From: Candidatus Scalindua sp. | GTDB lineage: Bacteria > Planctomycetota > Brocadiia > Brocadiales > Scalinduaceae | Direction of reading: 5' to 3' | NCBI GenBank assembly: GCA_031316235.1 | Contig: JALDRA010000001.1 | Coordinates: 3,420,001-3,452,000, forward strand | Length of the DNA: 32,000 bases | Part shown: positions 1 through 32,000 of the stretch, piece after piece | Numbering within the stretch: the first letter of the stretch is position 1 | How the letters are laid out: each line of letters opens with the position of its first letter | Position numbers and translations under genes: made by a program | The notes under the pieces: model-generated | Told to the model about the DNA's origin: nothing | Seen by the model: only the letters and a program-made list of their open reading frames with translations | The model's database searches: none

Positions 1-116
1 TGCTGGTATCCCCGGACAAAAAATGCCGAGGACTTTCCCCGGACAAAAGGTGTCGAGGATTTTGATCGCTCCGTTTTTTCTCAGATTTTTTTCGAAAACA
101 TTATAAGATGAGTATA
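1..116 (+). repeat. Interspersed structured intergenic repeat, copy A (left part cut by window edge; internal hairpin module duplicated)
   Basis: Aligns by eye to the copies at 21710, 28535, 29364 and 30987. It reads GGTATCCCCGGACAAAAAATGCCGAGGACTTT, then a second CCCCGGACAAAAGGTGTCGAGGA unit, then CGCTCCGTTTT...CGAAAACATTATAAGATGAGTATA as the shared right terminus. Confidence 0.8.
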
Positions 117-500
117 ATGACGGCGTACACACCTTATGAGAATAAAATTACGTGTGTAAGGTTATCTCTGGGGCTTAATTTCACCATTAAATCAACAGGT
201 AAAGTATGTGCTGTCAATTCCGGAATTCAGCGATGGGCACTTACAAAACCCTTGGCTTGATTTCTTTTCATTGAGATCGAGTTAAGAAGGACTGAGAAGA
301 CCTCAGTGCATTTATTTATTAATTTTTCTCATAAGACGGTAAACCAGGCTCTCATTGATTTTTTATTTTAAAGAAATTTTTAAAACCTAATCAGGAATAT
401 CAAAGACTTAAGGGAAAGTACTCAGAGAGTTTCCTCGTGTGAATGGAATTGGCATCAATCTTGCGCGTTCAAAAGCTTCAAAAAAATAAAAATTTTTAAC

Positions 501-528
501 TTGAAAAGTTTTTTAAAAATAATATTAT
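501..528 (+). promoter_or_regulatory. Candidate sigma70-type promoter upstream of the respiratory cluster (TTGAAA - 16 nt - TATTAT)
   Basis: TTGAAA at 501-506 and TATTAT at 523-528, about 60 nt upstream of the first CDS. The region is very AT-rich, so chance matches are likely. Confidence 0.2.
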
Positions 529-590
529 TACAACCTTTGTTGGTTTGATTTGTATTTTGTTTCGTGTTAGGAAGGAGAGGATTTTCTATT

Positions 591-1304
591 ATGAAAAGTT
601 TAATTCGTTATTTCTTGTTTGTTCTGTTTATTTGTTTTGTAGGTTCGGCAACTCTTGTCGCACAGGAAGCGCTTACTGAAGAGCAGGCAAAGGCTGCGCA
701 GCAGAAATTGGAAGAGGCACTGAAATCTCTTAAAAAAGAGATCAGGACAGAAGTTAAGGTTGAAAATGGCGGTGCTATCACCGGTATCGTCGCATGTAAG
801 AGAGTGAAGCATCCCGATAATGTTGTGGTGTATATTGAGAAAATAGGGGATAAGACCTATGATGCTCCTGTGGAGCATGGTGTTTTGGATCAGCTGAATT
901 TGACATTCGTTCCTCATGTTGTTGCGGTGCAGAAGGGAACCACAATAGATTTTCCCAATAGCGACTCGGTGCGTCACAACGTTTTTACCCCTCCTGATTG
1001 CTGCCGTCAGTTTAATTTGGGTACATATGACGTAGGCGTGGTCAAGAGTGTCACATTTGAAGAAACCTGTGATGTTCCGATTTTGTGCAACGTGCATGCC
1101 GAGATGCTGGGCTATGTTGTTGTACTTGATAATCCGTACTTTTCTGTAACGGAGAAAGATGGGGTTTTCAAGATTGAAAATATACCACCTGGTACCTATA
1201 AGCTTGCAGCCTGGCATGAAAAGCTCCAGACGGTTGTTAAAGATGTTACGGTAGAGGCAGGCAAGACAGTAAATGTTGATTTTCAATTAAAGAAGAGAAA
1301 ATAA
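591..1304 (+). CDS. Secreted cupredoxin-like (type-1 Cu ligand pattern) protein with C-terminal CarboxypepD_reg-like beta-sandwich
   Basis: The ORF track gives 564..1304, but ATG 591 is preceded by GAAGGAGAGG (571-580). The N-terminus is signal-like (FLFVLFICFVGSATLVAQE). His in SVRHNV plus CNVHAEM (C-x2-H-x2-M, amicyanin-type loop) give the copper ligand set. The C-terminus GVFKIENIPPGTYKLAAWHEKL...VNVDFQL is beta-sandwich-like. It is a paralog of 8646..9416. Confidence 0.75.
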   Translation: MKSLIRYFLFVLFICFVGSATLVAQEALTEEQAKAAQQKLEEALKSLKKEIRTEVKVENGGAITGIVACKRVKHPDNVVVYIEKIGDKTYDAPVEHGVLDQLNLTFVPHVVAVQKGTTIDFPNSDSVRHNVFTPPDCCRQFNLGTYDVGVVKSVTFEETCDVPILCNVHAEMLGYVVVLDNPYFSVTEKDGVFKIENIPPGTYKLAAWHEKLQTVVKDVTVEAGKTVNVDFQLKKRK

Positions 1305-1328
1305 ACCATTTATTTGGTGGGCGTTAAA

Positions 1329-1880
1329 ATGATACAGGAAATGGGAGATAAAGGGTTTGATGCAGGGTGTTCCGGGTCACATGGCGGGCATGTTGTGAAA
1401 AAGACAATAAGCCGAAGGAGATTTTTTTATCTCGTTGGTTGGGGTTTTATAGCCGCGTTTATGATGGGGGTTAGTGGGGCTATTATACGCTTTTTTTTCC
1501 CACGTGTTTTATTTGAGCCTCCGACAAGATACAAGTTAGGCTTTCCGTCAGAATATACCCTGGGTGTTAGTGAGAAATTTAAGAAACAATTCAGGGTGTG
1601 GGTAGTTCGTGAAGCAGACAGGATTTATGTTATTGAGGCGAAATGCACACACCTGGGCTGTACTCCAAACTGGTTGTCAACAGAGAAAAAGTTCAAGTGT
1701 CCTTGTCATGGAAGCGGCTTTACTCCAGATGGGATAAATATCGAAGGTCCTGCACCGAGACCATTAGAGAGGTTTCAGGTTTCAGTCGGTGAAAGCGGGC
1801 AGTTGGAGGTGGATGAGGGTATACGGTTCCGTGGTGAAAAGGGTGAATGGAATAAGCCGGGTGCTTTCGTCCCGGTATAG
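1329..1880 (+). CDS. Rieske [2Fe-2S] subunit of a Rieske/cytochrome b complex
   Basis: Rieske boxes CTHLGC and CPCHGS are present, with one N-terminal TM helix (FFYLVGWGFIAAFMMGVSGAII). ATG 1329 has GGTGGG 7 nt upstream. The ORF-track alternative start is TTG 1314. Confidence 0.9.
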   Translation: MIQEMGDKGFDAGCSGSHGGHVVKKTISRRRFFYLVGWGFIAAFMMGVSGAIIRFFFPRVLFEPPTRYKLGFPSEYTLGVSEKFKKQFRVWVVREADRIYVIEAKCTHLGCTPNWLSTEKKFKCPCHGSGFTPDGINIEGPAPRPLERFQVSVGESGQLEVDEGIRFRGEKGEWNKPGAFVPV

Positions 1881-2024
1881 TTGTAGAATGGTTGTTTTTT
1901 GTCTATATTGATGGTGCTTGACTGATTAAATCTTGTACGGGTGTGAACACCGCATACGTTGGAATGTGGATTTTGCCTGAAATGAAGCTCTGGTTGAAAG
2001 ATGTAAGTTATTGGGCTTCCTGGT

Positions 2025-2897
2025 TTGATGAGTTTAGAACTTGGTTGTGTGTTGCTGGGGGGTGTGAAATTGGGAAACAATACAGAAAAAGGAAAATTGT
2101 CGAAAATACTTGGATTGGTAAAAGAGAAGGGTGTTGTCAATGCAATCAAGGATACGGTCTTGAGTACTCAGATCTGGCGTTCCTTTTTTCGTCATGGACT
2201 TGAGGATACACCGAAAACCAGGATGGAGACAATTATCGGTAACTCTTTTCTCCATCTTCATCCAGCTAAAGTGAAGAGGCACGCACCATTATTTCGGTTC
2301 ACCTGGTGCATGGGGGGTATTACCTTTTTTTTATTTCTGGTTTTGACGATAACAGGTGTGTTCCTGATGTTTTATTATCACCCTAATGTAAGGGATGCTT
2401 ACTGGGATATGAAAGGTTTGGAGTACCATGTGCCTTTCGGTACATTGCTGCGGAACCTGCATCGATGGGGTGCTCATTTGATGGTTATAGCGGTTTGGTT
2501 TCATATGTTTAGGGTGTTTATGACGGGTTCATATAAGCCGCCGCGTGAATTTAACTGGGTCATAGGAGTGGTTTTATTGGTGATGACGTTGCTTTTGAGC
2601 TTTACCGGGTATCTGCTGCCGTGGGATCAGTTGGGTTTTTGGGCTGTGACTGTAGGCACAAACATGGCACGAGCGACTCCTCTTCTGGGACATGAAGGGC
2701 CTTTTGGTGATCTGTTAGGTATGACTGCGTATAACGATATCAGGTTTGCCCTGCTGGGTGGTTCACTTGTGGGGGGGAATGCATTGTTGAGGGCATATAT
2801 CTGGCACTGCATTGGTTTGCCGATGATCGTGAGTACTTTCTTGATTGTCCATTTCTGGAGAGTTCGTAAAGATGGTGGTATTTCAGGTAAATTGTAA
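2025..2897 (+). CDS. Cytochrome b6-type subunit (N-terminal four-helix part of cytochrome b)
   Basis: [18 protein letters not shown] has two His 14 apart and [18 protein letters not shown] has two His 15 apart, giving four heme-b ligands with b6-type spacing. WCMGGITFF resembles the heme ci Cys motif, and [10 protein letters not shown] is present. The start is uncertain: in-frame GTG 2064 and TTG 2070 follow a GGGGGG run (2057-2062). Confidence 0.9.
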
Positions 2898-2917
2898 GGT
2901 TTGAGGAGGGTTTGAGA

Positions 2918-3055
2918 GTGGAGAATATCTGGTTGATTATAAGCAAGCCTGATAATGTACCTATCGTGGGTTTGATTTTGCTTTTAGTTCTTTTTACGTG
3001 GATGTCTTTTAGCCAGGCGTCAAAAAACGATCGTCAGGCGAACGATGACAGTTAA
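2918..3055 (+). CDS. Candidate 45-aa single-TM micro-protein between the cyt b6 and flavoprotein genes
   Basis: Below the ORF-track size cutoff. GTG 2918 lies 8 nt after GAGGAGG (2903-2909). Translation is VENIWLIISKPDNVPIVGLILLLVLFTWMSFSQASKNDRQANDDS, with one hydrophobic helix and a polar tail. It fills an otherwise unexplained 204-nt gap. Confidence 0.4.
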   Translation: MENIWLIISKPDNVPIVGLILLLVLFTWMSFSQASKNDRQANDDS

Positions 3056-3101
3056 CTGTGAGTCTTTAATAAAGCATATGCTGTAAAATGGGGATTAATT
3101 C

Positions 3102-4796
3102 TTGAAATATAGGGTTGTACAAGCAGACGAAAGCTGGTTTAGTGAAAATATAAACTGTCAACATGCCTGCCCGGCGCATACTCCCGCTTCTAATTATATT
3201 GAAAGGTTGCAGGAGGGAGATTTTGAGGGTGCGTTGAAGTTGAATTATATGGCGAACCTATTTCCTCACATATTAGGCCGTGTATGTACACATCCTTGTG
3301 AGGCGGCTTGTCGAAGGGGAGCCATAGACAAACCAATTGCTATATGTACCTTGAAGAGGGTTGCCGCTGATTTTGCAGATCCGGATGTTCACCCGGAAAA
3401 GCCAAAAAAAATAAAAAACACAGGAAAAAAGGTTGCAGTAGTCGGTGCCGGACCATCCGGACTTGCTGCCGCTAATGATCTGGCCTTACTGGGGTATTCT
3501 GTAACGGTATACGAGGCGTTGCCGATGGCGGGTGGTATGCTGAGTGTAGGTATACCTCCTTATAGACTGCCATGGAATAGAATAGAAAGTGCGGTGAAGT
3601 GGGTTGAGGAATTGGGGATAAAGATAAAGCTCAATAGCCCGGTAAAAGATGAGGCTGAGCTTGATGCCTTGATCAGGAACTACGATGCTGTTTATCTGGC
3701 TGCCGGGGCTCACAAGTCACCTTCGCTTGAAATAGCCGGAGAAGATCTTGATGGCGTGGTGCACGGTATCAGGTTTATGAAAGATATCAACCTGGGTATT
3801 CTGAAAAAGGTACCTTCAAAAGTGGCTGTTGTTGGTGGTGGCTTTACGGCAATTGATTGTGCCCGTTCGTCCCTGAGACTGGGGGCGAAGGAGGTTTCAA
3901 TCATTTACAGGAGAACCTTGAAAGAGATGCCGGCTGGGGAGCTCGAAGTCTCTATGGCAGAGGAAGAGGCGATAAAGATTCTCTTTCTGACTACACCTGT
4001 CCGGGTGCTTGGGGATGCGGATGGGAAGGTGAAAGCCATAGAGTGTCTCATGAACAAGCTTGGGGAGCCTGATAACAGCGGCAGGAGGAGACCGGAACCA
4101 ATTCAGGGTAGTGAGTTTAAAATACCTGTAGATATGGTGGTTGCCGCTATCGGGCAATCGGCTGATACGGGTTTTGTATCCGAGGGTTTGGGAGTGAAGA
4201 TGACGAGATGGGGTACTATTAAAGTGGATCCCAGGACATTGATGTCTGACAGGGCAGGTCTTTTTGTTGGTGGTGACTACCTGACTGGTCCGAGGAATGT
4301 TATTGAGGTTATTGCTGACGGAAGGCAGGTGGCAAAAGCGATCGATGAATACCTTGGAGTGGCTCAGGAGAGAGAGGTTAACTATTTTTTCTCCGACGGT
4401 GAGCCTGTCAGGAACGTAGACAACTATGATGATCTGCCTCGTCAAAAACAGCAGGCACTGTCAATGGATACAAGATGGGATGTTGATAAAGAGGTGGAGC
4501 TGGGATTTACCAAACATGATGCTCAAAAAGAGGCAGATCGATGTTTGCTGTGTCATTATAATATTTTTATAGATGATCAAAAATGTATTTTGTGTGGTGG
4601 GTGCATCGATATCTGTCCGCACAACTGCATCATGATGATCTCGCGTGATAAAATTGAATCAGAGGGTGAAGTGGCTGGTAATTGGGATGCTGTTATGGCC
4701 ATTGACGAGGAGAAATGCATAAGGTGTGGACTCTGCGTAAGGAGATGCCCGGTGGATGCAATTAAGATGAAAAGATTCTCATATGTTGAGAGGTGA
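3102..4796 (+). CDS. NAD(P)H-dependent FAD oxidoreductase, glutamate synthase small-subunit (GltD)-like, with C-terminal 2x[4Fe-4S] ferredoxin domain
   Basis: The N-terminal Cys clusters CQHACP and RVCTHPCEAAC are Fer4_20-like. Two dinucleotide-binding folds are present (VAVVGAGPSGLAAA and VAVVGGGFTAIDCA). The C-terminus carries CILCGGCIDICP and CIRCGLCVRRCP. No TM helix is visible. The start is TTG at 3102. Confidence 0.85.
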   Translation: MKYRVVQADESWFSENINCQHACPAHTPASNYIERLQEGDFEGALKLNYMANLFPHILGRVCTHPCEAACRRGAIDKPIAICTLKRVAADFADPDVHPEKPKKIKNTGKKVAVVGAGPSGLAAANDLALLGYSVTVYEALPMAGGMLSVGIPPYRLPWNRIESAVKWVEELGIKIKLNSPVKDEAELDALIRNYDAVYLAAGAHKSPSLEIAGEDLDGVVHGIRFMKDINLGILKKVPSKVAVVGGGFTAIDCARSSLRLGAKEVSIIYRRTLKEMPAGELEVSMAEEEAIKILFLTTPVRVLGDADGKVKAIECLMNKLGEPDNSGRRRPEPIQGSEFKIPVDMVVAAIGQSADTGFVSEGLGVKMTRWGTIKVDPRTLMSDRAGLFVGGDYLTGPRNVIEVIADGRQVAKAIDEYLGVAQEREVNYFFSDGEPVRNVDNYDDLPRQKQQALSMDTRWDVDKEVELGFTKHDAQKEADRCLLCHYNIFIDDQKCILCGGCIDICPHNCIMMISRDKIESEGEVAGNWDAVMAIDEEKCIRCGLCVRRCPVDAIKMKRFSYVER

Positions 4797-4856
4797 TTCA
4801 CAGGTGCACGCGTAGTTGGAAAATGAATAGAGCTGATTGTATGAAGGGGACAAGAA

Positions 4857-5684
4857 ATGGCGGAAGATAAAGAGACAACAAAGGGAAGATACCGGGCGCT
4901 TGCGTTTGTCAAAGGGGAAACCCTGGCCAAGGAGAAGGATAGGGAAGTCGGGAAGGATGAAGTTCATACCTGGCCATATTTGGTGAGGGTAGAATTTCTT
5001 GCAGCCATCATTATGACCATTATATTGATGATCTGGGCTATTACGCTCGATGCGCCACTGGAGGATCCATCAGACCCTACATTGACTCCTAATCCGGCAA
5101 AGGCACCATGGTATTTTCTCGGGTTACAGGAAATGCTTGTGTATTTTGATCCGTGGATAGCTGGGGTTGTGTATCCATCTTTGATAGTTATCGGACTGAT
5201 GGTTATTCCATATGTGGATATTAATCCCAAGGGAAATGGTTATTACACTCTCAAGGAGAGAAAATTCGCAATACTTACTTTTTGTTTCGGTTTCCATGTG
5301 CTTTGGATATTACTGATCATTGTGGGTGTTTTTATGCGGGGGCCCGGTTGGATCTGGTTCTGGCCATGGGAAACCTGGGATGCTCACCGAGTGGTAGCTG
5401 AGACGAATTACGATCTTACTCACTTTATTGGAGTCGATTCAAAATCTTTCCTCGGTTCTGTTATCGGGGGTAGTGTTGTAGTACTCTACTATTTCATTAC
5501 GATGACTATACCGTTTCTATTCTTGAAATTTATTGGGAGCCCGACTCTTGAAAAAATGGGGATAATGCGGTATACAATTGTAGCGTTTTTGTTCTGGACA
5601 ATGATGACGTTGCCGATTAAGATGTTTTTGAAATTGGTTTTTCACATGAAATATATTTGGGTAACCCCGTGGTTTAATATATAG
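4857..5684 (+). CDS. Cytochrome b C-terminal part / subunit IV-like membrane protein (with extra C-terminal helices)
   Basis: PNPAKAPWYFLGLQE is a variant of the PEWY Qo-site motif. Several hydrophobic helices are visible. ATG 4857 is preceded by GAAGGGGA. Confidence 0.8.
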   Translation: MAEDKETTKGRYRALAFVKGETLAKEKDREVGKDEVHTWPYLVRVEFLAAIIMTIILMIWAITLDAPLEDPSDPTLTPNPAKAPWYFLGLQEMLVYFDPWIAGVVYPSLIVIGLMVIPYVDINPKGNGYYTLKERKFAILTFCFGFHVLWILLIIVGVFMRGPGWIWFWPWETWDAHRVVAETNYDLTHFIGVDSKSFLGSVIGGSVVVLYYFITMTIPFLFLKFIGSPTLEKMGIMRYTIVAFLFWTMMTLPIKMFLKLVFHMKYIWVTPWFNI

Positions 5685-5714
5685 TAAAATGCGATTAAGG
5701 AAAGCTGGCATATA

Positions 5715-8561
5715 ATGAATAGATTAGAAGACAAATCATATGTAGGAAGGTACGTACTGTTAAGTTTGATACTTCTGTTTACGATGGTTGGTGCCATTTG
5801 GAATGAATTAATTGTAAAAAGGCCATGGAAATACTTTCAATCACGTTTTCATGAACTGGAGTATAATAATGCCAAGGCTCTGTATGACAAAGCTGTTGAG
5901 GCATTTAATGACCCAGAGATTCACAAAGAGTATCTTACCCTTGCTGCAAATTTGAAGGATGCTAACGAAAATTTTAACAGGCCGATTATTCAGGATGAGT
6001 ATCAGAAGGTGTTGAAAAAGCTGGAGAAACTCGATAAGGATGAGTTGGAACCATTAAAATTCGAGGCTATACTTACCCGTAATAAGCTTCAGGAAGAGGC
6101 GTATGTATATGGCAGGAGTAAAAAAGAAGAAACATTGAAAGCCATCGAGGGCCTGGAACAGAAAAATAAAGACTTAGCTGAAAAAATAGGCAAACTTGAA
6201 GATAAAAGAGCAGTATTACAAAGTAAGGTTGATGCATTTAAGAGCAAGATTATCACGTATGAAAATGAGCTGAAGATCTTTACGGCTGATGTTGATAAAT
6301 ATCGGACTTTGTTAAATAATATTAATGCAAAACGACCGGGGTTACAGCGCTATCAGGTGCATCTGGAGGCGATTAATGAAGCTGACAGGTGTATGTCCTG
6401 TCACCCGGGAATAGATCGAAGTGAGAGTGTTTCAGAAGAGCAGCCATATGCGAGTCATCCGAGGAGAGATATTTATCTCGGGAATCACCCGCCTGAAAAG
6501 TTTGGTTGTGTCCTGTGTCATGAGGGACAGGCTAGAGCGACTACCAGTCCTGAGAAAGCTCATGGAGAAGTTGAATTCTGGTTACGGCCGATGCTCAAGG
6601 GGGATATGATCCAATCCTCATGCATTTCCTGTCACTCAAATGTTGTCGGGCTGGAAGGTGCGGAAAAGATTTCCGAAGGGTGGAAGCTTTTTAATGAGGC
6701 TGGCTGTTTTGGATGTCATCAGGTGGAGGGGTTCGGCGGGGACAAATTTATGATGATTGGTCCAAATCTGACTGAATTGGGTAGTAAAGTGAATGCTGTT
6801 TGGCTATATCATTGGTTGATGGCACCTAAAGATTACAGGCCCTCTGCCAGGATGCCGGATTTTATGTTGGAAGAGTCTGAGGCAAAAGCTATATCCTCTT
6901 ATCTCTGGCAGAACTCAGAAGGTTTTGATGCGGGTGCTGCTGAGGAGTTCGATGATGAGACTATTGATGATGGAGCATACATTTTTGAAAGTATCGGTTG
7001 CCTGGCATGTCATAGCGAAATAGAAGAAGATGGTCAGGTGCATGGGCCTAATCTGGCAAGGATCGGAGAAAAGGTCAACTTTGAATATCTGGTCAGCTGG
7101 CTCTTGAATCCGAAATTACACCAGCCTGACACTACGATGCCGAATTTCCGTCTTGATGATGAGAGCGCGCGGTTACTCGCAGCATTTCTGACAACTCTTA
7201 CAAGCGATGGTTTCGAGACTTCTGATGAAGAAACAGAGTGGATAGAAGATGAAGAGCTGGCAGCACAGGGGAAAAACCTGATCGGCAGGTATGGTTGTTT
7301 TGGCTGTCATGAAATAAGAGGGATGGAAGGAAGAGGAAAAATTGGAGTCGAATTGTCGGATATAGGTTCTAAGCACGTACATCTCTTTGATTTCGGATTG
7401 AAGGAACATGAGATGATTCATGAATTGGGGATTAAGCACCCGACGGAAAACGTCGCTGCTGCCAGGAGGGCATGGATTGAGGCGAAGTTAACCGACCCGC
7501 GACAATTTGATGAAGGTCGATATAAGAAGCCGTCTGACAGGCTGATAATGCCGAACTTTGGATTGACAGAAGAGGAAGTTAAGCTGATTACAGCGGTTCT
7601 TCTGGGTATGAGAGAGGGAGAAATGCCAGAGGAGTACCGTTTTCAAACTACTGATGATCAGAAAGCGATTCTTGAGGGGAAGAGGGTTGTCAGAAAATAT
7701 AACTGTACTGGATGCCATCAATTCAGCATAGATACACTGTATTTGAATAATGGAACTGTATTGAAGGGTATGGTCAAACTGGAAGAGGAAGATAATCTCT
7801 TTTTTCAACTATGGGAAGATAATGCGGCTTTTGGCAGAGAGGCTGGTGAGACTGCCCAGATTCCGACATCACAAATTAAAAACCGGGTTTATGCTGAAGG
7901 GGGAGATATTGGCTCTTTCATAATTGATTATCACGTCGAGGTTGAAGGGCGTGTGCCTGAGGAGGCAAATGTGTTCACGCCTCCCGTCCTCTATAAAGAG
8001 GGAGAGAAAGTACAGAGTAACTGGGTGTTCGATTTTCTTGAAGAACCGTTTCCTTTACGTCCTTGGCTTGAAGTCCGTATGCCGACGTTTAAATTACCTT
8101 CAGAGGAGGCAACATCGTTATCACGCTACTTTGCGATTCTGGAAGGTGAGGAGTATCCCTATGAATTTATTAAAGAGACGAAAAAAAGTTACATAGCCCA
8201 AAAGGAAGAAGAGTGCCCGGGTTATCTGGATGATGCGCGTAGGTTGTTTGACTCAAAGGATGTAAATTGCGCTTCCTGTCATGTAAGAGGTTCAATAACA
8301 CCTGATGGTGAGCCATCGAGCTGGGCTCCAGATTTGTCTCTGGCAAAATATAGGCTGAAGCCTGACTGGATTAAGAGGTGGTTACTGGATCCGCAGCTTA
8401 TCCAGCCAGGAACAAAAATGCCGAAGCTGTTCAGGGAAGGGGTATTTCAGGATATTTTTCCTGGTGAACCTGGTGAACAGGCTGAGGCACTAAAGGACCT
8501 TCTGATGAACTTTCCGGATGAAATGGTTGGCGAGGGTGAGGATGCAGACTCGGAAGAGTAA
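5715..8561 (+). CDS. Membrane-anchored octaheme c-type cytochrome with long N-terminal helical stalk
   Basis: Eight CxxCH motifs: CMSCH, CVLCH, CISCH, CFGCH, CLACH, CFGCH, CTGCH, CASCH. There is one N-terminal TM helix (YVLLSLILLFTMVGAIW). Residues ~43-207 are charged and heptad-like with no Cys. Confidence 0.85.
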   Translation: MNRLEDKSYVGRYVLLSLILLFTMVGAIWNELIVKRPWKYFQSRFHELEYNNAKALYDKAVEAFNDPEIHKEYLTLAANLKDANENFNRPIIQDEYQKVLKKLEKLDKDELEPLKFEAILTRNKLQEEAYVYGRSKKEETLKAIEGLEQKNKDLAEKIGKLEDKRAVLQSKVDAFKSKIITYENELKIFTADVDKYRTLLNNINAKRPGLQRYQVHLEAINEADRCMSCHPGIDRSESVSEEQPYASHPRRDIYLGNHPPEKFGCVLCHEGQARATTSPEKAHGEVEFWLRPMLKGDMIQSSCISCHSNVVGLEGAEKISEGWKLFNEAGCFGCHQVEGFGGDKFMMIGPNLTELGSKVNAVWLYHWLMAPKDYRPSARMPDFMLEESEAKAISSYLWQNSEGFDAGAAEEFDDETIDDGAYIFESIGCLACHSEIEEDGQVHGPNLARIGEKVNFEYLVSWLLNPKLHQPDTTMPNFRLDDESARLLAAFLTTLTSDGFETSDEETEWIEDEELAAQGKNLIGRYGCFGCHEIRGMEGRGKIGVELSDIGSKHVHLFDFGLKEHEMIHELGIKHPTENVAAARRAWIEAKLTDPRQFDEGRYKKPSDRLIMPNFGLTEEEVKLITAVLLGMREGEMPEEYRFQTTDDQKAILEGKRVVRKYNCTGCHQFSIDTLYLNNGTVLKGMVKLEEEDNLFFQLWEDNAAFGREAGETAQIPTSQIKNRVYAEGGDIGSFIIDYHVEVEGRVPEEANVFTPPVLYKEGEKVQSNWVFDFLEEPFPLRPWLEVRMPTFKLPSEEATSLSRYFAILEGEEYPYEFIKETKKSYIAQKEEECPGYLDDARRLFDSKDVNCASCHVRGSITPDGEPSSWAPDLSLAKYRLKPDWIKRWLLDPQLIQPGTKMPKLFREGVFQDIFPGEPGEQAEALKDLLMNFPDEMVGEGEDADSEE

Positions 8562-8645
8562 TTGTATCTGGAACATTGTTATCACCTGTTTTTTTTTGAA
8601 AATTGGTAGGCTGGTTGTTAATTATAATTATAAAGGAGTCATATT

Positions 8646-9416
8646 ATGAAAAAAATTATTGAAAGTTGTGTGAAAAGTGTCGTAATAGCCTTTATTATGG
8701 TTTCGTTTACGTTACTTGTCAGTAAGAGTAGTGTTAATGCTGAGTATGTGGGTGGGGATGTATCCAATGGCGGATCAATTTCTGGTACGATTAAGCTGAA
8801 GGGCGATACACCGGAGGTAAAGATGTTAAAGGTTGATAAGGATCAGGCAACCTGCGGTCACGATGATATAGAATCAGAAGCACTGATTTTATCAGCGGAC
8901 AATGGTATTAAGGATGCTGTTATTTCGATTACAGACATCACCAAGGGGAAAAAGTTTCCTGCTGATAAGCTAGAGATAGATCAGAAAGAATGTATATTCA
9001 TACCTCATGTGACATTAGCGCCAAAGGGGCAGACGGTTGAGCTGTTAAATAGTGACGATGTTATGCATAATCTGCATTCGTACTCGATGAAAAATACTGC
9101 TTTTAATGAAGGGGTTACAGGTGGTGGTAAACTTCCCAAAAATTTTGAATATGCTGAAACTATCAAAATTACCTGTGACGTGCATACCTGGATGACTTCA
9201 TGGCTGATTGTTCAGGATCACCCATATTATGTATTGAGTGACGAAAATGGTAAATATACGATTGACAATGTTCCTGCAGGTGACTACACTCTTCAGGTCT
9301 GGCAGGAATCTCTTGGAAAGACTACACAAAAGGTATCAGTAAAAGCAGGGGAAAACACCACAGTAGATTTTGAATTAGAGAAGAAATCTCAGAAAAAATC
9401 CAGAAAACGAAGGTAA
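8646..9416 (+). CDS. Secreted cupredoxin-like protein with C-terminal CarboxypepD_reg-like domain (paralog of 591..1304)
   Basis: AAAGGAG SD lies 7 nt upstream of the ATG and the N-terminus is signal-like. VMHNL plus CDVHTWM (C-x2-H-x2-M) give the ligand set. The C-terminus reads GKYTIDNVPAGDYTLQVWQESL...TTVDFEL. Confidence 0.75.
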   Translation: MKKIIESCVKSVVIAFIMVSFTLLVSKSSVNAEYVGGDVSNGGSISGTIKLKGDTPEVKMLKVDKDQATCGHDDIESEALILSADNGIKDAVISITDITKGKKFPADKLEIDQKECIFIPHVTLAPKGQTVELLNSDDVMHNLHSYSMKNTAFNEGVTGGGKLPKNFEYAETIKITCDVHTWMTSWLIVQDHPYYVLSDENGKYTIDNVPAGDYTLQVWQESLGKTTQKVSVKAGENTTVDFELEKKSQKKSRKRR

Positions 9417-9548
9417 TTGATACAGATGATTTGAAAATTTTTATTTATCTGTAATTTTTCTGTCTCAAAATCTTTAGACTCGATTAAAATAATTTTTTTT
9501 ACATATTTTGTAAAATTACTAATTAGGTAAAAACTAACATTGAATACC

Positions 9549-11492
9549 ATGAAACATTTTATCAAAGGGAAAAGCTGTAAGGTACTCTTTTCGTTCCTGT
9601 TTATTCTGATACTTCAGCTTGTTACGTCCCAGTATGTCGAGGCGCAGGAAAGTGGTGAGCTTGTACAATACCGGAATTTCTTCGGTATAGATGCACGTTT
9701 GATGGTGTGGATAGTTTCTGAATTGCATCTGATGTTTGCAGCGTTTGTACTTGGAGTTCCAATGTTTGCAGTAACGGTGGAGATTATCGGTGTAAAGTCC
9801 GGGGACATCAGATTTGACAACCTGGCACGAGAATTTACGAAACTTTTGTCAGCGGCCTTTGCTACAACTGCTGCATTGGGTGGCTTACTCGCATTTTGCC
9901 TGTATGGGATGTATCCCGGATTCATGCGCTATATGACCGATGTGTTCCATCCAATAATGTTCATATATGCTTTGCTTTTCTTTGCAGAGGCTTTCTGTTT
10001 GTACGGATATTATTATTCGTGGGACATACTCAAAGAGAAGGGTAAGTGGTTTCATATTTTTCTTGGTATCATGTTAAATGTCTTCGGTACGACATTGATG
10101 TTTCTCGCAAATTCCTGGGCAACGTTTATGATGTCGCCTGATGGCATAGATCTGGAAACCGGAGCTGTTACCAGTTTACATGCTGCCTTTGATAATTTTC
10201 TCTGGATGCCGGTTAATATACACCGACTGATTGCAAATGTTGCTTTTGGTGGTTTTGTTGTTGGTGCTTATGCGGCGGTGAAATTCATGGGATCTAAAAG
10301 TGATGAAGATAAAGCTCACTATGATTGGATGGGTTATATCGGTAATTTTATTGGTCTGGCAGCCTTGATACCTCTTCCTTTTGCCGGGTATTACCTTGGG
10401 CGTGAGATTTACAGTGCGAGCCCGGTTATGGGAAATATAATGATGGGTGGAGCATTTTCCTGGACCTTCATCATACAGGCTATTCTCATCGGTATGCTCT
10501 TCATCGGTGGAAACTATTATCTGTGGAATGGAATGGACAGAATTGAAGGTGCAGATCGTTATCGGAAATTTATAATATTTATTAATGTTATAATTTTCTT
10601 CTGCTTTGCGGTATGGTTAACTCCTCATAATCTTCCGCTGAGTGGTGAAGAGAGAGCCTTGATTGGAGAGCAGTATCACCCCTTCTCCAAATTCTTCGGT
10701 GTTATGGCTGCAAAGAATGCGGTAGTGAATCTTCTGATACTTTCAACATTTTTCAGCTTTCTTATCTATCGCAGGGCAAATAAAGGAGAGATTGTCACAT
10801 TTTCAAAGCATGGTAATTCCGCTCGCATAGCTCTGATTATTACCGCAGGGCTGACTATTCTATATCTGGCATGGTATGCAATGGGTTTACGTGCTGTAGA
10901 GTTGGATGCAAATATCAAACAGTACATTACACCTCTTCTTGCGTGTATAGCAATACAAATTACCGCTATAGTTATTGCGGTTCTCATGACTTTTGCTAAC
11001 AGAGGAAAATCTGCTCAAATTTTTCTTTTCATAGTGACTACTCTCATAGCGGTGGTTTATTTAGCCTATTATGGGTTTGTGGTCATGGAGAAGGCGAACA
11101 TGGTTTTACGGTTTTTGTCTGTGACCCAGGTGTCTGTTGTTATCAGTTGTTTAATTGTCAACGCAGTTTTAGATGTATTTATCTTCAAGAATGCTAAGGA
11201 AGTGGGAAAAATTCGCTGGGGTAAAATTCCGCTCCGATCACAATATGCATTACTTTTGCTCTGTGTGGCGATAGTAACGCTGATGGGTCTCATGGGATTC
11301 ATACGTTCTGGACTGCGGATGAACTGGCATATTTATGGCTATATGCAGGATACTTCGCCTGGAGCATTTACCCCCAGTATTTCATACATGGGTTTAACAA
11401 CTACTTTGATTGTAGTTCTTTTCCTGGCTCTTGTTTCCTTTGTATTCTGGTTAGCAGGTCTTGGAGATAAGAAGAAAGGGGGCCATGCTTAA
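9549..11492 (+). CDS. Orphan cytochrome bd subunit I (CydA)-like polytopic membrane protein, no adjacent CydB
   Basis: The ORF track gives 9540..11492 (TTG); the first ATG is at 9549. CydA-like landmarks are ELHLMFAAFVLGVPMF (N-terminal His), LANSWATFMMSPDG and NIHRLIANVAFGGFVVGAY (second His). About 14-15 hydrophobic helices are visible by eye. No long hydrophilic Q-loop is seen. Confidence 0.7.
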   Translation: MKHFIKGKSCKVLFSFLFILILQLVTSQYVEAQESGELVQYRNFFGIDARLMVWIVSELHLMFAAFVLGVPMFAVTVEIIGVKSGDIRFDNLAREFTKLLSAAFATTAALGGLLAFCLYGMYPGFMRYMTDVFHPIMFIYALLFFAEAFCLYGYYYSWDILKEKGKWFHIFLGIMLNVFGTTLMFLANSWATFMMSPDGIDLETGAVTSLHAAFDNFLWMPVNIHRLIANVAFGGFVVGAYAAVKFMGSKSDEDKAHYDWMGYIGNFIGLAALIPLPFAGYYLGREIYSASPVMGNIMMGGAFSWTFIIQAILIGMLFIGGNYYLWNGMDRIEGADRYRKFIIFINVIIFFCFAVWLTPHNLPLSGEERALIGEQYHPFSKFFGVMAAKNAVVNLLILSTFFSFLIYRRANKGEIVTFSKHGNSARIALIITAGLTILYLAWYAMGLRAVELDANIKQYITPLLACIAIQITAIVIAVLMTFANRGKSAQIFLFIVTTLIAVVYLAYYGFVVMEKANMVLRFLSVTQVSVVISCLIVNAVLDVFIFKNAKEVGKIRWGKIPLRSQYALLLLCVAIVTLMGLMGFIRSGLRMNWHIYGYMQDTSPGAFTPSISYMGLTTTLIVVLFLALVSFVFWLAGLGDKKKGGHA

Positions 11493-11625
11493 TCAAATTG
11501 AGAAATGATACAAAAATTAGGGAATATTCATGGCGTTTCTGTGGATTAGTTTGTTTTGTATGAATTCGTAAGGGAGCTTTCATAACATTTTAAATTGTGT
11601 TATTAGGAGTTAAAAAGCAAAGAAA

Positions 11626-12573
11626 ATGGCAAGTTTTGGTAAATCTATAATATTTACGTTACTGATTTTAGGGTTTTTTGTATATGTATGTTACTATGTA
11701 ACAGGATTATCAGGTGGCTCTGGCGGGGGAGAGGCAAAGGGCATCAATCCGGAGGCTGGCGAGCAGATCTACTGGGGTGACGGACAGTGCAGTACCTGCC
11801 ACAGCATCGGGTCCTCCGGAAGCGCTACGAGAGGACCAAATCAGGAAGGTCTTGCAGCAAGGGCTGAGGAGAGGGCTAAAGAGAGAGGTATGGCTACCGG
11901 ACTTGAGTATCTCATAGAATCTATCGTAGCACCTGGTGAATACGTTGTCGAGGGTTTTGATAATATCATGCCGAAGGTTTACGAAGCACCGATTCTCTTG
12001 GAGCGCGATCAGATAATGGCAGTACTTTCATACCTGCAAACGTTAGGTGGAGAGCCTGACATTGCCGCGATCAATAAACTCAAAGATAAAATTCCTCAGG
12101 CATCTAAGAGCAAGGTTATTCCATGGATTCCTCCTATAGAGGTGGAACCCAGCGTAGGAGAGCAAATTTTCTTCGATGGTACACGTGAAGTTACTTGTTC
12201 AAAATGTCATATGGTTAATGGTAAAGGAGCCAAGGTTGGTCCGGACTTGACCGGGATTGGTGCAGTGCAGACTCCTCAATATATTATTGAGTCTATCCTG
12301 AAACCCAGTCAGGTAATCGTCAATGGTTTTGAAACCATGTATCTTATTACAACTGATGGCATGGCTTATAACGGTATAGTGCAGAGTCAGTCTGAAGAAG
12401 AGACCGTGTTGTTGGTAGATGAAGAGGGTGAGATTGCCGAATATGTATTTTATCCAGATGAGATAGAGCAGATGCAGAAACAGGAAATTTCGATAATGCC
12501 TGGTAATTTTGGAGAGATGTTGACAACTTATGAATTTTATGGGATTGTTTCATATCTTTTGAGTTTAAAATAG
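11626..12573 (+). CDS. Membrane-anchored diheme c-type cytochrome
   Basis: CSTCH and CSKCH motifs, with an N-terminal TM helix (SIIFTLLILGFFVYVCYYVTGL). Confidence 0.8.
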   Translation: MASFGKSIIFTLLILGFFVYVCYYVTGLSGGSGGGEAKGINPEAGEQIYWGDGQCSTCHSIGSSGSATRGPNQEGLAARAEERAKERGMATGLEYLIESIVAPGEYVVEGFDNIMPKVYEAPILLERDQIMAVLSYLQTLGGEPDIAAINKLKDKIPQASKSKVIPWIPPIEVEPSVGEQIFFDGTREVTCSKCHMVNGKGAKVGPDLTGIGAVQTPQYIIESILKPSQVIVNGFETMYLITTDGMAYNGIVQSQSEEETVLLVDEEGEIAEYVFYPDEIEQMQKQEISIMPGNFGEMLTTYEFYGIVSYLLSLK

Positions 12574-12618
12574 TAACTGTTTTGAAATTAGTGCATTAAT
12601 ATAGAAGGAACTGAACGG

Positions 12619-13389
12619 ATGCAGAAAAAGAAACATTCATATTCGATGATATGGGCCATAATCTCGATACTTATTGTCTTTTGTATAATTAAATTTGTAT
12701 CACCATATGCGTTCATGATGCTGTTGGGTAAAGATCATACAATGCCAACTCCCAGTACCTTAATGTTATGGTACATGATTCTTGGTGTTCTGGGAGCGCT
12801 TGTCTATGTTTCTACCAGTGATTTAAAATGGGCAAACTTTTTAAGTTTCATGCTTCCGGGTGAGGATGACCGGACCAAGAAGATGCTCCAAAAGTTGATC
12901 GTGGTTGCATTTCCTTTGTTGCTGGGCTGGTTTGTCTATTCAGGAACTTCTCCTGGAACAGCATCTCCTGTTGAGCTGAGGATACAGCATCCTACTTTGC
13001 TGCAAAAGTATGAAAAAATGGAGAATCCATTCGCACACGTATCCGAAGAATTAAAAGAGCGCTATATTGAAGAAGGAAAGCACCTTTATCAACAGAACTG
13101 CCGGCCCTGCCATGGTTCAAAGGCCGATGGAAACGGTCCTTTCGCCAATTCGTTTCGATTGCGACCTATTAATTTTACTGATCCCGGTACAATAGCAACA
13201 GTTGTTGAGAGTTTCGCCTTCTGGCGTATTATGGAGGGTGGCCCCGGGTTGCCAGATGAGTCTACACCATGGGACTCTGCAATGCCTGCATGGGAAGGAA
13301 CACTGACAGATGATCAGGTTTGGAAGATTATTATGGGAGAATATGCAACTGCCGGGGTGAAACCAAGGCAGAGGGAGGAAATGGAATAG
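12619..13389 (+). CDS. Monoheme c-type cytochrome with three N-terminal TM helices
   Basis: A single CRPCH followed by GSKADGNG (class I / cbb3-type cytochrome c domain). Three hydrophobic segments precede it. GAAGGA SD lies upstream. Confidence 0.8.
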   Translation: MQKKKHSYSMIWAIISILIVFCIIKFVSPYAFMMLLGKDHTMPTPSTLMLWYMILGVLGALVYVSTSDLKWANFLSFMLPGEDDRTKKMLQKLIVVAFPLLLGWFVYSGTSPGTASPVELRIQHPTLLQKYEKMENPFAHVSEELKERYIEEGKHLYQQNCRPCHGSKADGNGPFANSFRLRPINFTDPGTIATVVESFAFWRIMEGGPGLPDESTPWDSAMPAWEGTLTDDQVWKIIMGEYATAGVKPRQREEME

Positions 13390-13470
13390 GGATCTTTGTT
13401 TTTTTTTAATGAAGAATTGTAATCACTTTTTATTGATGGCATATTAATACTTACTATTTAGAAAACTACG

Positions 13471-15219
13471 ATGAGCAAAAAAAAAGAGCAGTCAAATTAT
13501 TATTTTGAGTTTACGAGATATCTTTTTTTGATACTTGTTGCTTTCGTGCTTTTTTCACGATTTGGGTATACACAGACCTCTCAGCTCTTTAGGACGTATA
13601 AGAGTGAGATCACCGGTAAAGTACCTGAAACCCAGGATGCGGTTGCGGCAGGAAAGAAAATTTACGAAAAGAAGTGCTACTACTGCCATGGGATCAAGGG
13701 TGACGGGAAAGGTTCTGATGCCCTTAGGCTTAATCCAAGGCCGAGAAATTTCATCAGGAACGAGTATAAAATACGTTCAACACCTCTTCATGAACTTCCG
13801 ACTGATGAAGATCTTTTCAGGATTATAACAAGCGGAATTGAGGGAACAGATATGCCCTTTTGGAGTTCACTGTCCAGTGAAGAGAGGTGGCAGGTCGTTT
13901 ATTACATAAAAACTTTCAATACTGCTTTTGAAAAAAAATCTCAGAACGCATCAACTTCTGGTGGCAACGAGATTCCGGTGAGCCCGGAGTCAGTTAAAAT
14001 TGGTAGTGAGCTCTTTAAAGATGCAAAATGCGTAAACTGTCACGGTGAGGGTGGTAAGGCTGATGGTAAAATAACTACGACATTAGAGGGCATCTGGGAT
14101 CGTCCCTATCGTGCAAGGAATCTGACGAAAAGCTGGCTTTTTAAAGGTGGTAATGCTGCTTCAGATATTCATAGAACCCTGACGAATGGATTAAATGAAA
14201 CACCGATGGGTTCCTATGCAGAATATCTGTCAGATGAGGAGCGATGGCATCTGGCTCATTATGTCAAATCAATTTCTAAAACAATGGATACCGATGTGGT
14301 GCTTACCTCGAAAATAGTAGAAAGTTATCTTCCTGCTGGACCCGATGATCCGGTCTGGGATACAATCACCTCGGTTGAATTGCCATTGGCCGGGCAGATC
14401 ATCGCTAAACCGAGACAGTGGATGCCGTCCGTTGATTCAATCAAGGTCAAGTCTTTTTTTACTGATGAGTATATTGTCTTTCTGCTTGAGTGGGACGATA
14501 CGACAAACGAGCAGAATGAGACGTTTAGTGATTCGGTAGCCTTACAATTTCCCACATCAATCCCTGATGGATCTGAGAAACCCTATTTTGCGATGGGTAG
14601 TTCCGGGAAGGGTGTTACGATATGGCAATGGAGGGCGTATGATGAATCTCTTCAAATTGCCGAAAATGATTTAGAAGAAACGGATAAGGCGGACACAGCA
14701 ACCGATGGTGGCAGCAGCCTGGATGATAAAGAGGTTGAAGAAGATTCCGGTGATGTGGGTGTAAACACCCCTGAAAATGAGCAGGCAGAGATTGTTGAAG
14801 AAGAAGAGATGAAGCCTCTTTTTACCGAGTTTGCAACTTTAAGGGAAATGAATGCAAAGGGCTTTACGAATGTGAGCGTTCAGCCTTCCAGCAGCCAGCT
14901 TACCCGGGGACTTGGGGTATGGAGAAATGGTAAATGGAAGGTAATGGTAGCCAGTCCGATAGCCACAAATGACAAGAAGCTCGATATTCAATTTGAAGAG
15001 GGAAAGCTCATACCGTATGCCTTGGCGGTATGGGACGGATCTAAGCAGGAGGTTGGTGGGCTTAAATCTATTTCATCTTGGTATTATTTGAATTTGGAGA
15101 AAGTTACACCAAAAAGTGTCTATTTTTATGTTGTTATTGCAATAATAATTGGAACCAGTATTCAATTTTGGGTTATTGGAAGAGTAAGACGATTTCCCCC
15201 GAAGGTTAATGAAGAATAA
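13471..15219 (+). CDS. Diheme cytochrome c fused to an EB_dh (ethylbenzene dehydrogenase gamma / NxrC-NarC-like) heme b domain, C-terminal TM anchor
   Basis: CYYCHGIKGDGKG and CVNCHGEGGKADG form a CcoP-like diheme unit. The EB_dh-like strings are VALQFPTS..PYFAMGSSGKGVTIWQWRA and ALAVWDGSKQEVGGLKSISSWYYL. An acidic insert spans 14641-14817. The C-terminal TM is VYFYVVIAIIIGTSIQFWVIG. Confidence 0.7.
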   Translation: MSKKKEQSNYYFEFTRYLFLILVAFVLFSRFGYTQTSQLFRTYKSEITGKVPETQDAVAAGKKIYEKKCYYCHGIKGDGKGSDALRLNPRPRNFIRNEYKIRSTPLHELPTDEDLFRIITSGIEGTDMPFWSSLSSEERWQVVYYIKTFNTAFEKKSQNASTSGGNEIPVSPESVKIGSELFKDAKCVNCHGEGGKADGKITTTLEGIWDRPYRARNLTKSWLFKGGNAASDIHRTLTNGLNETPMGSYAEYLSDEERWHLAHYVKSISKTMDTDVVLTSKIVESYLPAGPDDPVWDTITSVELPLAGQIIAKPRQWMPSVDSIKVKSFFTDEYIVFLLEWDDTTNEQNETFSDSVALQFPTSIPDGSEKPYFAMGSSGKGVTIWQWRAYDESLQIAENDLEETDKADTATDGGSSLDDKEVEEDSGDVGVNTPENEQAEIVEEEEMKPLFTEFATLREMNAKGFTNVSVQPSSSQLTRGLGVWRNGKWKVMVASPIATNDKKLDIQFEEGKLIPYALAVWDGSKQEVGGLKSISSWYYLNLEKVTPKSVYFYVVIAIIIGTSIQFWVIGRVRRFPPKVNEE

Positions 15220-16729
15220 TACAATGAAAAAAAATAATTTGATAATCAGAAATCTTGAACTACTTGCTGCAACTGGGCTTTTTATTTTTTCAATTATTGT
15301 ATTGACCCCTTTGTCAATTCGTGCAGAAGCCAACAAGGATCAGAAGTTTTATCTAGAGATAGAGGAGTTATACAACGGTAAAAAAGAGTATAAGCAGCTG
15401 CCGATACAGCTGGAGGATCCATATGATCGCTCGAAAAATGGTCCTACGCTCAAGAATGTTATCCACAAGGCAAGCAAAGAGTGGTTGAAGAAGTGGATAG
15501 ATAATCCAACCTCCATGATTCCAAATGCTCGTATGCCGAGACTTATGTTAAGTGAAAGTGAGATTGAAGCAGTTCTGGCGTATTTAACAAGCATTGCCGA
15601 TAAGGATATTCCCCGACAGAAGTGGGATGAATACCTTATGAAAAGTGAAGATGATATGACCGACGATGAGTATGATGAAATGAATGATTTGAGCGATAAG
15701 GGTAAAGGTGTATGGGGAAGGGCACGTTGTAATATATGCCATCCAGTTAAAGGTAAAGGAGGTTCTGTTGATGTCGGGCCAGATCTCGGCAGGTTAGCGG
15801 AGAAATTGAACCGTGACTGGTTATATATGTGGATTAAAGAACCAAAAAGCCATTTCCGTGATACTCAAATGCCACGATATCGATTCAGTGATGATGAGAT
15901 ACGTCAATTGGTAGAATTTCTCATGCAGTCATATGATTTTAAACCTGAAGAGAGCGATGATGAGGAAAATGAATCAGATTCTCAGGAAAATGATTCTGGA
16001 TCAGGAGAACCTGAAGATGATACTGAAAAGGAAGGTTCAATAAGGGTCTCATCGCTTATCCCTGAAGGCTCTTTAATTGAAAAGGGTAAGAGGATTATTG
16101 AACTGAACAGATGCACTATCTGCCATGAAATTGAAGGGATAGCAGATCTTCTCCCTGTTAAAGAACCCAGTGTAGAACCTGAAAATACCTTTGCACATTT
16201 ATTGAATGATGTTCGTTGTATGACGTGTCATAAAATACAGGGTAATGGTGGTTCTTATGCTCCTGAACTGACACATGAAGGGAGCAAACTTAAACAGAAA
16301 TGGATTAAGGGTTTCTTACAGAAGCCTGATATTATCCGTCCTCTATTACAGCAGATGCCTAAATTTAACATTACTGAGGATGAGGCTGAGCTTGCAGTTG
16401 AGTTTATTGAGGAATACTTTGTAAACGACGATATTCCTGTTGCAAAGTTTGCCGACAGAGAGCCAACTGACGAGGAAATCAGTAAAGGTAAGGAGCTTTA
16501 TGATGTAAAGGGGTGTAGAAGTTGCCATGCGATACAAGAGGGAGGAATTGTTGGTCCAACATTAAAAAGAGTTGGTGACAGGTTAGAAAATGGTTTTATA
16601 TATCATCATCTGAAAAATCCTCACCTGGAAGTTCCTGATGGAGTTGAACCAAATTTTCAATTTTCGGATGAAGAGGCGGTTGCTATCACGAATTATCTGA
16701 TGTCATGTAAGGATAAGGAAAAAAATTAA
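15209..16729 (+). CDS. Membrane-anchored tetraheme c-type cytochrome with an N-terminal heme-less cytochrome-c-like domain
   Basis: Motifs CNICH, CTICH, CMTCH and CRSCH. It overlaps the previous stop by 11 nt; the alternative ATG is 15224. The N-terminal hydrophobic anchor is LELLAATGLFIFSIIVLTPL. An acidic linker reads DDEENESDSQENDSGSGEPEDD. Confidence 0.8.
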   Translation: MKNNTMKKNNLIIRNLELLAATGLFIFSIIVLTPLSIRAEANKDQKFYLEIEELYNGKKEYKQLPIQLEDPYDRSKNGPTLKNVIHKASKEWLKKWIDNPTSMIPNARMPRLMLSESEIEAVLAYLTSIADKDIPRQKWDEYLMKSEDDMTDDEYDEMNDLSDKGKGVWGRARCNICHPVKGKGGSVDVGPDLGRLAEKLNRDWLYMWIKEPKSHFRDTQMPRYRFSDDEIRQLVEFLMQSYDFKPEESDDEENESDSQENDSGSGEPEDDTEKEGSIRVSSLIPEGSLIEKGKRIIELNRCTICHEIEGIADLLPVKEPSVEPENTFAHLLNDVRCMTCHKIQGNGGSYAPELTHEGSKLKQKWIKGFLQKPDIIRPLLQQMPKFNITEDEAELAVEFIEEYFVNDDIPVAKFADREPTDEEISKGKELYDVKGCRSCHAIQEGGIVGPTLKRVGDRLENGFIYHHLKNPHLEVPDGVEPNFQFSDEEAVAITNYLMSCKDKEKN

Positions 16730-16750
16730 ATTTTTCGAAAAAAAATTATT

Positions 16751-17380
16751 ATGAGAAAATTAATTCAAACTACGGCTTTAAAATTTATTGTTGTTTTAAC
16801 AGCATCATTCTTAGTTTCAAATATTTTTCTTCGTGTAGTTATCAGTGAAGAAGCAGTTACAGAAGTGGCTGTAGAAATCAAGAAAATTATCTTGCTTGAA
16901 GAACAGAAACCTTATCTAACAACGCCGAAGAATACGTTTAATTATTACTGTGCACCTTGCCATGGAGACAAAGGGAATGGAAAGGGGATCTATTTTACTA
17001 TAGACCTTGAACCAAAACCAAGGGACCTTACAGATGTTGAATACATGGCAAAGCTGACCGATGATTACCTGCTCAATTACATCAAAACAGGCTCAGCAGC
17101 AATGGGAAAGTCAGATTTATGTCCACCATGGGGAGGGACCTTTGATGAGAAGAGAATAAAAGAAATAATCGGTCATATTCGATCACTGACAATTGCAAAA
17201 TCGGGTAGTGGTGAAAAAGCTGTCACCGGTACTGAAGATGTAGCCGCAGCCAAAGCGTCGGCTGCCGATGATACGCCTATGTTCATTAAATGGGGTGTGC
17301 TCATTTTCTTGTGTCTCGTATGTATGTTTGCTGCACGTAAAGAGTGGAAGAAACTGAAATCGGAAACTGAGTCTAAATAG
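16751..17380 (+). CDS. Monoheme c-type cytochrome with N-terminal signal/anchor and C-terminal TM helix
   Basis: CAPCHGDKGNGKG motif and a C-terminal helix WGVLIFLCLVCMFAA. Confidence 0.8.
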   Translation: MRKLIQTTALKFIVVLTASFLVSNIFLRVVISEEAVTEVAVEIKKIILLEEQKPYLTTPKNTFNYYCAPCHGDKGNGKGIYFTIDLEPKPRDLTDVEYMAKLTDDYLLNYIKTGSAAMGKSDLCPPWGGTFDEKRIKEIIGHIRSLTIAKSGSGEKAVTGTEDVAAAKASAADDTPMFIKWGVLIFLCLVCMFAARKEWKKLKSETESK

Positions 17381-17456
17381 GTGTTAATAGATTCATTGTT
17401 ACCGCTGCTATCGGTACTATACACAAATTTCAATATTTATTTGAGAACTTTATAAA

Positions 17457-18704
17457 TTGTTTAAAAAGATATTTATTCCGATCGATAATTCAAGATTTTC
17501 AGAATACTGTTCGGAAATAGGGATAACATTAGCAAGGAAATTTGACTCCGAGGTTATTGGTGGACACGTGTATGCCGCTAATTTACATCACCAGCGATTT
17601 AAGGAGATGGAAAGTGGTTTACCGGTACAGTACCGTAATGAGGAGGAGCTAAAAAAACAGAGAGAATTCCATAATTCCCTGATTGGTCGAGGTCTCAGAA
17701 TGATTTCTGACTCATATCTCGACAAACTCGAAAAGAGATGTAAGGATAATAGCCTACCATTCAAACGGAATTTACAGGAAGGAAAAAATTATATTGAGTT
17801 GGTAAATCAGATTATCGATAATCACTATGATTTAGCAATTATCGGTGTAAGAGGACTTGGGGAAGTGTCTGACAAGGTTATCGGCAGTGTCTGCGAGAGA
17901 GTTGTCAGGCGGATAAATGCTGATGTTCTAATCGTGAAGAACGATAGACCCATTGATGGCAGGGTACTTGTTGCCGTCGATGGAAGCGAACAGTCTTTCA
18001 GGTCGGTTGACATAGCATGTAAATTAGCACAGAATTTTGATATAGAGATCGATGCTCTGTCTGTTTATGATCCTCATTTTCACAGAGTTGCATTTGAAGG
18101 TATTGCAAAGGTGATTTCCGGCGAGATGGAAACTGTTTTTAAATCAGAGGAGCAGGAAGAGCTTCATGACAATGTGATCGATAAGGGGCTGGAGAAAATC
18201 TATCATGATCATCTGCAGGTTACTATTAAGAAAACAAAGGAGTACGGTATTGATATTAAGACAACACTACTTGAAGGAAAATCGTACGATCAGATTTTAA
18301 AGTATCAGGATAAGGTTAAACCTTCGCTTCTGGTGATCGGCCGTACCGGTATGCACACAAACAAGGGTTTGGATCTCGGTAGTGCGACCGAGAACATATT
18401 ACGCTTTGCAGATTGTAACGTTCTTATTACAAAAAATGTCATGGCTGATAACGTCAACCCTTTTTTTGAAAAGATGAAAGAGGATCAGGGAATTGAAAGA
18501 GATGTAACTGTCGCCTCTGAAGTTCGGGAAATTGCATGGAATGAAGATGCAAGATTGTTGATGTCTAAAGTGCCTGCATTTGTAAGAGAAATGGTAAAAA
18601 AAGAAGTTGAAAGTTATGCTTCTAAAAATGCGAAGAGCATTATTACCGGGGAAGTTGTCGAGGAAGCTAAAGCAAAATGGGCAAATGTAATGAACATTTC
18701 CTGA
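17457..18704 (+). CDS. Tandem universal stress protein (USP-USP) fused to a C-terminal PCP_red-like domain
   Basis: TTG start giving MFKKIFIPIDNS. There are two USP-like units (IFIPIDNS...VLIVKN and VLVAVDGSEQS...VIGRTGMH...NVLITKN). The C-terminal EIAWNEDARLLMSKVPAFVREMVKKEVESYA resembles the PCP_red domain. Confidence 0.7.
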   Translation: MFKKIFIPIDNSRFSEYCSEIGITLARKFDSEVIGGHVYAANLHHQRFKEMESGLPVQYRNEEELKKQREFHNSLIGRGLRMISDSYLDKLEKRCKDNSLPFKRNLQEGKNYIELVNQIIDNHYDLAIIGVRGLGEVSDKVIGSVCERVVRRINADVLIVKNDRPIDGRVLVAVDGSEQSFRSVDIACKLAQNFDIEIDALSVYDPHFHRVAFEGIAKVISGEMETVFKSEEQEELHDNVIDKGLEKIYHDHLQVTIKKTKEYGIDIKTTLLEGKSYDQILKYQDKVKPSLLVIGRTGMHTNKGLDLGSATENILRFADCNVLITKNVMADNVNPFFEKMKEDQGIERDVTVASEVREIAWNEDARLLMSKVPAFVREMVKKEVESYASKNAKSIITGEVVEEAKAKWANVMNIS

Positions 18705-18983
18705 TAGTAACCATGTAGTACGTAAATCATACCCCACTGTCTTTTCTCAAACACAAGAAATTACTTTCCATACCAGCAGTGTACAATCATGTTTTTTACG
18801 TCGGCGTCTTTTGTCTTACCCGAACGCTTTTATCGGGTATCCAGAGACCCGTTTCATTATGGATTCCTGCTAAAAACATGCGGGATGACGGTTTTGAGGC
18901 AAATAAGTACGTAAAAACCTGACCGGACAATCTTGTTTCCATACAGAATATACGGTAACAATTTTTATGCAAGGTCTACCAAC

Positions 18984-18997
18984 GAGAGAGAGAGAGA
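18984..18997. repeat. (GA)7 dinucleotide microsatellite
   Basis: GAGAGAGAGAGAGA read directly in the 610-nt noncoding region. Confidence 0.9.
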
Positions 18998-19161
18998 AAA
19001 TGATCTCCCTGATAGCATTTGTTACCTGAAATCTATCGGGATAAATTTGTAAGCCATTGGCGATAACCCCCCGGATTTACCATACCTTCACAATATCCCT
19101 CCATAATAGGGATAGGCCCTGTTTTGTTCATGTGTTGAAAACAGTGGTAATTTTATTTGAC

Positions 19162-19190
19162 TTGAAAGCATATGATCTATATGGTATATA
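19162..19190 (+). promoter_or_regulatory. Candidate promoter for 19315 ORF (TTGAAA - 17 nt - TGgTATATA extended -10)
   Basis: TTGAAA at 19162-19167, TG at 19182-19183 and TATATA at 19185-19190. AT-rich context, so this is only suggestive. Confidence 0.25.
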
Positions 19191-19314
19191 TTTTAAAAAG
19201 TATACAGTAGCGTAAGTCGTTGCATGATTACTTTTTGGAAATCAATGTCTGGGAAATTTTTTTTGGTGTCTGACCTGAAAAAAAGTTAAATTTTATTATA
19301 AGGAGAGGGAAAAT

Positions 19315-19671
19315 ATGGGGAAACTATCGGGCTTTATAGTACTTTTACTGCTTATTTGTTTGCCGATACAGGTAAACTTCAATACTGATGTAGATGCCAA
19401 ACCTTATTCTGAACATAGTGTACCTGCTAAGAGCGGGTTGCTTGTAGCGAGCGTCCTTACATCTGCCGTGTATTTACCGATTAAGTTGACGTATGCCGTG
19501 CTTGGCGGTATTACGAGTGGTTTAACGTATGGACTGACTCTTGGAAAAGAGGCTGAAACGGCAAACAATATTGCAATAAGCTCTTTTTATGGAGATTGGT
19601 ATATTCATCCGAACATTCTAACGAGTGAGGAGGAGCTTAATTTTAGTGGACCTGATGATGTTTCTCCTTAG
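19315..19671 (+). CDS. Small secreted/membrane protein of unknown function
   Basis: AAGGAGAGGGA lies directly upstream of the ATG. The N-terminus is signal-like (FIVLLLLICLPIQV). A Gly/Thr/Leu-rich hydrophobic segment follows (LLVASVLTSAVYLPIKLTYAVLGGITSGLTYGLTLG). Confidence 0.6.
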   Translation: MGKLSGFIVLLLLICLPIQVNFNTDVDAKPYSEHSVPAKSGLLVASVLTSAVYLPIKLTYAVLGGITSGLTYGLTLGKEAETANNIAISSFYGDWYIHPNILTSEEELNFSGPDDVSP

Positions 19672-19833
19672 GATTGAAAAGCTGAGTTGACTATTCTGGA
19701 TGGTATTTGTTGCTTTTTCAGGAGATTTCCGGGAATCAGAATTTTGTATTGATAACGAAATGGACAAACAAAATAGTCACTCCGGCAATAAAAATATAAT
19801 TGATCGGGAACAGACGTTTCCTGTAGACTCTTT

Positions 19834-21681
19834 TTATCTGTCTGACAGTTTCACGAAATCAGGATCGGTCCTGTAATTGGCAAAATCCGGGATCTCCTGT
19901 AAGGAGATCTTGTAGCCAGGATTTAATTGAAGTGCCTTTGACAATGAAAAAAGCATCTCCTCCTTTTCTTTAAGTAAAGAGTGTGAACATGCTTTGTTAA
20001 ACCATGCGGCATCAAATGAGGGGTTGATTTTCAAGGCTTTTTCATATGACTGAATCGCTTCACGATGTTTCCCGGTTTTGTCGAGAATAAGGCCTTTATT
20101 GTTATAGGCTGCAAAAAAATTTCTATTGATCTGAATAGACTTGTCAAAGGAGACTAGTGCTTCTTCTAGTTTTCCAAGGTCTTCAAAAACAAAACCTTTA
20201 TAGTTCCATGCTTCATAAGAACCGGAGTTCAATTTTGTGGCCCTGTCAAATGCCCGTAATGCATTTTGCAGTTTATTAATTCTTACGTTAGCCAATCCCA
20301 AATTCATCCAGGTTGCAAAGGAGTCAGGTATTAACTTTACGGCTTTGTTAAATTCCTCGGATGCCTCTTTGAATTGCTGTACCCTGACAAACGTGAGCCC
20401 TTTTTTGTTCAAAGCCTGGAACTTGATCTTCGCCAGGCGTGGGATCTCGTTCGCCTCGCTATCAGAGATTATTTCTATTGTTCTGTCATATGCTTCAACA
20501 GCTTGTTCAACCTTCCCTGACAAGGCGAGGATTTCTCCTTTTGTATTCCAGGCTTGAGGATAATCATTTTTAAGATTGATAGCTGCATCGACTGATTTCA
20601 GTGCCTCAGGGTATTTCCCGAGCCTGGACAGTTCGAGAGCCTTGTTCGTTAGTGTTTCGTAAGAATCTGGCTGGAGTTTGATGGCATGTTCGTATGCATC
20701 GAGTGCCTCAGTCTGTTTGTTGATACGGGAATAGGCAAGACCCAGATTAGTCCATGCACCGTAAGAACTCGGATCTATATCCAAGGCTTTTTCATAAGCA
20801 ACAATAGCGTCTTCATTCTTTCCTAATTTGTCAAGTGACAGGCCTTTGCCATTCCATGCAGCATAGGAATCAGATTTAAGTTCTATGGCCTTGTTGAAAG
20901 CATTAACAGCTTTCTCATTTTCACCAAGATCGGCTAGTGTAAAACCTTTGTTTGCCCATGCAGCATGTTCCTCTGGTTTTATCTCGATCGCTCTATCGTA
21001 AGCTTTAACAGCATCCTCATACCTTCGAATTCGAACTGCGGCATTCCCTTTGTTAATCCACGCCTCATAATAATCCGGCTTAATGGATATTGCCATATCA
21101 TATGCCGCTATCGCCTCTACTCTTCGTTCGGGAATACGTGCAAGGGTAAGGCCTTTATTATTCCACCCTTCATATGAGTCAGGCCTTAATTCGATAATAC
21201 TTTCGTATGTTTGAATTGATTCATCGTACCTTCCAAGATAGTCAAGTACATTTCCCTTATTAAACAGGGCCTTTATGAAGTCTGGTTTTATCATTAATGC
21301 TGTGTTAAAGCATGAGATCGCTTCCTCATATTGCCTATTGTGATCTAACGCTTTTCCCTTCAGAAACCAGGCATCGTGATTGTCCGGTTCAATGGAAGCT
21401 GCTCTGCTTAACGCATCTATAGCCTCTTTGTATCTCGCAAGATGATCCAGGACTATTCCCTTGTTAAATAATCCCTGAAAGGATTGAGGATTTGTGTTGA
21501 GGGCTTCATCATAAGCTTCAAGCGCTTCATTATATTTCTTCTTAACGACAAGTCTGTTTCCTTTAATGATAAGCATATCGTGTCTGGAATGGTCTTGAGC
21601 GTTTGAATTACTCATACCGAGTAATGTGAAAAATAGCAGTAAAAAGAAGACTCTCTTGTGCATGGTAATTCTCACTTTCAT
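19834..21681 (-). CDS. Secreted tetratricopeptide (TPR) repeat protein
   Basis: GAGG SD lies 8 nt upstream and the N-terminus is signal-like. About 15-17 units of ~34 aa carry the recurring A..AY(D/E).A(I/L)...P....AW.NKG motif. Confidence 0.85.
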   Translation of the reverse strand: MKVRITMHKRVFFLLLFFTLLGMSNSNAQDHSRHDMLIIKGNRLVVKKKYNEALEAYDEALNTNPQSFQGLFNKGIVLDHLARYKEAIDALSRAASIEPDNHDAWFLKGKALDHNRQYEEAISCFNTALMIKPDFIKALFNKGNVLDYLGRYDESIQTYESIIELRPDSYEGWNNKGLTLARIPERRVEAIAAYDMAISIKPDYYEAWINKGNAAVRIRRYEDAVKAYDRAIEIKPEEHAAWANKGFTLADLGENEKAVNAFNKAIELKSDSYAAWNGKGLSLDKLGKNEDAIVAYEKALDIDPSSYGAWTNLGLAYSRINKQTEALDAYEHAIKLQPDSYETLTNKALELSRLGKYPEALKSVDAAINLKNDYPQAWNTKGEILALSGKVEQAVEAYDRTIEIISDSEANEIPRLAKIKFQALNKKGLTFVRVQQFKEASEEFNKAVKLIPDSFATWMNLGLANVRINKLQNALRAFDRATKLNSGSYEAWNYKGFVFEDLGKLEEALVSFDKSIQINRNFFAAYNNKGLILDKTGKHREAIQSYEKALKINPSFDAAWFNKACSHSLLKEKEEMLFSLSKALQLNPGYKISLQEIPDFANYRTDPDFVKLSDR

Positions 21682-21709
21682 TTTATTAACCTCATTATGG
21701 ATTTTGAGA

Positions 21710-21849
21710 TATACTAAAACCGATTTGGTTTTAGATTTTTCTAAAAACCAGAGCCTGGTTGCTGATATCCACGGACAAAAAACACCGAGGACTTTACTCG
21801 CTCCGCTTTATCCCGGATTTTATCCGAAAACCATTATACGATGAGTATA
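21710..21849 (+). repeat. Interspersed structured intergenic repeat, copy B (full length, one hairpin module)
   Basis: TATACTAAAACCGATTTGGTTTTAG...CCACGGACAAAAAACACCGAGGA...CCCGGATTTTATCCGAAAACCATTATACGATGAGTATA. It lies between two minus-strand genes. Confidence 0.85.
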
Positions 21850-21888
21850 CTTCAATTCTTCAAGGAAATTTCTTAAGTGTTTAAATTG

Positions 21889-23382
21889 TCAGGGAGCTGA
21901 GTCTGTTGATTGTTGAACCTCCATAATCTGTTCTATGTAACCATCTTCTATTCTGTAAGGTAAGATATAACCCCGTCTCTTGTCAAGCCTTCCCGTATAC
22001 GTAATCAGATCACCAGTTTTGGTACTCAGGACCTTATCTTTCATCGTGATATTAAAGCATAATTCAACGTCGGTAATGTCTGAATGGCTTACACCCATTC
22101 TCAGTCCACTTACTCTTCCTAATCCTCTGTTTACCACTCTTCCCTGCCATCGGACAAGCTTACCCTGGTACTCCTTCCACAGCTTGTCTTTTTGAGATTC
22201 TGTCAATCTGCTTTTATTACCAAAAATTGCTTCAATTTCTTGAAAAGGTGTCTTGATGAATCCTTCCTGGGTGGTAATTATTTCCAACTCATCTTTCTGT
22301 ATTACCTCTGGTGCCATTGATTCGGCTATTATAATGTCAGTTGTATCCTCTTTCTCTTTATCCGCATCAGCAGAAAAATCTGAATTCGCTTGTGAAGATT
22401 TTTCACCTTTTTTGTCAAGAAGAGACTTCTCTCCAATTTTCTGTATTTCGACATTAACAATACTGCACAAGAGATTTCTTCCAAAAAGTTTTGCCAGTTC
22501 CCCGGTATACGTAATATCGTCTCCTCTTTTAATCAACTCGGCAACATTTTCTTCTATTTTGTCCTCATCAAGGACAAACTCTATGTTTGTTCCGGTTGTA
22601 TGTCTGATTCCGATCCTGTGCAGATTCGTCTTCCCGGAGTTGTTGTACGTGACAATACCTCTCCACAGCACACTTTTCCCTTGAAACTTGTTCCATAATT
22701 TTTCTTTTTGAGCAAATGAGAGGCTGCTGTTTTTTCCAAAAATAGTATCAAGTTCATCAAATGTAAAATCTGCGTTTTCATCAGGGACGTCTCTCCTCTC
22801 ATATGCAGACGTTGATTTATCCTCACTGTTCCTATCAGCAGCTTCACGGGAGTACTCTTTTGAACTGTTATTATGCCGGTTTACAATATATTCTTCCGCA
22901 GAGACACCATTAATCTTTTCGATAGCAGCATCTACGAGCTCAAACATGAGATTTCTGTCAAAGAATTGTGATAATTTTCCGGTGTAGGTAATGATATCCA
23001 TTGAGTTAATCATTCCCACAATCCTTTTCTTGTCGTCATCAAAAAGTATCTCGACATTAGTCCCCAGATTGTGCCTGATGCCGACTCTCTTCCAATCCTG
23101 TTCTCCAATGCCTTTGTATGTGACAATTCCTTGCCATCTCACGTACTTACCTTCATATTCATTCCATAACTCTTCCCTTTGTGCGTCTGAAATTGTTCGA
23201 GTTTTACCAAATATCTTACATAAATCGTCAAAGGATGAATCAATAAGCTCGTATGATGGTATTCTTGTTGAAAAATCAAATTCCTTCAGAAGAGAGGATT
23301 TGTCTTCTTCAGCAAAAATGGAGGTTGATAATGATATGGCTGAAGCGAGAATCACTAAAAGGCAGGATTTTAAAATTTGCAT
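21889..23382 (-). CDS. Secreted protein composed of three ~108-aa internal repeats, unknown function
   Basis: GGAAGGAG SD lies 9 nt upstream and there is a signal peptide. The repeats are at aa 51-157, 208-316 and 380-486. Each reads F..(L/I)..IFGK.S.L..AQ...LW..(Y/F).GK.V.W.G.V...........(I/M)G(I/V).H......E...............GD.ITYTG.L. Confidence 0.8.
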   Translation of the reverse strand: MQILKSCLLVILASAISLSTSIFAEEDKSSLLKEFDFSTRIPSYELIDSSFDDLCKIFGKTRTISDAQREELWNEYEGKYVRWQGIVTYKGIGEQDWKRVGIRHNLGTNVEILFDDDKKRIVGMINSMDIITYTGKLSQFFDRNLMFELVDAAIEKINGVSAEEYIVNRHNNSSKEYSREAADRNSEDKSTSAYERRDVPDENADFTFDELDTIFGKNSSLSFAQKEKLWNKFQGKSVLWRGIVTYNNSGKTNLHRIGIRHTTGTNIEFVLDEDKIEENVAELIKRGDDITYTGELAKLFGRNLLCSIVNVEIQKIGEKSLLDKKGEKSSQANSDFSADADKEKEDTTDIIIAESMAPEVIQKDELEIITTQEGFIKTPFQEIEAIFGNKSRLTESQKDKLWKEYQGKLVRWQGRVVNRGLGRVSGLRMGVSHSDITDVELCFNITMKDKVLSTKTGDLITYTGRLDKRRGYILPYRIEDGYIEQIMEVQQSTDSAP

Positions 23383-23636
23383 AACACGTAGCTCCTTCCA
23401 GCCTGTCCCCCACCCGGACGAAGAGGTCAGGCAGGCATAACATCTACGGATACAGGCCTGACAAACGTTTCCGTCTCAATAACTCAGACGGGTTATGGGT
23501 ACTATCACTTCTTAGATTTACCTCGCAGATTGGTTCACTATAGTTTATACTTGTTAAAAAACTTCTTTTCTGCGTAATCAAATGCTATTGAAAAATTGTA
23601 CCGGAGTCAAGTCTTTTATGTGTGTGTGTTGCTGCC

Positions 23637-25349
23637 ATGGAAAAAGATGTGAAAAGTAATAATGAGTGGCTGCAAAGGATAGGGTTTTTTTCTCTGTTCG
23701 TGTATGCTGGTTTGATGACAGGTTCCGTGTTTATTTTTCCCGGTCCGGGTTACATGTATGCGGATAGTCATAATCGTACAGAGCCGATAGCTTTTCAGTC
23801 AGACAGGGCAGTTACTCACGGTAATGAATTGTTTCAAGAATTATTACAGACTCAGGACGAACAGCTGGATATTGCCCGTATGTCTTTACGTATTGCGCAG
23901 GAAGAGTATCCTTTTATCAATATAGAAAGGTATATCGAATGCATTGACTGGTATGCAAGGGTATTGGGAGTGAGGATTGCCGACAAGAGGGAACCTGAAT
24001 CGGTCATTCAGATTATCAATGATTTTCTTTACTCTGAACTTGGCTTCACTTATGTGAAAACCGGCCATTTAAAGGATATCTATTTAAATGATGTGCTTGA
24101 TAGGAGAGAAGGGAATTGTGTAGGGATGTCGATCCTTTATCTTGCTATAGCAGAGAGATTAGGGCTGCCGCTTTTCGGGGTTAATGTTCCAGATCATATT
24201 TTTGTCAGATATGATGATGGTGAAACAAAAATAAACATTGAGACCGGTCACGAAGGGATATGTTTGAATGACTCCTTTTATGTTGCTCATAGTTTAGAGC
24301 CTTTTGAAGAAAACAGTGTGAAAAATGGCTGTTATTTGAAAAATTTAACGAAGAAGGAGGTCATCTCGAATATTTTCTTAAACCTTTCTAAAACAAGAAG
24401 AAAGGGCGGTCATCTTGAGGAAGCTTTGAGTGATTGTAATAAGTCCATCATTCTTAAACCGAATGATCCAGCTGCCTATTGCAACAGAGGAGTAATCTAT
24501 GAAAAGATGGATATGATTCCTGAAGCAATAAAGAGCTATGGCAAAGCAATATCCCTTAACCAGAAATATGCATCAGCATACTATAATCGAGGCTCCCTCT
24601 ATGGTGTAATAGGAATGATAGATGAGGCGATAAATGATTTTAACAGTGCTATTTTTATCAATCCTGAGTTTACGATATGTTACTTTAACAGGGCGATTGC
24701 TTATAAGAAAACTGGCCAGTTGGAGAAGGCGATACAGGATTACGACAAAGTCATTGAAAATGAACCAAAGAATGCACAAGCGTATTGTAATAGAGGAGTG
24801 GTGTTTGCGGAAAAAGGGATTTTTGACCTTGCGATTAAAGACTTTGATACGGCAATTGATTTAAATCCTAATCTCAGTGATGCATATTTTGCAAGGGCTA
24901 TATTTTTTGCAGATATGGATCAGAAAAAAGAAGCTATTGAGGATTTCAGCAGGTGCATAGATTTGACACCAGACAAAACATTTGTGTTCTATTTAAGAGG
25001 GAAACTGTATGGCCTGATCGGCGATTCTGAAAATGCGATTAGAGATCTCAGTAATGCAATAGCTATTCAACCAGATCTTGCGGGATTATATATAGAGAGG
25101 GGTATTATTTTCTATCAATTAAATAAGCTGGAAGAGGCTATCTCTGACTTTGATAGATCGCTCCTTCTTTTTCCAGGAAACCCGATTGCGTATCTCTACA
25201 GGGGGAAGTCATTTGAGAATGATGGTCAGTTTGAAAAAGCGATTGAAGATTTTGAAGTGTTCCTGAAGATTGTTCCTGACTCACCCGATGCAGATACTAT
25301 TGAAAAGGAAGTTCGTGAATTGAAGCTGTTACCGCAGAGAGTCCAGTAG
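23637..25349 (+). CDS. Membrane-anchored transglutaminase-like (SirB1/Transglut_core2-type) domain protein with C-terminal TPR repeats
   Basis: EGNCVGMSILYLAIAERLGLPLFGVNVPDHIFVRY matches the Cys-containing transglutaminase-like core. About 9 TPR units follow (AYCNRGVIY.., AYYNRGSLY.., CYFNRAIAY..). The ORF-track start is GTG 23622; the first ATG is 23637. Confidence 0.75.
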   Translation: MEKDVKSNNEWLQRIGFFSLFVYAGLMTGSVFIFPGPGYMYADSHNRTEPIAFQSDRAVTHGNELFQELLQTQDEQLDIARMSLRIAQEEYPFINIERYIECIDWYARVLGVRIADKREPESVIQIINDFLYSELGFTYVKTGHLKDIYLNDVLDRREGNCVGMSILYLAIAERLGLPLFGVNVPDHIFVRYDDGETKINIETGHEGICLNDSFYVAHSLEPFEENSVKNGCYLKNLTKKEVISNIFLNLSKTRRKGGHLEEALSDCNKSIILKPNDPAAYCNRGVIYEKMDMIPEAIKSYGKAISLNQKYASAYYNRGSLYGVIGMIDEAINDFNSAIFINPEFTICYFNRAIAYKKTGQLEKAIQDYDKVIENEPKNAQAYCNRGVVFAEKGIFDLAIKDFDTAIDLNPNLSDAYFARAIFFADMDQKKEAIEDFSRCIDLTPDKTFVFYLRGKLYGLIGDSENAIRDLSNAIAIQPDLAGLYIERGIIFYQLNKLEEAISDFDRSLLLFPGNPIAYLYRGKSFENDGQFEKAIEDFEVFLKIVPDSPDADTIEKEVRELKLLPQRVQ

Positions 25350-25401
25350 TATTTTTCATCAGAATATATGGATCATTTTGAACCATATTCAAAAATGACG
25401 G

Positions 25402-26448
25402 TCAGGGTGCAGGAGTCTCCTTTTTACCTAATGACTTTACCATGGCGGTGATCATACCGATAAATGTAAAAACCCAGGCAGCATAAGCAGGATAGATAAA
25501 ATATTCTGAGATGTTTGAGATGAAAGGAATTTGTAAAGCCTCTGAAAGTTTAAAAGTACATGCGGTATACATACCTAAGGGGAAGACCATACCCCAATCT
25601 AGCGGCGTATACGTAAATGGTACTTTGTGTATAACAAACTTCCAGATTCCTAAAATTATTAAAAGCGGTATCCACCACGTACCGAATGACCAGAAAAACA
25701 GTGTGAATCCCTTTATGAATGGTACGAATTCGGTATAAATTCCCCCTATTTTCGGAGCACTTAAACATATGATGGAACCTGCCAGAGTGGTGATGGCAAT
25801 TGCACCCATGTTAATCCAGTAAGGAGGTATCAACGCCTCGGGAGCCAACTTGAAGAATACCAGTCGATAGAAAAGCAGGATAATTAAAACCACATAGAGG
25901 AAAGCTCCGATCATCCACCACACAATGGAAGCAAACATCACAAAACTGCTACTGGTCACAAATTGAGATGCAAGTGCCGCACCGAGAACTGCCACAGATT
26001 GAGTTCCCACGGTAGCTATCAGCCAGCCACCGTGTATTACTGCTTCCGGTCCCTCCTCACACTTGACAAAGAGTATACTGAACGAGAATAAGGAAACAGC
26101 AACCCAGAGAAAGATGCCGAAATACCAGAAAATTTTCGCAATTTCCGGCTGATTGACTATCGTGATGAATTGTGCACCCAGTACGTTTGTAGCTGCGACT
26201 GTGGTAAAAAATACCAGACTGAGTTTTGGATTACAAAGATCTTTGTATAGAGAGTCCCAGTAGATAAATACACGCAGTGTCTGGAAAGGTAAAAGTATTG
26301 TGTAGACAATGACATTTATGTAAAAAAGTGCCCATGCAATATCGGTAAAACCTAAAAGCCTGGATGCAATGGATATTATGCCTGTCGACATTACCATAGC
26401 AAAATAGGCTGGATGAAGCGTCTTAATTGACTCTTTGATAAAAGACAT
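25402..26448 (-). CDS. TDT/SLAC1-family (TehA/Mae1-like) anion or dicarboxylate transporter
   Basis: About 10 hydrophobic helices. The N-terminal HPAYFAMVMSTGIISIA and the DLCNPKLSLVFFTTVAATNVLG segment resemble TehA-family motifs, judged from memory. Confidence 0.55.
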   Translation of the reverse strand: MSFIKESIKTLHPAYFAMVMSTGIISIASRLLGFTDIAWALFYINVIVYTILLPFQTLRVFIYWDSLYKDLCNPKLSLVFFTTVAATNVLGAQFITIVNQPEIAKIFWYFGIFLWVAVSLFSFSILFVKCEEGPEAVIHGGWLIATVGTQSVAVLGAALASQFVTSSSFVMFASIVWWMIGAFLYVVLIILLFYRLVFFKLAPEALIPPYWINMGAIAITTLAGSIICLSAPKIGGIYTEFVPFIKGFTLFFWSFGTWWIPLLIILGIWKFVIHKVPFTYTPLDWGMVFPLGMYTACTFKLSEALQIPFISNISEYFIYPAYAAWVFTFIGMITAMVKSLGKKETPAP

Positions 26449-26506
26449 TTTTTTTATGTTCCTCCCTTAAAAGAAACATAGCCGATAGCTTTTTTCATCA
26501 TAATTG

Positions 26507-27529
26507 TCAGGTTGAAAGTTTATCGAGTAATTTCTCTGCTATTTGGACCGCATTTAAGGCTGCACCCTTTAACAAGTTATCACTGACTATCCACAGATTT
26601 AGGCCATTTTCAACAGACTCATCTTCCCGTATTCGGCCGACAAAGGTCTCGTCTTTACCGGCGGCTGATGATGCCAGTGGGTAGAGCTGTCTGGTTGGAT
26701 CATCAAGCACAATCAGGCCTTCAGCCTTGCTTAATATGATTCTCGCCTCATGCGCAGATATCTTTGATCTGGTCTCAATATTTACTGATTCACTATGACA
26801 GCGAAAAACGGGTACCCGTACGGTAGTTGTGGTGATACGAAAGGAGGAATCATCCAGAATCTTTCGAGTCTCCTTAATCATCTTCATCTCCTCTTCCGTA
26901 TACCCATTCGGCATAAAAGCATTGCTCTGAGGTATCTGGGGTAATATATTAAATGCTATCTGATGAGGAAATACGTTACGTTCGTAAGCTCCCCTCGTAT
27001 TCAGAAGAAATTCGGTCTCGTTTTTGAGCTCCTCTATAGCCACTAATCCAGCTCCAGAAACCGCCTGGTAAGTTGATACCACGACTCGTTTTATCTTTAC
27101 CGCATCGTGCAGGGGCTTCAAAACAAGAACTAATTGGATTGTTGAGCAGTTAGGGTTTGCGATTACGCCATTATGATCAGCAATTTTATCAGAGTTTACC
27201 TCAGGCACAACCAATGGAACATCATCATCCATTCTAAAAGCACTGGTATTGTCTATAACGACACAGTTACTTTCAACCGCATGTGGCACGAACTTTCTGC
27301 TTATAGTACCTCCTGCACTGAAAAGGGCGATGTCAATCCCCTCAAATGAATCTTCCCGGAGTTCCTGAACCTCTAACTTCTTTTCCCTGAATAGTATGCC
27401 CTTGCCTGCTGAACGGCGAGAGGCAAGGGGACGTAACGTGTCCACAGGGAAGTTCCTTCTTTCAAGCACCTTAAGCATTTCTGTGCCAACAGCACCTGTA
27501 ACTCCAACGACTGCAAGATTAACTCCCAA
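26507..27529 (-). CDS. asd: Aspartate-semialdehyde dehydrogenase
   Basis: VAVVGVTGAVGTEM NAD(P)-binding fold, the IANPNCSTIQLVLVLKPLH active-site Cys motif, YQAVSGAG, and a typical length of 340 aa. Confidence 0.9.
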   Translation of the reverse strand: MGVNLAVVGVTGAVGTEMLKVLERRNFPVDTLRPLASRRSAGKGILFREKKLEVQELREDSFEGIDIALFSAGGTISRKFVPHAVESNCVVIDNTSAFRMDDDVPLVVPEVNSDKIADHNGVIANPNCSTIQLVLVLKPLHDAVKIKRVVVSTYQAVSGAGLVAIEELKNETEFLLNTRGAYERNVFPHQIAFNILPQIPQSNAFMPNGYTEEEMKMIKETRKILDDSSFRITTTTVRVPVFRCHSESVNIETRSKISAHEARIILSKAEGLIVLDDPTRQLYPLASSAAGKDETFVGRIREDESVENGLNLWIVSDNLLKGAALNAVQIAEKLLDKLST

Positions 27530-27545
27530 CCTTCTTACTCCTTTC

Positions 27546-28511
27546 TTATCTGATGCGAATTAAGATATCATCAGTGATATCTAATCTGTGCCTGGTATGA
27601 TAAATCTGAGATAAAAACCTTTCAGCATCTTCAGGATATCCGGCTGTTGGTTTCAACTCTTTTACCTGTTCCTGCCAATAGATATTGAATAATCTGATAA
27701 ACAATTCACGAATGTATTTACTGAACATTGATGCCAGTGCTGTTGGAAAATGTTTTGAGTCCGCACCTTTGATAAACGATACATTCATACTTTTTGTTTC
27801 ATTGAGGATTCTATATGCTGATATCGAATTCCCCTCTGATATCACATTTACTGTGTGTCCCTGGAAACCCGTTGTTAGTAATTGGTGGTAGTAATTTCTT
27901 CCACCATGTTTATCTATTAAGACCCTGGGATCCTTTTCGCCGAAACAGTGAAAAATCTCCTTCATGTGTTGCAGGCTGTTATTGAAGAGGAGGATCGCCT
28001 TATTACGGGTACATTCAATCTGCCGGTTGATTTCGTGAACACACAGAAAAATGGTCTTAACTTCACGTAAAAGTATATTTTGTAGACTTGCCGAGCTATT
28101 AATCATCTCTGCACATTGCACTATTTTAGAAACACTTGAAGCAACAGGCAGATTGATATCTTTTCCCTTATACCACGGGTATTTATCCAGCACGCTGCTA
28201 TCAAGATTTGACAACAATTTCAGTAAATCAGAAAATCGTGTTACTTTCCAGTTTTTACTCCAGATAAAGGATAATACTGTCTCCTCAAGGATCCTCAATC
28301 CGCTTCTTTGTGAATACGTTTTCTTGCTATCATTCACAACGATACGATTGCCCCGGTTTTGAACCTTATCTGAAATTGCTCCTCCCAGCAGCTGCCAGAT
28401 ATTGGTATCATGATCACACCAGTGGGGCAACTCCATTACAACTGATGTTAAAACAAGTGGTCCGATTCTTGGGCCGTATCCGGCTTCATCAATACCAGCG
28501 ATTATGGCCAT
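27546..28511 (-). CDS. RNase HII-like protein with a large internal insertion
   Basis: IAGIDEAGYGPRIGPLV, NDSKK, VLIDKHGG, KGADSKHFPTALASMFSKYIRE and AGYPED line up with the RnhB motifs GVDEVGRGP, NDSKKL, VLIDG, KGDS..AASILAK..RD and GYP. About 85-100 extra residues sit between the DSKK and HEIN regions. Confidence 0.6.
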   Translation of the reverse strand: MAIIAGIDEAGYGPRIGPLVLTSVVMELPHWCDHDTNIWQLLGGAISDKVQNRGNRIVVNDSKKTYSQRSGLRILEETVLSFIWSKNWKVTRFSDLLKLLSNLDSSVLDKYPWYKGKDINLPVASSVSKIVQCAEMINSSASLQNILLREVKTIFLCVHEINRQIECTRNKAILLFNNSLQHMKEIFHCFGEKDPRVLIDKHGGRNYYHQLLTTGFQGHTVNVISEGNSISAYRILNETKSMNVSFIKGADSKHFPTALASMFSKYIRELFIRLFNIYWQEQVKELKPTAGYPEDAERFLSQIYHTRHRLDITDDILIRIR

Positions 28512-28534
28512 TTTTTCTCAGGGGATTTCTTATG

Positions 28535-28674
28535 TATACTAAAACCTGTATGGTGTCAGATTTTTCTAAGAACCAAAGGCTGAATAATGGTATCCCCGGA
28601 CAAAAAACGCCGGTGACTTTACTCGCTCGGTTATTTCCCGGATTTTATCCGAAAACCATTATAAGATGAGTATA
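28535..28674 (+). repeat. Interspersed structured intergenic repeat, copy C (full length, one hairpin module)
   Basis: TATACTAAAACCTGTATGGTGTCAG...CCCCGGACAAAAAACGCCGGTGA...CCCGGATTTTATCCGAAAACCATTATAAGATGAGTATA. Confidence 0.85.
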
Positions 28675-28845
28675 TCTCACGAACTGATAACAAAGAGATA
28701 AATAATACCGGGAGATTATAGCATGCTCATTATCGCTGTCAAGAAGCCATTTGACAGGTGTCGTTGATTGGGGATTTTGTTTTGATCAGTGGAAAACAGC
28801 TTAAAAGATTGTCGGTATATGATTGCTGTCCTGTTCCAATTCTCC

Positions 28846-28873
28846 TTGACAAAGATGTTGACTCAAATATAAT
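28846..28873 (+). promoter_or_regulatory. Near-consensus sigma70 promoter (TTGACA - 16 nt - TATAAT) ending 9 nt before ATG 28883
   Basis: TTGACA at 28846-28851 and TATAAT at 28868-28873 are both perfect hexamers. No SD lies between the -10 and the ATG, which implies a leaderless or near-leaderless mRNA. Confidence 0.45.
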
Positions 28874-28882
28874 GAACCAGCT

Positions 28883-29326
28883 ATGAAAAAAGTAATAGAA
28901 GGTTGCGTTGCAAGGATACTTGACGAATATAGAATAGTGATTACTGTCGGGTGCAGAGATGAAGTGAAAATTGGCATGGTTTTCGTTATTATTGCGCTGA
29001 GTGAAGACGAGATAAGAGATCCTGTGAGCAATGAAGTGCTTGGAAAGCTGGAAAATATCAAAGACTATGTTTCCGTAGTACATGTGCAGGACAAATTTTC
29101 TACCTGTGTTGCAAGAGAGAATACGAGAGTATTCCGGGATGGTGAGGATAGGGTTATGCAAACGCTCAGTGGTGCAATGATGGCTGAATCTATGACCGCC
29201 AGACGTGAAAAAGAGCGAAAAGATACGCGGAAATTGTATGTTAATACCTCTCAGATTACCGGTACACCTCAATTAAGACCTATTTCGGTAGGAGACACGG
29301 TACGTTCTGTCTGTTTGGCGGGTTAA
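28883..29326 (+). CDS. Hypothetical 147-aa protein (no family recognised)
   Basis: The + strand ORF has protein-like composition and a consensus promoter directly upstream. The competing minus-strand ORFs (28739..29272, 28801..29061) are rich in H/F/S/C/N, as antisense frames usually are. Confidence 0.5.
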   Translation: MKKVIEGCVARILDEYRIVITVGCRDEVKIGMVFVIIALSEDEIRDPVSNEVLGKLENIKDYVSVVHVQDKFSTCVARENTRVFRDGEDRVMQTLSGAMMAESMTARREKERKDTRKLYVNTSQITGTPQLRPISVGDTVRSVCLAG

Positions 29327-29363
29327 GTAGTTTTCGTACAGCCGCTCAGTGCATACGTCCAGA

Positions 29364-29502
29364 TATACTGAAACAGATTTTGTTTTAGTATTTTCTAAAA
29401 ACCAAGTCTGGTTAATGGTATCCCCGGACAAAAAACGCCGAGGACCTTACCCGCTCCGTTTTTTTCCGGATTGTATCCGAAAACCATTGTAAGTTGAGTA
29501 TA
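29364..29502 (+). repeat. Interspersed structured intergenic repeat, copy D (full length, one hairpin module)
   Basis: TATACTGAAACAGATTTTGTTTTAG...CCCCGGACAAAAAACGCCGAGGA...TCCGGATTGTATCCGAAAACCATTGTAAGTTGAGTATA. Confidence 0.85.
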
Positions 29503-29609
29503 CTTGAAAGCAGATCCAGTTCGGTTTAAATCTGTCTTTACGCCAAAGCGTGGCTCGTTGCTAAACAGGATTAAAATGATTTTTGTAAAACTGATACCAT
29601 AAGGGATAG

Positions 29610-30953
29610 ATGAAAGTAATAAAACTACAAGAGAGCGGTAATGAATTTGAGGTAGAAAAGATCAAACAGGGAATGAGTCTGTTTGCTGATATAATTTCGG
29701 TAAAGATGGCGGACAAGACGAGAGAGGTATTTGATGAACCTCTCTCACCAATAGAAAGTGTAAAGCGTATTATTTCTGATGTCAGGGAAAAAGGTGATAA
29801 TGCCTTATCGTATTATTCAGAAAAATTTGAGGGTGTTGCCTTATCTGCGAATGATTTTCGAGTCAAAGAGGAAGAGATTGAAGATGCCTACAGGAAGGTG
29901 TCCGCCGGCTTTTTACGAGCTATAAGAACTGCACGGGATAACATCAAGGTCTTCCAGGAACACATCCGTATGCATGAACCTGAACCATTTTATTCGAAGG
30001 GTACAAGAATAACCGTTACCTATGATCCAATTGAAAATGTTGGTCTTTATATCCCGGGAGGTTCTGCATCGTATCCTTCAACAGTACTCATGAATGCGAT
30101 GCCTGCTAAAGTTGCAGGGGTGAAAAATATCGCTGTCGTCTCACCGCCTGGGAAAGACGGGAGTTTATCACCTGAAAGGCTGGTTGCCTGCAAGGAATCT
30201 GAGGTAGATGAGATCTATAAGATTGGAGGCGTACATGCAGTTGCGGCGCTTGCATTCGGTACGAAGACAGTACGGAAGGTTGACATGATAGTTGGTCCGG
30301 GTAATATCTATGTTACCCTTGCCAAAAAAGAGGTATTTGGACATGTCGGAATCGATATATTAGCGGGTCCGAGCGAAGTCCTGATCATTGCGGATCATTC
30401 TGCAAATGCTGTTTTTATTGCTGCCGATCTGCTTTCTCAGGCGGAACATGCCCCTGGCATATCAATATTAGTTACCGACTCTGAGAAATTTGCAAATGAC
30501 GTCTTACATGAGACAGATCGGCAGTTGTTAAGTGTACCCCGGAGCGACTGCGTCAGAGAATCACTTGCGAAGTTTGGTTTCATTCTCATCACAAAAGATC
30601 TTGACGAGGCAATTGCTGTAACAAATACTCTTGCTCCAGAGCATCTCCAGATAGTTACAAGAAATGATGAAAGTGTTCTGTCGGGGATAAAGCATGCAGG
30701 GGCAATATTTCTGGGTCCCTATTCACCCGTTGCGGTAGGGGATTATATTGCCGGACCGTCCCATGTCTTACCAACGGGAAGCACCGCTCGATTTTTTTCC
30801 GGTTTGTCTGTGAACGACTTTCTGAAAAGGAAGAGTATTATGACAAATTCAAAACATGATCTGGCTTCACTGGCAGATGATATTATCACCATTTCAGAAG
30901 CTGAAGGTCTTTGGGCACATGCTCAATCGGTGCGCGTGAGAATGGAAAAATGA
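29610..30953 (+). CDS. hisD: Histidinol dehydrogenase
   Basis: 447 aa. Motifs LLSQAEHAPG, GDYIAGPSHVLPTGSTARF and GPSEVLIIAD are characteristic of HisD. Confidence 0.95.
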   Translation: MKVIKLQESGNEFEVEKIKQGMSLFADIISVKMADKTREVFDEPLSPIESVKRIISDVREKGDNALSYYSEKFEGVALSANDFRVKEEEIEDAYRKVSAGFLRAIRTARDNIKVFQEHIRMHEPEPFYSKGTRITVTYDPIENVGLYIPGGSASYPSTVLMNAMPAKVAGVKNIAVVSPPGKDGSLSPERLVACKESEVDEIYKIGGVHAVAALAFGTKTVRKVDMIVGPGNIYVTLAKKEVFGHVGIDILAGPSEVLIIADHSANAVFIAADLLSQAEHAPGISILVTDSEKFANDVLHETDRQLLSVPRSDCVRESLAKFGFILITKDLDEAIAVTNTLAPEHLQIVTRNDESVLSGIKHAGAIFLGPYSPVAVGDYIAGPSHVLPTGSTARFFSGLSVNDFLKRKSIMTNSKHDLASLADDIITISEAEGLWAHAQSVRVRMEK

Positions 30954-30986
30954 GTCTCGGATCTGGCTTTTATCTTGAACCTGTGA

Positions 30987-31098
30987 TATACTGAAACCGA
31001 TTTGGTTTTCGGTTTTTCTGGAAACCAAATCTTGGTGAAGGCATACTCGCTCCATTTTATCTCAGATTTTATCCGAAAACCATTATGAGATGAGTATA
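30987..31098 (+). repeat. Interspersed structured intergenic repeat, copy E (short form lacking the CCCCGGACAAAA..GAGGA module)
   Basis: TATACTGAAACCGATTTGGTTTTCGG...ACCAAATCTTGGT...TACTCGCTCCATTTTATCTCAGATTTTATCCGAAAACCATTATGAGATGAGTATA. It sits between hisD and hisC. Confidence 0.8.
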
Positions 31099-31176
31099 AT
31101 TCTGATCAGAAACCAGGTTTTCTCACATTCATTTTGACTCTTTAATTCTGGAGTGTCCAGACTGGATTTTATTACC

Positions 31177-32000
31177 ATGACAACACGATCAAGTTACTTT
31201 AGAAAGAACATTGATAGAATGGCCGGATACGTTCCTGGAGAACAACCCCGGGATGGCGCGTATATCAAGCTCAATACTAATGAGAATCCGTATCCACCAT
31301 CACCAAAAGTACTGGCGGCATTGAAGGAGGCTGTGGATGAAAAATTGCGGCTCTATCCCGATCCGAATGCAACGGCTGTGAAGGAAAAGGCGGCCGAGAT
31401 TTTTAGCACACGTCCTGAACGTGTCATGGTGGGGAATGGTTCAGATGAACTATTAACCATAATAATTCGCTGCTTTGTAGGGGAGGGAGATAAAGTTGTT
31501 TATCCCTATCCAACGTATCTGCTTTATAAGATCCTCTCTGATATTCAAGATGGTACGGTGTGCACTGTGAACTTTCCTGAAGACTATTCCCTACCGGAAG
31601 AGATTATAAGCAAGGGGGCATCAATTATTTTTATCTGTAATCCGAATTCTCCTTCCGGAACGATGGTATCTGTCGATGAGGTATCAAACATTGCAGGTAA
31701 GACAAACAGTGTAATTGTAGTTGATGAGGCATATGTTGATTTTGCTGATGATAACTGCTTGAGACTGGTAGACGAACATCCAAACCTGATTATCCTGCGT
31801 ACTTTGTCAAAGTCATATTCTTTAGCGGGAATGCGTCTGGGGTTTGCTGTTGCCCAGGAAGGCTTGATAGGCGGGATGATGAAGGTCAAGGATTCGTATA
31901 ATGTAAACAGGCTGGGTATGGCAGCTGCAATTGCAGCATTAGGTGATCAGGAAACATTCCGGGAAAACGTTGCCAGAATAAAACGGACGAGAGGACACCT
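31177..32000 (+). CDS. hisC: Histidinol-phosphate aminotransferase (3' end beyond window)
   Basis: Absent from the ORF track because there is no stop inside the window. My translation from ATG 31177 reads MTTRSSYFRKNIDRMAGYVPGEQP...IKLNTNENPYPPSP...VGNGSDELL...NPNSPSG...VVDEAYVDF...LRTLSKSYSLAGMRLGF. The frame is open to position 32000 and contains the PLP-Lys motif SKSYSLAG. Confidence 0.9.
   Translation, partial: MTTRSSYFRKNIDRMAGYVPGEQPRDGAYIKLNTNENPYPPSPKVLAALKEAVDEKLRLYPDPNATAVKEKAAEIFSTRPERVMVGNGSDELLTIIIRCFVGEGDKVVYPYPTYLLYKILSDIQDGTVCTVNFPEDYSLPEEIISKGASIIFICNPNSPSGTMVSVDEVSNIAGKTNSVIVVDEAYVDFADDNCLRLVDEHPNLIILRTLSKSYSLAGMRLGFAVAQEGLIGGMMKVKDSYNVNRLGMAAAIAALGDQETFRENVARIKRTRGH

Follow-up and report, generated by a model that had tools for sequence, protein, structure and literature searches.

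The window, i.e., the whole analyzed stretch of 32,000 nucleotides from Candidatus Scalindua sp., contains an array of 15 co-directional ORFs on the plus strand at positions 591 to 18,704 (first start at 564/591 in the ORF lists). The same 15 genes were obtained from independent gene calls on the identical Logan contig, which include a micro-ORF of 45–47 aa and place the start of O1 at the ATG at position 591. The gaps between the ORFs range from −11 nt (overlap of O12 and O13) to 144 nt. Gene number, common orientation and mostly short gaps had been proposed in the first-pass annotation of this DNA and were confirmed. The following features were identified:

1–590, plus strand: upstream non-coding sequence, part of a divergent intergenic region of approximately 1.1 kb
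591–1304, plus strand: O1, exported cupredoxin-like protein; His139...C175-x2-H178-x2-M181; C-terminal CarboxypepD_reg beta-sandwich
1329–1880, plus strand: O2, Rieske 2Fe-2S protein; CTHLGC, CPCHGS, Tat motif SRRRFF, one TM; Pfam Rieske; counterpart of Kustd1480
2028–2897, plus strand: O3, cytochrome b6-like protein; H146/H160 and H261/H276 (haems bP/bN), C95 (haem cN); counterpart of Kustd1481
2918–3055, plus strand: O4, single-TM micro-protein of 45–47 aa in the position of kustd1482
3102–4796, plus strand: O5, cytoplasmic FAD/NAD(P)(H) oxidoreductase of the NfnB/GltD-like type, containing Fe-S clusters; counterpart of Kustd1483
4857–5684, plus strand: O6, subunit IV-like (cytochrome b C-terminal/PetD) membrane protein; counterpart of Kustd1484
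5715–8561, plus strand: O7, membrane-anchored octahaem cytochrome c of 948 aa whose N-terminal region is long and helical; counterpart of Kustd1485
8646–9416, plus strand: O8, exported cupredoxin-like protein; H141, N142, C177, H180, M183; counterpart of kustd1713
9540–11492, plus strand: O9, CydA-like ("bd-like") protein, OR-N2-type, 14 TM; counterpart of kustd1712
11626–12573, plus strand: O10, membrane-anchored dihaem cytochrome c; counterpart of kustd1711
12619–13389, plus strand: O11, monohaem cytochrome c with 3 TM; counterpart of kustd1710
13471–15219, plus strand: O12, fusion of a dihaem cytochrome c with an NxrC/EbdC-like haem-b domain, anchored by a C-terminal TM; counterpart of kustd1709
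15209–16729, plus strand: O13, membrane-anchored tetrahaem cytochrome c, overlapping O12 by 11 nt; counterpart of kustd1708
16751–17380, plus strand: O14, monohaem cytochrome c with hydrophobic segments at both termini; counterpart of kustd1707
17457–18704, plus strand: O15, cytoplasmic 2xUsp and PCP_red (BchB C-terminal-like) protein; counterpart of kustd1706
18705–19314, plus strand: downstream intergenic region; two weak terminator-like hairpins (18834–18851 and 19105–19123), consensus matches only

A NirJ/AhbD-like radical SAM gene is located divergently from O1, just beyond the window edge. The promoter-like site at 501–528 is a consensus match only, and such matches were not enriched compared to shuffled sequences. 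Promoter and terminator scans and intergenic folds over the array gave no informative signal. Based on the consensus hairpin matches, the region 18,705–19,314 is likely the end of the transcription unit. The genes 3′ of the array encode TPR and housekeeping proteins and are not nxrC/B/A.

The recount of CxxCH haem-c motifs yielded the 18 reported earlier, with 8 in O7, 2 in O10, 1 in O11, 2 in O12, 4 in O13 and 1 in O14, all of them in exported proteins. When the residues of these proteins were shuffled 2,000 times, a mean of 0.03 and a maximum of 2 motifs resulted. The CLLCH of O5 was rejected as a 19th site, since it is located in the ferredoxin-like domain of a cytoplasmic flavoprotein.

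Judged by Pfam, NCBIfam and PDB matches and by gene order, O2–O7 are an R/b-2-type Rieske/cytochrome b6 complex. Their order (Rieske, b6-like protein, small ORF, NAD(P) oxidoreductase, SUIV, large multihaem cytochrome c) is identical to Kustd1480–1485 of Kuenenia and to the stand-alone R/b-2 operon of Brocadia, to which the identity is 52–76% (70% for the Rieske protein). As in Kuenenia R/b-2, an HAO-like subunit is absent, unlike in R/b-3. The one Rieske centre recorded before was found in O2, with both cluster motifs and the Pfam domain; the Ser of CPCHGS is not followed by a Tyr, as reported for Kustd1480. The two His pairs of O3 align with the four haem-b His of spinach and cyanobacterial b6 and C95 with the haem cN Cys, in agreement with the earlier ligand assignment. 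O4 is kept in Scalindua sp. AMX11 (91%), in Brocadia (60%, uncalled there) and in a non-anammox planctomycete (55%). For O5, the Pfam domains Fer4_20, Pyr_redox_2 and 2x[4Fe-4S] and a match to the NfnABC chain 9bov_A (E = 2e-115) corroborate the FAD/NAD(P)H flavoprotein call. In contrast to the known R/b-2 operons, the cupredoxin gene O1 precedes the operon here and the bd-like module follows directly, whereas the Brocadia operon has no O1 counterpart and stands alone between unrelated genes.

O1 is a paralogue of O8 (35% identity, E = 6e-30). The copper-site motifs are CNVHAEM in O1 and CDVHTWM in O8, and the pattern His-Asn...Cys-x2-His-x2-Met is invariant among 25 homologues. The family profile matches the solved type-1 copper protein 5fc9 (8e-7) and amicyanin (1.6e-4). 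The two proposed type-1 copper sites are supported by these data, although Pfam Copper-bind scores O1 just under the cut-off (20.3 vs. 21.2 bits) and does not match O8.

O8–O15 are, by the same type of evidence, an OR-N2-type bd-like module. They are colinear with kustd1713–1706, the part of the Kuenenia nxr cluster that lacks the catalytic genes, and with eight loci of the Kuenenia/Brocadia type, in the order cupredoxin, CydA-like protein, dihaem, monohaem, dihaem/EB_dh, tetrahaem, monohaem and Usp protein (40–71% identity). With this, both likenesses named in the first-pass annotation, to Kuenenia bc-2 (R/b-2) and to the distal nxr cluster, are borne out by gene order. The surroundings differ: nxrC/B/A are replaced downstream by the TPR and housekeeping genes, and R/b-2 is found upstream where Kuenenia and Brocadia have fatty-acid or unknown genes. 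On fractionation of Kuenenia, the homologues kustd1705–1712 go with the membranes, and most of the cupredoxin kustd1713 is soluble; the latter matches the expectation for an electron shuttle. O15 was rejected as a redox carrier, being a cytoplasmic 2xUsp and PCP_red protein; at 33 of 80 loci, a homologue of it is found together with the bd-like module. The EB_dh call for O12 holds (97.7 bits vs. a cut-off of 33), with 6h5l_B (1e-45) and, for the C-terminal domain, Kuenenia NxrC (7b04_C, 8e-17) as PDB matches.

The CydA-like call for O9 was likewise upheld (Pfam Cyt_bd_oxida_I, 85 bits vs. a cut-off of 26), the match covering just the first ~243 of 418 CydA positions. Conserved residues are H63, Y143, E150, Y157, Y159, H172, H228, M389 and N393, and by these signature residues O9 is classified as an OR-N2-type member of the bd superfamily. 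As in Nitrospira OR-N2 (NIDE0901 type; classification of Murali, Gennis and Hemp), there are 14 TM helices, no CydB partner and no Q-loop, and several cytochromes c are encoded in the operon along with an EbdC homologue. Differences are the anaerobic host, the single CydA-like copy (a tandem second copy occurs in 22 of 80 loci), the two extra cytochromes O13 and O14 and the location downstream of a Rieske/cytochrome b operon. The haem-site residues of the family are conserved in 75–77 of 77 homologues, anammox included. The predicted structure of O9 (pLDDT 46) was too low in confidence to be used.

O9 had been described as an orphan, which does not hold, since its partners (cupredoxin, dihaem cytochrome c, 3-TM monohaem cytochrome c, dihaem-c/NxrC-like haem-b protein) are present in 53–63 of 80 loci from many phyla. 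The claim that the block lacks a catalytic terminal enzyme is doubtful. Genes for molybdopterin, HAO-like, haem-copper and NirS/NirK proteins were indeed found neither in the block, as stated before, nor in the remaining window or 3.5 kb upstream of it. However, the OR-N family has been proposed as the cytochrome-c-dependent terminal oxidase in Nitrospira/Nitrospirales, some of which have no other oxidase; none of the OR-N enzymes has been biochemically characterized. The O9 family derives mostly from aerobic, micro-aerobic or nitrite-oxidizing lineages. Given its OR-N membership, the CydA-like module stands out as the best candidate for a terminal enzyme of the array.

The absence of recognized N-cycle or haem-copper oxidase catalytic subunits and the many membrane-anchored cytochromes c could also indicate an electron "wire" with two quinone-interacting ends, without its own catalytic site and serving enzymes encoded elsewhere. 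This is highly improbable, since O9 still has the residues equivalent to H19, E107, H126, H186 and M393, which are ligands in the bd active-site region, and O5 itself is a catalytic NAD(P) oxidoreductase. A dedicated cofactor is also suggested by a NirJ/AhbD-like radical SAM gene that lies within or directly beside the bd-like module at 19 of 80 loci, which come from distant phyla. Of the two quinone-interacting modules assumed earlier, Rieske/cytochrome b stands as the sole demonstrable quinol site. A second site is not evident in O9, since OR-N proteins have no quinol-binding Q-loop and the CydA match is partial.

The array is a new combination of already known modules, for which we infer a function. 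Its architecture is identical in Scalindua sp. AMX11 (GCA_004282745.1) and hence not unique to the window; a description of the R/b-2 and bd-like join was not found in the literature searched, as had been supposed. nxrABC could not be found at the array, in the rest of the window or 3.5 kb upstream, and its absence here means that the join of the two modules is real. The O7/O8 junction was identified in the window, AMX11, L004, L005, L006, L056, L087 and L089, and in Scalinduaceae O7 is always directly upstream of O8.

A rearrangement in Scalinduaceae that joined two independent systems without functional meaning is unlikely, but has some points in its favor. Kuenenia and Brocadia keep the modules at separate loci, so that coupling is not obligatory at the gene level. 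The region is also prone to rearrangement, as seen in L006, L087 and L089, and the O7–O8 gaps of ~260–290 nt in marine Scalindua could hold a promoter. In the split arrays, however, O7, the gene of an integral R/b-2 subunit, stays with the bd-like genes and not with the R/b core: the junction persists where the flank is without O1–O6 (L006, L087) and where O6 and O7 are set apart by an ~8.5-kb insert that carries a toxin-antitoxin pair (L089). Rieske/cytochrome b, the bd-like genes and an O7-like multihaem protein stay together in three different gene orders, namely the window type, a second, paralogous array in S. rubra (L091; cyt b, SUIV, O7′, Rieske, O8′, O9′, O10′, O11′, O12′) and a non-anammox planctomycete (L072; O7-like, O8 to O12, convergent with Rieske, cyt b, O4 and SUIV). 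Co-location also recurs in other phyla: bd-like genes are flanked by Rieske/cyt b at two Nitrospirota loci, and pet genes were reported as typical neighbors of OR-N1/N5. A quinol:cytochrome c oxidoreductase directly upstream of a cytochrome-c-dependent terminal module is likewise known from Complex III/terminal oxidase gene fusions (ACIII with OR-N5 or caa3; petABD with OR-N1/N5). Here, in contrast, an NAD(P) oxidoreductase subunit and an octahaem cytochrome c belong to complex III, and the partner is OR-N2 of putative activity. The conserved junction and the S. rubra array favor a functional coupling, with the bd-like module as the predicted sink for the high-potential branch of R/b-2.

The location of the bd-like module beside nxr in Kuenenia, Brocadia, Nitrospira and Nitrospina fits an NXR-specific role equally well. 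O8–O14 could be the membrane partner of nitrite oxidoreductase and the array a nitrite-to-NAD(P)H path for CO2 fixation, in which NxrAB would deliver electrons to the NxrC-like domain of O12, O9 would reduce menaquinone as a pmf-driven, reversed alternative complex III, and the adjacent R/b-2, a proposed NAD(P)H maker, would use that menaquinol. This reverse electron transport is possible, if doubtful. O8–O15 homologues are located directly upstream of nxrC/nxrB in Brocadiaceae, e.g., in L010, where an EB_dh (NxrC-like) and then a Fer4_11 (NxrB-like) gene follow (Pfam). The role was proposed for the equivalent genes of Nitrospira and Nitrospina, the O12 domain matches Kuenenia NxrC, and reverse transport to quinol from cytochrome c is a long-standing postulate for anammox NXR. 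On the other hand, the known quinol-binding residues are absent from the OR-N family, and the bd-like module of Scalindua is not adjacent to nxrAB; in S. profunda, the haem-protein accessory genes and nxrAB were described on different contigs (2013). The O8–O12 module including the EB_dh-fused subunit is also found in Rhodothermales, Gemmatimonadota and many Proteobacteria. These lineages are not known as nitrite oxidizers. If they lack NXR, the EB_dh domain there would be an intrinsic subunit and not an NXR dock.

The best reading of the block is that of two membrane complexes in the anammoxosome respiratory chain, which most likely form one working branch (probability roughly 0.5). Menaquinol would be oxidized by R/b-2, which has been proposed to make NAD(P)H. 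One electron would move "uphill" via haems bP/bN/cN to the Fe-S clusters of O5, FAD and NAD(P)+. The other would move "downhill" via the high-potential Rieske cluster to the eight haems of O7. From there it would reach the cytochromes c in the bd-like module, either directly or with the soluble cupredoxins O8/O1 as carriers, and then O9. O9 would be the terminal sink, with O2 as acceptor under micro-oxic conditions. Against this role, anammox bacteria are anaerobes, so that an O2-reducing sink cannot serve the main metabolism. The same high-potential haem-c/copper pool may exchange electrons with nitrite oxidoreductase, which would explain why O8–O15 homologues adjoin nxrCBA in Kuenenia and Brocadia. 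The acceptor for the high-potential branch of R/b-2 is an acknowledged gap in the literature. With two known membrane respiratory modules united in one array, the likely electron partner of R/b-2 is now testable.

Between positions 591 and 18704, the window carries fifteen ORFs (O1 to O15), all of them on the forward strand. The co-directional set described in the first-pass annotation, with its micro-ORF O4 of 45 amino acids, was matched in full by the independent gene calls of an identical Logan contig. The elements referred to by position are as follows:

591-18704, +, the array O1 to O15
2918-3055, +, O4, micro-ORF between the cytochrome b6 and flavoprotein genes
5715-8561, +, O7, membrane-anchored octahaem cytochrome c
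8646-9416, +, O8, cupredoxin-like protein
9540-11492, +, O9, CydA-like protein
15209-15219, +, overlap of O12 and O13
17457-18704, +, O15, protein with two Usp domains and a PCP_red domain
25402-26448, -, SLAC1/TehA-family anion-channel gene about 7 kb downstream of the array

The intergenic distances range between -11 and 144 nt, with the widest gaps located between O2 and O3 (144 nt), O9 and O10 (133 nt) and O8 and O9 (123 nt). The overlap of 11 nt between O12 and O13 suggests translational coupling of these two genes. Neither promoter-like matches (54 compared to 44.9 +/- 6.9 in shuffled sequences) nor terminator-like matches (12 compared to 14.6) were enriched in the window, and the folding of six intergenic regions was no more stable than that of shuffles. 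An AT-rich hairpin followed by a U-run lies in the gap between O8 and O9; it might attenuate transcription after O8, although the case is not convincing. Scans of the window with Rfam and for tRNAs found no RNA genes.

The total of 18 c-type haems counted at first pass was exact (8+2+1+2+4+1 CxxCH motifs in O7 and O10 to O14), whereas a mean of 0.03 CxxCH motifs was obtained after shuffling the residues of the array proteins. A nineteenth motif belongs to a ferredoxin-like domain in O5, the cytoplasmic flavoprotein, and does not represent a haem site. According to the predicted topology, O1, O2, O7, O8 and O10 to O14 are exported or membrane-anchored, O3, O6, O9 and O11 are polytopic, and O5 and O15 are cytoplasmic. 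The synteny comparison showed that the 15-gene array is also complete in Scalindua sp. AMX11 (GCA_004282745.1), with 67-95% identity per protein. This identity is uneven (O6 95%, O3 and O9 92%, O7 78%, O12 72%, O14 67%), with faster evolution of the exported multihaem proteins than of the membrane cores. O9 is 93-94% identical to the AMX11 protein and to that of one related genome.

A resemblance to parts of Kuenenia clusters had been noted at first pass, and it was borne out gene by gene: O2 to O7 correspond to Kustd1480-1485, the Rieske/cytochrome b complex R/b-2, and O8 to O15 correspond to kustd1713-1706 in the distal part of the nxr (nitrite oxidoreductase) cluster. The calls of a Rieske protein, a b6-type cytochrome b, a subunit IV and an NfnB-like flavoprotein all hold on the basis of motifs and domain matches. 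O2 contains the motifs CTHLGC and CPCHGS together with the Tat motif SRRRFF and matches Pfam Rieske. In O3, H146, H160, H261, H276 and C95 align to cytochrome b6 as the four His ligands and the cN Cys, while O6, the subunit IV-like protein, matches Pfam Cytochrom_B_C. The NfnB/GltD-like Fe-S NAD(P) oxidoreductase O5 is encoded between cytochrome b6 and subunit IV, as in the Brocadia locus L088. O7, which replaces cytochrome f, carries eight CxxCH motifs and an N-terminal transmembrane segment and is 52% identical to its counterpart in Brocadia. There, the same genes form a stand-alone operon for the Rieske protein, cytochrome b6, an uncalled O4 homologue, the flavoprotein, subunit IV and a multihaem cytochrome c of 945 amino acids, with 52-76% identity between its proteins and those of the window. 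By composition and gene order, O2 to O7 represent the gene set of an R/b-2-type complex. The related complex R/b-3 was rejected for these genes, since the domain search of the window ORFs revealed no HAO-like domain or gene, which is the mark of that complex. For Kuenenia, a 2025 preprint gave Kustd1480-1485 the same makeup and described Kustd1485 as a very large protein with long helices; it called unclear what the numerous c-type haems located on the positive side do.

O4 homologues have a length of 45-47 amino acids with a single transmembrane segment. The protein is conserved at 91% identity in AMX11, 60% in Brocadia (L088:7002-7127, where the gene was not called) and 55% in a non-anammox planctomycete. 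kustd1482 is a small gene in Kuenenia, and O4 is probably the overlooked small subunit of the kustd1482 type.

In the second half of the array, each gene from O8 to O15 has its counterpart in the series kustd1713 to kustd1706 (conserved hypothetical/blue copper, cydA, dihaem, monohaem, dihaem, tetrahaem, monohaem, uspA), and this order is colinear in eight Kuenenia/Brocadia-type loci. The CydA-like call for O9 and the EB_dh call for the haem-b domain of O12 were both above the Pfam thresholds. The CydA match of O9 ends at profile position 243 of 418 and covers the N-terminal half only; the protein has 14 hydrophobic segments and a signal-like N-terminus. Its H63 aligns with His21 of Geobacillus CydA, the H19-equivalent haem ligand, and is conserved in 75 of 77 homologues. 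A canonical cytochrome bd quinol oxidase (CydAB) was rejected, because both CydB, which the Pfam domain search did not detect in the window, and the Q-loop are missing.

Murali et al. assigned the 14-TM "bd-like" protein of Nitrospina, Nitrospira and Kuenenia to the subfamilies OR-N1/N2 of the cytochrome bd superfamily. The OR-N2 signature tested comprises Tyr at E99, Glu at E107, Tyr/Tyr at F114/F116, His at H126 and H186, and Met/Asn at M393. In O9 it was found as Y143, E150, Y157, Y159, H172, H228, M389 and N393, with a spacing nearly identical to the reference residues Y183, E190, Y197, Y199, H213, H269, M430 and N434 (one interval differs by one residue). OR-N1 is distinguished by a Gly at the E107 position, where O9 has Glu. 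Judged by these residues, O9 is a member of OR-N2. OR-N2 operons typically encode several cytochromes c and an EbdC homologue, a pattern to which O10 to O14 and the EB_dh domain of O12 fit. OR-N proteins have no quinol site and their presumed donor is a cytochrome c; for O9 as well, we infer that quinol is not bound. In Nitrospirales, the OR-N enzyme is taken as a terminal oxidase and is the sole one in some cultured species. The OR-N2 identity of O9, the missing quinol site and the oxidase role in Nitrospirales leave two statements of the first-pass annotation unsupported, namely that the array contains two quinone-interacting modules and that it has no catalytic terminal enzyme.

Six His residues of O9 (H63, H172, H228, H260, H380 and H597, with H260 inside the invariant motif HYDWMGY) are conserved in 75-77 of 77 homologues. 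Canonical CydA has fewer known ligands for its three haems, so that O9 may possess additional haem or metal sites. The AlphaFold2 model of O9 reached a mean pLDDT of 46 and a pTM of 0.40 from an alignment of 10 sequences that are at least 68% identical, values too low for the model to be of use. An exact-match look-up of the CydA-like protein of S. japonica gave no record. O15, at the end of the array, combines its two Usp domains with a PCP_red domain resembling the BchB C-terminus and has no transmembrane segment. In a fractionation study of Kuenenia, the products of kustd1705-1712, including the O15 counterpart kustd1706, were as a group found mainly in the membrane fraction. O15 thus has the appearance of a conserved subunit or regulator on the cytoplasmic side.

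The two type-1 copper sites proposed for O1 and O8 were upheld, even though Pfam Copper-bind alone remained below threshold for both proteins. The ligand set H-N...C-x2-H-x2-M is invariant in 25 sequences of the family, its C-x2-H-x2-M part is kept in 53 of 55 homologues, and in the PDB the profile of the family hits blue-copper proteins of known structure (5fc9, 8.3e-7; the NirK cupredoxin domain, 4.3e-5; amicyanin, 1.6e-4). O1 and O8 are therefore predicted to be type-1 (blue) copper cupredoxins, and the Kuenenia homologues were called blue copper proteins in the fractionation study. In a third bd-like module of S. rubra (L086; MAYW01000001.1, 9012-17738), an O1-type cupredoxin with 72% identity is located directly upstream of the CydA-like gene instead of an O8-type protein, so that O1 and O8 appear interchangeable. 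The same module ends in a CBS-domain gene, which replaces the Usp/PCP_red gene. The O8 family shows a near-invariant Cys pair (C70 and C116) in its N-terminal domain, absent from O1, that could form a disulfide or a further metal site. An identification of O1 with kustd1699, a blue-copper gene that lies at the far end of the nxr cluster in Kuenenia, found no support, because in the AMX11 lineage the second paralogue resembling O1 (L090) is located amid HSP20 and TonB genes, away from nxr.

For the distribution of the bd-like module, a scan anchored on O9 with one genome per species yielded 80 loci. The CydA-like protein had been regarded as an orphan; this does not stand, since homologues of O10, O11 and O12 adjoin its gene in 63 of the 80 loci, and those lacking the set are mostly short contigs. 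The O8 cupredoxin is additionally present in 53 loci, the Usp/PCP_red protein in 33 (across phyla) and a second tandem copy of the module in 22. The hosts comprise Nitrospirota, Nitrospinota, Methylomirabilia, Rokubacteria, Gemmatimonadota, Rhodothermales, Myxococcota, KSB1, Poribacteria and alpha-, beta- and gamma-Proteobacteria.

In other Scalinduaceae, O7 is always found directly upstream of O8 to O15 and the position of the R/b core varies. The linkage of O7 to the bd-like genes deserves attention because in Brocadia it is the gene of an integral R/b-2 subunit. In L087 (a contig of 3.1 Mb) and L006, the NirJ/AhbD-like radical SAM gene is transcribed divergently from O7, and O1 to O6 are not nearby, while in L089 an insert of about 8.5 kb (toxin-antitoxin, methyltransferase, permease and radical SAM genes) separates O5-O6 from O7-O15. 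S. rubra has a paralogous array (L091; MAYW01000122.1, 16-13511) in the order cytochrome b, subunit IV, O7' (57%), Rieske, O8', O9' (59%), O10', O11', O12' and O8'', without a flavoprotein/NAD(P) oxidoreductase. In a non-anammox planctomycete, an O7-like gene and O8 to O12 are convergent with Rieske, cytochrome b, O4 and subunit IV, and two Nitrospirota loci carry Rieske/cytochrome b genes beside tandem bd-like modules. One possibility is that the R/b-2 and bd-like modules are merely adjacent, and if their coupling is not real, the finding shrinks to a lineage-specific variant in the gene order of known modules. The recurrent and differently ordered associations argue for a functional coupling of the Rieske/cytochrome b and bd-like modules. 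The general theme of complex III genes beside an OR-N module is not new, given its recurrence in these loci and the fact that Murali et al. list petA/B/D among the genes typically found next to OR-N1 and OR-N5. What sets the array apart is that the NAD(P)-linked R/b-2 of anammox bacteria is paired with an OR-N2 module whose place in other anammox genera is within the nxr cluster.

In the eight Kuenenia/Brocadia-type loci, an EB_dh (NxrC-like) match follows O15 wherever the contig reaches, and Pfam identified an EB_dh gene followed by an NxrB-like Fer4_11 gene in the Brocadiaceae locus L010. Molybdopterin, Fer4_11 and stand-alone EB_dh genes are absent from the 32 kb window and from 3.5 kb upstream of it. 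Downstream, the array is flanked by genes for TPR proteins, a SLAC1-family channel and housekeeping functions; upstream of the window are the divergent radical SAM gene and pyruvate kinase. Since these flanks hold no nxr-type genes, the two Kuenenia-type clusters are truly joined here in the absence of nxrABC. Strictly speaking, the array does not qualify as an nxr cluster: its accessory genes are colinear with kustd1706-1713, but nxrABC is unlinked. In another Scalindua genome, the SLAC1/TehA gene (L087:2394-3434) adjoins the radical SAM gene upstream of O7, and its presence in both neighbourhoods points to a local rearrangement. The array thus consists of two known kinds of gene set, R/b-2 and an OR-N2 bd-like operon that is equivalent to the accessory genes of an nxr cluster. 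Their combination is typical of Scalinduaceae, and the AMX11-like lineage has it without interruption. No description of this join was found in the searchable literature, which leaves out most papers in subscription journals, so that a prior mention is possible.

The radical SAM/SPASM gene just upstream of the window (L003:1593-3020, -; at full length in L087:3703-5460, -) is divergent from the array. Its product is closest to NirJ2 and the haem b synthase AhbD, below the cut-offs of both families, and shares the BchB-C-terminal (PCP_red) type of domain with O15. In 19 of the 80 loci, covering about ten phyla, homologues with 39-51% identity lie within the bd-like module or immediately next to it: 18 are non-anammox loci with the gene on the strand of the module, and one is the further Scalindua locus L006. 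The hosts are Nitrospinota, Gemmatimonadota, Rhodothermales, Calditrichia, Poribacteria, Latescibacterota, KSB1, Planctomycetota, Acidimicrobiia, Bdellovibrionales and Acidiferrobacteraceae. The conservation of an enzyme of this tetrapyrrole-related type suggests that O9 depends on a dedicated haem, which may be a modified one, with the radical SAM enzyme as maturase of a haem or tetrapyrrole cofactor; this favours a catalytic role of O9 over that of a mere wire. No mention of a link between radical SAM and bd-like genes was found in the searchable texts.

The most far-reaching reading is that R/b-2 and OR-N2 of Scalinduaceae form one physical or functional supercomplex. Quinol electrons would bifurcate to NAD(P)+ and, through O7 and a cupredoxin, to O9, whose haem would be modified by the co-located NirJ/AhbD-like enzyme. 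In the anoxic anammox cells, O9 would then have an N-oxide (NO or nitrite) as its substrate instead of O2. This full reading is a long shot, with a probability of roughly 0.12. In the main proposal, R/b-2 would oxidise menaquinol, and the first electron would reach NAD(P)+ by way of the b-type and cN haems and then the Fe-S clusters of O5. Such a bifurcation traces back to a proposal of Kartal et al., to which the Rieske potential of Kustd1480 (+335 mV) adds plausibility; the coupling of quinol oxidation to NAD(P)+ reduction in one complex is a proposal only, even for Kuenenia. The second electron would move from the Rieske cluster to O7 and from there to the cytochromes of the OR-N2 module, directly or through the cupredoxins, with O9 as the electron sink. 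In Kuenenia, the O8 homologue is mainly soluble and kustd1705-1712 are membrane-bound. NXR would feed or draw on the same high-potential pool, which would account for the nxr linkage in Brocadiaceae and nitrite oxidisers.

That linkage, together with older proposals, fits equally to the main rival explanation, in which the role of O9 is reversed and electrons run from NXR through O12 and O9 to menaquinone, after which R/b-2 generates NAD(P)H. Reverse transport requires a quinone site, none of which is visible in the OR-N family, and it would fit poorly with the occurrence of the module in lineages not known to oxidise nitrite.

If the supercomplex with an N-oxide-reducing O9 were true, O9 would be a respiratory reductase of a new type and would provide the missing drive for NAD(P)H synthesis. 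The arrangement itself links two questions, the source of NAD(P)H in anammox bacteria with the acceptor of the high-potential Rieske/cytochrome b electron, and the function of the widespread OR-N proteins. Three ties, namely the R/b-2 multihaem gene that stays with the bd-like module, the second array order within the genus and the Brocadiaceae module beside nxr, outline a candidate chain of R/b-2, O7, cupredoxin and OR-N2, with NXR feeding the same pool. The arrangement may likewise be relevant to the nitrite-driven O2 scavenging that was recently reported for Scalindua, with an electron route that was called unresolved. The parts and their sequences are public, and their arrangement provides the bioenergetics of anammox bacteria and nitrifiers with a specific wiring hypothesis.

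Follow-up and report, generated by a model that had tools for sequence, protein, structure and literature searches.

Two complexes of Kuenenia stuttgartiensis, R/b-2 (Kustd1480-1485) and R/b-3 (Kuste4569-4574), are the closest described relatives of the gene cluster analyzed here. R/b-2 has the order Rieske protein, cytochrome b6, small ORF, NAD(P) oxidoreductase, subunit IV (SUIV) and large octaheme cytochrome c, as inferred from the locus numbers and roles given in PMC12954380 and PMC9325076. In both complexes SUIV has five transmembrane (TM) helices (Hauser et al. 2025, PMC12954380). All the subunits of R/b-3 are reported to co-migrate (Hauser et al. 2025, PMC12954380, citing de Almeida 2016), and Dibrova et al. 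2017 (PMC5600118) describe high expression of the Kuenenia complexes with a cytochrome b and a large oxidoreductase subunit.

The proposal that such complexes bifurcate electrons from quinol to NAD(P)+ is that of Kartal et al. 2013. An earlier note on this DNA had described the mechanism as proposed and not shown biochemically, which matches the literature, with no published activity assay for any member. The proposal is supported by the potentials of the Kuenenia Rieske proteins, which are high, above +300 mV, with +335 mV for the R/b-2 protein (Hauser et al. 2025, PMC12954380). Support also comes from the published AlphaFold3 models of the Kuenenia complexes, a multimer prediction of the kind suggested in the earlier note. 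In these, the flavoprotein is docked with high core confidence, and the steps along the cofactor chain are at most 15 Å (PMC12954380). An extra heme b located between the b6 monomers is an AlphaFold3 prediction only (PMC12954380). Heme cN in these models is ligated by a Glu, lies near a His and is still accessible (PMC12954380), so that quinone reduction at the negative side would still be feasible.

The window analyzed here is a stretch of 32,000 nucleotides from Candidatus Scalindua sp. (assembly GCA_031316235.1, contig JALDRA010000001.1, positions 3,420,001 to 3,452,000). The ORF list and the Pfam assignments give the following order of genes on its + strand:

564-1304, + strand, cupredoxin-like protein (PF13620, 1.7e-10; PF00127 just under its cut-off)
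1314-1880, + strand, Rieske [2Fe-2S] subunit, single TM helix, Kustd1480 ortholog (PF00355)
2025-2897 as called, + strand, cytochrome b6 of the four-helix short type (PF00033, 1e-41)
2912-3055, + strand, small 47-aa ORF with one hydrophobic helix (hydropathy, conservation)
3102-4796, + strand, flavoprotein of 564 aa, soluble NfnB/GltD-type (Fer4_20, Pyr_redox_2, 2x Fer4)
4857-5684, + strand, SUIV-like membrane protein, predicted to have five TM helices (PF00032, 2.7e-5)
5715-8561, + strand, membrane-anchored octaheme cytochrome c of 948 aa (8 CxxCH motifs, N-terminal TM helix, cytochrome c domains)

The order from the Rieske gene to the octaheme cytochrome gene is the one claimed in the earlier note, and it is confirmed by the ORFs, the Pfam matches and the CxxCH count.

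Judged by sequence, the cluster is an ortholog of R/b-2, an already named complex, and the order of the genes is identical. The Rieske protein's soluble domain matches the crystal structure of Kustd1480 (PDB 9rk3) with 88 of 116 residues identical (76%; E 8e-65), but the Kuste4569 structure (PDB 9rk4) at E 1e-21 only. Its signature, CPCHGSGF, has the Ser and lacks the Tyr, and this Ser/Phe second-sphere pattern is the one ascribed to Kustd1480 (PMC12954380). The Rieske protein is therefore the ortholog of Kustd1480 rather than of Kuste4569. The numbering of His62, Arg266 and Lys267 in cytochrome b6 also agrees, a five-helix SUIV is found in both complexes, and the cluster count of the flavoprotein is alike (one 4-Cys cluster, one 3-Cys cluster and 2x[4Fe-4S], as modeled for Kustd1483). 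The comparison is by direct sequence alignment for the Rieske protein, and by numbering, counts and order for Kustd1481, Kustd1483 and Kustd1485. There are differences, however, between the two clusters. The host of the window belongs to another family (Scalinduaceae), and 91% is the highest identity to any database protein. The operon in the window also has a cupredoxin-like gene upstream, and downstream of it lie another cupredoxin-like gene, a gene resembling cytochrome bd subunit I and several genes for cytochromes c.

R/b-3 has a similar set of subunits (Rieske, b6-type cytochrome b, five-helix SUIV, NfnB/GltD-like NAD(P) oxidoreductase and multiheme cytochrome c). In comparison, its locus tags place the flavoprotein (Kuste4570) between the Rieske protein (Kuste4569) and the cytochrome b (Kuste4571), and it contains a hexa- or octaheme cytochrome c together with an HAO-like octaheme protein, which is absent in the window.

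As in the cytochrome b6f complex, cytochrome b comes in two parts, b6 and SUIV, the heme cN Cys motif is present (TWCMGG in the window), there is a small single-helix subunit, and a plastocyanin-like cupredoxin is encoded alongside. The Rieske protein of the window is closest to PetC. On the other hand, SUIV has five helices instead of three, b6 has a His-bearing N-terminal extension, and the NAD(P) enzyme, encoded within the operon, belongs to another family and is an Fe-S flavoprotein. The octaheme cytochrome c takes the place of cytochrome f. A canonical cytochrome b6f complex was rejected, as the cluster has a TM-anchored octaheme cytochrome c in place of a PetA cytochrome f.

The flavoprotein consists of a Fer4_20 domain (PF14691, residues 15-92; 66.7 bits against a gathering cut-off of 25.8), a Pyr_redox_2 domain (PF07992, residues 109-402; 113 bits against 26.1) and a 2x Fer4 dicluster domain (residues 494-556). 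Two dinucleotide-binding motifs, GAGPSG and GGGFTA, are located at residues 115 and 245, corresponding to the two Rossmann folds seen earlier in this protein. Based on these domains and motifs, it is classified as an FAD/NAD(P) oxidoreductase of the NfnB/GltD type. The second Rossmann strand is followed by an invariant YRR, which points to NADP+ as the nucleotide. The C-terminal 2x[4Fe-4S] ferredoxin domain of the earlier note is likewise found, with CxxCxxCxxxCP motifs at residues 495 and 539. The highest Kyte-Doolittle value over 19 residues is 1.58. As this is under the threshold of 1.6, the protein has no predicted TM helix, again as claimed. More than 7000 homologs are found at E<=1e-20 (top identity 91%), and the start codon matches that of the orthologs. 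The ORF is thus a real gene and not a chance reading frame.

The Fe-S clusters ascribed to the N-terminal region in the earlier note stand, with a minor correction. Seven Cys residues of the N-domain (C19, C23, C62, C66, C70, C481 and C484) are invariant in 20 diverse homologs, and they fit one 4-Cys and one 3-Cys cluster. The Cys residues of both clusters are present, but the first pair (R480-C481-x-x-C484) is located after the FAD/NAD domains. The same permutation is found in 9bov_A.

The best matches of the flavoprotein in the Protein Data Bank are 9bov_A, 9n5u_A, 8oh5_C, 5jca_L and 4ylf_B, with E values from 2e-115 to 9e-88. Sequence and fold searches together rank its relatives in the order NfnABC/StnABC, then NfnI-L (SudA) and NfnB equally, then GltD, then dihydropyrimidine dehydrogenase (DPD), which agrees with the GltD-like character first assigned to it. 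The AlphaFold2 monomer model has a mean pLDDT of 59.9, with the Fe-S domains below 50, and was used for ranking folds only and not for geometry. The NADPH modules of Nfn (NfnB, and the fused module in Bfu-type NfnABC/StnABC) resemble the flavoprotein in having Rossmann domains for FAD and NAD(P), two Fe-S clusters in the N-domain and the invariant YRR. The NfnABC subunit also shares the RCxxC motif after the FAD/NAD domains, followed by further Fe-S domains. In the window, however, the partner is a membrane b6 complex, instead of an NfnA-like, NuoE/F-like or ferredoxin partner. The bifurcating center is FAD in Nfn, whereas here it would be the quinol site, with FAD merely collecting electrons.

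The pair of Fer4_20 and Pyr_redox_2 domains is also found in GltD and in the N-terminal half of DPD. In these enzymes no bifurcation takes place, and two Fe-S clusters carry single electrons between NADPH/FAD and a partner. GltD/DPD run in reverse are the best analogy for how the flavoprotein would work. In comparison with them, the flavoprotein has an additional C-terminal dicluster ferredoxin domain and the permuted first Cys pair. It scores below the NCBIfam cut-offs for GltD proper (291.4 against 482.95 for TIGR01318; 203.5 against 447.7 for TIGR01317). There is no GltB-like partner among the neighboring ORFs scanned with Pfam, from 564 to 26448, nor are there NfnA (FNR-like), NuoE-like or NuoF-like domains of an NfnAB or Bfu-type NfnABC transhydrogenase in these ORFs. 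The neighbors of the flavoprotein gene are membrane cytochromes. With scores under the cut-off and the partner genes missing, a bona fide GltD, NfnAB or DPD was rejected.

Cytochrome b6 probably starts at the TTG codon at 2070 and not at 2025. Its alignment with the b6 chains in the Protein Data Bank begins only at residue 73, counted on the 275-aa form, and its N-terminal extension carries a His (FLHLHP) in a segment that is absent from canonical b6 chains. Counted from TTG 2070, this is His62, and Arg266-Lys267 follow in the same numbering. In Kustd1481, the proposed ligand of the extra heme and its propionate partners are His62, Arg266 and Lys267 (PMC12954380). The FLHLHP His would then be equivalent to His62 of Kustd1481, the proposed ligand of the extra heme b, as based on numbering rather than on alignment. 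In the flavoprotein-bearing loci, 20 in addition to that of the window, every b6 found keeps the N-terminal His. This His is also retained in a tandem paralog without a flavoprotein (locus L011). The His can therefore occur where its own operon has no flavoprotein gene, and a strict link between the two was downgraded.

The order Rieske, b6, micro-ORF, flavoprotein and SUIV is preserved in 14 Scalinduaceae loci. Outside the anammox bacteria, in contigs of Thermodesulfobacteriota type and from soil or peat, the flavoprotein gene adjoins the Rieske, b6 and SUIV genes in at least two arrangements other than this one. A single scan of genome contigs for the flavoprotein found the Scalinduaceae and two distant matches only, and the relatives named by a cluster look-up are from Dehalococcoidia and Nitrospinota, with Kuenenia not among them. 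The patterns of the metagenome scan were very general (GltD-wide), so that the Rieske/cytochrome b neighbors in 5 of 80 loci, among the matches listed, are examples and not a frequency. Dibrova et al. 2017 (PMC5600118) had already pointed out the co-occurrence outside the anammox bacteria. Added here are the order in the 14 Scalinduaceae loci, the two or more further non-anammox gene orders, and the conservation of the b6 His. The pattern of this His relative to the heme cN Cys is not mentioned in the literature found on these complexes. One homolog of the same architecture (36% identity, locus L036) adjoins genes for a 2-oxoacid:ferredoxin oxidoreductase, with no Rieske/cytochrome b genes nearby, indicating that the flavoprotein module can serve other partners.

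The flavoprotein is very probably a bound subunit of the Rieske/cytochrome b complex. That its position implies a subunit, as the earlier note had it, is supported by the order in the 14 loci and the adjacency in other gene orders, as well as by the reported co-migration of the sister complex (PMC12954380) and the expression data (PMC5600118). We lean, at slightly better than even, toward its being the cytoplasmic NAD(P)-binding FAD/Fe-S subunit of an R/b-2-type complex that bifurcates electrons from quinol to NAD(P)+. For the physiological direction taken separately, NAD(P)+ reduction by bifurcation has an even chance.

We infer the following as the most likely path for the electrons. Menaquinol would be oxidized at the positive-side quinol site, where its two electrons are split. 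One would pass through the high-potential branch, from the Rieske cluster to the octaheme cytochrome c and on to a high-potential acceptor. The other would enter the low-potential branch, to hemes bP and bN and then to heme cN and/or the extra heme b, which the conserved N-terminal His may hold in place between the two b6 monomers. It would enter the flavoprotein at the ferredoxin-like 2x[4Fe-4S] domain and move through the two N-domain clusters to FAD. The FAD would gather two electrons and reduce NAD(P)+. The flavoprotein would in effect be GltD or NfnB run backwards, in place of quinone reduction at the negative-side site.

GltD, NfnB and DPD accept a hydride from NAD(P)H and relay electrons one by one along two [4Fe-4S] clusters. 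The same complex may run in the opposite direction, from NAD(P)H to FAD and the Fe-S chain, to the negative-side hemes, and on to menaquinone at the Qn site or to the c-type hemes. The chloroplast b6f complex binds ferredoxin:NADP+ reductase in cyclic electron flow, which is a similar arrangement. This direction is rather unlikely, although it is the one in which the nearest characterized relatives all run. The b6 of the window keeps the heme cN Cys, the accessible heme cN and nearby His of the published models suit proton-coupled quinone reduction (PMC12954380), and the same module is found in non-anammox bacteria of unrelated metabolisms. However, about 250 mV would be wasted in a cell that has coupled NADH dehydrogenases (Hauser et al., PMC12954380). 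Moreover, a Rieske potential above +300 mV with menaquinol implies a very low potential for bP (PMC12954380), and the low-potential branch must then do hard reductive work to make sense. An input module would also need no Rieske protein, yet one is always co-encoded.

It is very unlikely that the flavoprotein, which has no TM helix and whose homolog in L036 is found apart from Rieske/cytochrome b genes, is a soluble Nfn/GltD-like enzyme for ferredoxin or another soluble partner that is only co-transcribed or co-regulated with the Rieske/cytochrome b genes, since its gene lies between two membrane-subunit genes with short gaps in the 14 loci and still adjoins b6, SUIV and Rieske after gene-order shuffling across phyla, the subunits of the sister Kuenenia complex are reported to co-migrate and the AlphaFold3 models dock the flavoprotein with high core confidence (PMC12954380), and no NfnA-like or GltB-like partner is found in the ORFs scanned (564-26448).

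The cluster represents a new copy of a known system, with the production of NAD(P)H from quinol as its proposed role. If the mechanism is correct, Q-cycle bifurcation would serve not to pump protons but to make NAD(P)H directly from quinol, and this would explain the low-potential reductant for CO2 fixation in anammox bacteria and possibly others. More speculatively, and with the balance tilted against it, these complexes of Rieske protein, b6 and flavoprotein may form a widespread family that bifurcates quinol to NAD(P)H, including Thermodesulfobacteriota-type and soil/peat bacteria, and not an anammox speciality. The universal b6 His would then hold an inter-monomer heme b through which the dimer is wired to one flavoprotein, even where the heme cN Cys is lost, providing a general, pmf-independent route for 'uphill' NAD(P)+ reduction. 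The window contributes a divergent ortholog, within the question already opened by the Kuenenia work. It also gives comparative evidence of selection on predicted features: the His proposed for the extra heme b, SUIV with its five helices, the cluster of three Cys and the small subunit. More tractable organisms for biochemistry may be found through the related non-anammox operons.

The octaheme protein has exactly 8 CxxCH motifs, and a long charged segment of about 180 residues precedes the first heme motif. It is 76-81% identical in the three closest loci, and 31-37% identical or absent in other Scalindua loci. This variability of the octaheme partner was counted against the preferred reading. 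SUIV, with its five hydrophobic segments by Kyte-Doolittle hydropathy, is 73-95% identical in the 14 loci.

A scan of the window against Rfam gave no matches, and the counts of promoters and terminators were not above those of shuffled controls.

The cupredoxin-like protein has a signal/TM helix and a CarboxypepD_reg-like C-terminal domain, and its gene ends 9 nt before the Rieske gene. The ligand pattern H...C-x2-H-x2-M is conserved in 12 orthologs. The gene is located upstream of the Rieske gene in all 12 Scalinduaceae loci that reach far enough upstream, and its product is a candidate for the high-potential acceptor.

The product of the micro-ORF is probably a small subunit, the positional equivalent of kustd1482. 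A search finds only 7 close matches, all from Scalindua, and Scalindua MAGs list it as a hypothetical protein. Across the 14 loci it has 45-47 residues and a single TM helix, with 57-91% identity. Its synonymous codon differences equal or exceed the non-synonymous ones (for example 15 versus 3, 17 versus 3 and 15 versus 2 in the closest loci).

The plus-strand genes run without a strand break from position 564 to about 18700 of the window (ORF calls). The Rieske/cytochrome b (R/b) genes are located in the first part of this run, and the gaps separating the genes within 564–8561 are 9–144 nt.

564–1304, + strand: cupredoxin-like protein, secreted or anchored (domain search)
1314–1880, + strand: Rieske protein with one transmembrane (TM) helix (PF00355)
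2025–2897, + strand: four-helix cytochrome b6 (PF00033, 1e-41)
2912–3055, + strand: 47-aa ORF with one hydrophobic helix (hydrophobicity)
3102–4796, + strand: flavoprotein of 564 aa (domains and motifs)
4857–5684, + strand: subunit IV-like protein (SUIV) with five hydrophobic segments (PF00032)
5715–8561, + strand: 948-aa protein with an N-terminal TM helix and exactly eight CxxCH motifs (motif and hydrophobicity)

The earlier note described a flavoprotein gene between the two halves of cytochrome b, and every element of its gene and feature description is correct at its coordinates, as judged by ORF calls, domain search and motifs. The five hydrophobic segments of SUIV agree in number with the Kuenenia SUIV models (PMC12954380). 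The 47-aa ORF is a real gene, since its identity is 57–91% across 14 loci, its synonymous codon differences equal or exceed the non-synonymous ones (for the nearest loci, for example, 15 v 3, 17 v 3 and 15 v 2), and several Scalindua MAGs carry an annotation for it.

The closest flavoprotein matches have 91% and 87% identity, and Candidatus Scalindua proteins named 'NAD(P) oxidoreductase' or 'oxidoreductase, FAD-containing subunit' have about 70%. A genome scan finds 14 loci in Scalindua/Scalinduaceae MAGs, 13 at 69–87% identity and one (L011) at 63%. The window order of cupredoxin, Rieske, b6, 47-aa ORF, flavoprotein and SUIV is repeated in those loci that are sufficiently long. Kuenenia stuttgartiensis has three R/b complexes; in R/b-2, Kustd1480 is the Rieske protein, Kustd1481 cytochrome b, Kustd1483 the NAD(P) reductase and Kustd1485 a large multihaem c (PMC12954380), with Kustd1482 being 'a gene of unknown function' (PMC9325076). 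Kustd1484, from its place in the series, is expected to be SUIV-like. The gene order of R/b-2 (Kustd1480–1485) is the same as that of the window. Moreover, the window Rieske protein matches 9rk3, the structure of a Kuenenia soluble Rieske domain, with an E-value of 8e-65 (88 of 116 residues identical), compared to only 1e-21 for a second such structure, 9rk4. The Rieske signature is CPCHGSGF (Ser, no Tyr) in 9rk3 and CPCHGSKY in 9rk4. Kustd1480 has the Ser and lacks the Tyr found in Kuste4569 (PMC12954380), which identifies 9rk3 as Kustd1480. The far better match to 9rk3 marks the window protein, on sequence grounds, as the Kustd1480 ortholog.

The flavoprotein contains Fer4_20 (residues 15–92), Pyr_redox_2 (109–402) and dicluster ferredoxin (494–556) domains, dinucleotide motifs GAGPSG at 115 and GGGFTA at 245, and two copies of CxxCxxCxxxCP. 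No TM helix is found in it, as no 19-residue window is sufficiently hydrophobic. Its description as a soluble protein with two Rossmann motifs, Fe-S cysteines and a dicluster ferredoxin is thus upheld. In a sequence search against the PDB, the first-ranked match is the GltD-like module in subunit A of Bfu-type NfnABC (9bov_A, E 2e-115), followed by NfnABC of Thermococcus sibiricus (9n5u_A, 6e-111), StnABC (8oh5_C, 5e-105), the NfnI large subunit (5jca_L, 2e-88), NfnB (4ylf_B, 9e-88), Xfn (5vj7_A, 3.5e-75), GltD (2vdc_G, 1.5e-62) and DPD (1h7x_A, 2e-39). The NfnI large subunit is presumably the protein formerly called SudA. Foldseek gives an identical ranking with an AlphaFold2 model, which is poor (pLDDT 59.9) and was used for fold ranking alone. 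The earlier note had called the flavoprotein GltD-like; set against GltD, NfnB and SudA, it is nearer to the Nfn-type modules than to GltD in both rankings. GltD proper is rejected, the protein being below the NCBIfam GltD cut-offs; it also scores below the PRK12771 subfamily cut-off.

Among 20 diverse homologs, Cys19, 23, 62, 66, 70, 481 and 484 are invariant, together with eight cysteines of the ferredoxin domain. Seven cysteines for two clusters fit the models published for Kustd1483 and Kuste4570, in which the cluster nearest to FAD has three cysteines only and a buried Lys (PMC12954380). Lys85, also invariant, is a candidate for the equivalent of this residue. The Pfam Fer4_20 match begins at profile position 28, and the R-C-x-x-C motif, N-terminal in GltD, follows the FAD/NAD domains here, as in 9bov_A; the first Cys pair is thus permuted relative to GltD. 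All of these homologs also share Tyr269-Arg270-Arg271 following the second Rossmann strand, which, by comparison with NADPH-using relatives, would favor NADP(H) as the substrate. In one homolog from a Dehalococcoidia MAG (P0122, 730 aa, 47% identity), a response-regulator receiver domain is fused to the N-terminus, which is unexpected in a redox enzyme.

The published bifurcation reading is the best-supported proposal for the function of the complex. Quinol would be oxidized at the positive side and its electrons bifurcated, one passing along the high-potential branch through Rieske to the octahaem c, and the other, at low potential, through the b haems, the Fe-S chain and FAD to NAD(P)+. The potential of the Kustd1480 Rieske is +335 mV, and if a Rieske above +300 mV works with menaquinol (–70 mV), the potential of haem bP would have to be near –475 mV (PMC12954380). 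This very low bP potential supports flow toward NAD(P)+, as does the Rieske subunit, which is co-encoded with the flavoprotein and b6 in all such R/b loci. Both points argue against the main rival, in which electrons would flow in reverse, from NAD(P)H to the b haems or into the quinone pool, by analogy with FNR on chloroplast b6f; the Qn site, left plausibly functional in the published models (PMC12954380), speaks for such flow, which we consider unlikely.

The flavoprotein remains linked to the R/b genes in the 14 Scalinduaceae loci, and the octahaem partner and other neighbors vary. The nearest non-Scalindua cluster (51% identity), in MAGs labelled Thermodesulfobacteriota or 'Proteobacteria', has the order flavoprotein, b6, SUIV, Rieske, multihaem c. 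A different arrangement, flavoprotein, Rieske, b6, SUIV, octahaem-like c, is found in at least five contigs from soil/peat and other metagenomes. Going by published locus tags (Kuste4569 Rieske, Kuste4570 flavoprotein, Kuste4571 cytochrome b; PMC12954380), Kuenenia R/b-3 would be one more order. Linkage that persists through repeated shuffling across phyla is strong comparative evidence for a functional partnership. All Kuste4569–4574 subunits are reported to co-migrate (PMC12954380, citing de Almeida 2016), and AlphaFold3 models dock the flavoprotein against the negative side and show an unbroken chain of cofactors (PMC12954380). 'Subfamily G' short cytochromes b accompany such oxidoreductases 'in many other cases' (Dibrova et al., PMC5600118). 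The linkage should not be over-read, however, as a homolog of the same architecture (L036, 36% identity) adjoins 2-oxoacid:ferredoxin oxidoreductase genes and has no R/b genes in its vicinity; the module is a general NAD(P)H-to-Fe-S adaptor recruited by different partners. That homolog would also suit a flavoprotein that is just a co-transcribed soluble enzyme, a highly improbable reading given the R/b linkage in 14 Scalinduaceae loci and in two further orders elsewhere.

In two Thermodesulfobacteriota-type loci (L017 1–7500, L018 4757–7473), NrfD-type membrane and Fer4_11 iron-sulfur genes precede the flavoprotein and R/b genes, suggesting that these are connected with another quinone-interacting module. 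In L017, a molybdopterin oxidoreductase and multihaem cytochromes are encoded ahead of them as well.

The b6 ORF as called begins at TTG 2025. A conserved 'GG.KL' precedes residue 16 in orthologs, and a G-rich stretch is located 9–14 nt upstream of TTG 2070. The conservation looks like that of a G-rich ribosome-binding site and start codon rather than of protein, so that the true start is probably TTG 2070, not TTG 2025. From there b6 has 275 residues, with His62 and Arg266-Lys267, numbers that coincide exactly with those given for Kustd1481, where residues 62, 266 and 267 are the ligand and propionate partners of a predicted additional haem b (PMC12954380). The His, in an F-L-H-L/I/V motif, is found in every b6 gene of flavoprotein-bearing loci: 12 Scalinduaceae orthologs, the L011 paralog and seven further loci (L017, L018, and the metagenome contigs L024, L025, L028, L035 and L054). 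In comparison, this segment is absent from solved b6 chains, which align from residue 73 onward only. Scalinduaceae, L017 and L018 have the haem cN Cys, and the five metagenome contigs, which keep the N-terminal His and RKDGG, have Phe or Gly in its place. L035 and L054 appear to have a b–SUIV fusion, the b6 ORF running on into SUIV-like sequence. The L011 paralog belongs to a tandem R/b operon (6850–10066) directly after the flavoprotein-containing one, with the order Rieske, b6, SUIV, octahaem; no flavoprotein gene was found between its b6 and SUIV, and its b6 keeps both the His motif and the haem cN Cys, a caveat to tying the His to the flavoprotein.

For this system, on record since 2011–2013, the quinol-to-NAD(P)+ interpretation is the accepted hypothesis, and the complex structure prediction proposed in the earlier note appeared for the Kuenenia orthologs in 2025 (PMC12954380). 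The window contributes a divergent Scalinduaceae copy of this known system. What is new is the cross-phylum pattern, with the b6 His always kept and the haem cN Cys sometimes lost, a small supporting observation that does not amount to a new kind of system.

The octahaem partner is not conserved across Scalindua loci. In L003, no octahaem homolog was found between SUIV and the second cupredoxin gene. In three others (L004, L007, L008), the multihaem protein 3′ of SUIV is only 31–35% identical to the octahaem c, its gene starting about 900 bp after SUIV in L004 and L008 and about 250 bp in L007. The high-potential branch therefore seems exchangeable among Scalindua.

Paralogous secreted or anchored proteins (564–1304 and 8646–9416), each with cupredoxin-like and CarboxypepD_reg-like domains, are encoded on either side of the R/b genes. 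An H...C-x2-H-x2-M pattern, kept in all orthologs of both, looks like a type-1 copper site, and the two proteins could be plastocyanin-like acceptors of a b6f-type R/b complex.

Five kinds of gene follow on the same strand (9540–17380). They encode a 650-aa many-helix protein with the N-terminal part only of cytochrome bd subunit I, a dihaem c and further cytochromes c, a protein in which an EB_dh (NxrC-like haem b) domain is joined to two cytochrome c domains (13471–15219), and a FixO-like cytochrome c. This set resembles the NXR-cluster accessory genes (cupredoxin, bd-like, cytochrome c) of Nitrospina, Nitrospira and Kuenenia (PMC3578206). The cupredoxin, bd-like and dihaem c genes are kept 3′ of the octahaem gene in the three closest Scalinduaceae loci. 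In the protein encoded by the final gene of the run (17457–18704), tandem universal stress protein domains are joined to PCP_red, the C-terminal domain of the protochlorophyllide reductase 57 kD subunit.

What the first reader, a model, noticed from the sequence alone, without database searches (positions are those of the whole stretch)
9549..11492. Orphan CydA-like protein with no CydB, no Q-loop, extra helices and a signal-like N-terminus, embedded among c-type cytochromes
The protein keeps CydA landmarks: the N-terminal His in ELHLMF, NSWATFMMSPDG, and the second His in NIHRLIAN. The segment where canonical CydA has its long hydrophilic quinol-binding Q-loop is only a short loop here. There are about five extra C-terminal helices, and the N-terminus looks like a cleavable signal (LFILILQLVTSQYVEAQE). 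No CydB or CydX gene is adjacent, and its neighbours are a cupredoxin and five cytochromes c. CydA-only, cytochrome-c-associated members of the bd superfamily have been catalogued phylogenomically, and one sits in the Kuenenia nxr cluster (from memory). Their activity is unknown. Possible roles include a quinol:cytochrome c or reverse-electron-flow module rather than an O2 reductase.
Basis: partly seen in the sequence, partly recalled or inferred. Interest (0 to 1): 0.7.

Follow-up and report, generated by a model that had tools for sequence, protein, structure and literature searches.

The report
Anammox bd-like (OR-N2) cytochrome subunit
This gene encodes the already described "cytochrome bd-like" membrane haem protein of anammox bacteria, which always sits in a fixed set of cytochrome genes; what the protein does has never been tested, so the gene is a known unknown, not a discovery.

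Summary
The ORF at 9549-11492 (+) is real. It encodes a 647-aa CydA homologue from a Candidatus Scalindua genome, 93-96% identical to database Scalindua proteins and about 70% to the Kuenenia protein.

It matches the published OR-N2 signature of the bd superfamily: H60, Y140, E147, H169, H225, M386/N390, S587, W593. It has no Q-loop and no haem c motif, and the window holds no CydB.

Genes 8646-18704 repeat the Kuenenia nxr-cluster genes kustd1713 to kustd1706 in the same order. nxrABC is absent; a Rieske/cytochrome b operon lies upstream instead.

Across 80 loci from many phyla, the core of bd-like, dihaem c, monohaem c and EbdC-like haem b/c genes is nearly invariant (54/61 complete, EbdC-like 61/61). 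Neighbours vary: NXR, arsenite oxidase-like enzymes, haem-copper oxidases, and often a NirJ/AhbD-like radical SAM gene.

Function is untested. I favour a cytochrome c-fed terminal reductase for O2, perhaps NO (about 0.42), over a quinone-coupled module (about 0.3). Novelty: already known. Interest is moderate to low.

The parts
9549..11492 (+). bd-like CydA homologue (OR-N2 type), 647 aa; orthologue of Kuenenia kustd1712
   Evidence: ORF. PF01654 at 85 bits. CydA chains are the only significant PDB sequence hits and the top 10 Foldseek hits. AF2 model has pLDDT 87, pTM 0.87. OR-N2 signature residues are present.
9549..9647 (+). Signal-like or anchor N-terminal segment (residues 1-33: basic start, hydrophobic helix 8-31, VEA/QE)
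   Evidence: Hydropathy. AF2 helix 8-31 followed by a low-pLDDT linker. The feature is conserved while the following linker varies in length among anammox orthologues. Cleavage not testable here.
9693..10367 (+). Canonical CydA core, TM1-6. Holds H60 (9726-9728; His19 equivalent), Y140 (9966-9968; in place of Glu99), E147 (9987-9989; Glu107 equivalent), H169 (10053-10055; His126 equivalent) and H225 (10221-10223; His186 equivalent)
   Evidence: Alignments to 5doq_A, 9r2g_A, 7ose_A and 6rko_A. Codons checked. Invariant or nearly so in 88 relatives.
10368..10616 (+). Replacement of the Q-loop: a short P-side segment (residues 274-303, with invariant M299) plus two inserted TM helices (304-356)
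   Evidence: AF2 secondary structure. Lucker et al. 2013 describe membrane helices in place of the Q-loop (PMC3578206). M299 is 88/88.
10704..10775 (+). TM9 with the GVMAAKN motif (M386 at 10704-10706, N390): proposed equivalent of canonical TM7 and the Met393 haem b558 ligand
   Evidence: Spacing matches M430/N434 of the OR-N2 reference in Murali Suppl. Table 6. M386 is 88/88. The equivalence is inferred, not shown by a significant alignment.
10815..11183 (+). Four inserted TM helices (TM10-13, residues 423-545). The first pair (about 418-484) is present in only 55 of 88 relatives
   Evidence: AF2; occupancy count.
11235..11462 (+). TM14, a beta hairpin and TM15 carrying RSGLRMNWH (S587 at 11307-11309 in place of Glu445; W593-H594 at 11325-11330): proposed equivalent of canonical TM8-9 and the GRQPW loop
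   Evidence: Sub-threshold second-domain alignments in the same register to three canonical CydA sequences. Murali Table 6 gives S563/W569. S587 is 84/88, W593 85/88, H594 87/88. A profile of this segment alone finds nothing in the PDB.
8646..9416 (+). Cupredoxin-like protein with a CarboxypepD_reg C-terminal domain (kustd1713 equivalent); signal-like N-terminus
   Evidence: Pfam. Type-1 copper ligand pattern H141/C177/H180/M183. Homologue near the bd-like gene in 32 of 39 gene copies that have 8 kb of sequence on both sides. kustd1713 is called a blue copper protein in PMC11897245.
11626..12573 (+). Membrane-anchored dihaem cytochrome c (kustd1711 equivalent); core module subunit
   Evidence: 2 CxxCH and an N-terminal TM. 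Pfam and NCBIfam. Downstream of the bd-like gene in 59/61 copies. Naturally fused to the C-terminus of the bd-like protein in several lineages.
12619..13389 (+). Monohaem cytochrome c with about 3 N-terminal hydrophobic segments (kustd1710 equivalent); core module subunit
   Evidence: present in 56/61 copies.
13471..15219 (+). Alternative NxrC: two haem c motifs, an EB_dh (EbdC-like haem b) domain and a C-terminal TM anchor (kustd1709 equivalent); core module subunit
   Evidence: PF09459 at 97.7 bits, TIGR03477. 2 CxxCH and a C-terminal TM. Present downstream in 61/61 copies.
15209..16729 (+). Tetrahaem cytochrome c (kustd1708 equivalent)
   Evidence: 4 CxxCH; Pfam; conserved in anammox loci.
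16751..17380 (+). Monohaem cytochrome c with a C-terminal TM (kustd1707 equivalent)
17457..18704 (+). Tandem Usp domains fused to a PCP_red domain (kustd1706 equivalent); last gene of the cluster
   Evidence: Pfam. Homologue near the module in 22/39 loci.
5715..8561 (+). Octahaem cytochrome c, 948 aa, with an N-terminal TM and a long N-terminal helical stretch; directly upstream of the cupredoxin gene in Scalinduaceae loci
   Evidence: 8 CxxCH. Pfam. Homologue upstream in L002, L003, L004, L048, L069 and L083.
564..5684 (+). Adjacent Rieske/cytochrome b operon: cupredoxin-like (564-1304), Rieske (1314-1880), cytochrome b (2025-2897), GltD-like FAD/NAD(P)/FeS subunit (3102-4796) and a subunit IV-like protein (4857-5684). 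This adjacency is lineage-specific
   Evidence: Pfam and NCBIfam. Same arrangement in the closest genome, L083. Absent upstream in L002, L004 and L084.

Best explanation
**Identity (near certain).** The gene encodes the membrane-integral haem b subunit of the 'cytochrome bd-like' complex: OR-N2 subfamily of the bd superfamily, orthologue of Kuenenia kustd1712. It works without CydB. Its partners are encoded next to it: a membrane-anchored dihaem cytochrome c, a monohaem cytochrome c and an EbdC/NxrC-like haem b/c protein. In anammox bacteria a tetrahaem c, a second monohaem c and a cupredoxin are added.

**Proposed mechanism (inferred).**
1. Electrons arrive on the positive side of the membrane (the anammoxosome lumen) from c-type haems and the NxrC-like subunit. 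These are fed by nitrite oxidoreductase and, in this genome, possibly by the adjacent Rieske/cytochrome b complex through the octahaem protein.
2. They enter a His225/Met386-ligated low-spin haem, the b558 equivalent. It sits where the quinol-binding Q-loop has been replaced by membrane helices.
3. They pass to a His60-ligated haem in the first four-helix bundle.
4. There a small oxidant is reduced: most likely O2, possibly NO. Protons come from the cytoplasmic side through the retained E147/H169/Tyr network.

This makes the complex a cytochrome c-dependent terminal reductase. In Scalindua it would couple nitrite-derived electrons to oxygen scavenging.

**Confidence by layer.** Family assignment and complex composition: about 0.95. 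Electron entry from c-type haems and not from quinol: about 0.7. Terminal-reductase chemistry: about 0.42. The confidence value given for this explanation is that of the last, least certain layer.
For: **Identity**
- PF01654 match. CydA chains are the only significant PDB sequence hits.
- CydA chains are the top 10 Foldseek hits for a confident model.
- All checkable OR-N2 signature residues of Murali Suppl. Table 6 are present with matching spacing.
- These residues are invariant or nearly so in 88 relatives of 41-93% identity: Y140 88/88, E147 87/88, H169 88/88, H225 88/88, M386 88/88, S587 84/88, H594 87/88.

**Complex**
- The gene order equals kustd1713 to kustd1706.
- The core neighbours are conserved across many phyla: EbdC-like 61/61, dihaem c 59/61, monohaem c 56/61.
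- Natural fusions of the bd-like protein to a C-terminal dihaem c exist in several clusters.
- The kustd1705-1712 products are found in Kuenenia membranes (PMC11897245).

**Donor**
- There is no Q-loop. Published work reports that the quinol-binding residues are absent (PMC3578206).
- All partners are exported or anchored c-type cytochromes.

**Reductase chemistry**
- An invariant buried Glu/His/Tyr set in TM3-4 and the His19-type ligand are kept, even in strict anaerobes.
- The family is common in aerobes and microaerophiles.
- In most Nitrospirales an OR-N-type complex is the proposed main terminal oxidase, often alongside other oxygen reductases (PMC6606698 and PMC12342949).
- Here the module follows a complex III-like operon.
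- Scalindua reduces O2 with nitrite as the donor. That activity is sensitive to chlorate, an NXR inhibitor, and its electron path is called unresolved (PMC13253579).
Against: - No biochemical data exist for any OR-N enzyme.
- Glu445, the ligand of the third haem, is Ser. Glu99 is Tyr. Ser140 is Leu/Ile. So the canonical dihaem O2 site and part of the proton path are missing.
- Anammox bacteria are anaerobes. The Kuenenia gene is expressed under anoxia and falls together with nxr when nitrite is replaced by NO. That fits a role in nitrite-linked electron flow as such.
- The Scalindua O2 study attributes the activity to cbb3 oxidase and finds it azide-sensitive.
- In 13-15 loci the module lies beside a haem-copper oxidase. 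That is the context typical of a complex III analogue, not of a second oxidase.
- The equivalences M386 = Met393 and TM14-15 = TM8-9 rest on motif spacing, a published curated alignment and sub-threshold alignments. A profile of the C-terminal segment alone finds nothing in the PDB.
- I had no model coordinates to check haem-site geometry.
Confidence: 0.42

Rival explanations
1. The complex is a quinone-coupled electron module, analogous to alternative complex III. It links the cytochrome c/NXR level with the menaquinone pool. Running forward, it passes electrons from quinol to cytochrome c, and on to nitrate or an oxidase. Running in reverse, it drives nitrite-derived electrons uphill for CO2 fixation. 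This is the classical proposal for the anammox and Nitrospira/Nitrospina clusters.
For: - Proposed by Lucker et al. 2013 (PMC3578206) and Mundinger et al. 2019 (PMC6606698).
- The module is co-located with nxr in Brocadiaceae and one Nitrospinota locus, and co-regulated with nxr in Kuenenia.
- It is adjacent to arsenite oxidase-like genes in 18 loci and to haem-copper oxidases in 13-15 loci. This is where a complex III analogue, or a reverse-flow device for lithotrophs, would be expected.
- The six extra helices could form a new quinone site.
Against: - There is no recognisable quinol site: the Q-loop and its residues are absent.
- All bd-type haems lie near the positive side and the retained proton path comes from the cytoplasm. 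That geometry generates a proton-motive force and does not consume one, so uphill quinone reduction is hard to couple. This is my inference from the established bd architecture.
- A quinol:cytochrome c role would not need the invariant His19-type haem site or the buried Glu.
- In this window a Rieske/cytochrome b complex is already encoded next door. A second complex III analogue there would be redundant.
Confidence: 0.3
2. The protein is mainly a membrane anchor or scaffold. It tethers NXR, through the NxrC-like subunit, and its cytochromes to the anammoxosome membrane. Its haems serve only as a wire, or it has no catalytic site of its own.
For: - The alternative NxrC with a TM anchor is always present (61/61).
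- The literature suggests an anchor-point role.
- The products are membrane-bound in Kuenenia.
Against: - Only 6 of 39 well-flanked loci have an NxrB-like gene within about 10 kb. In Scalindua the module is separated from nxrABC. So an NXR anchor cannot be the general role.
- A scaffold does not explain invariant buried polar and ligand residues over 41-93% identity.
Confidence: 0.1
3. It is the CydA of an ordinary quinol-oxidising cytochrome bd oxidase, and its CydB is encoded elsewhere in the genome.
For: - Database annotations call it 'cytochrome ubiquinol oxidase subunit I'.
- The first five to six helices align with canonical CydA.
Against: - There is no Q-loop; Glu99 and Glu445 are replaced; there are six extra helices.
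- No CydB lies in the window or in any of the 80+ related loci whose conserved neighbours I identified.
- The conserved partners are cytochromes c and an EbdC homologue.
- The rest of the genome could not be searched.
Confidence: 0.02

Closest known systems
OR-N2 subfamily of the cytochrome bd superfamily (Murali, Gennis and Hemp 2021): the 'cytochrome bd-like oxidase' of Nitrospira, Nitrospina and Kuenenia (kustd1712; Lucker et al. 2010/2013)
   Same: - The signature is the same: His19, His186, Met/Asn at the Met393 position, Glu445 to Ser, Glu99 to Tyr, Glu107 kept, His126 kept, Trp441 kept, and the Tyr pair.
- There is no Q-loop and no haem c motif.
- The operon holds several cytochromes c and an EbdC homologue.
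- The gene order is identical to Kuenenia kustd1713 to kustd1706.
   Different: - In this Scalindua lineage the module is not next to nxrABC. It follows a Rieske/cytochrome b operon and an octahaem cytochrome.
- The model has 15 TM helices plus a signal-like helix, against the 14 quoted for the reference. The extra pair occurs in 55/88 relatives.
Canonical cytochrome bd quinol oxidase subunit CydA (E. coli bd-I/bd-II, Geobacillus, mycobacterial enzymes; PDB 6rko, 7ose, 5doq, 7nkz)
   Same: The fold and sequence of the first four-helix bundle and TM5-6 are shared. So are the His19-type and His186-type ligands and the Glu107 and His126 equivalents. These are the only significant structural and sequence matches in the PDB.
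   Different: There is no CydB, CydX or Q-loop. Glu445 is replaced by Ser and Glu99 by Tyr. Six helices are inserted. The partners are c-type cytochromes, so the donor is almost certainly not quinol at the canonical site.
OR-N1 and OR-N5 bd-like proteins, encoded with petA/petB/petD (Murali et al. 2021; Nitrospira bd-like_1/2 next to complex III)
   Same: They are members of the same OR-N family. In this window the bd-like module is likewise adjacent to Rieske, cytochrome b and subunit IV-like genes.
   Different: The residue at the Glu107 position is Glu here, where OR-N1 has Gly. The immediate operon partners are the OR-N2 type. The Rieske/cytochrome b adjacency is confined to this lineage and a few others (2 of 39 well-flanked loci).
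OR-C family (CydA with a fused haem c domain)
   Same: It is a Q-loop-less CydA homologue presumed to take electrons from haem c.
   Different: OR-C has about 8 TM helices and CxxCH motifs within CydA. This protein has none. Fusions to a dihaem c do occur in some OR-N2 relatives, but at the C-terminus of the long form.
Alternative complex III (ActABCDEF)
   Same: This is a functional analogy only. Both are multi-haem c plus membrane subunit complexes, often encoded beside a haem-copper oxidase.
   Different: There is no sequence or fold relationship. ACIII uses NrfD-like quinol-binding subunits and an FeS/molybdopterin-like module, not a CydA fold.

Membership tests
Cytochrome bd superfamily (CydA fold, PF01654) | Match to the Cyt_bd_oxida_I profile above the curated cut-off | tested here: met
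   85 bits against a cut-off of 26.2, covering profile positions 2-243 of 418 only.
Cytochrome bd superfamily (CydA fold, PF01654) | CydA three-dimensional fold | tested here: met
   AF2 model with pLDDT 87 and pTM 0.87. The top 10 Foldseek PDB hits are all CydA chains, E 3.6e-9 to 4.9e-5, target-normalised TM 0.50-0.59.
Cytochrome bd superfamily (CydA fold, PF01654) | Axial His of the active-site haem (E. coli His19), said to be kept by all paralogues | tested here: met
   H60 aligns with His21 of 5doq_A. It is His in 85/88 relatives.
Cytochrome bd superfamily (CydA fold, PF01654) | Haem b558 ligands His186 and Met393 | tested here: inconclusive
   H225 aligns with the His186 position and is 88/88. 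M386 (88/88) matches M430 of the OR-N2 reference by spacing, but no significant alignment of this region to a canonical CydA was obtained.
Canonical quinol-oxidising cytochrome bd (qOR, CydAB) | Periplasmic Q-loop with the quinol-binding residues between TM6 and TM7 | tested here: not met
   About 30 residues of short helices followed by two TM helices occupy this position. The literature reports all quinol-binding residues lacking in bd-like proteins.
Canonical quinol-oxidising cytochrome bd (qOR, CydAB) | CydB subunit encoded with CydA | tested here: not met
   No PF02322 match in the window ORFs scanned or in the C-terminal half. The conserved neighbours in related loci are cytochromes c and an EbdC homologue.
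Canonical quinol-oxidising cytochrome bd (qOR, CydAB) | Glu445 (third haem ligand) and Glu99 (proton channel/active site) | tested here: not met
   S587 (84/88 Ser) and Y140 (88/88 Tyr) occupy these positions, by register with Murali Table 6 and the sub-threshold alignments.
OR-N2 subfamily | Residue signature of Suppl. Table 6: H, M/N, S, H, Y, E, L, H, W, Y, Y at E. coli positions 186, 393, 445, 19, 99, 107, 140, 126, 441, 114, 116 | tested here: met
   H225, M386/N390, S587, H60, Y140, E147, L183, H169, W593, Y154 and Y156. Inter-residue spacings equal those of the reference wherever no insertion intervenes.
OR-N2 subfamily | Operon with several cytochromes c and an EbdC (EB_dh) homologue; often no second cydA | tested here: met
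   Window genes 11626-17380. Described for OR-N2 in the supplement of Murali et al.. Core conserved in 54/61 copies, EbdC-like in 61/61.
OR-N2 subfamily | About 14 transmembrane helices | tested here: met
   The model has 15 TM helices plus the N-terminal hydrophobic helix. Relatives lacking residues 418-484 would have 13 plus 1, which is 14. This is a long-form member.
OR-N1 subfamily | Gly at the Glu107 position; operon with petA/petB/petD | tested here: not met
   E147 is present. A pet-like operon is adjacent here, but the immediate partners are the OR-N2 type.
OR-C family | Haem c binding motifs within CydA, about 8 TM helices | tested here: not met
   No CxxCH motif; 15 TM helices.
Anammox nxr-cluster accessory module (kustd1706-1713) | Same genes in the same order | tested here: met
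   Table in PMC6423088. Loci L001 and L005-L010.
Anammox nxr-cluster accessory module (kustd1706-1713) | Physical linkage to nxrABC | tested here: not met
   No NxrB-like ORF in the window or in the Scalindua loci. It is present after the module in Brocadiaceae.
Terminal oxygen reductase (functional class) | Catalytic O2 reduction | not testable with these tools
   No OR-N enzyme has been characterised.

The most novel reading that the evidence does not exclude
The bd-like, dihaem c, monohaem c and EbdC-like core may be an uncharacterised type of respiratory complex. Its active site might use a specially modified tetrapyrrole and extra ligands not found in canonical bd oxidases. The extra ligands would be the invariant H377, H594, M299 and D601.

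The cofactor would be made by the NirJ/AhbD-like radical SAM protein with a PCP_red domain. Its gene abuts or overlaps the bd-like gene in Gemmatimonadota, Nitrospinota and Bdellovibrionota. In Scalindua it lies divergently beside the cluster.

In Scalindua this complex, and not only cbb3 oxidase, would carry the unexplained nitrite/NXR-dependent O2 (or NO) reduction.
Probability: 0.15. Interest if true: 0.75.

Novelty: already known. Interest (0 to 1): 0.35.

Why it matters
- **Standing.** The bd-like (OR-N) proteins are the presumed terminal oxidases of the main nitrite oxidisers, Nitrospira and Nitrospina. They are also a fixed part of the anammox nitrite-oxidoreductase system. Yet none has been purified or assayed.
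- **This window.** It adds no new kind of protein. The comparison it prompted gives three usable handles.
  1. A four-gene core is almost invariant across many phyla. That defines what to purify or co-express.
  2. The core is independent of NXR. It recurs beside arsenite oxidase-like enzymes, haem-copper oxidases and complex III-like operons. That constrains its role to the cytochrome c level of respiration.
  3. A NirJ/AhbD-like radical SAM gene is often operonic with it. I found no paper linking the two. This suggests a special cofactor.
- **For Scalindua.** The module is an obvious, so far ignored, candidate for the nitrite-dependent oxygen scavenging reported in 2026.

Tried and rejected
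- **Locus search with the widest alignment.** The search for related loci with A2 failed because no stretch was conserved enough. I repeated it with the closer set A3.
- **Independent profile-profile test of M386 = Met393 and S587 = Glu445.** I searched with the Geobacillus CydA fragment to collect full-length canonical CydA sequences. It returned only fragments of 342 aa or fewer, so no canonical alignment could be built and hhalign was not run.
- **C-terminal segment alone.** A 94-residue profile of the C-terminal segment (A5) found nothing in the PDB at E<=10. Sequence alone therefore cannot show that the last two helices match canonical TM8-9.
- **Hidden CydB-like half.** I considered that the extra helices might be a fused CydB, because CydB chains appear in Foldseek at E 0.06-0.3. 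Pfam at E<=10 finds no CydB signal in residues 300-647. CydA and CydB share a fold, so those hits need no such explanation. Left unproven.
- **Promoter and terminator scan, 1-19900.** Counts were no higher than in shuffles and there was no site between 8561 and 9549. This says nothing about operon boundaries.
- **S. japonica protein P0051.** It was not on record for a contig look-up.
- **Extra helix pair.** I first thought the pair at 418-484 was specific to anammox bacteria. The count shows it in 55/88 relatives.
- **'NXR anchor' as the general role.** Rejected, because only 6/39 well-flanked loci have an NxrB-like neighbour.


Full report
**1. What is at the coordinates**

An uninterrupted + strand ORF runs from a TTG at 9540, or more plausibly the ATG at 9549, to 11492. 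All residue numbers below count from the ATG (647 aa).

The window is about 40% G+C. Genes 564-18704 all lie on the + strand. The closest database proteins are 93-96% identical and come from Candidatus Scalindua. Kuenenia and Brocadia orthologues are about 70% identical. The source is therefore a marine anammox planctomycete.

**2. Checking the observation**

- **Family match.** Pfam Cyt_bd_oxida_I matches at 85 bits (cut-off 26.2). Only the first 243 of 418 profile positions align.
- **PDB by sequence.** The only significant hits are CydA chains.
- **Ligand alignments.** H60 (ELHLMF) pairs with His21 of Geobacillus CydA, which is His19 of E. coli. H225 (NIHRLIAN) pairs with the His186 position. 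E147 pairs with Glu108/Glu107. The Glu101/Glu99 position is Tyr140.
- **Haem c.** The protein has no CxxCH motif.
- **Structure.** An AlphaFold2 model built on 50 diverse relatives is confident (pLDDT 87.1, pTM 0.87). Its ten best Foldseek matches in the PDB are all CydA chains.
- **Helices in the model.** There is an N-terminal helix (8-31), a poorly ordered linker, then 15 transmembrane helices.
- **N-terminus.** The helix ends in VEA/QE. Among anammox orthologues it is followed by an acidic linker of very variable length. That fits a signal peptide or signal anchor. Cleavage cannot be decided here.
- **No CydB.** There is no CydB family match in the window ORFs I scanned, or in the C-terminal half of the protein.
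- **Neighbours.** Downstream lie five c-type cytochromes with 2, 1, 2, 4 and 1 haem motifs. Upstream lie a cupredoxin-like protein with a type-1 copper ligand pattern and an octahaem cytochrome.

**3. Where the extra helices are**

Following the topology from a positive-side N-terminus:
- TM1-6 (49-273) are the canonical core.
- The Q-loop position holds about 30 residues of short helices and two extra TM helices (304-356).
- TM9 (386-409) begins on the positive side with GVMAAKN.
- Four more helices follow (423-545).
- TM14, a hairpin and TM15 (563-638) carry RSGLRMNWH.
- The positive-inside rule is obeyed at every cytoplasmic loop (and the sequence itself).

The last segment aligns to the E-x-GRQPW region of three different canonical CydA sequences. 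The alignments are below threshold but always in the same register.

Murali et al. place Met393, Glu445 and Trp441 of E. coli at M430/N434, S563 and W569 of their OR-N2 reference. Those correspond by spacing to M386/N390, S587 and W593 here.

So there are six extra helices, and they are internal. This part is inference. A profile of the C-terminal 94 residues alone finds nothing in the PDB. I could not build a canonical CydA alignment for a profile-profile test. No coordinates were available.

**4. Which family**

Supplementary Table 6 of Murali, Gennis and Hemp gives a residue signature for each bd subfamily. The window protein has the OR-N2 pattern at every position I could register:

| E. 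coli position | This protein |
|---|---|
| His19 | H60 |
| Glu99 | Y140 |
| Glu107 | E147 |
| Phe114 / Phe116 | Y154 / Y156 |
| His126 | H169 |
| Ser140 | L183 |
| His186 | H225 |
| Met393 | M386 / N390 |
| Glu445 | S587 |
| Trp441 | W593 |

It differs from OR-N1, which has Gly at the Glu107 position. It differs from OR-C, which has haem c motifs and about 8 helices.

The same supplement says OR-N2 operons typically hold several cytochromes c and an EbdC homologue. That is exactly the context here.

Earlier genome papers describe the same protein as the 'cytochrome bd-like oxidase'. They report 14 predicted helices, membrane helices in place of the Q-loop and no quinol-binding residues. They also report that it is conserved with an alternative NxrC, a mono- and a dihaem cytochrome c and cupredoxins in Kuenenia, Nitrospira and Nitrospina (PMC3578206; PMC6606698).

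The Kuenenia gene is kustd1712. The table in PMC6423088 lists kustd1706 to kustd1713 in the reverse of the window's order, gene for gene. Locus L001 from Kuenenia confirms this.

The products of kustd1705-1712 are found in Kuenenia, 84-99.5% in the membrane fraction (PMC11897245).

The finding is thus a known protein in a known module.

**5. What the comparison with other genomes adds**

They span many phyla: Planctomycetota, Nitrospirota, Nitrospinota, Methylomirabilota, Chloroflexota, Gemmatimonadota, Bacteroidota (Rhodothermales), Acidobacteriota, Myxococcota, several proteobacterial classes and others.

I called ORFs in the 80 best loci, plus four loci fetched by protein look-up, and compared them with the window's proteins.

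Of 61 bd-like gene copies with at least 6 kb downstream:

| Downstream gene, same strand | Copies |
|---|---|
| EbdC-like haem b/c gene | 61 |
| Dihaem c | 59 |
| Monohaem c | 56 |
| All three | 54 |

- Several lineages have the dihaem c fused to the C-terminus of the bd-like protein. This fits the topology, because the C-terminus is cytoplasmic and the cytochrome has its own N-terminal anchor.
- In 88 full-length relatives of 41-93% identity the signature residues are essentially invariant. So are residues with no canonical counterpart: M299, H377, R586, R590, H594 and D601.
- Two length classes exist. The helix pair at 418-484 is present in 55 of 88.

The wider neighbourhood varies. Among 39 loci with 8 kb on both sides (the cupredoxin count is per gene copy):

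| Neighbour | Loci (of 39) |
|---|---|
| Cupredoxin-like gene | 32 |
| Usp-PCP_red gene | 22 |
| NirJ/AhbD-like radical SAM gene | 14 |
| Haem-copper oxidase genes | 10 |
| Arsenite oxidase-like AioAB with two dihaem peroxidases | 9 |
| NxrB-like gene | 6 |
| Rieske/cytochrome b genes | 2 |

The module is therefore not an NXR accessory in general.

In Scalindua the module is separated from nxrABC. In this window, and in the closest genome (L083, 94% identity), it follows a Rieske/cytochrome b operon that includes a GltD-like FAD/FeS subunit. Other Scalinduaceae loci (L002, L004, L084) lack that operon at this place but keep the octahaem gene.

**6. How it most likely works**

*Shown.* The fold and family; the retained and lost ligand positions; the fixed partners; the membrane localisation of the Kuenenia products.

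*Inferred.*
- Electrons enter from haem c on the positive side, not from quinol. The Q-loop is gone, and every partner is an exported or anchored cytochrome.
- The entry point would be a His225/Met386 haem.
- From there electrons would reach the His60 haem in the first four-helix bundle.

What happens next is the open question. I favour reduction of a small oxidant (O2, perhaps NO), with protons from the cytoplasm. My reasons:
- The His19-type site and a buried Glu/His/Tyr network are invariant, even in strict anaerobes.
- The family is common in aerobes.
- In most Nitrospirales an OR-N-type complex is the proposed main terminal oxidase.
- Here the module follows a complex III-like operon.
- The bd architecture naturally generates a proton-motive force and does not consume one.
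- Scalindua was recently shown to reduce O2 with nitrite as donor, in a chlorate-sensitive way. The electron path is called unresolved and the bd-like module is never mentioned (PMC13253579).

Against this reading:
- The third-haem ligand Glu445 and Glu99 are lost.
- No enzyme of the family has been assayed.
- The Kuenenia gene is expressed under anoxia and tracks nxr.
- The Scalindua activity was azide-sensitive and was attributed to cbb3.
- Adjacency to haem-copper oxidases is what one expects of a complex III analogue.

The main rival, a quinone-coupled ACIII-like or reverse-flow module, therefore stays close behind. My estimates: terminal reductase about 0.42, quinone-coupled about 0.3, passive anchor about 0.1, ordinary CydA with a distant CydB about 0.02. 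The remainder is something not yet thought of.

**7. A lead seen on the way**

A radical SAM/SPASM protein with a C-terminal PCP_red domain recurs with the module. Its best NCBIfam matches are NirJ2 and the haem b synthase AhbD (327-352 bits, below their cut-offs).
- Its gene abuts or overlaps the bd-like gene in Gemmatimonadota, Nitrospinota and Bdellovibrionota loci.
- It follows the EbdC-like gene in Rhodothermales.
- It lies divergently beside the cluster in Scalindua. In the closest genome it sits just beyond this window's left edge.
- A Usp-PCP_red protein (17457-18704 here) often accompanies it, and a ParA/NUBPL-type NTPase does so in 7 of the 39 well-flanked loci.
- No paper in the searchable library contains both 'bd-like' and 'radical SAM'.

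This may point to a dedicated tetrapyrrole modification for the complex. It is only a genomic association.

**8. Verdict**

The protein and its module are already known and named, and near-identical sequences are in public databases.

Its function remains an open question, and this window does not by itself make it testable. The survey does sharpen what to purify and which hypotheses to test. Interest is moderate to low (0.35). Novelty: already known.

Noticed in passing
L083:1-369 (-) (gene just left of this window in the closest genome); L004:1100-2878 (-); L072-L082, L014, L045, L056-L063: A NirJ2/AhbD-like radical SAM/SPASM protein with a C-terminal PCP_red domain is encoded near the bd-like module in 24 of 84 loci (14 of 39 well-flanked). 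It often abuts or overlaps the bd-like gene. No paper in the library links 'bd-like' with 'radical SAM'. It may be a cofactor-maturation gene.
   Followed up: partly
window 564-5684: A Rieske/cytochrome b operon with a GltD-like FAD/NAD(P)/FeS subunit and a subunit IV-like protein lies directly upstream. It looks like the anammox R/b-2/R/b-3 type (assignment from memory). The block is present in the closest genome (L083) but absent at this place in other Scalinduaceae loci (L002, L004, L084), so it is a lineage-specific insertion or deletion.
   Followed up: partly
window 5715-8561: A 948-aa octahaem cytochrome c has an N-terminal anchor and a long N-terminal stretch that weakly matches SMC-like coiled-coil families. 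It lies directly upstream of the cupredoxin gene in all Scalinduaceae loci seen, even where the Rieske/cytochrome b genes are missing. It seems to belong with the bd-like module.
   Followed up: partly
window 564-1304 and 8646-9416: Two paralogous cupredoxin-like proteins, each with a type-1 copper ligand pattern (H138/C175/H178/M181 and H141/C177/H180/M183) and a CarboxypepD_reg C-terminal domain. One heads the Rieske/cytochrome b block and the other heads the bd-like module.
   Followed up: partly
window 17457-18704: The last gene of the cluster encodes tandem Usp domains fused to a PCP_red domain (kustd1706 equivalent). The same fusion accompanies the module in 22 of 39 loci across phyla. 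The PCP_red domain also ends the radical SAM protein.
   Followed up: partly
L013, L024, L027-L035, L037, L039, L041, L049, L064, L074, L076: In 18 proteobacterial and Rokubacteria loci the module is preceded by arsenite oxidase-like AioA/AioB genes (TIGR02693 at 407 bits, above its cut-off) and, in most of them, two dihaem cytochrome c peroxidases. The module often occurs there as a tandem duplicate.
   Followed up: partly
L018, L021, L023, L050, L054, L056-L061, L066, L070, L077, L080, L082: Haem-copper oxidase genes (COX1/COX2, sometimes CtaB and SCO1) lie next to the module in Chloroflexota, Methylomirabilota, Rhodothermales and Gemmatimonadota.
   Followed up: partly
P0026, P0128, P0324, P0340, P0359, P0377: Natural fusions of the bd-like protein with a C-terminal dihaem cytochrome c (two CxxCH about 130-137 residues apart, as in the window's 315-aa cytochrome). 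Some could be gene-calling read-throughs.
   Followed up: partly
window 10443-10445, 10677-10679, 11304-11351 (M299, H377, R586, R590, H594, D601): These residues have no counterpart among the canonical CydA ligands, yet they are invariant or nearly so in 88 relatives. By the model topology they lie on positive-side loops or helix ends. They could bind an extra cofactor or dock the cytochromes.
   Followed up: no
window 10791-11003 (residues about 415-485): A pair of transmembrane helices is present in 55 of 88 relatives and absent in 33. This gives a long and a short form of the protein.
   Followed up: yes
window 19315-19671: A small ORF (118 aa) with a signal-like N-terminus and no Pfam match. 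A 118-aa gene sits at the corresponding position downstream of the cluster in the closest genome (L083:20522-20878).
   Followed up: no
window 1-20000: GC skew is strongly positive (0.15-0.28) over the whole + strand gene cluster. It turns negative in three of the 2-kb blocks between 20 and 28 kb, where most genes lie on the - strand.
   Followed up: no

Follow-up and report, generated by a model that had tools for sequence, protein, structure and literature searches.

The repeat of approximately 140 nt that recurs in the window analyzed here, a stretch of 32 kb from a Candidatus Scalindua genome, is in our assessment a non-autonomous DNA transposon (MITE) of the IS630 lineage, a reading to which we assign a probability of roughly 0.87. 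The MITE would be derived from an IS630-family (Tc1/mariner-type DDE) insertion sequence (IS) of anammox Planctomycetes and would most likely have been moved in trans by an IS630-family transposase. From sequence comparisons, we infer its mobility, the binding of the transposase to its ends, and cut-and-paste in trans. The repeat is short (113 to 196 nt), noncoding, and abundant (at least 179 matches in about 1 Mb of DNA), it has terminal inverted repeats and a TA duplication, and its ends are homologous to those of an IS in the same genome. As to the IS630 partner, a complete relative (L126) encodes HTH and DDE_3 domains, and a C-terminal frame next to the IS end matches IS630 transposases. 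The MITE-like nature that an initial annotation of this DNA had considered is thus borne out by the sharp ends, the TA duplication, and the IS630-type ends. Because that annotation had itself set a MITE with a cognate IS against its more exotic reading, the latter is refuted by what was found. The sequence family seems to be new, in a clade from which the papers searched report no MITE, and the kind of element and its mechanism are well known. A literature search retrieved no paper on a Scalindua MITE, and, as Rfam did not contain a match either, the repeat can still be called apparently undescribed.

The window contains exactly five copies of the family, all of them on the plus strand and with sharp ends (TATACT...GAGTATA). 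Their coordinates, as proposed initially, were recovered both by a repeat finder and by an nhmmer scan with a profile of 33 copies that all came from other genomes. Copy A (1..116) has lost its 5' part at the window edge and was matched by nhmmer as two pieces (E 3e-17 and 6.5e-07); its 3' end reads ...AAGATGAGTATA, with one C missing from the right end (GAAAAC-ATTA), and the repeat finder delimited in it two tandem 27-nt hairpin modules, TCCCCGGACAAAAAATGCCGAGGACTT (9..35) and TCCCCGGACAAAAGGTGTCGAGGATTT (36..62). Copy B (21710..21849; E 4e-41) has 140 nt and lies between two minus-strand genes. Copy C (28535..28674; E 9e-38) is also 140 nt long and has a decayed 5' hairpin and a module at 28593-28619, copy D (29364..29502; E 3e-38) has 139 nt, a module at 29421-29447, and a position in a divergent region upstream of hisD, and copy E (30987..31098; E 3e-28) belongs, with 112 nt, to the module-less size class. 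The length of approximately 140 nt originally given for the repeat applies to B, C, and D, but neither to E, which is without the module, nor to A, in which the module occurs twice. Each complete copy starts with TATACT and finishes with GAGTATA. The mean column identity in the five-way alignment was 77%, and the 140-nt copies (n = 3) showed 80 to 84% identity, both among themselves and with the family consensus, in good agreement with the 80 to 85% first estimated by eye for copies B and D. No sixth copy was detected in the window above the noise of the nhmmer scan (best remaining match, E 0.39). A match at 30784-30825 inside hisD was dismissed as chance similarity, being absent from the nhmmer matches above noise, and the same scan led us to dismiss the pair 19137-19173/29479-29515. 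The G+C content of the window is 41%.

All five copies are intergenic according to the open reading frame (ORF) calls, as had been proposed, and indels between them break every reading frame, which agrees with the view of a noncoding element. Their neighbors in the window encode TPR proteins, a semialdehyde dehydrogenase, a SLAC1-type channel, HisD, and a HisC-like aminotransferase, and a Rieske/cytochrome b/multiheme cluster is found upstream. Copy E follows hisD (Pfam Histidinol_dh; stop at 30953) and precedes an ORF starting at 31177 that encodes a class I/II aminotransferase, consistent with hisC; the original placement of one copy in a hisD-hisC spacer agrees with this.

The family is not restricted to this window. 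A 3'-end pattern scanned over a collection with one genome for each bacterial and archaeal species matched at least 120 stretches in at least four Scalindua, Scalinduaceae, and Planctomycetota MAGs. Among the matches listed, Candidatus Scalindua sp. SCAELEC01 accounted for 60 loci, Scalindua sp. RBC_AMX3 for 41, a Scalinduaceae bacterium with contigs of 2.3 and 2.9 Mb for 18, and a Planctomycetota MAG for 1. None of these 120 loci overlapped the window at high identity, the sole match being 72% over 566 nt, which places the window in a fifth genome or in unretrieved parts of these four. When nhmmer was run on the 120 listed loci and the window (about 1 Mb of DNA), 179 matches were obtained; 118 of these were distinct full-length copies, sharply delimited and with flanks that were unrelated between copies. 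The notion of a high-copy interspersed repeat is thus well founded. The lengths clustered at 111 to 113, 136 to 143, and 161 to 172 nt, with single copies of 177 and 196 nt, which can be summarized as classes of approximately 113, 140, 166, and 196 nt. Beyond the copy by which each of the 120 sampled 8-kb blocks had been selected, these blocks contained 53 extra copies, corresponding, as a rough figure from a biased sample, to one copy per 18 kb and a few hundred per genome.

The copies differ in age between species. The 140-nt copies of RBC_AMX3 showed a mean identity of 95% to their consensus and pairwise identities of up to 99.3%, which indicates recent spread, and the window copies, at 80 to 84%, look old. 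Judged by these identities, the family looks to have been recently active in some species and to be old in the genome from which the window was taken. The presence or absence of copies also differed between species. Two species have one insertion in common at an orthologous position (L018:4498-4609 and L115:6827-6939), and this copy was 89.6% identical, compared with 81 to 84% for the flanking genes. In public assemblies, the hisD of the window was found on one contig of 1.6 kb only, bounded by two copies, and no empty allele was retrieved.

The anatomy of the repeat can be illustrated with copy B. Its left terminal inverted repeat, TATACT-AAAACCGATT-TGGTTTTAGA (21710..21735, including the TA), resembles the left end (IRL) of the IS and is followed by an internal inverted copy of this end, TCTAAAAACCAGAGCCTGGTTGCTGATA (21740..21767), which forms a long 5' hairpin with 21716-21735. 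There follow a 27-nt hairpin module, TCCACGGACAAAAAACACCGAGGACTT (21768..21794), present 0 to 2 times per copy across the family, and then TACTCGCTCCGCTTTATCCCGGAT (21795..21818), the arm on the left of the 3' unit, in which we read a degenerate repetition of the right end in inverted orientation. The right terminal inverted repeat, ATCCGAAAACCATTATACGATGAGTATA (21822..21849, including the TA), resembles the right end (IRR) of the IS. By analogy with the TA duplication seen in the family, the outermost TAs of copy B (21710..21711 and 21848..21849) are read as its target-site duplication. The element proper would extend from TACT to GAGTA, and the TA on each side would be the duplicated target. 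The ends of approximately 26 nt are bipartite, with an outer part, TA followed by TAC(T/C), that would define the cleavage position and an inner box, TGGTTTT(C/A)GG at positions 17 to 26, that is the likely transposase binding site. The terminal TATACT and AGTATA noted initially were confirmed, but the 6- to 7-nt inverted repeat seen in them corresponds to the TA duplication plus this bipartite inverted repeat; the termini thus consist of duplicated target and transposase-type end sequence and do not serve mainly to close a stem.

The body is composed of two short end-loop-end palindromic units that meet at a TA, one of approximately 55 nt with a variant of the left end and the other of approximately 57 nt with the right end, and for this reason the element resembles a string of hairpins. 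The 5' half reads TATACT-AAAACCGATT-TGGTTTTCGG, a 5-nt loop, and then CTGGAAACCA-AATCTTGGTTGCAGT-TATA, and is an inverted duplication of the variant left end. Similarly, in the 3' half, TATACTCGCTCAATTTTATCTCGGAT followed by TTT and ATCCGAAAACCATTATGAGATGAGTATA, the right end is duplicated in inverted orientation, and one copy (L073) has no other part than the 3' unit. The 27-nt module TCCCCGGACAAAAGGCGCCGAGGACTT is located between the two TAs at the unit junction and occurs 0, 1, or 2 times. The longer length classes are due to GC-rich palindromes of approximately 30 nt at three insertion points, so that the classes of 113, 140, 166, and 196 nt result from the number of modules together with these nested hairpins. 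Compared with each other, the two ends of the repeat agree at no more than 16 of 26 positions, owing to the variant segment in the middle of the 5' end; the match is perfect over the outer 6 nt, and the inner 10-nt box is equidistant from both ends, but the overall match is weak for a classical MITE. Two subfamilies can be distinguished by the arms of the 5' hairpin (TTTTAGA...TCTAAAA and TTTTCGG...CTGGAAA), in which both arms have changed coordinately. As an identical A/C difference distinguishes one end of the IS from the other, and likewise in the 182-nt family described below, we read these changes as the covariation of two copies of a putative protein-binding site and not as RNA covariation.

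Duplication of a TA target, for which the initial annotation had recommended a search, was found in three independent site reconstructions. In the first of these (L057), one copy is interrupted by a related 182-nt MITE: the consensus of that genome at the interrupted site is CAATTT-TA-TACCGG, and the interrupted copy reads CAATTT-TA-(TACCCATT...GATGGGTA)-TA-TACCGG. A 4-bp TATA duplication was considered at this site and discarded, since the right junction, GGGTA-TA-TACCGG, corresponds to a clean TA duplication. Another copy (L055:515-656) is inserted in a member of another repeat family, the third and a very abundant one. The intact members of the latter (n = 7) read GCGCCTTG-TA-TCTGGGCAG (consensus beyond the TA, TCTGGG), and the filled site reads GCGCCTTA-TA-(TACT...GAGTA)-TA-TCTGGGCAG. 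The filled site L093:2162-2301 has an orthologous empty counterpart in SCAELEC01 (L014) with a single TA, in an alignment that is inexact owing to a flanking identity of only approximately 80%. The flanks of 103 copies revealed a symmetric (palindromic), AT-rich preference around the TA, with A at 50% at position -3 and 59% at -1, and T (47%) or A (34%) together at 81% at +1. C was nearly excluded at -3 and -2 (2 to 3%), as was G at +1 to +3 (6 to 8%). A TA duplication combined with a symmetric AT-rich preference is a hallmark of IS630/Tc1-mariner transposases. The outer TA on each side is accordingly best considered a putative target-site duplication, the same pattern being formally expected also if an asymmetric element carried a TA of its own.

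The search for an IS with corresponding ends involved the SCAELEC01 genome, which carries many copies of the repeat. An identical stretch of 125 nt begins three SCAELEC01 contigs (L038/L082/L087:1-125) and finishes with ...CCTAAAACCATTTCGTAATGAGTATA. It contains an open frame, FKKACKSFFRRSKKYKEEISSLLTENFQIIGTNT (FKKACKSFF...SLLTENFQIIGTNT), whose stop codon is within the end sequence. In a tblastn search against plasmids, this frame aligned to the extreme C terminus of an annotated IS630-family transposase (52%, E 1e-3), and a protein-collection search, for which the peptide was duplicated in tandem, retrieved fragments annotated as IS630 family transposase from Planctomycetes and Brocadiaceae, with Pfam DDE_3 and the motif LPPYSPNLNLIERLWKY. 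The left end of the SCAELEC01 IS is located at the end of contig SHMT01000071 (L036:4970-5096), where TATACTAATCGCGAAATAAAATTCGAG... is followed by the orfA start MTPFTLSQEEISSLKAAHK. This IS is thus seen as two ends, each at contig breaks. A complete relative of 1,123 bp, flanked by TA, was identified in a Brocadiaceae MAG (L126:1475-2597). It extends from TA-TACCAGTCACG... to ...GAAATGGGTA-TA, its orfA contains HTH_33/HTH_29 and its orfB DDE_3, and it has MTPFTLSEDEISILKTAHRG where the SCAELEC01 IS has its orfA start. Its ends are more diverged from the repeat than those of the SCAELEC01 IS. Locus L127 is an internally deleted copy that has kept both ends, and five further candidates for a complete IS630 element (L123, L124, L125, L128, and L129) turned out to be 5'-truncated remnants. 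Most genomic occurrences of the IS are such remnants or are located at contig edges; no full-length IS with ends near-identical to those of the repeat was recovered from a single contiguous sequence, and a degenerate DNA pattern for the IS did not match any of the metagenome contigs. Unpaired end-like matches in the 120 loci, inspected as possible transposase genes, were decayed remnants, a group II intron (L057), IS110 elements (L061 and L106), and gene duplications. IS630-family elements have already been reported in other anammox genomes (PMC7814187).

The correspondence between the repeat and the SCAELEC01 IS is closest at the termini, since the outermost 8 to 9 nt of the repeat, TATACTAA and ATGAGTATA, are identical to the left and right termini of the IS, respectively, which gives the repeat the same polarity as the IS. 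Overall, the ends of both have 16 to 22 of 26 to 30 nt in common. Over the first 30 nt, the right end of the IS shares 22 positions with the 5' end and 21 with the 3' end of the repeat. The search for end-like sequences also led to the sister family of 182 nt, which has inverted ends of approximately 25 nt (TATACCCATTGCAAAATGGTTTTAGG and TATACCCATCACAAATTGGTTTTCGG) that match each other at about 23 of 26 positions and match the right end of the IS at 24/30 and 26/30. There is no IS630 gene within the 32-kb window; the initial statement that a transposase is lacking is consequently accurate for the window, but a cognate-type IS630 element with matching ends is present in a genome that carries the repeat.

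We considered whether the copies are maintained as a structured RNA family, i.e., as a small RNA, a cis-regulatory leader, or a terminator/processing signal kept for its transcript hairpins. Copy E, in the operon-like spacer between hisD and the hisC-like ORF, is probably transcribed, the copy kept at an orthologous site in two species can be taken in the same sense, and the folds of single copies are more stable than those of shuffled sequence (z about -3). However, this was equally the case for both strands, as with any palindromic DNA. In an alignment of 43 copies of 140 nt, the RNAalifold covariation term was -0.01 kcal/mol, 89.8% of cells paired in the best single-sequence fold compared with 88.5% after shuffling, and the number of pairs changed on both sides (9) was within the range obtained with partners slid by 1 to 3 columns (8 to 12); departures from the consensus mostly break pairs. 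Rfam yielded 0 matches over the whole window at gathering thresholds and 0 matches at E <= 1 over 28400-31300, which includes three copies, and no promoter-like or terminator-like consensus site was present inside the three copies scanned. With respect to tandem flanking genes, 40 copies were co-directional and 47 opposite (P = 0.52), and a further 33 and 17 were located between divergent and convergent genes, respectively. The common plus orientation in the window is hence not a property of the family, as orientations were mixed among 173 copies elsewhere (75 versus 98 relative to the local GC skew, P = 0.09), nor was there any positional pattern on the two Mb-scale contigs. Only 13 of the 179 matches overlapped an ORF (more than 30 nt with an ORF of at least 100 amino acids), against an ORF coverage of 73% in the DNA sampled (P about 4e-78). 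Taken together, folding, covariation, orientation, and ORF avoidance point to a mobile element at the DNA level that was purged from genes and not to a strand-specific RNA. The RNA family suggested initially, which in addition leaves the TA duplication and the IS-type ends unexplained, is therefore most improbable.

Two further readings concern the mode of spread. The abundance of hairpins, the GC-rich REP-like palindromes nested in some copies, and the location of all five window copies on the strand with positive GC skew are features that a REP/BIME-type element would display if it were moved through single-stranded hairpins by a RAYT or an IS200/IS605-type Y1 transposase, and a RAYT-like Y1 gene does exist in one Scalinduaceae genome (L107:2721-3281; Pfam Y1_Tnp score of 22 bits, just below the 23-bit cut-off). 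Nevertheless, the flanks of this gene differ from the ends of the repeat, which match the IS630 element, and inverted ends with a TA duplication are not products of Y1 transposition. The repeat is moreover AT-rich and 113 to 140 nt long, as opposed to a GC-rich palindrome of 20 to 40 nt, and the strand bias that had prompted this idea was not significant over the 173 copies, so that single-strand transposition was rejected as barely credible. A modular repeat of the BOX/ERIC kind, spread by recombination or in an unknown manner and without a transposase partner, would owe its IS630 likeness to ancient descent only. Such an origin would be in line with an internal unit that varies in number, like that of pneumococcal BOX, with the age of the window copies, and with the lack of an intact IS in the window DNA. 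It is nonetheless very unlikely in view of the high identity among the RBC_AMX3 copies, the precise boundaries with their TA duplication and symmetric target preference, and the IS630 ends that share the same terminal 8 to 9 nt in the same genome. We thus favor the IS630-derived MITE.

The repeat shares with IS630/Tc1-mariner MITEs its small size, its noncoding nature, its multiple and almost exclusively intergenic copies, inverted ends homologous to those of IS630-family (HTH plus DDE_3) elements, the TA duplication, the symmetric AT-rich target preference, and internal deletion or size variants. It differs from them in its new sequence family, in the limited agreement between its ends (16/26), and in being built from two fused palindromic units with a variable 27-nt hairpin instead of being a simple internally deleted IS. 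The Correia elements (CREE/NEMIS) of Neisseria are similar in length (about 100 to 155 nt), in their inverted ends of approximately 26 nt, and in size classes that arise from an internal segment; their termini start with TATA, with a TA duplication. There is no sequence similarity between Correia and the Scalindua repeat, and we know of no parent IS for Correia, in contrast to the Scalindua repeat, for which an IS630 partner was identified. A further likeness is the abundance of Correia elements, of which a genome contains more than 120, often located next to genes or between them and co-transcribed (PMC10969869). For the promoters, the IHF sites, and the processing by RNase III that Correia elements possess (PMC10969869), no counterpart was shown in the Scalindua repeat. 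The BOX element of Streptococcus pneumoniae has a variable number of an internal hairpin unit (boxB, comparable to the 27-nt module) and, like the Scalindua repeat, clusters and nests with other small repeats (PMC10969869). BOX is, however, without clear inverted ends, a target duplication, and an identified transposase, all of which the Scalindua repeat has, and the latter is BOX-like in its architecture only.

The MITE copies are themselves sites of insertion. In two separate copies, the loop of the 27-nt hairpin is interrupted at the same nucleotide, between CCGGACAAAAG and GCGCCGAGG, by an IS110-family element (Pfam DEDD_Tnp_IS110 plus Transposase_20). Other insertions comprise a MITE within a MITE and a group II intron within a MITE. 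REP/BIME elements are known as landing sites for IS110-family elements (IS621, ISPpu9/10), and the location of the IS110 element in the 27-nt module is similar, with the difference that the landing site is the module of an IS630-type MITE and not a RAYT-type REP. It is a tentative and rather doubtful idea that the MITE is more than passive DNA, as an IS110 homing site and/or through co-transcribed copies that were taken over as RNA signals. Specifically, an IS110-family (bridge-RNA-type) recombinase may have in the module a homing site dedicated to it, in which case the MITE would offer this IS110 many neutral landing pads. Co-transcribed copies, by analogy with Correia, may have been taken over as RNA processing or stability signals, and copy E in the hisD-hisC spacer as well as the copy kept at an orthologous site in two species may be candidates.

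The known workings of such elements are unchanged by these results. The repeats, together with at least two sister families and the IS630 parent, break Scalindua assemblies, and several contigs begin or finish in them. Their annotation would improve MAG assembly, intergenic gene calling, and the strain typing of marine anammox bacteria. The insertions of MITE into MITE, of a group II intron into a MITE, and the homing of IS110 into a MITE hairpin amount to a layered ecology of mobile DNA, and the repeats constitute a record of repeated IS630-driven amplification bursts in a lineage without a genetic system.

Two copies of an IS110-family element of ~1.7 kb, with the Pfam domains DEDD_Tnp_IS110 and Transposase_20, were detected in Scalindua sp. 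RBC_AMX3 (L061:4511-6209 and L106:3246-4941), and no further copies were seen in the sampled loci. They share 99.5% identity, and the copy in L061 has a split frame. Both are inserted at the identical nucleotide in the loop of the 27-nt module, the hairpin unit inside the ~140-nt MITE (..CCGGACAAAAG/CTTGCTAT...AAACCAG/GCGCCGAGG..., slashes marking the junctions), and AG is found at both IS110/MITE junctions. The two host MITEs are separate copies with different flanks. The fixed position in the loop suggests that a bridge-RNA-type recombinase homes into the hairpin of the MITE in a site-specific manner.

A sister MITE family of 181-182 nt is represented at L009:4156-4337, L030:1247-1427, L030:2295-2476, L036:830-1011, L043:6545-6726, L065:3077-3258, L077:5204-5384, L099:6093-6274, and L117:7107-7288. 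Its members have clear inverted ends of ~25 nt (TATACCCAT..TGGTTTT(A/C)GG), and their boundaries are flanked by TA, as in the 140-nt family. The left ~55 nt are similar to the left end of the IS630 element, the proposed parent of the MITE, even past the inverted repeat. The 35 blastn matches to this family come from SCAELEC01 and the CBDCUS genome; the window has none. On CBDCUS contig_14 (~792-795 kb; L057:390-2605), a three-level nest was observed, in which a copy of the 140-nt family is broken by a copy of the 182-nt family that in turn contains a group II intron. The intron ORF of 415 aa (L057:580-1827, minus strand; Pfam RVT_1 and GIIM) is followed downstream by a domain V-like hairpin; further group II intron RT genes are located at L115:456-1523 and L018:7367-7918.

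A third repeat of ~120 nt is strongly palindromic (GTTGAACGAAAACTGCCCA...TGGGCAGTTTTCGTTCAAC; e.g., L014:6674-6799, L093:7418-7543, L063:5767-5907, and L074:5450-5575) and often adjoins the MITE or nests with it. Of the 81 blastn matches to this repeat in the sampled loci, SCAELEC01 accounts for 70; no match was obtained in the window. The sequences flanking L045:5565-5704 and L009:5995-6125 are members of one more, separate repeat family. REP-like GC-rich palindromes of ~30 nt, such as CCTGCCCGACATGTCGTTCAGGCGGGCAG, CCCGTCCGAACGGTTGACAGGCCGGGCGGG, and CCTGTCTGCGTGCATCGCACAGGCAGG, occupy three fixed positions in MITE copies, in either orientation (e.g., L087, L071, L011:4190-4330, and L101:2678-2835), and also occur free-standing outside MITEs (L020:~2250-2295, L018:~4800-4840, and L108:~5660-5710). 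Palindromes of the GGGCAGGTTTGTAACCTGCCC type flank a 186-aa ORF on CBDCUS contig_14 (L107:2721-3281, minus strand) that is similar to REP-associated tyrosine transposases (E. coli RayT as tblastn query, E value of 1e-3; 22 bits against Pfam Y1_Tnp, for a cut-off of 23 bits). The GC-rich hairpins may have their partner in this RAYT-like gene, which has no relation to the MITE ends.

Miniature derivatives of the MITE (L031:7020-7049, L073:6331-6385, and L004:5699-5755) include a 30-nt remnant of the form TATACT-hairpin-AGTATA, the 57-nt 3' unit alone, and a form with a deletion between two AAACC repeats. A segmental duplication of 1.18 kb in RBC_AMX3 (L045:4666-5838 and L101:2678-3855; 99% identity) comprises a shikimate-kinase-like ORF and a MITE copy in which a GC hairpin is nested. 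Two Scalindua species have a MITE copy in common at an orthologous intergenic site (L018:4498-4609 and L115:6827-6939), with 89.6% identity as compared to 81-84% for the neighboring genes; this copy could be an old common insertion or be held under constraint. Four SCAELEC01 contigs start or stop inside the IS630 element (L038:1-125, L082:1-126, L087:1-123, and L036:4970-5096), indicating that assemblies break in these repeats. The only public contig with the exact HisD of the window, a Logan contig of 1.6 kb (L121), has the two MITE copies that flank this gene as its edges.

Within the window, MITE copy A ends ~450 nt upstream of the first ORF of a long gene cluster (1314-18704), all on the same strand. 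The cluster encodes a Rieske protein and cytochrome b, an FAD/NAD oxidoreductase with 4Fe-4S domains, several multihaem c-type cytochromes, an ORF with a cytochrome bd subunit I-like domain, an ethylbenzene-dehydrogenase-like haem protein, and a tandem universal stress protein. This gene content would fit a candidate anammox-type Rieske/cytochrome b complex.
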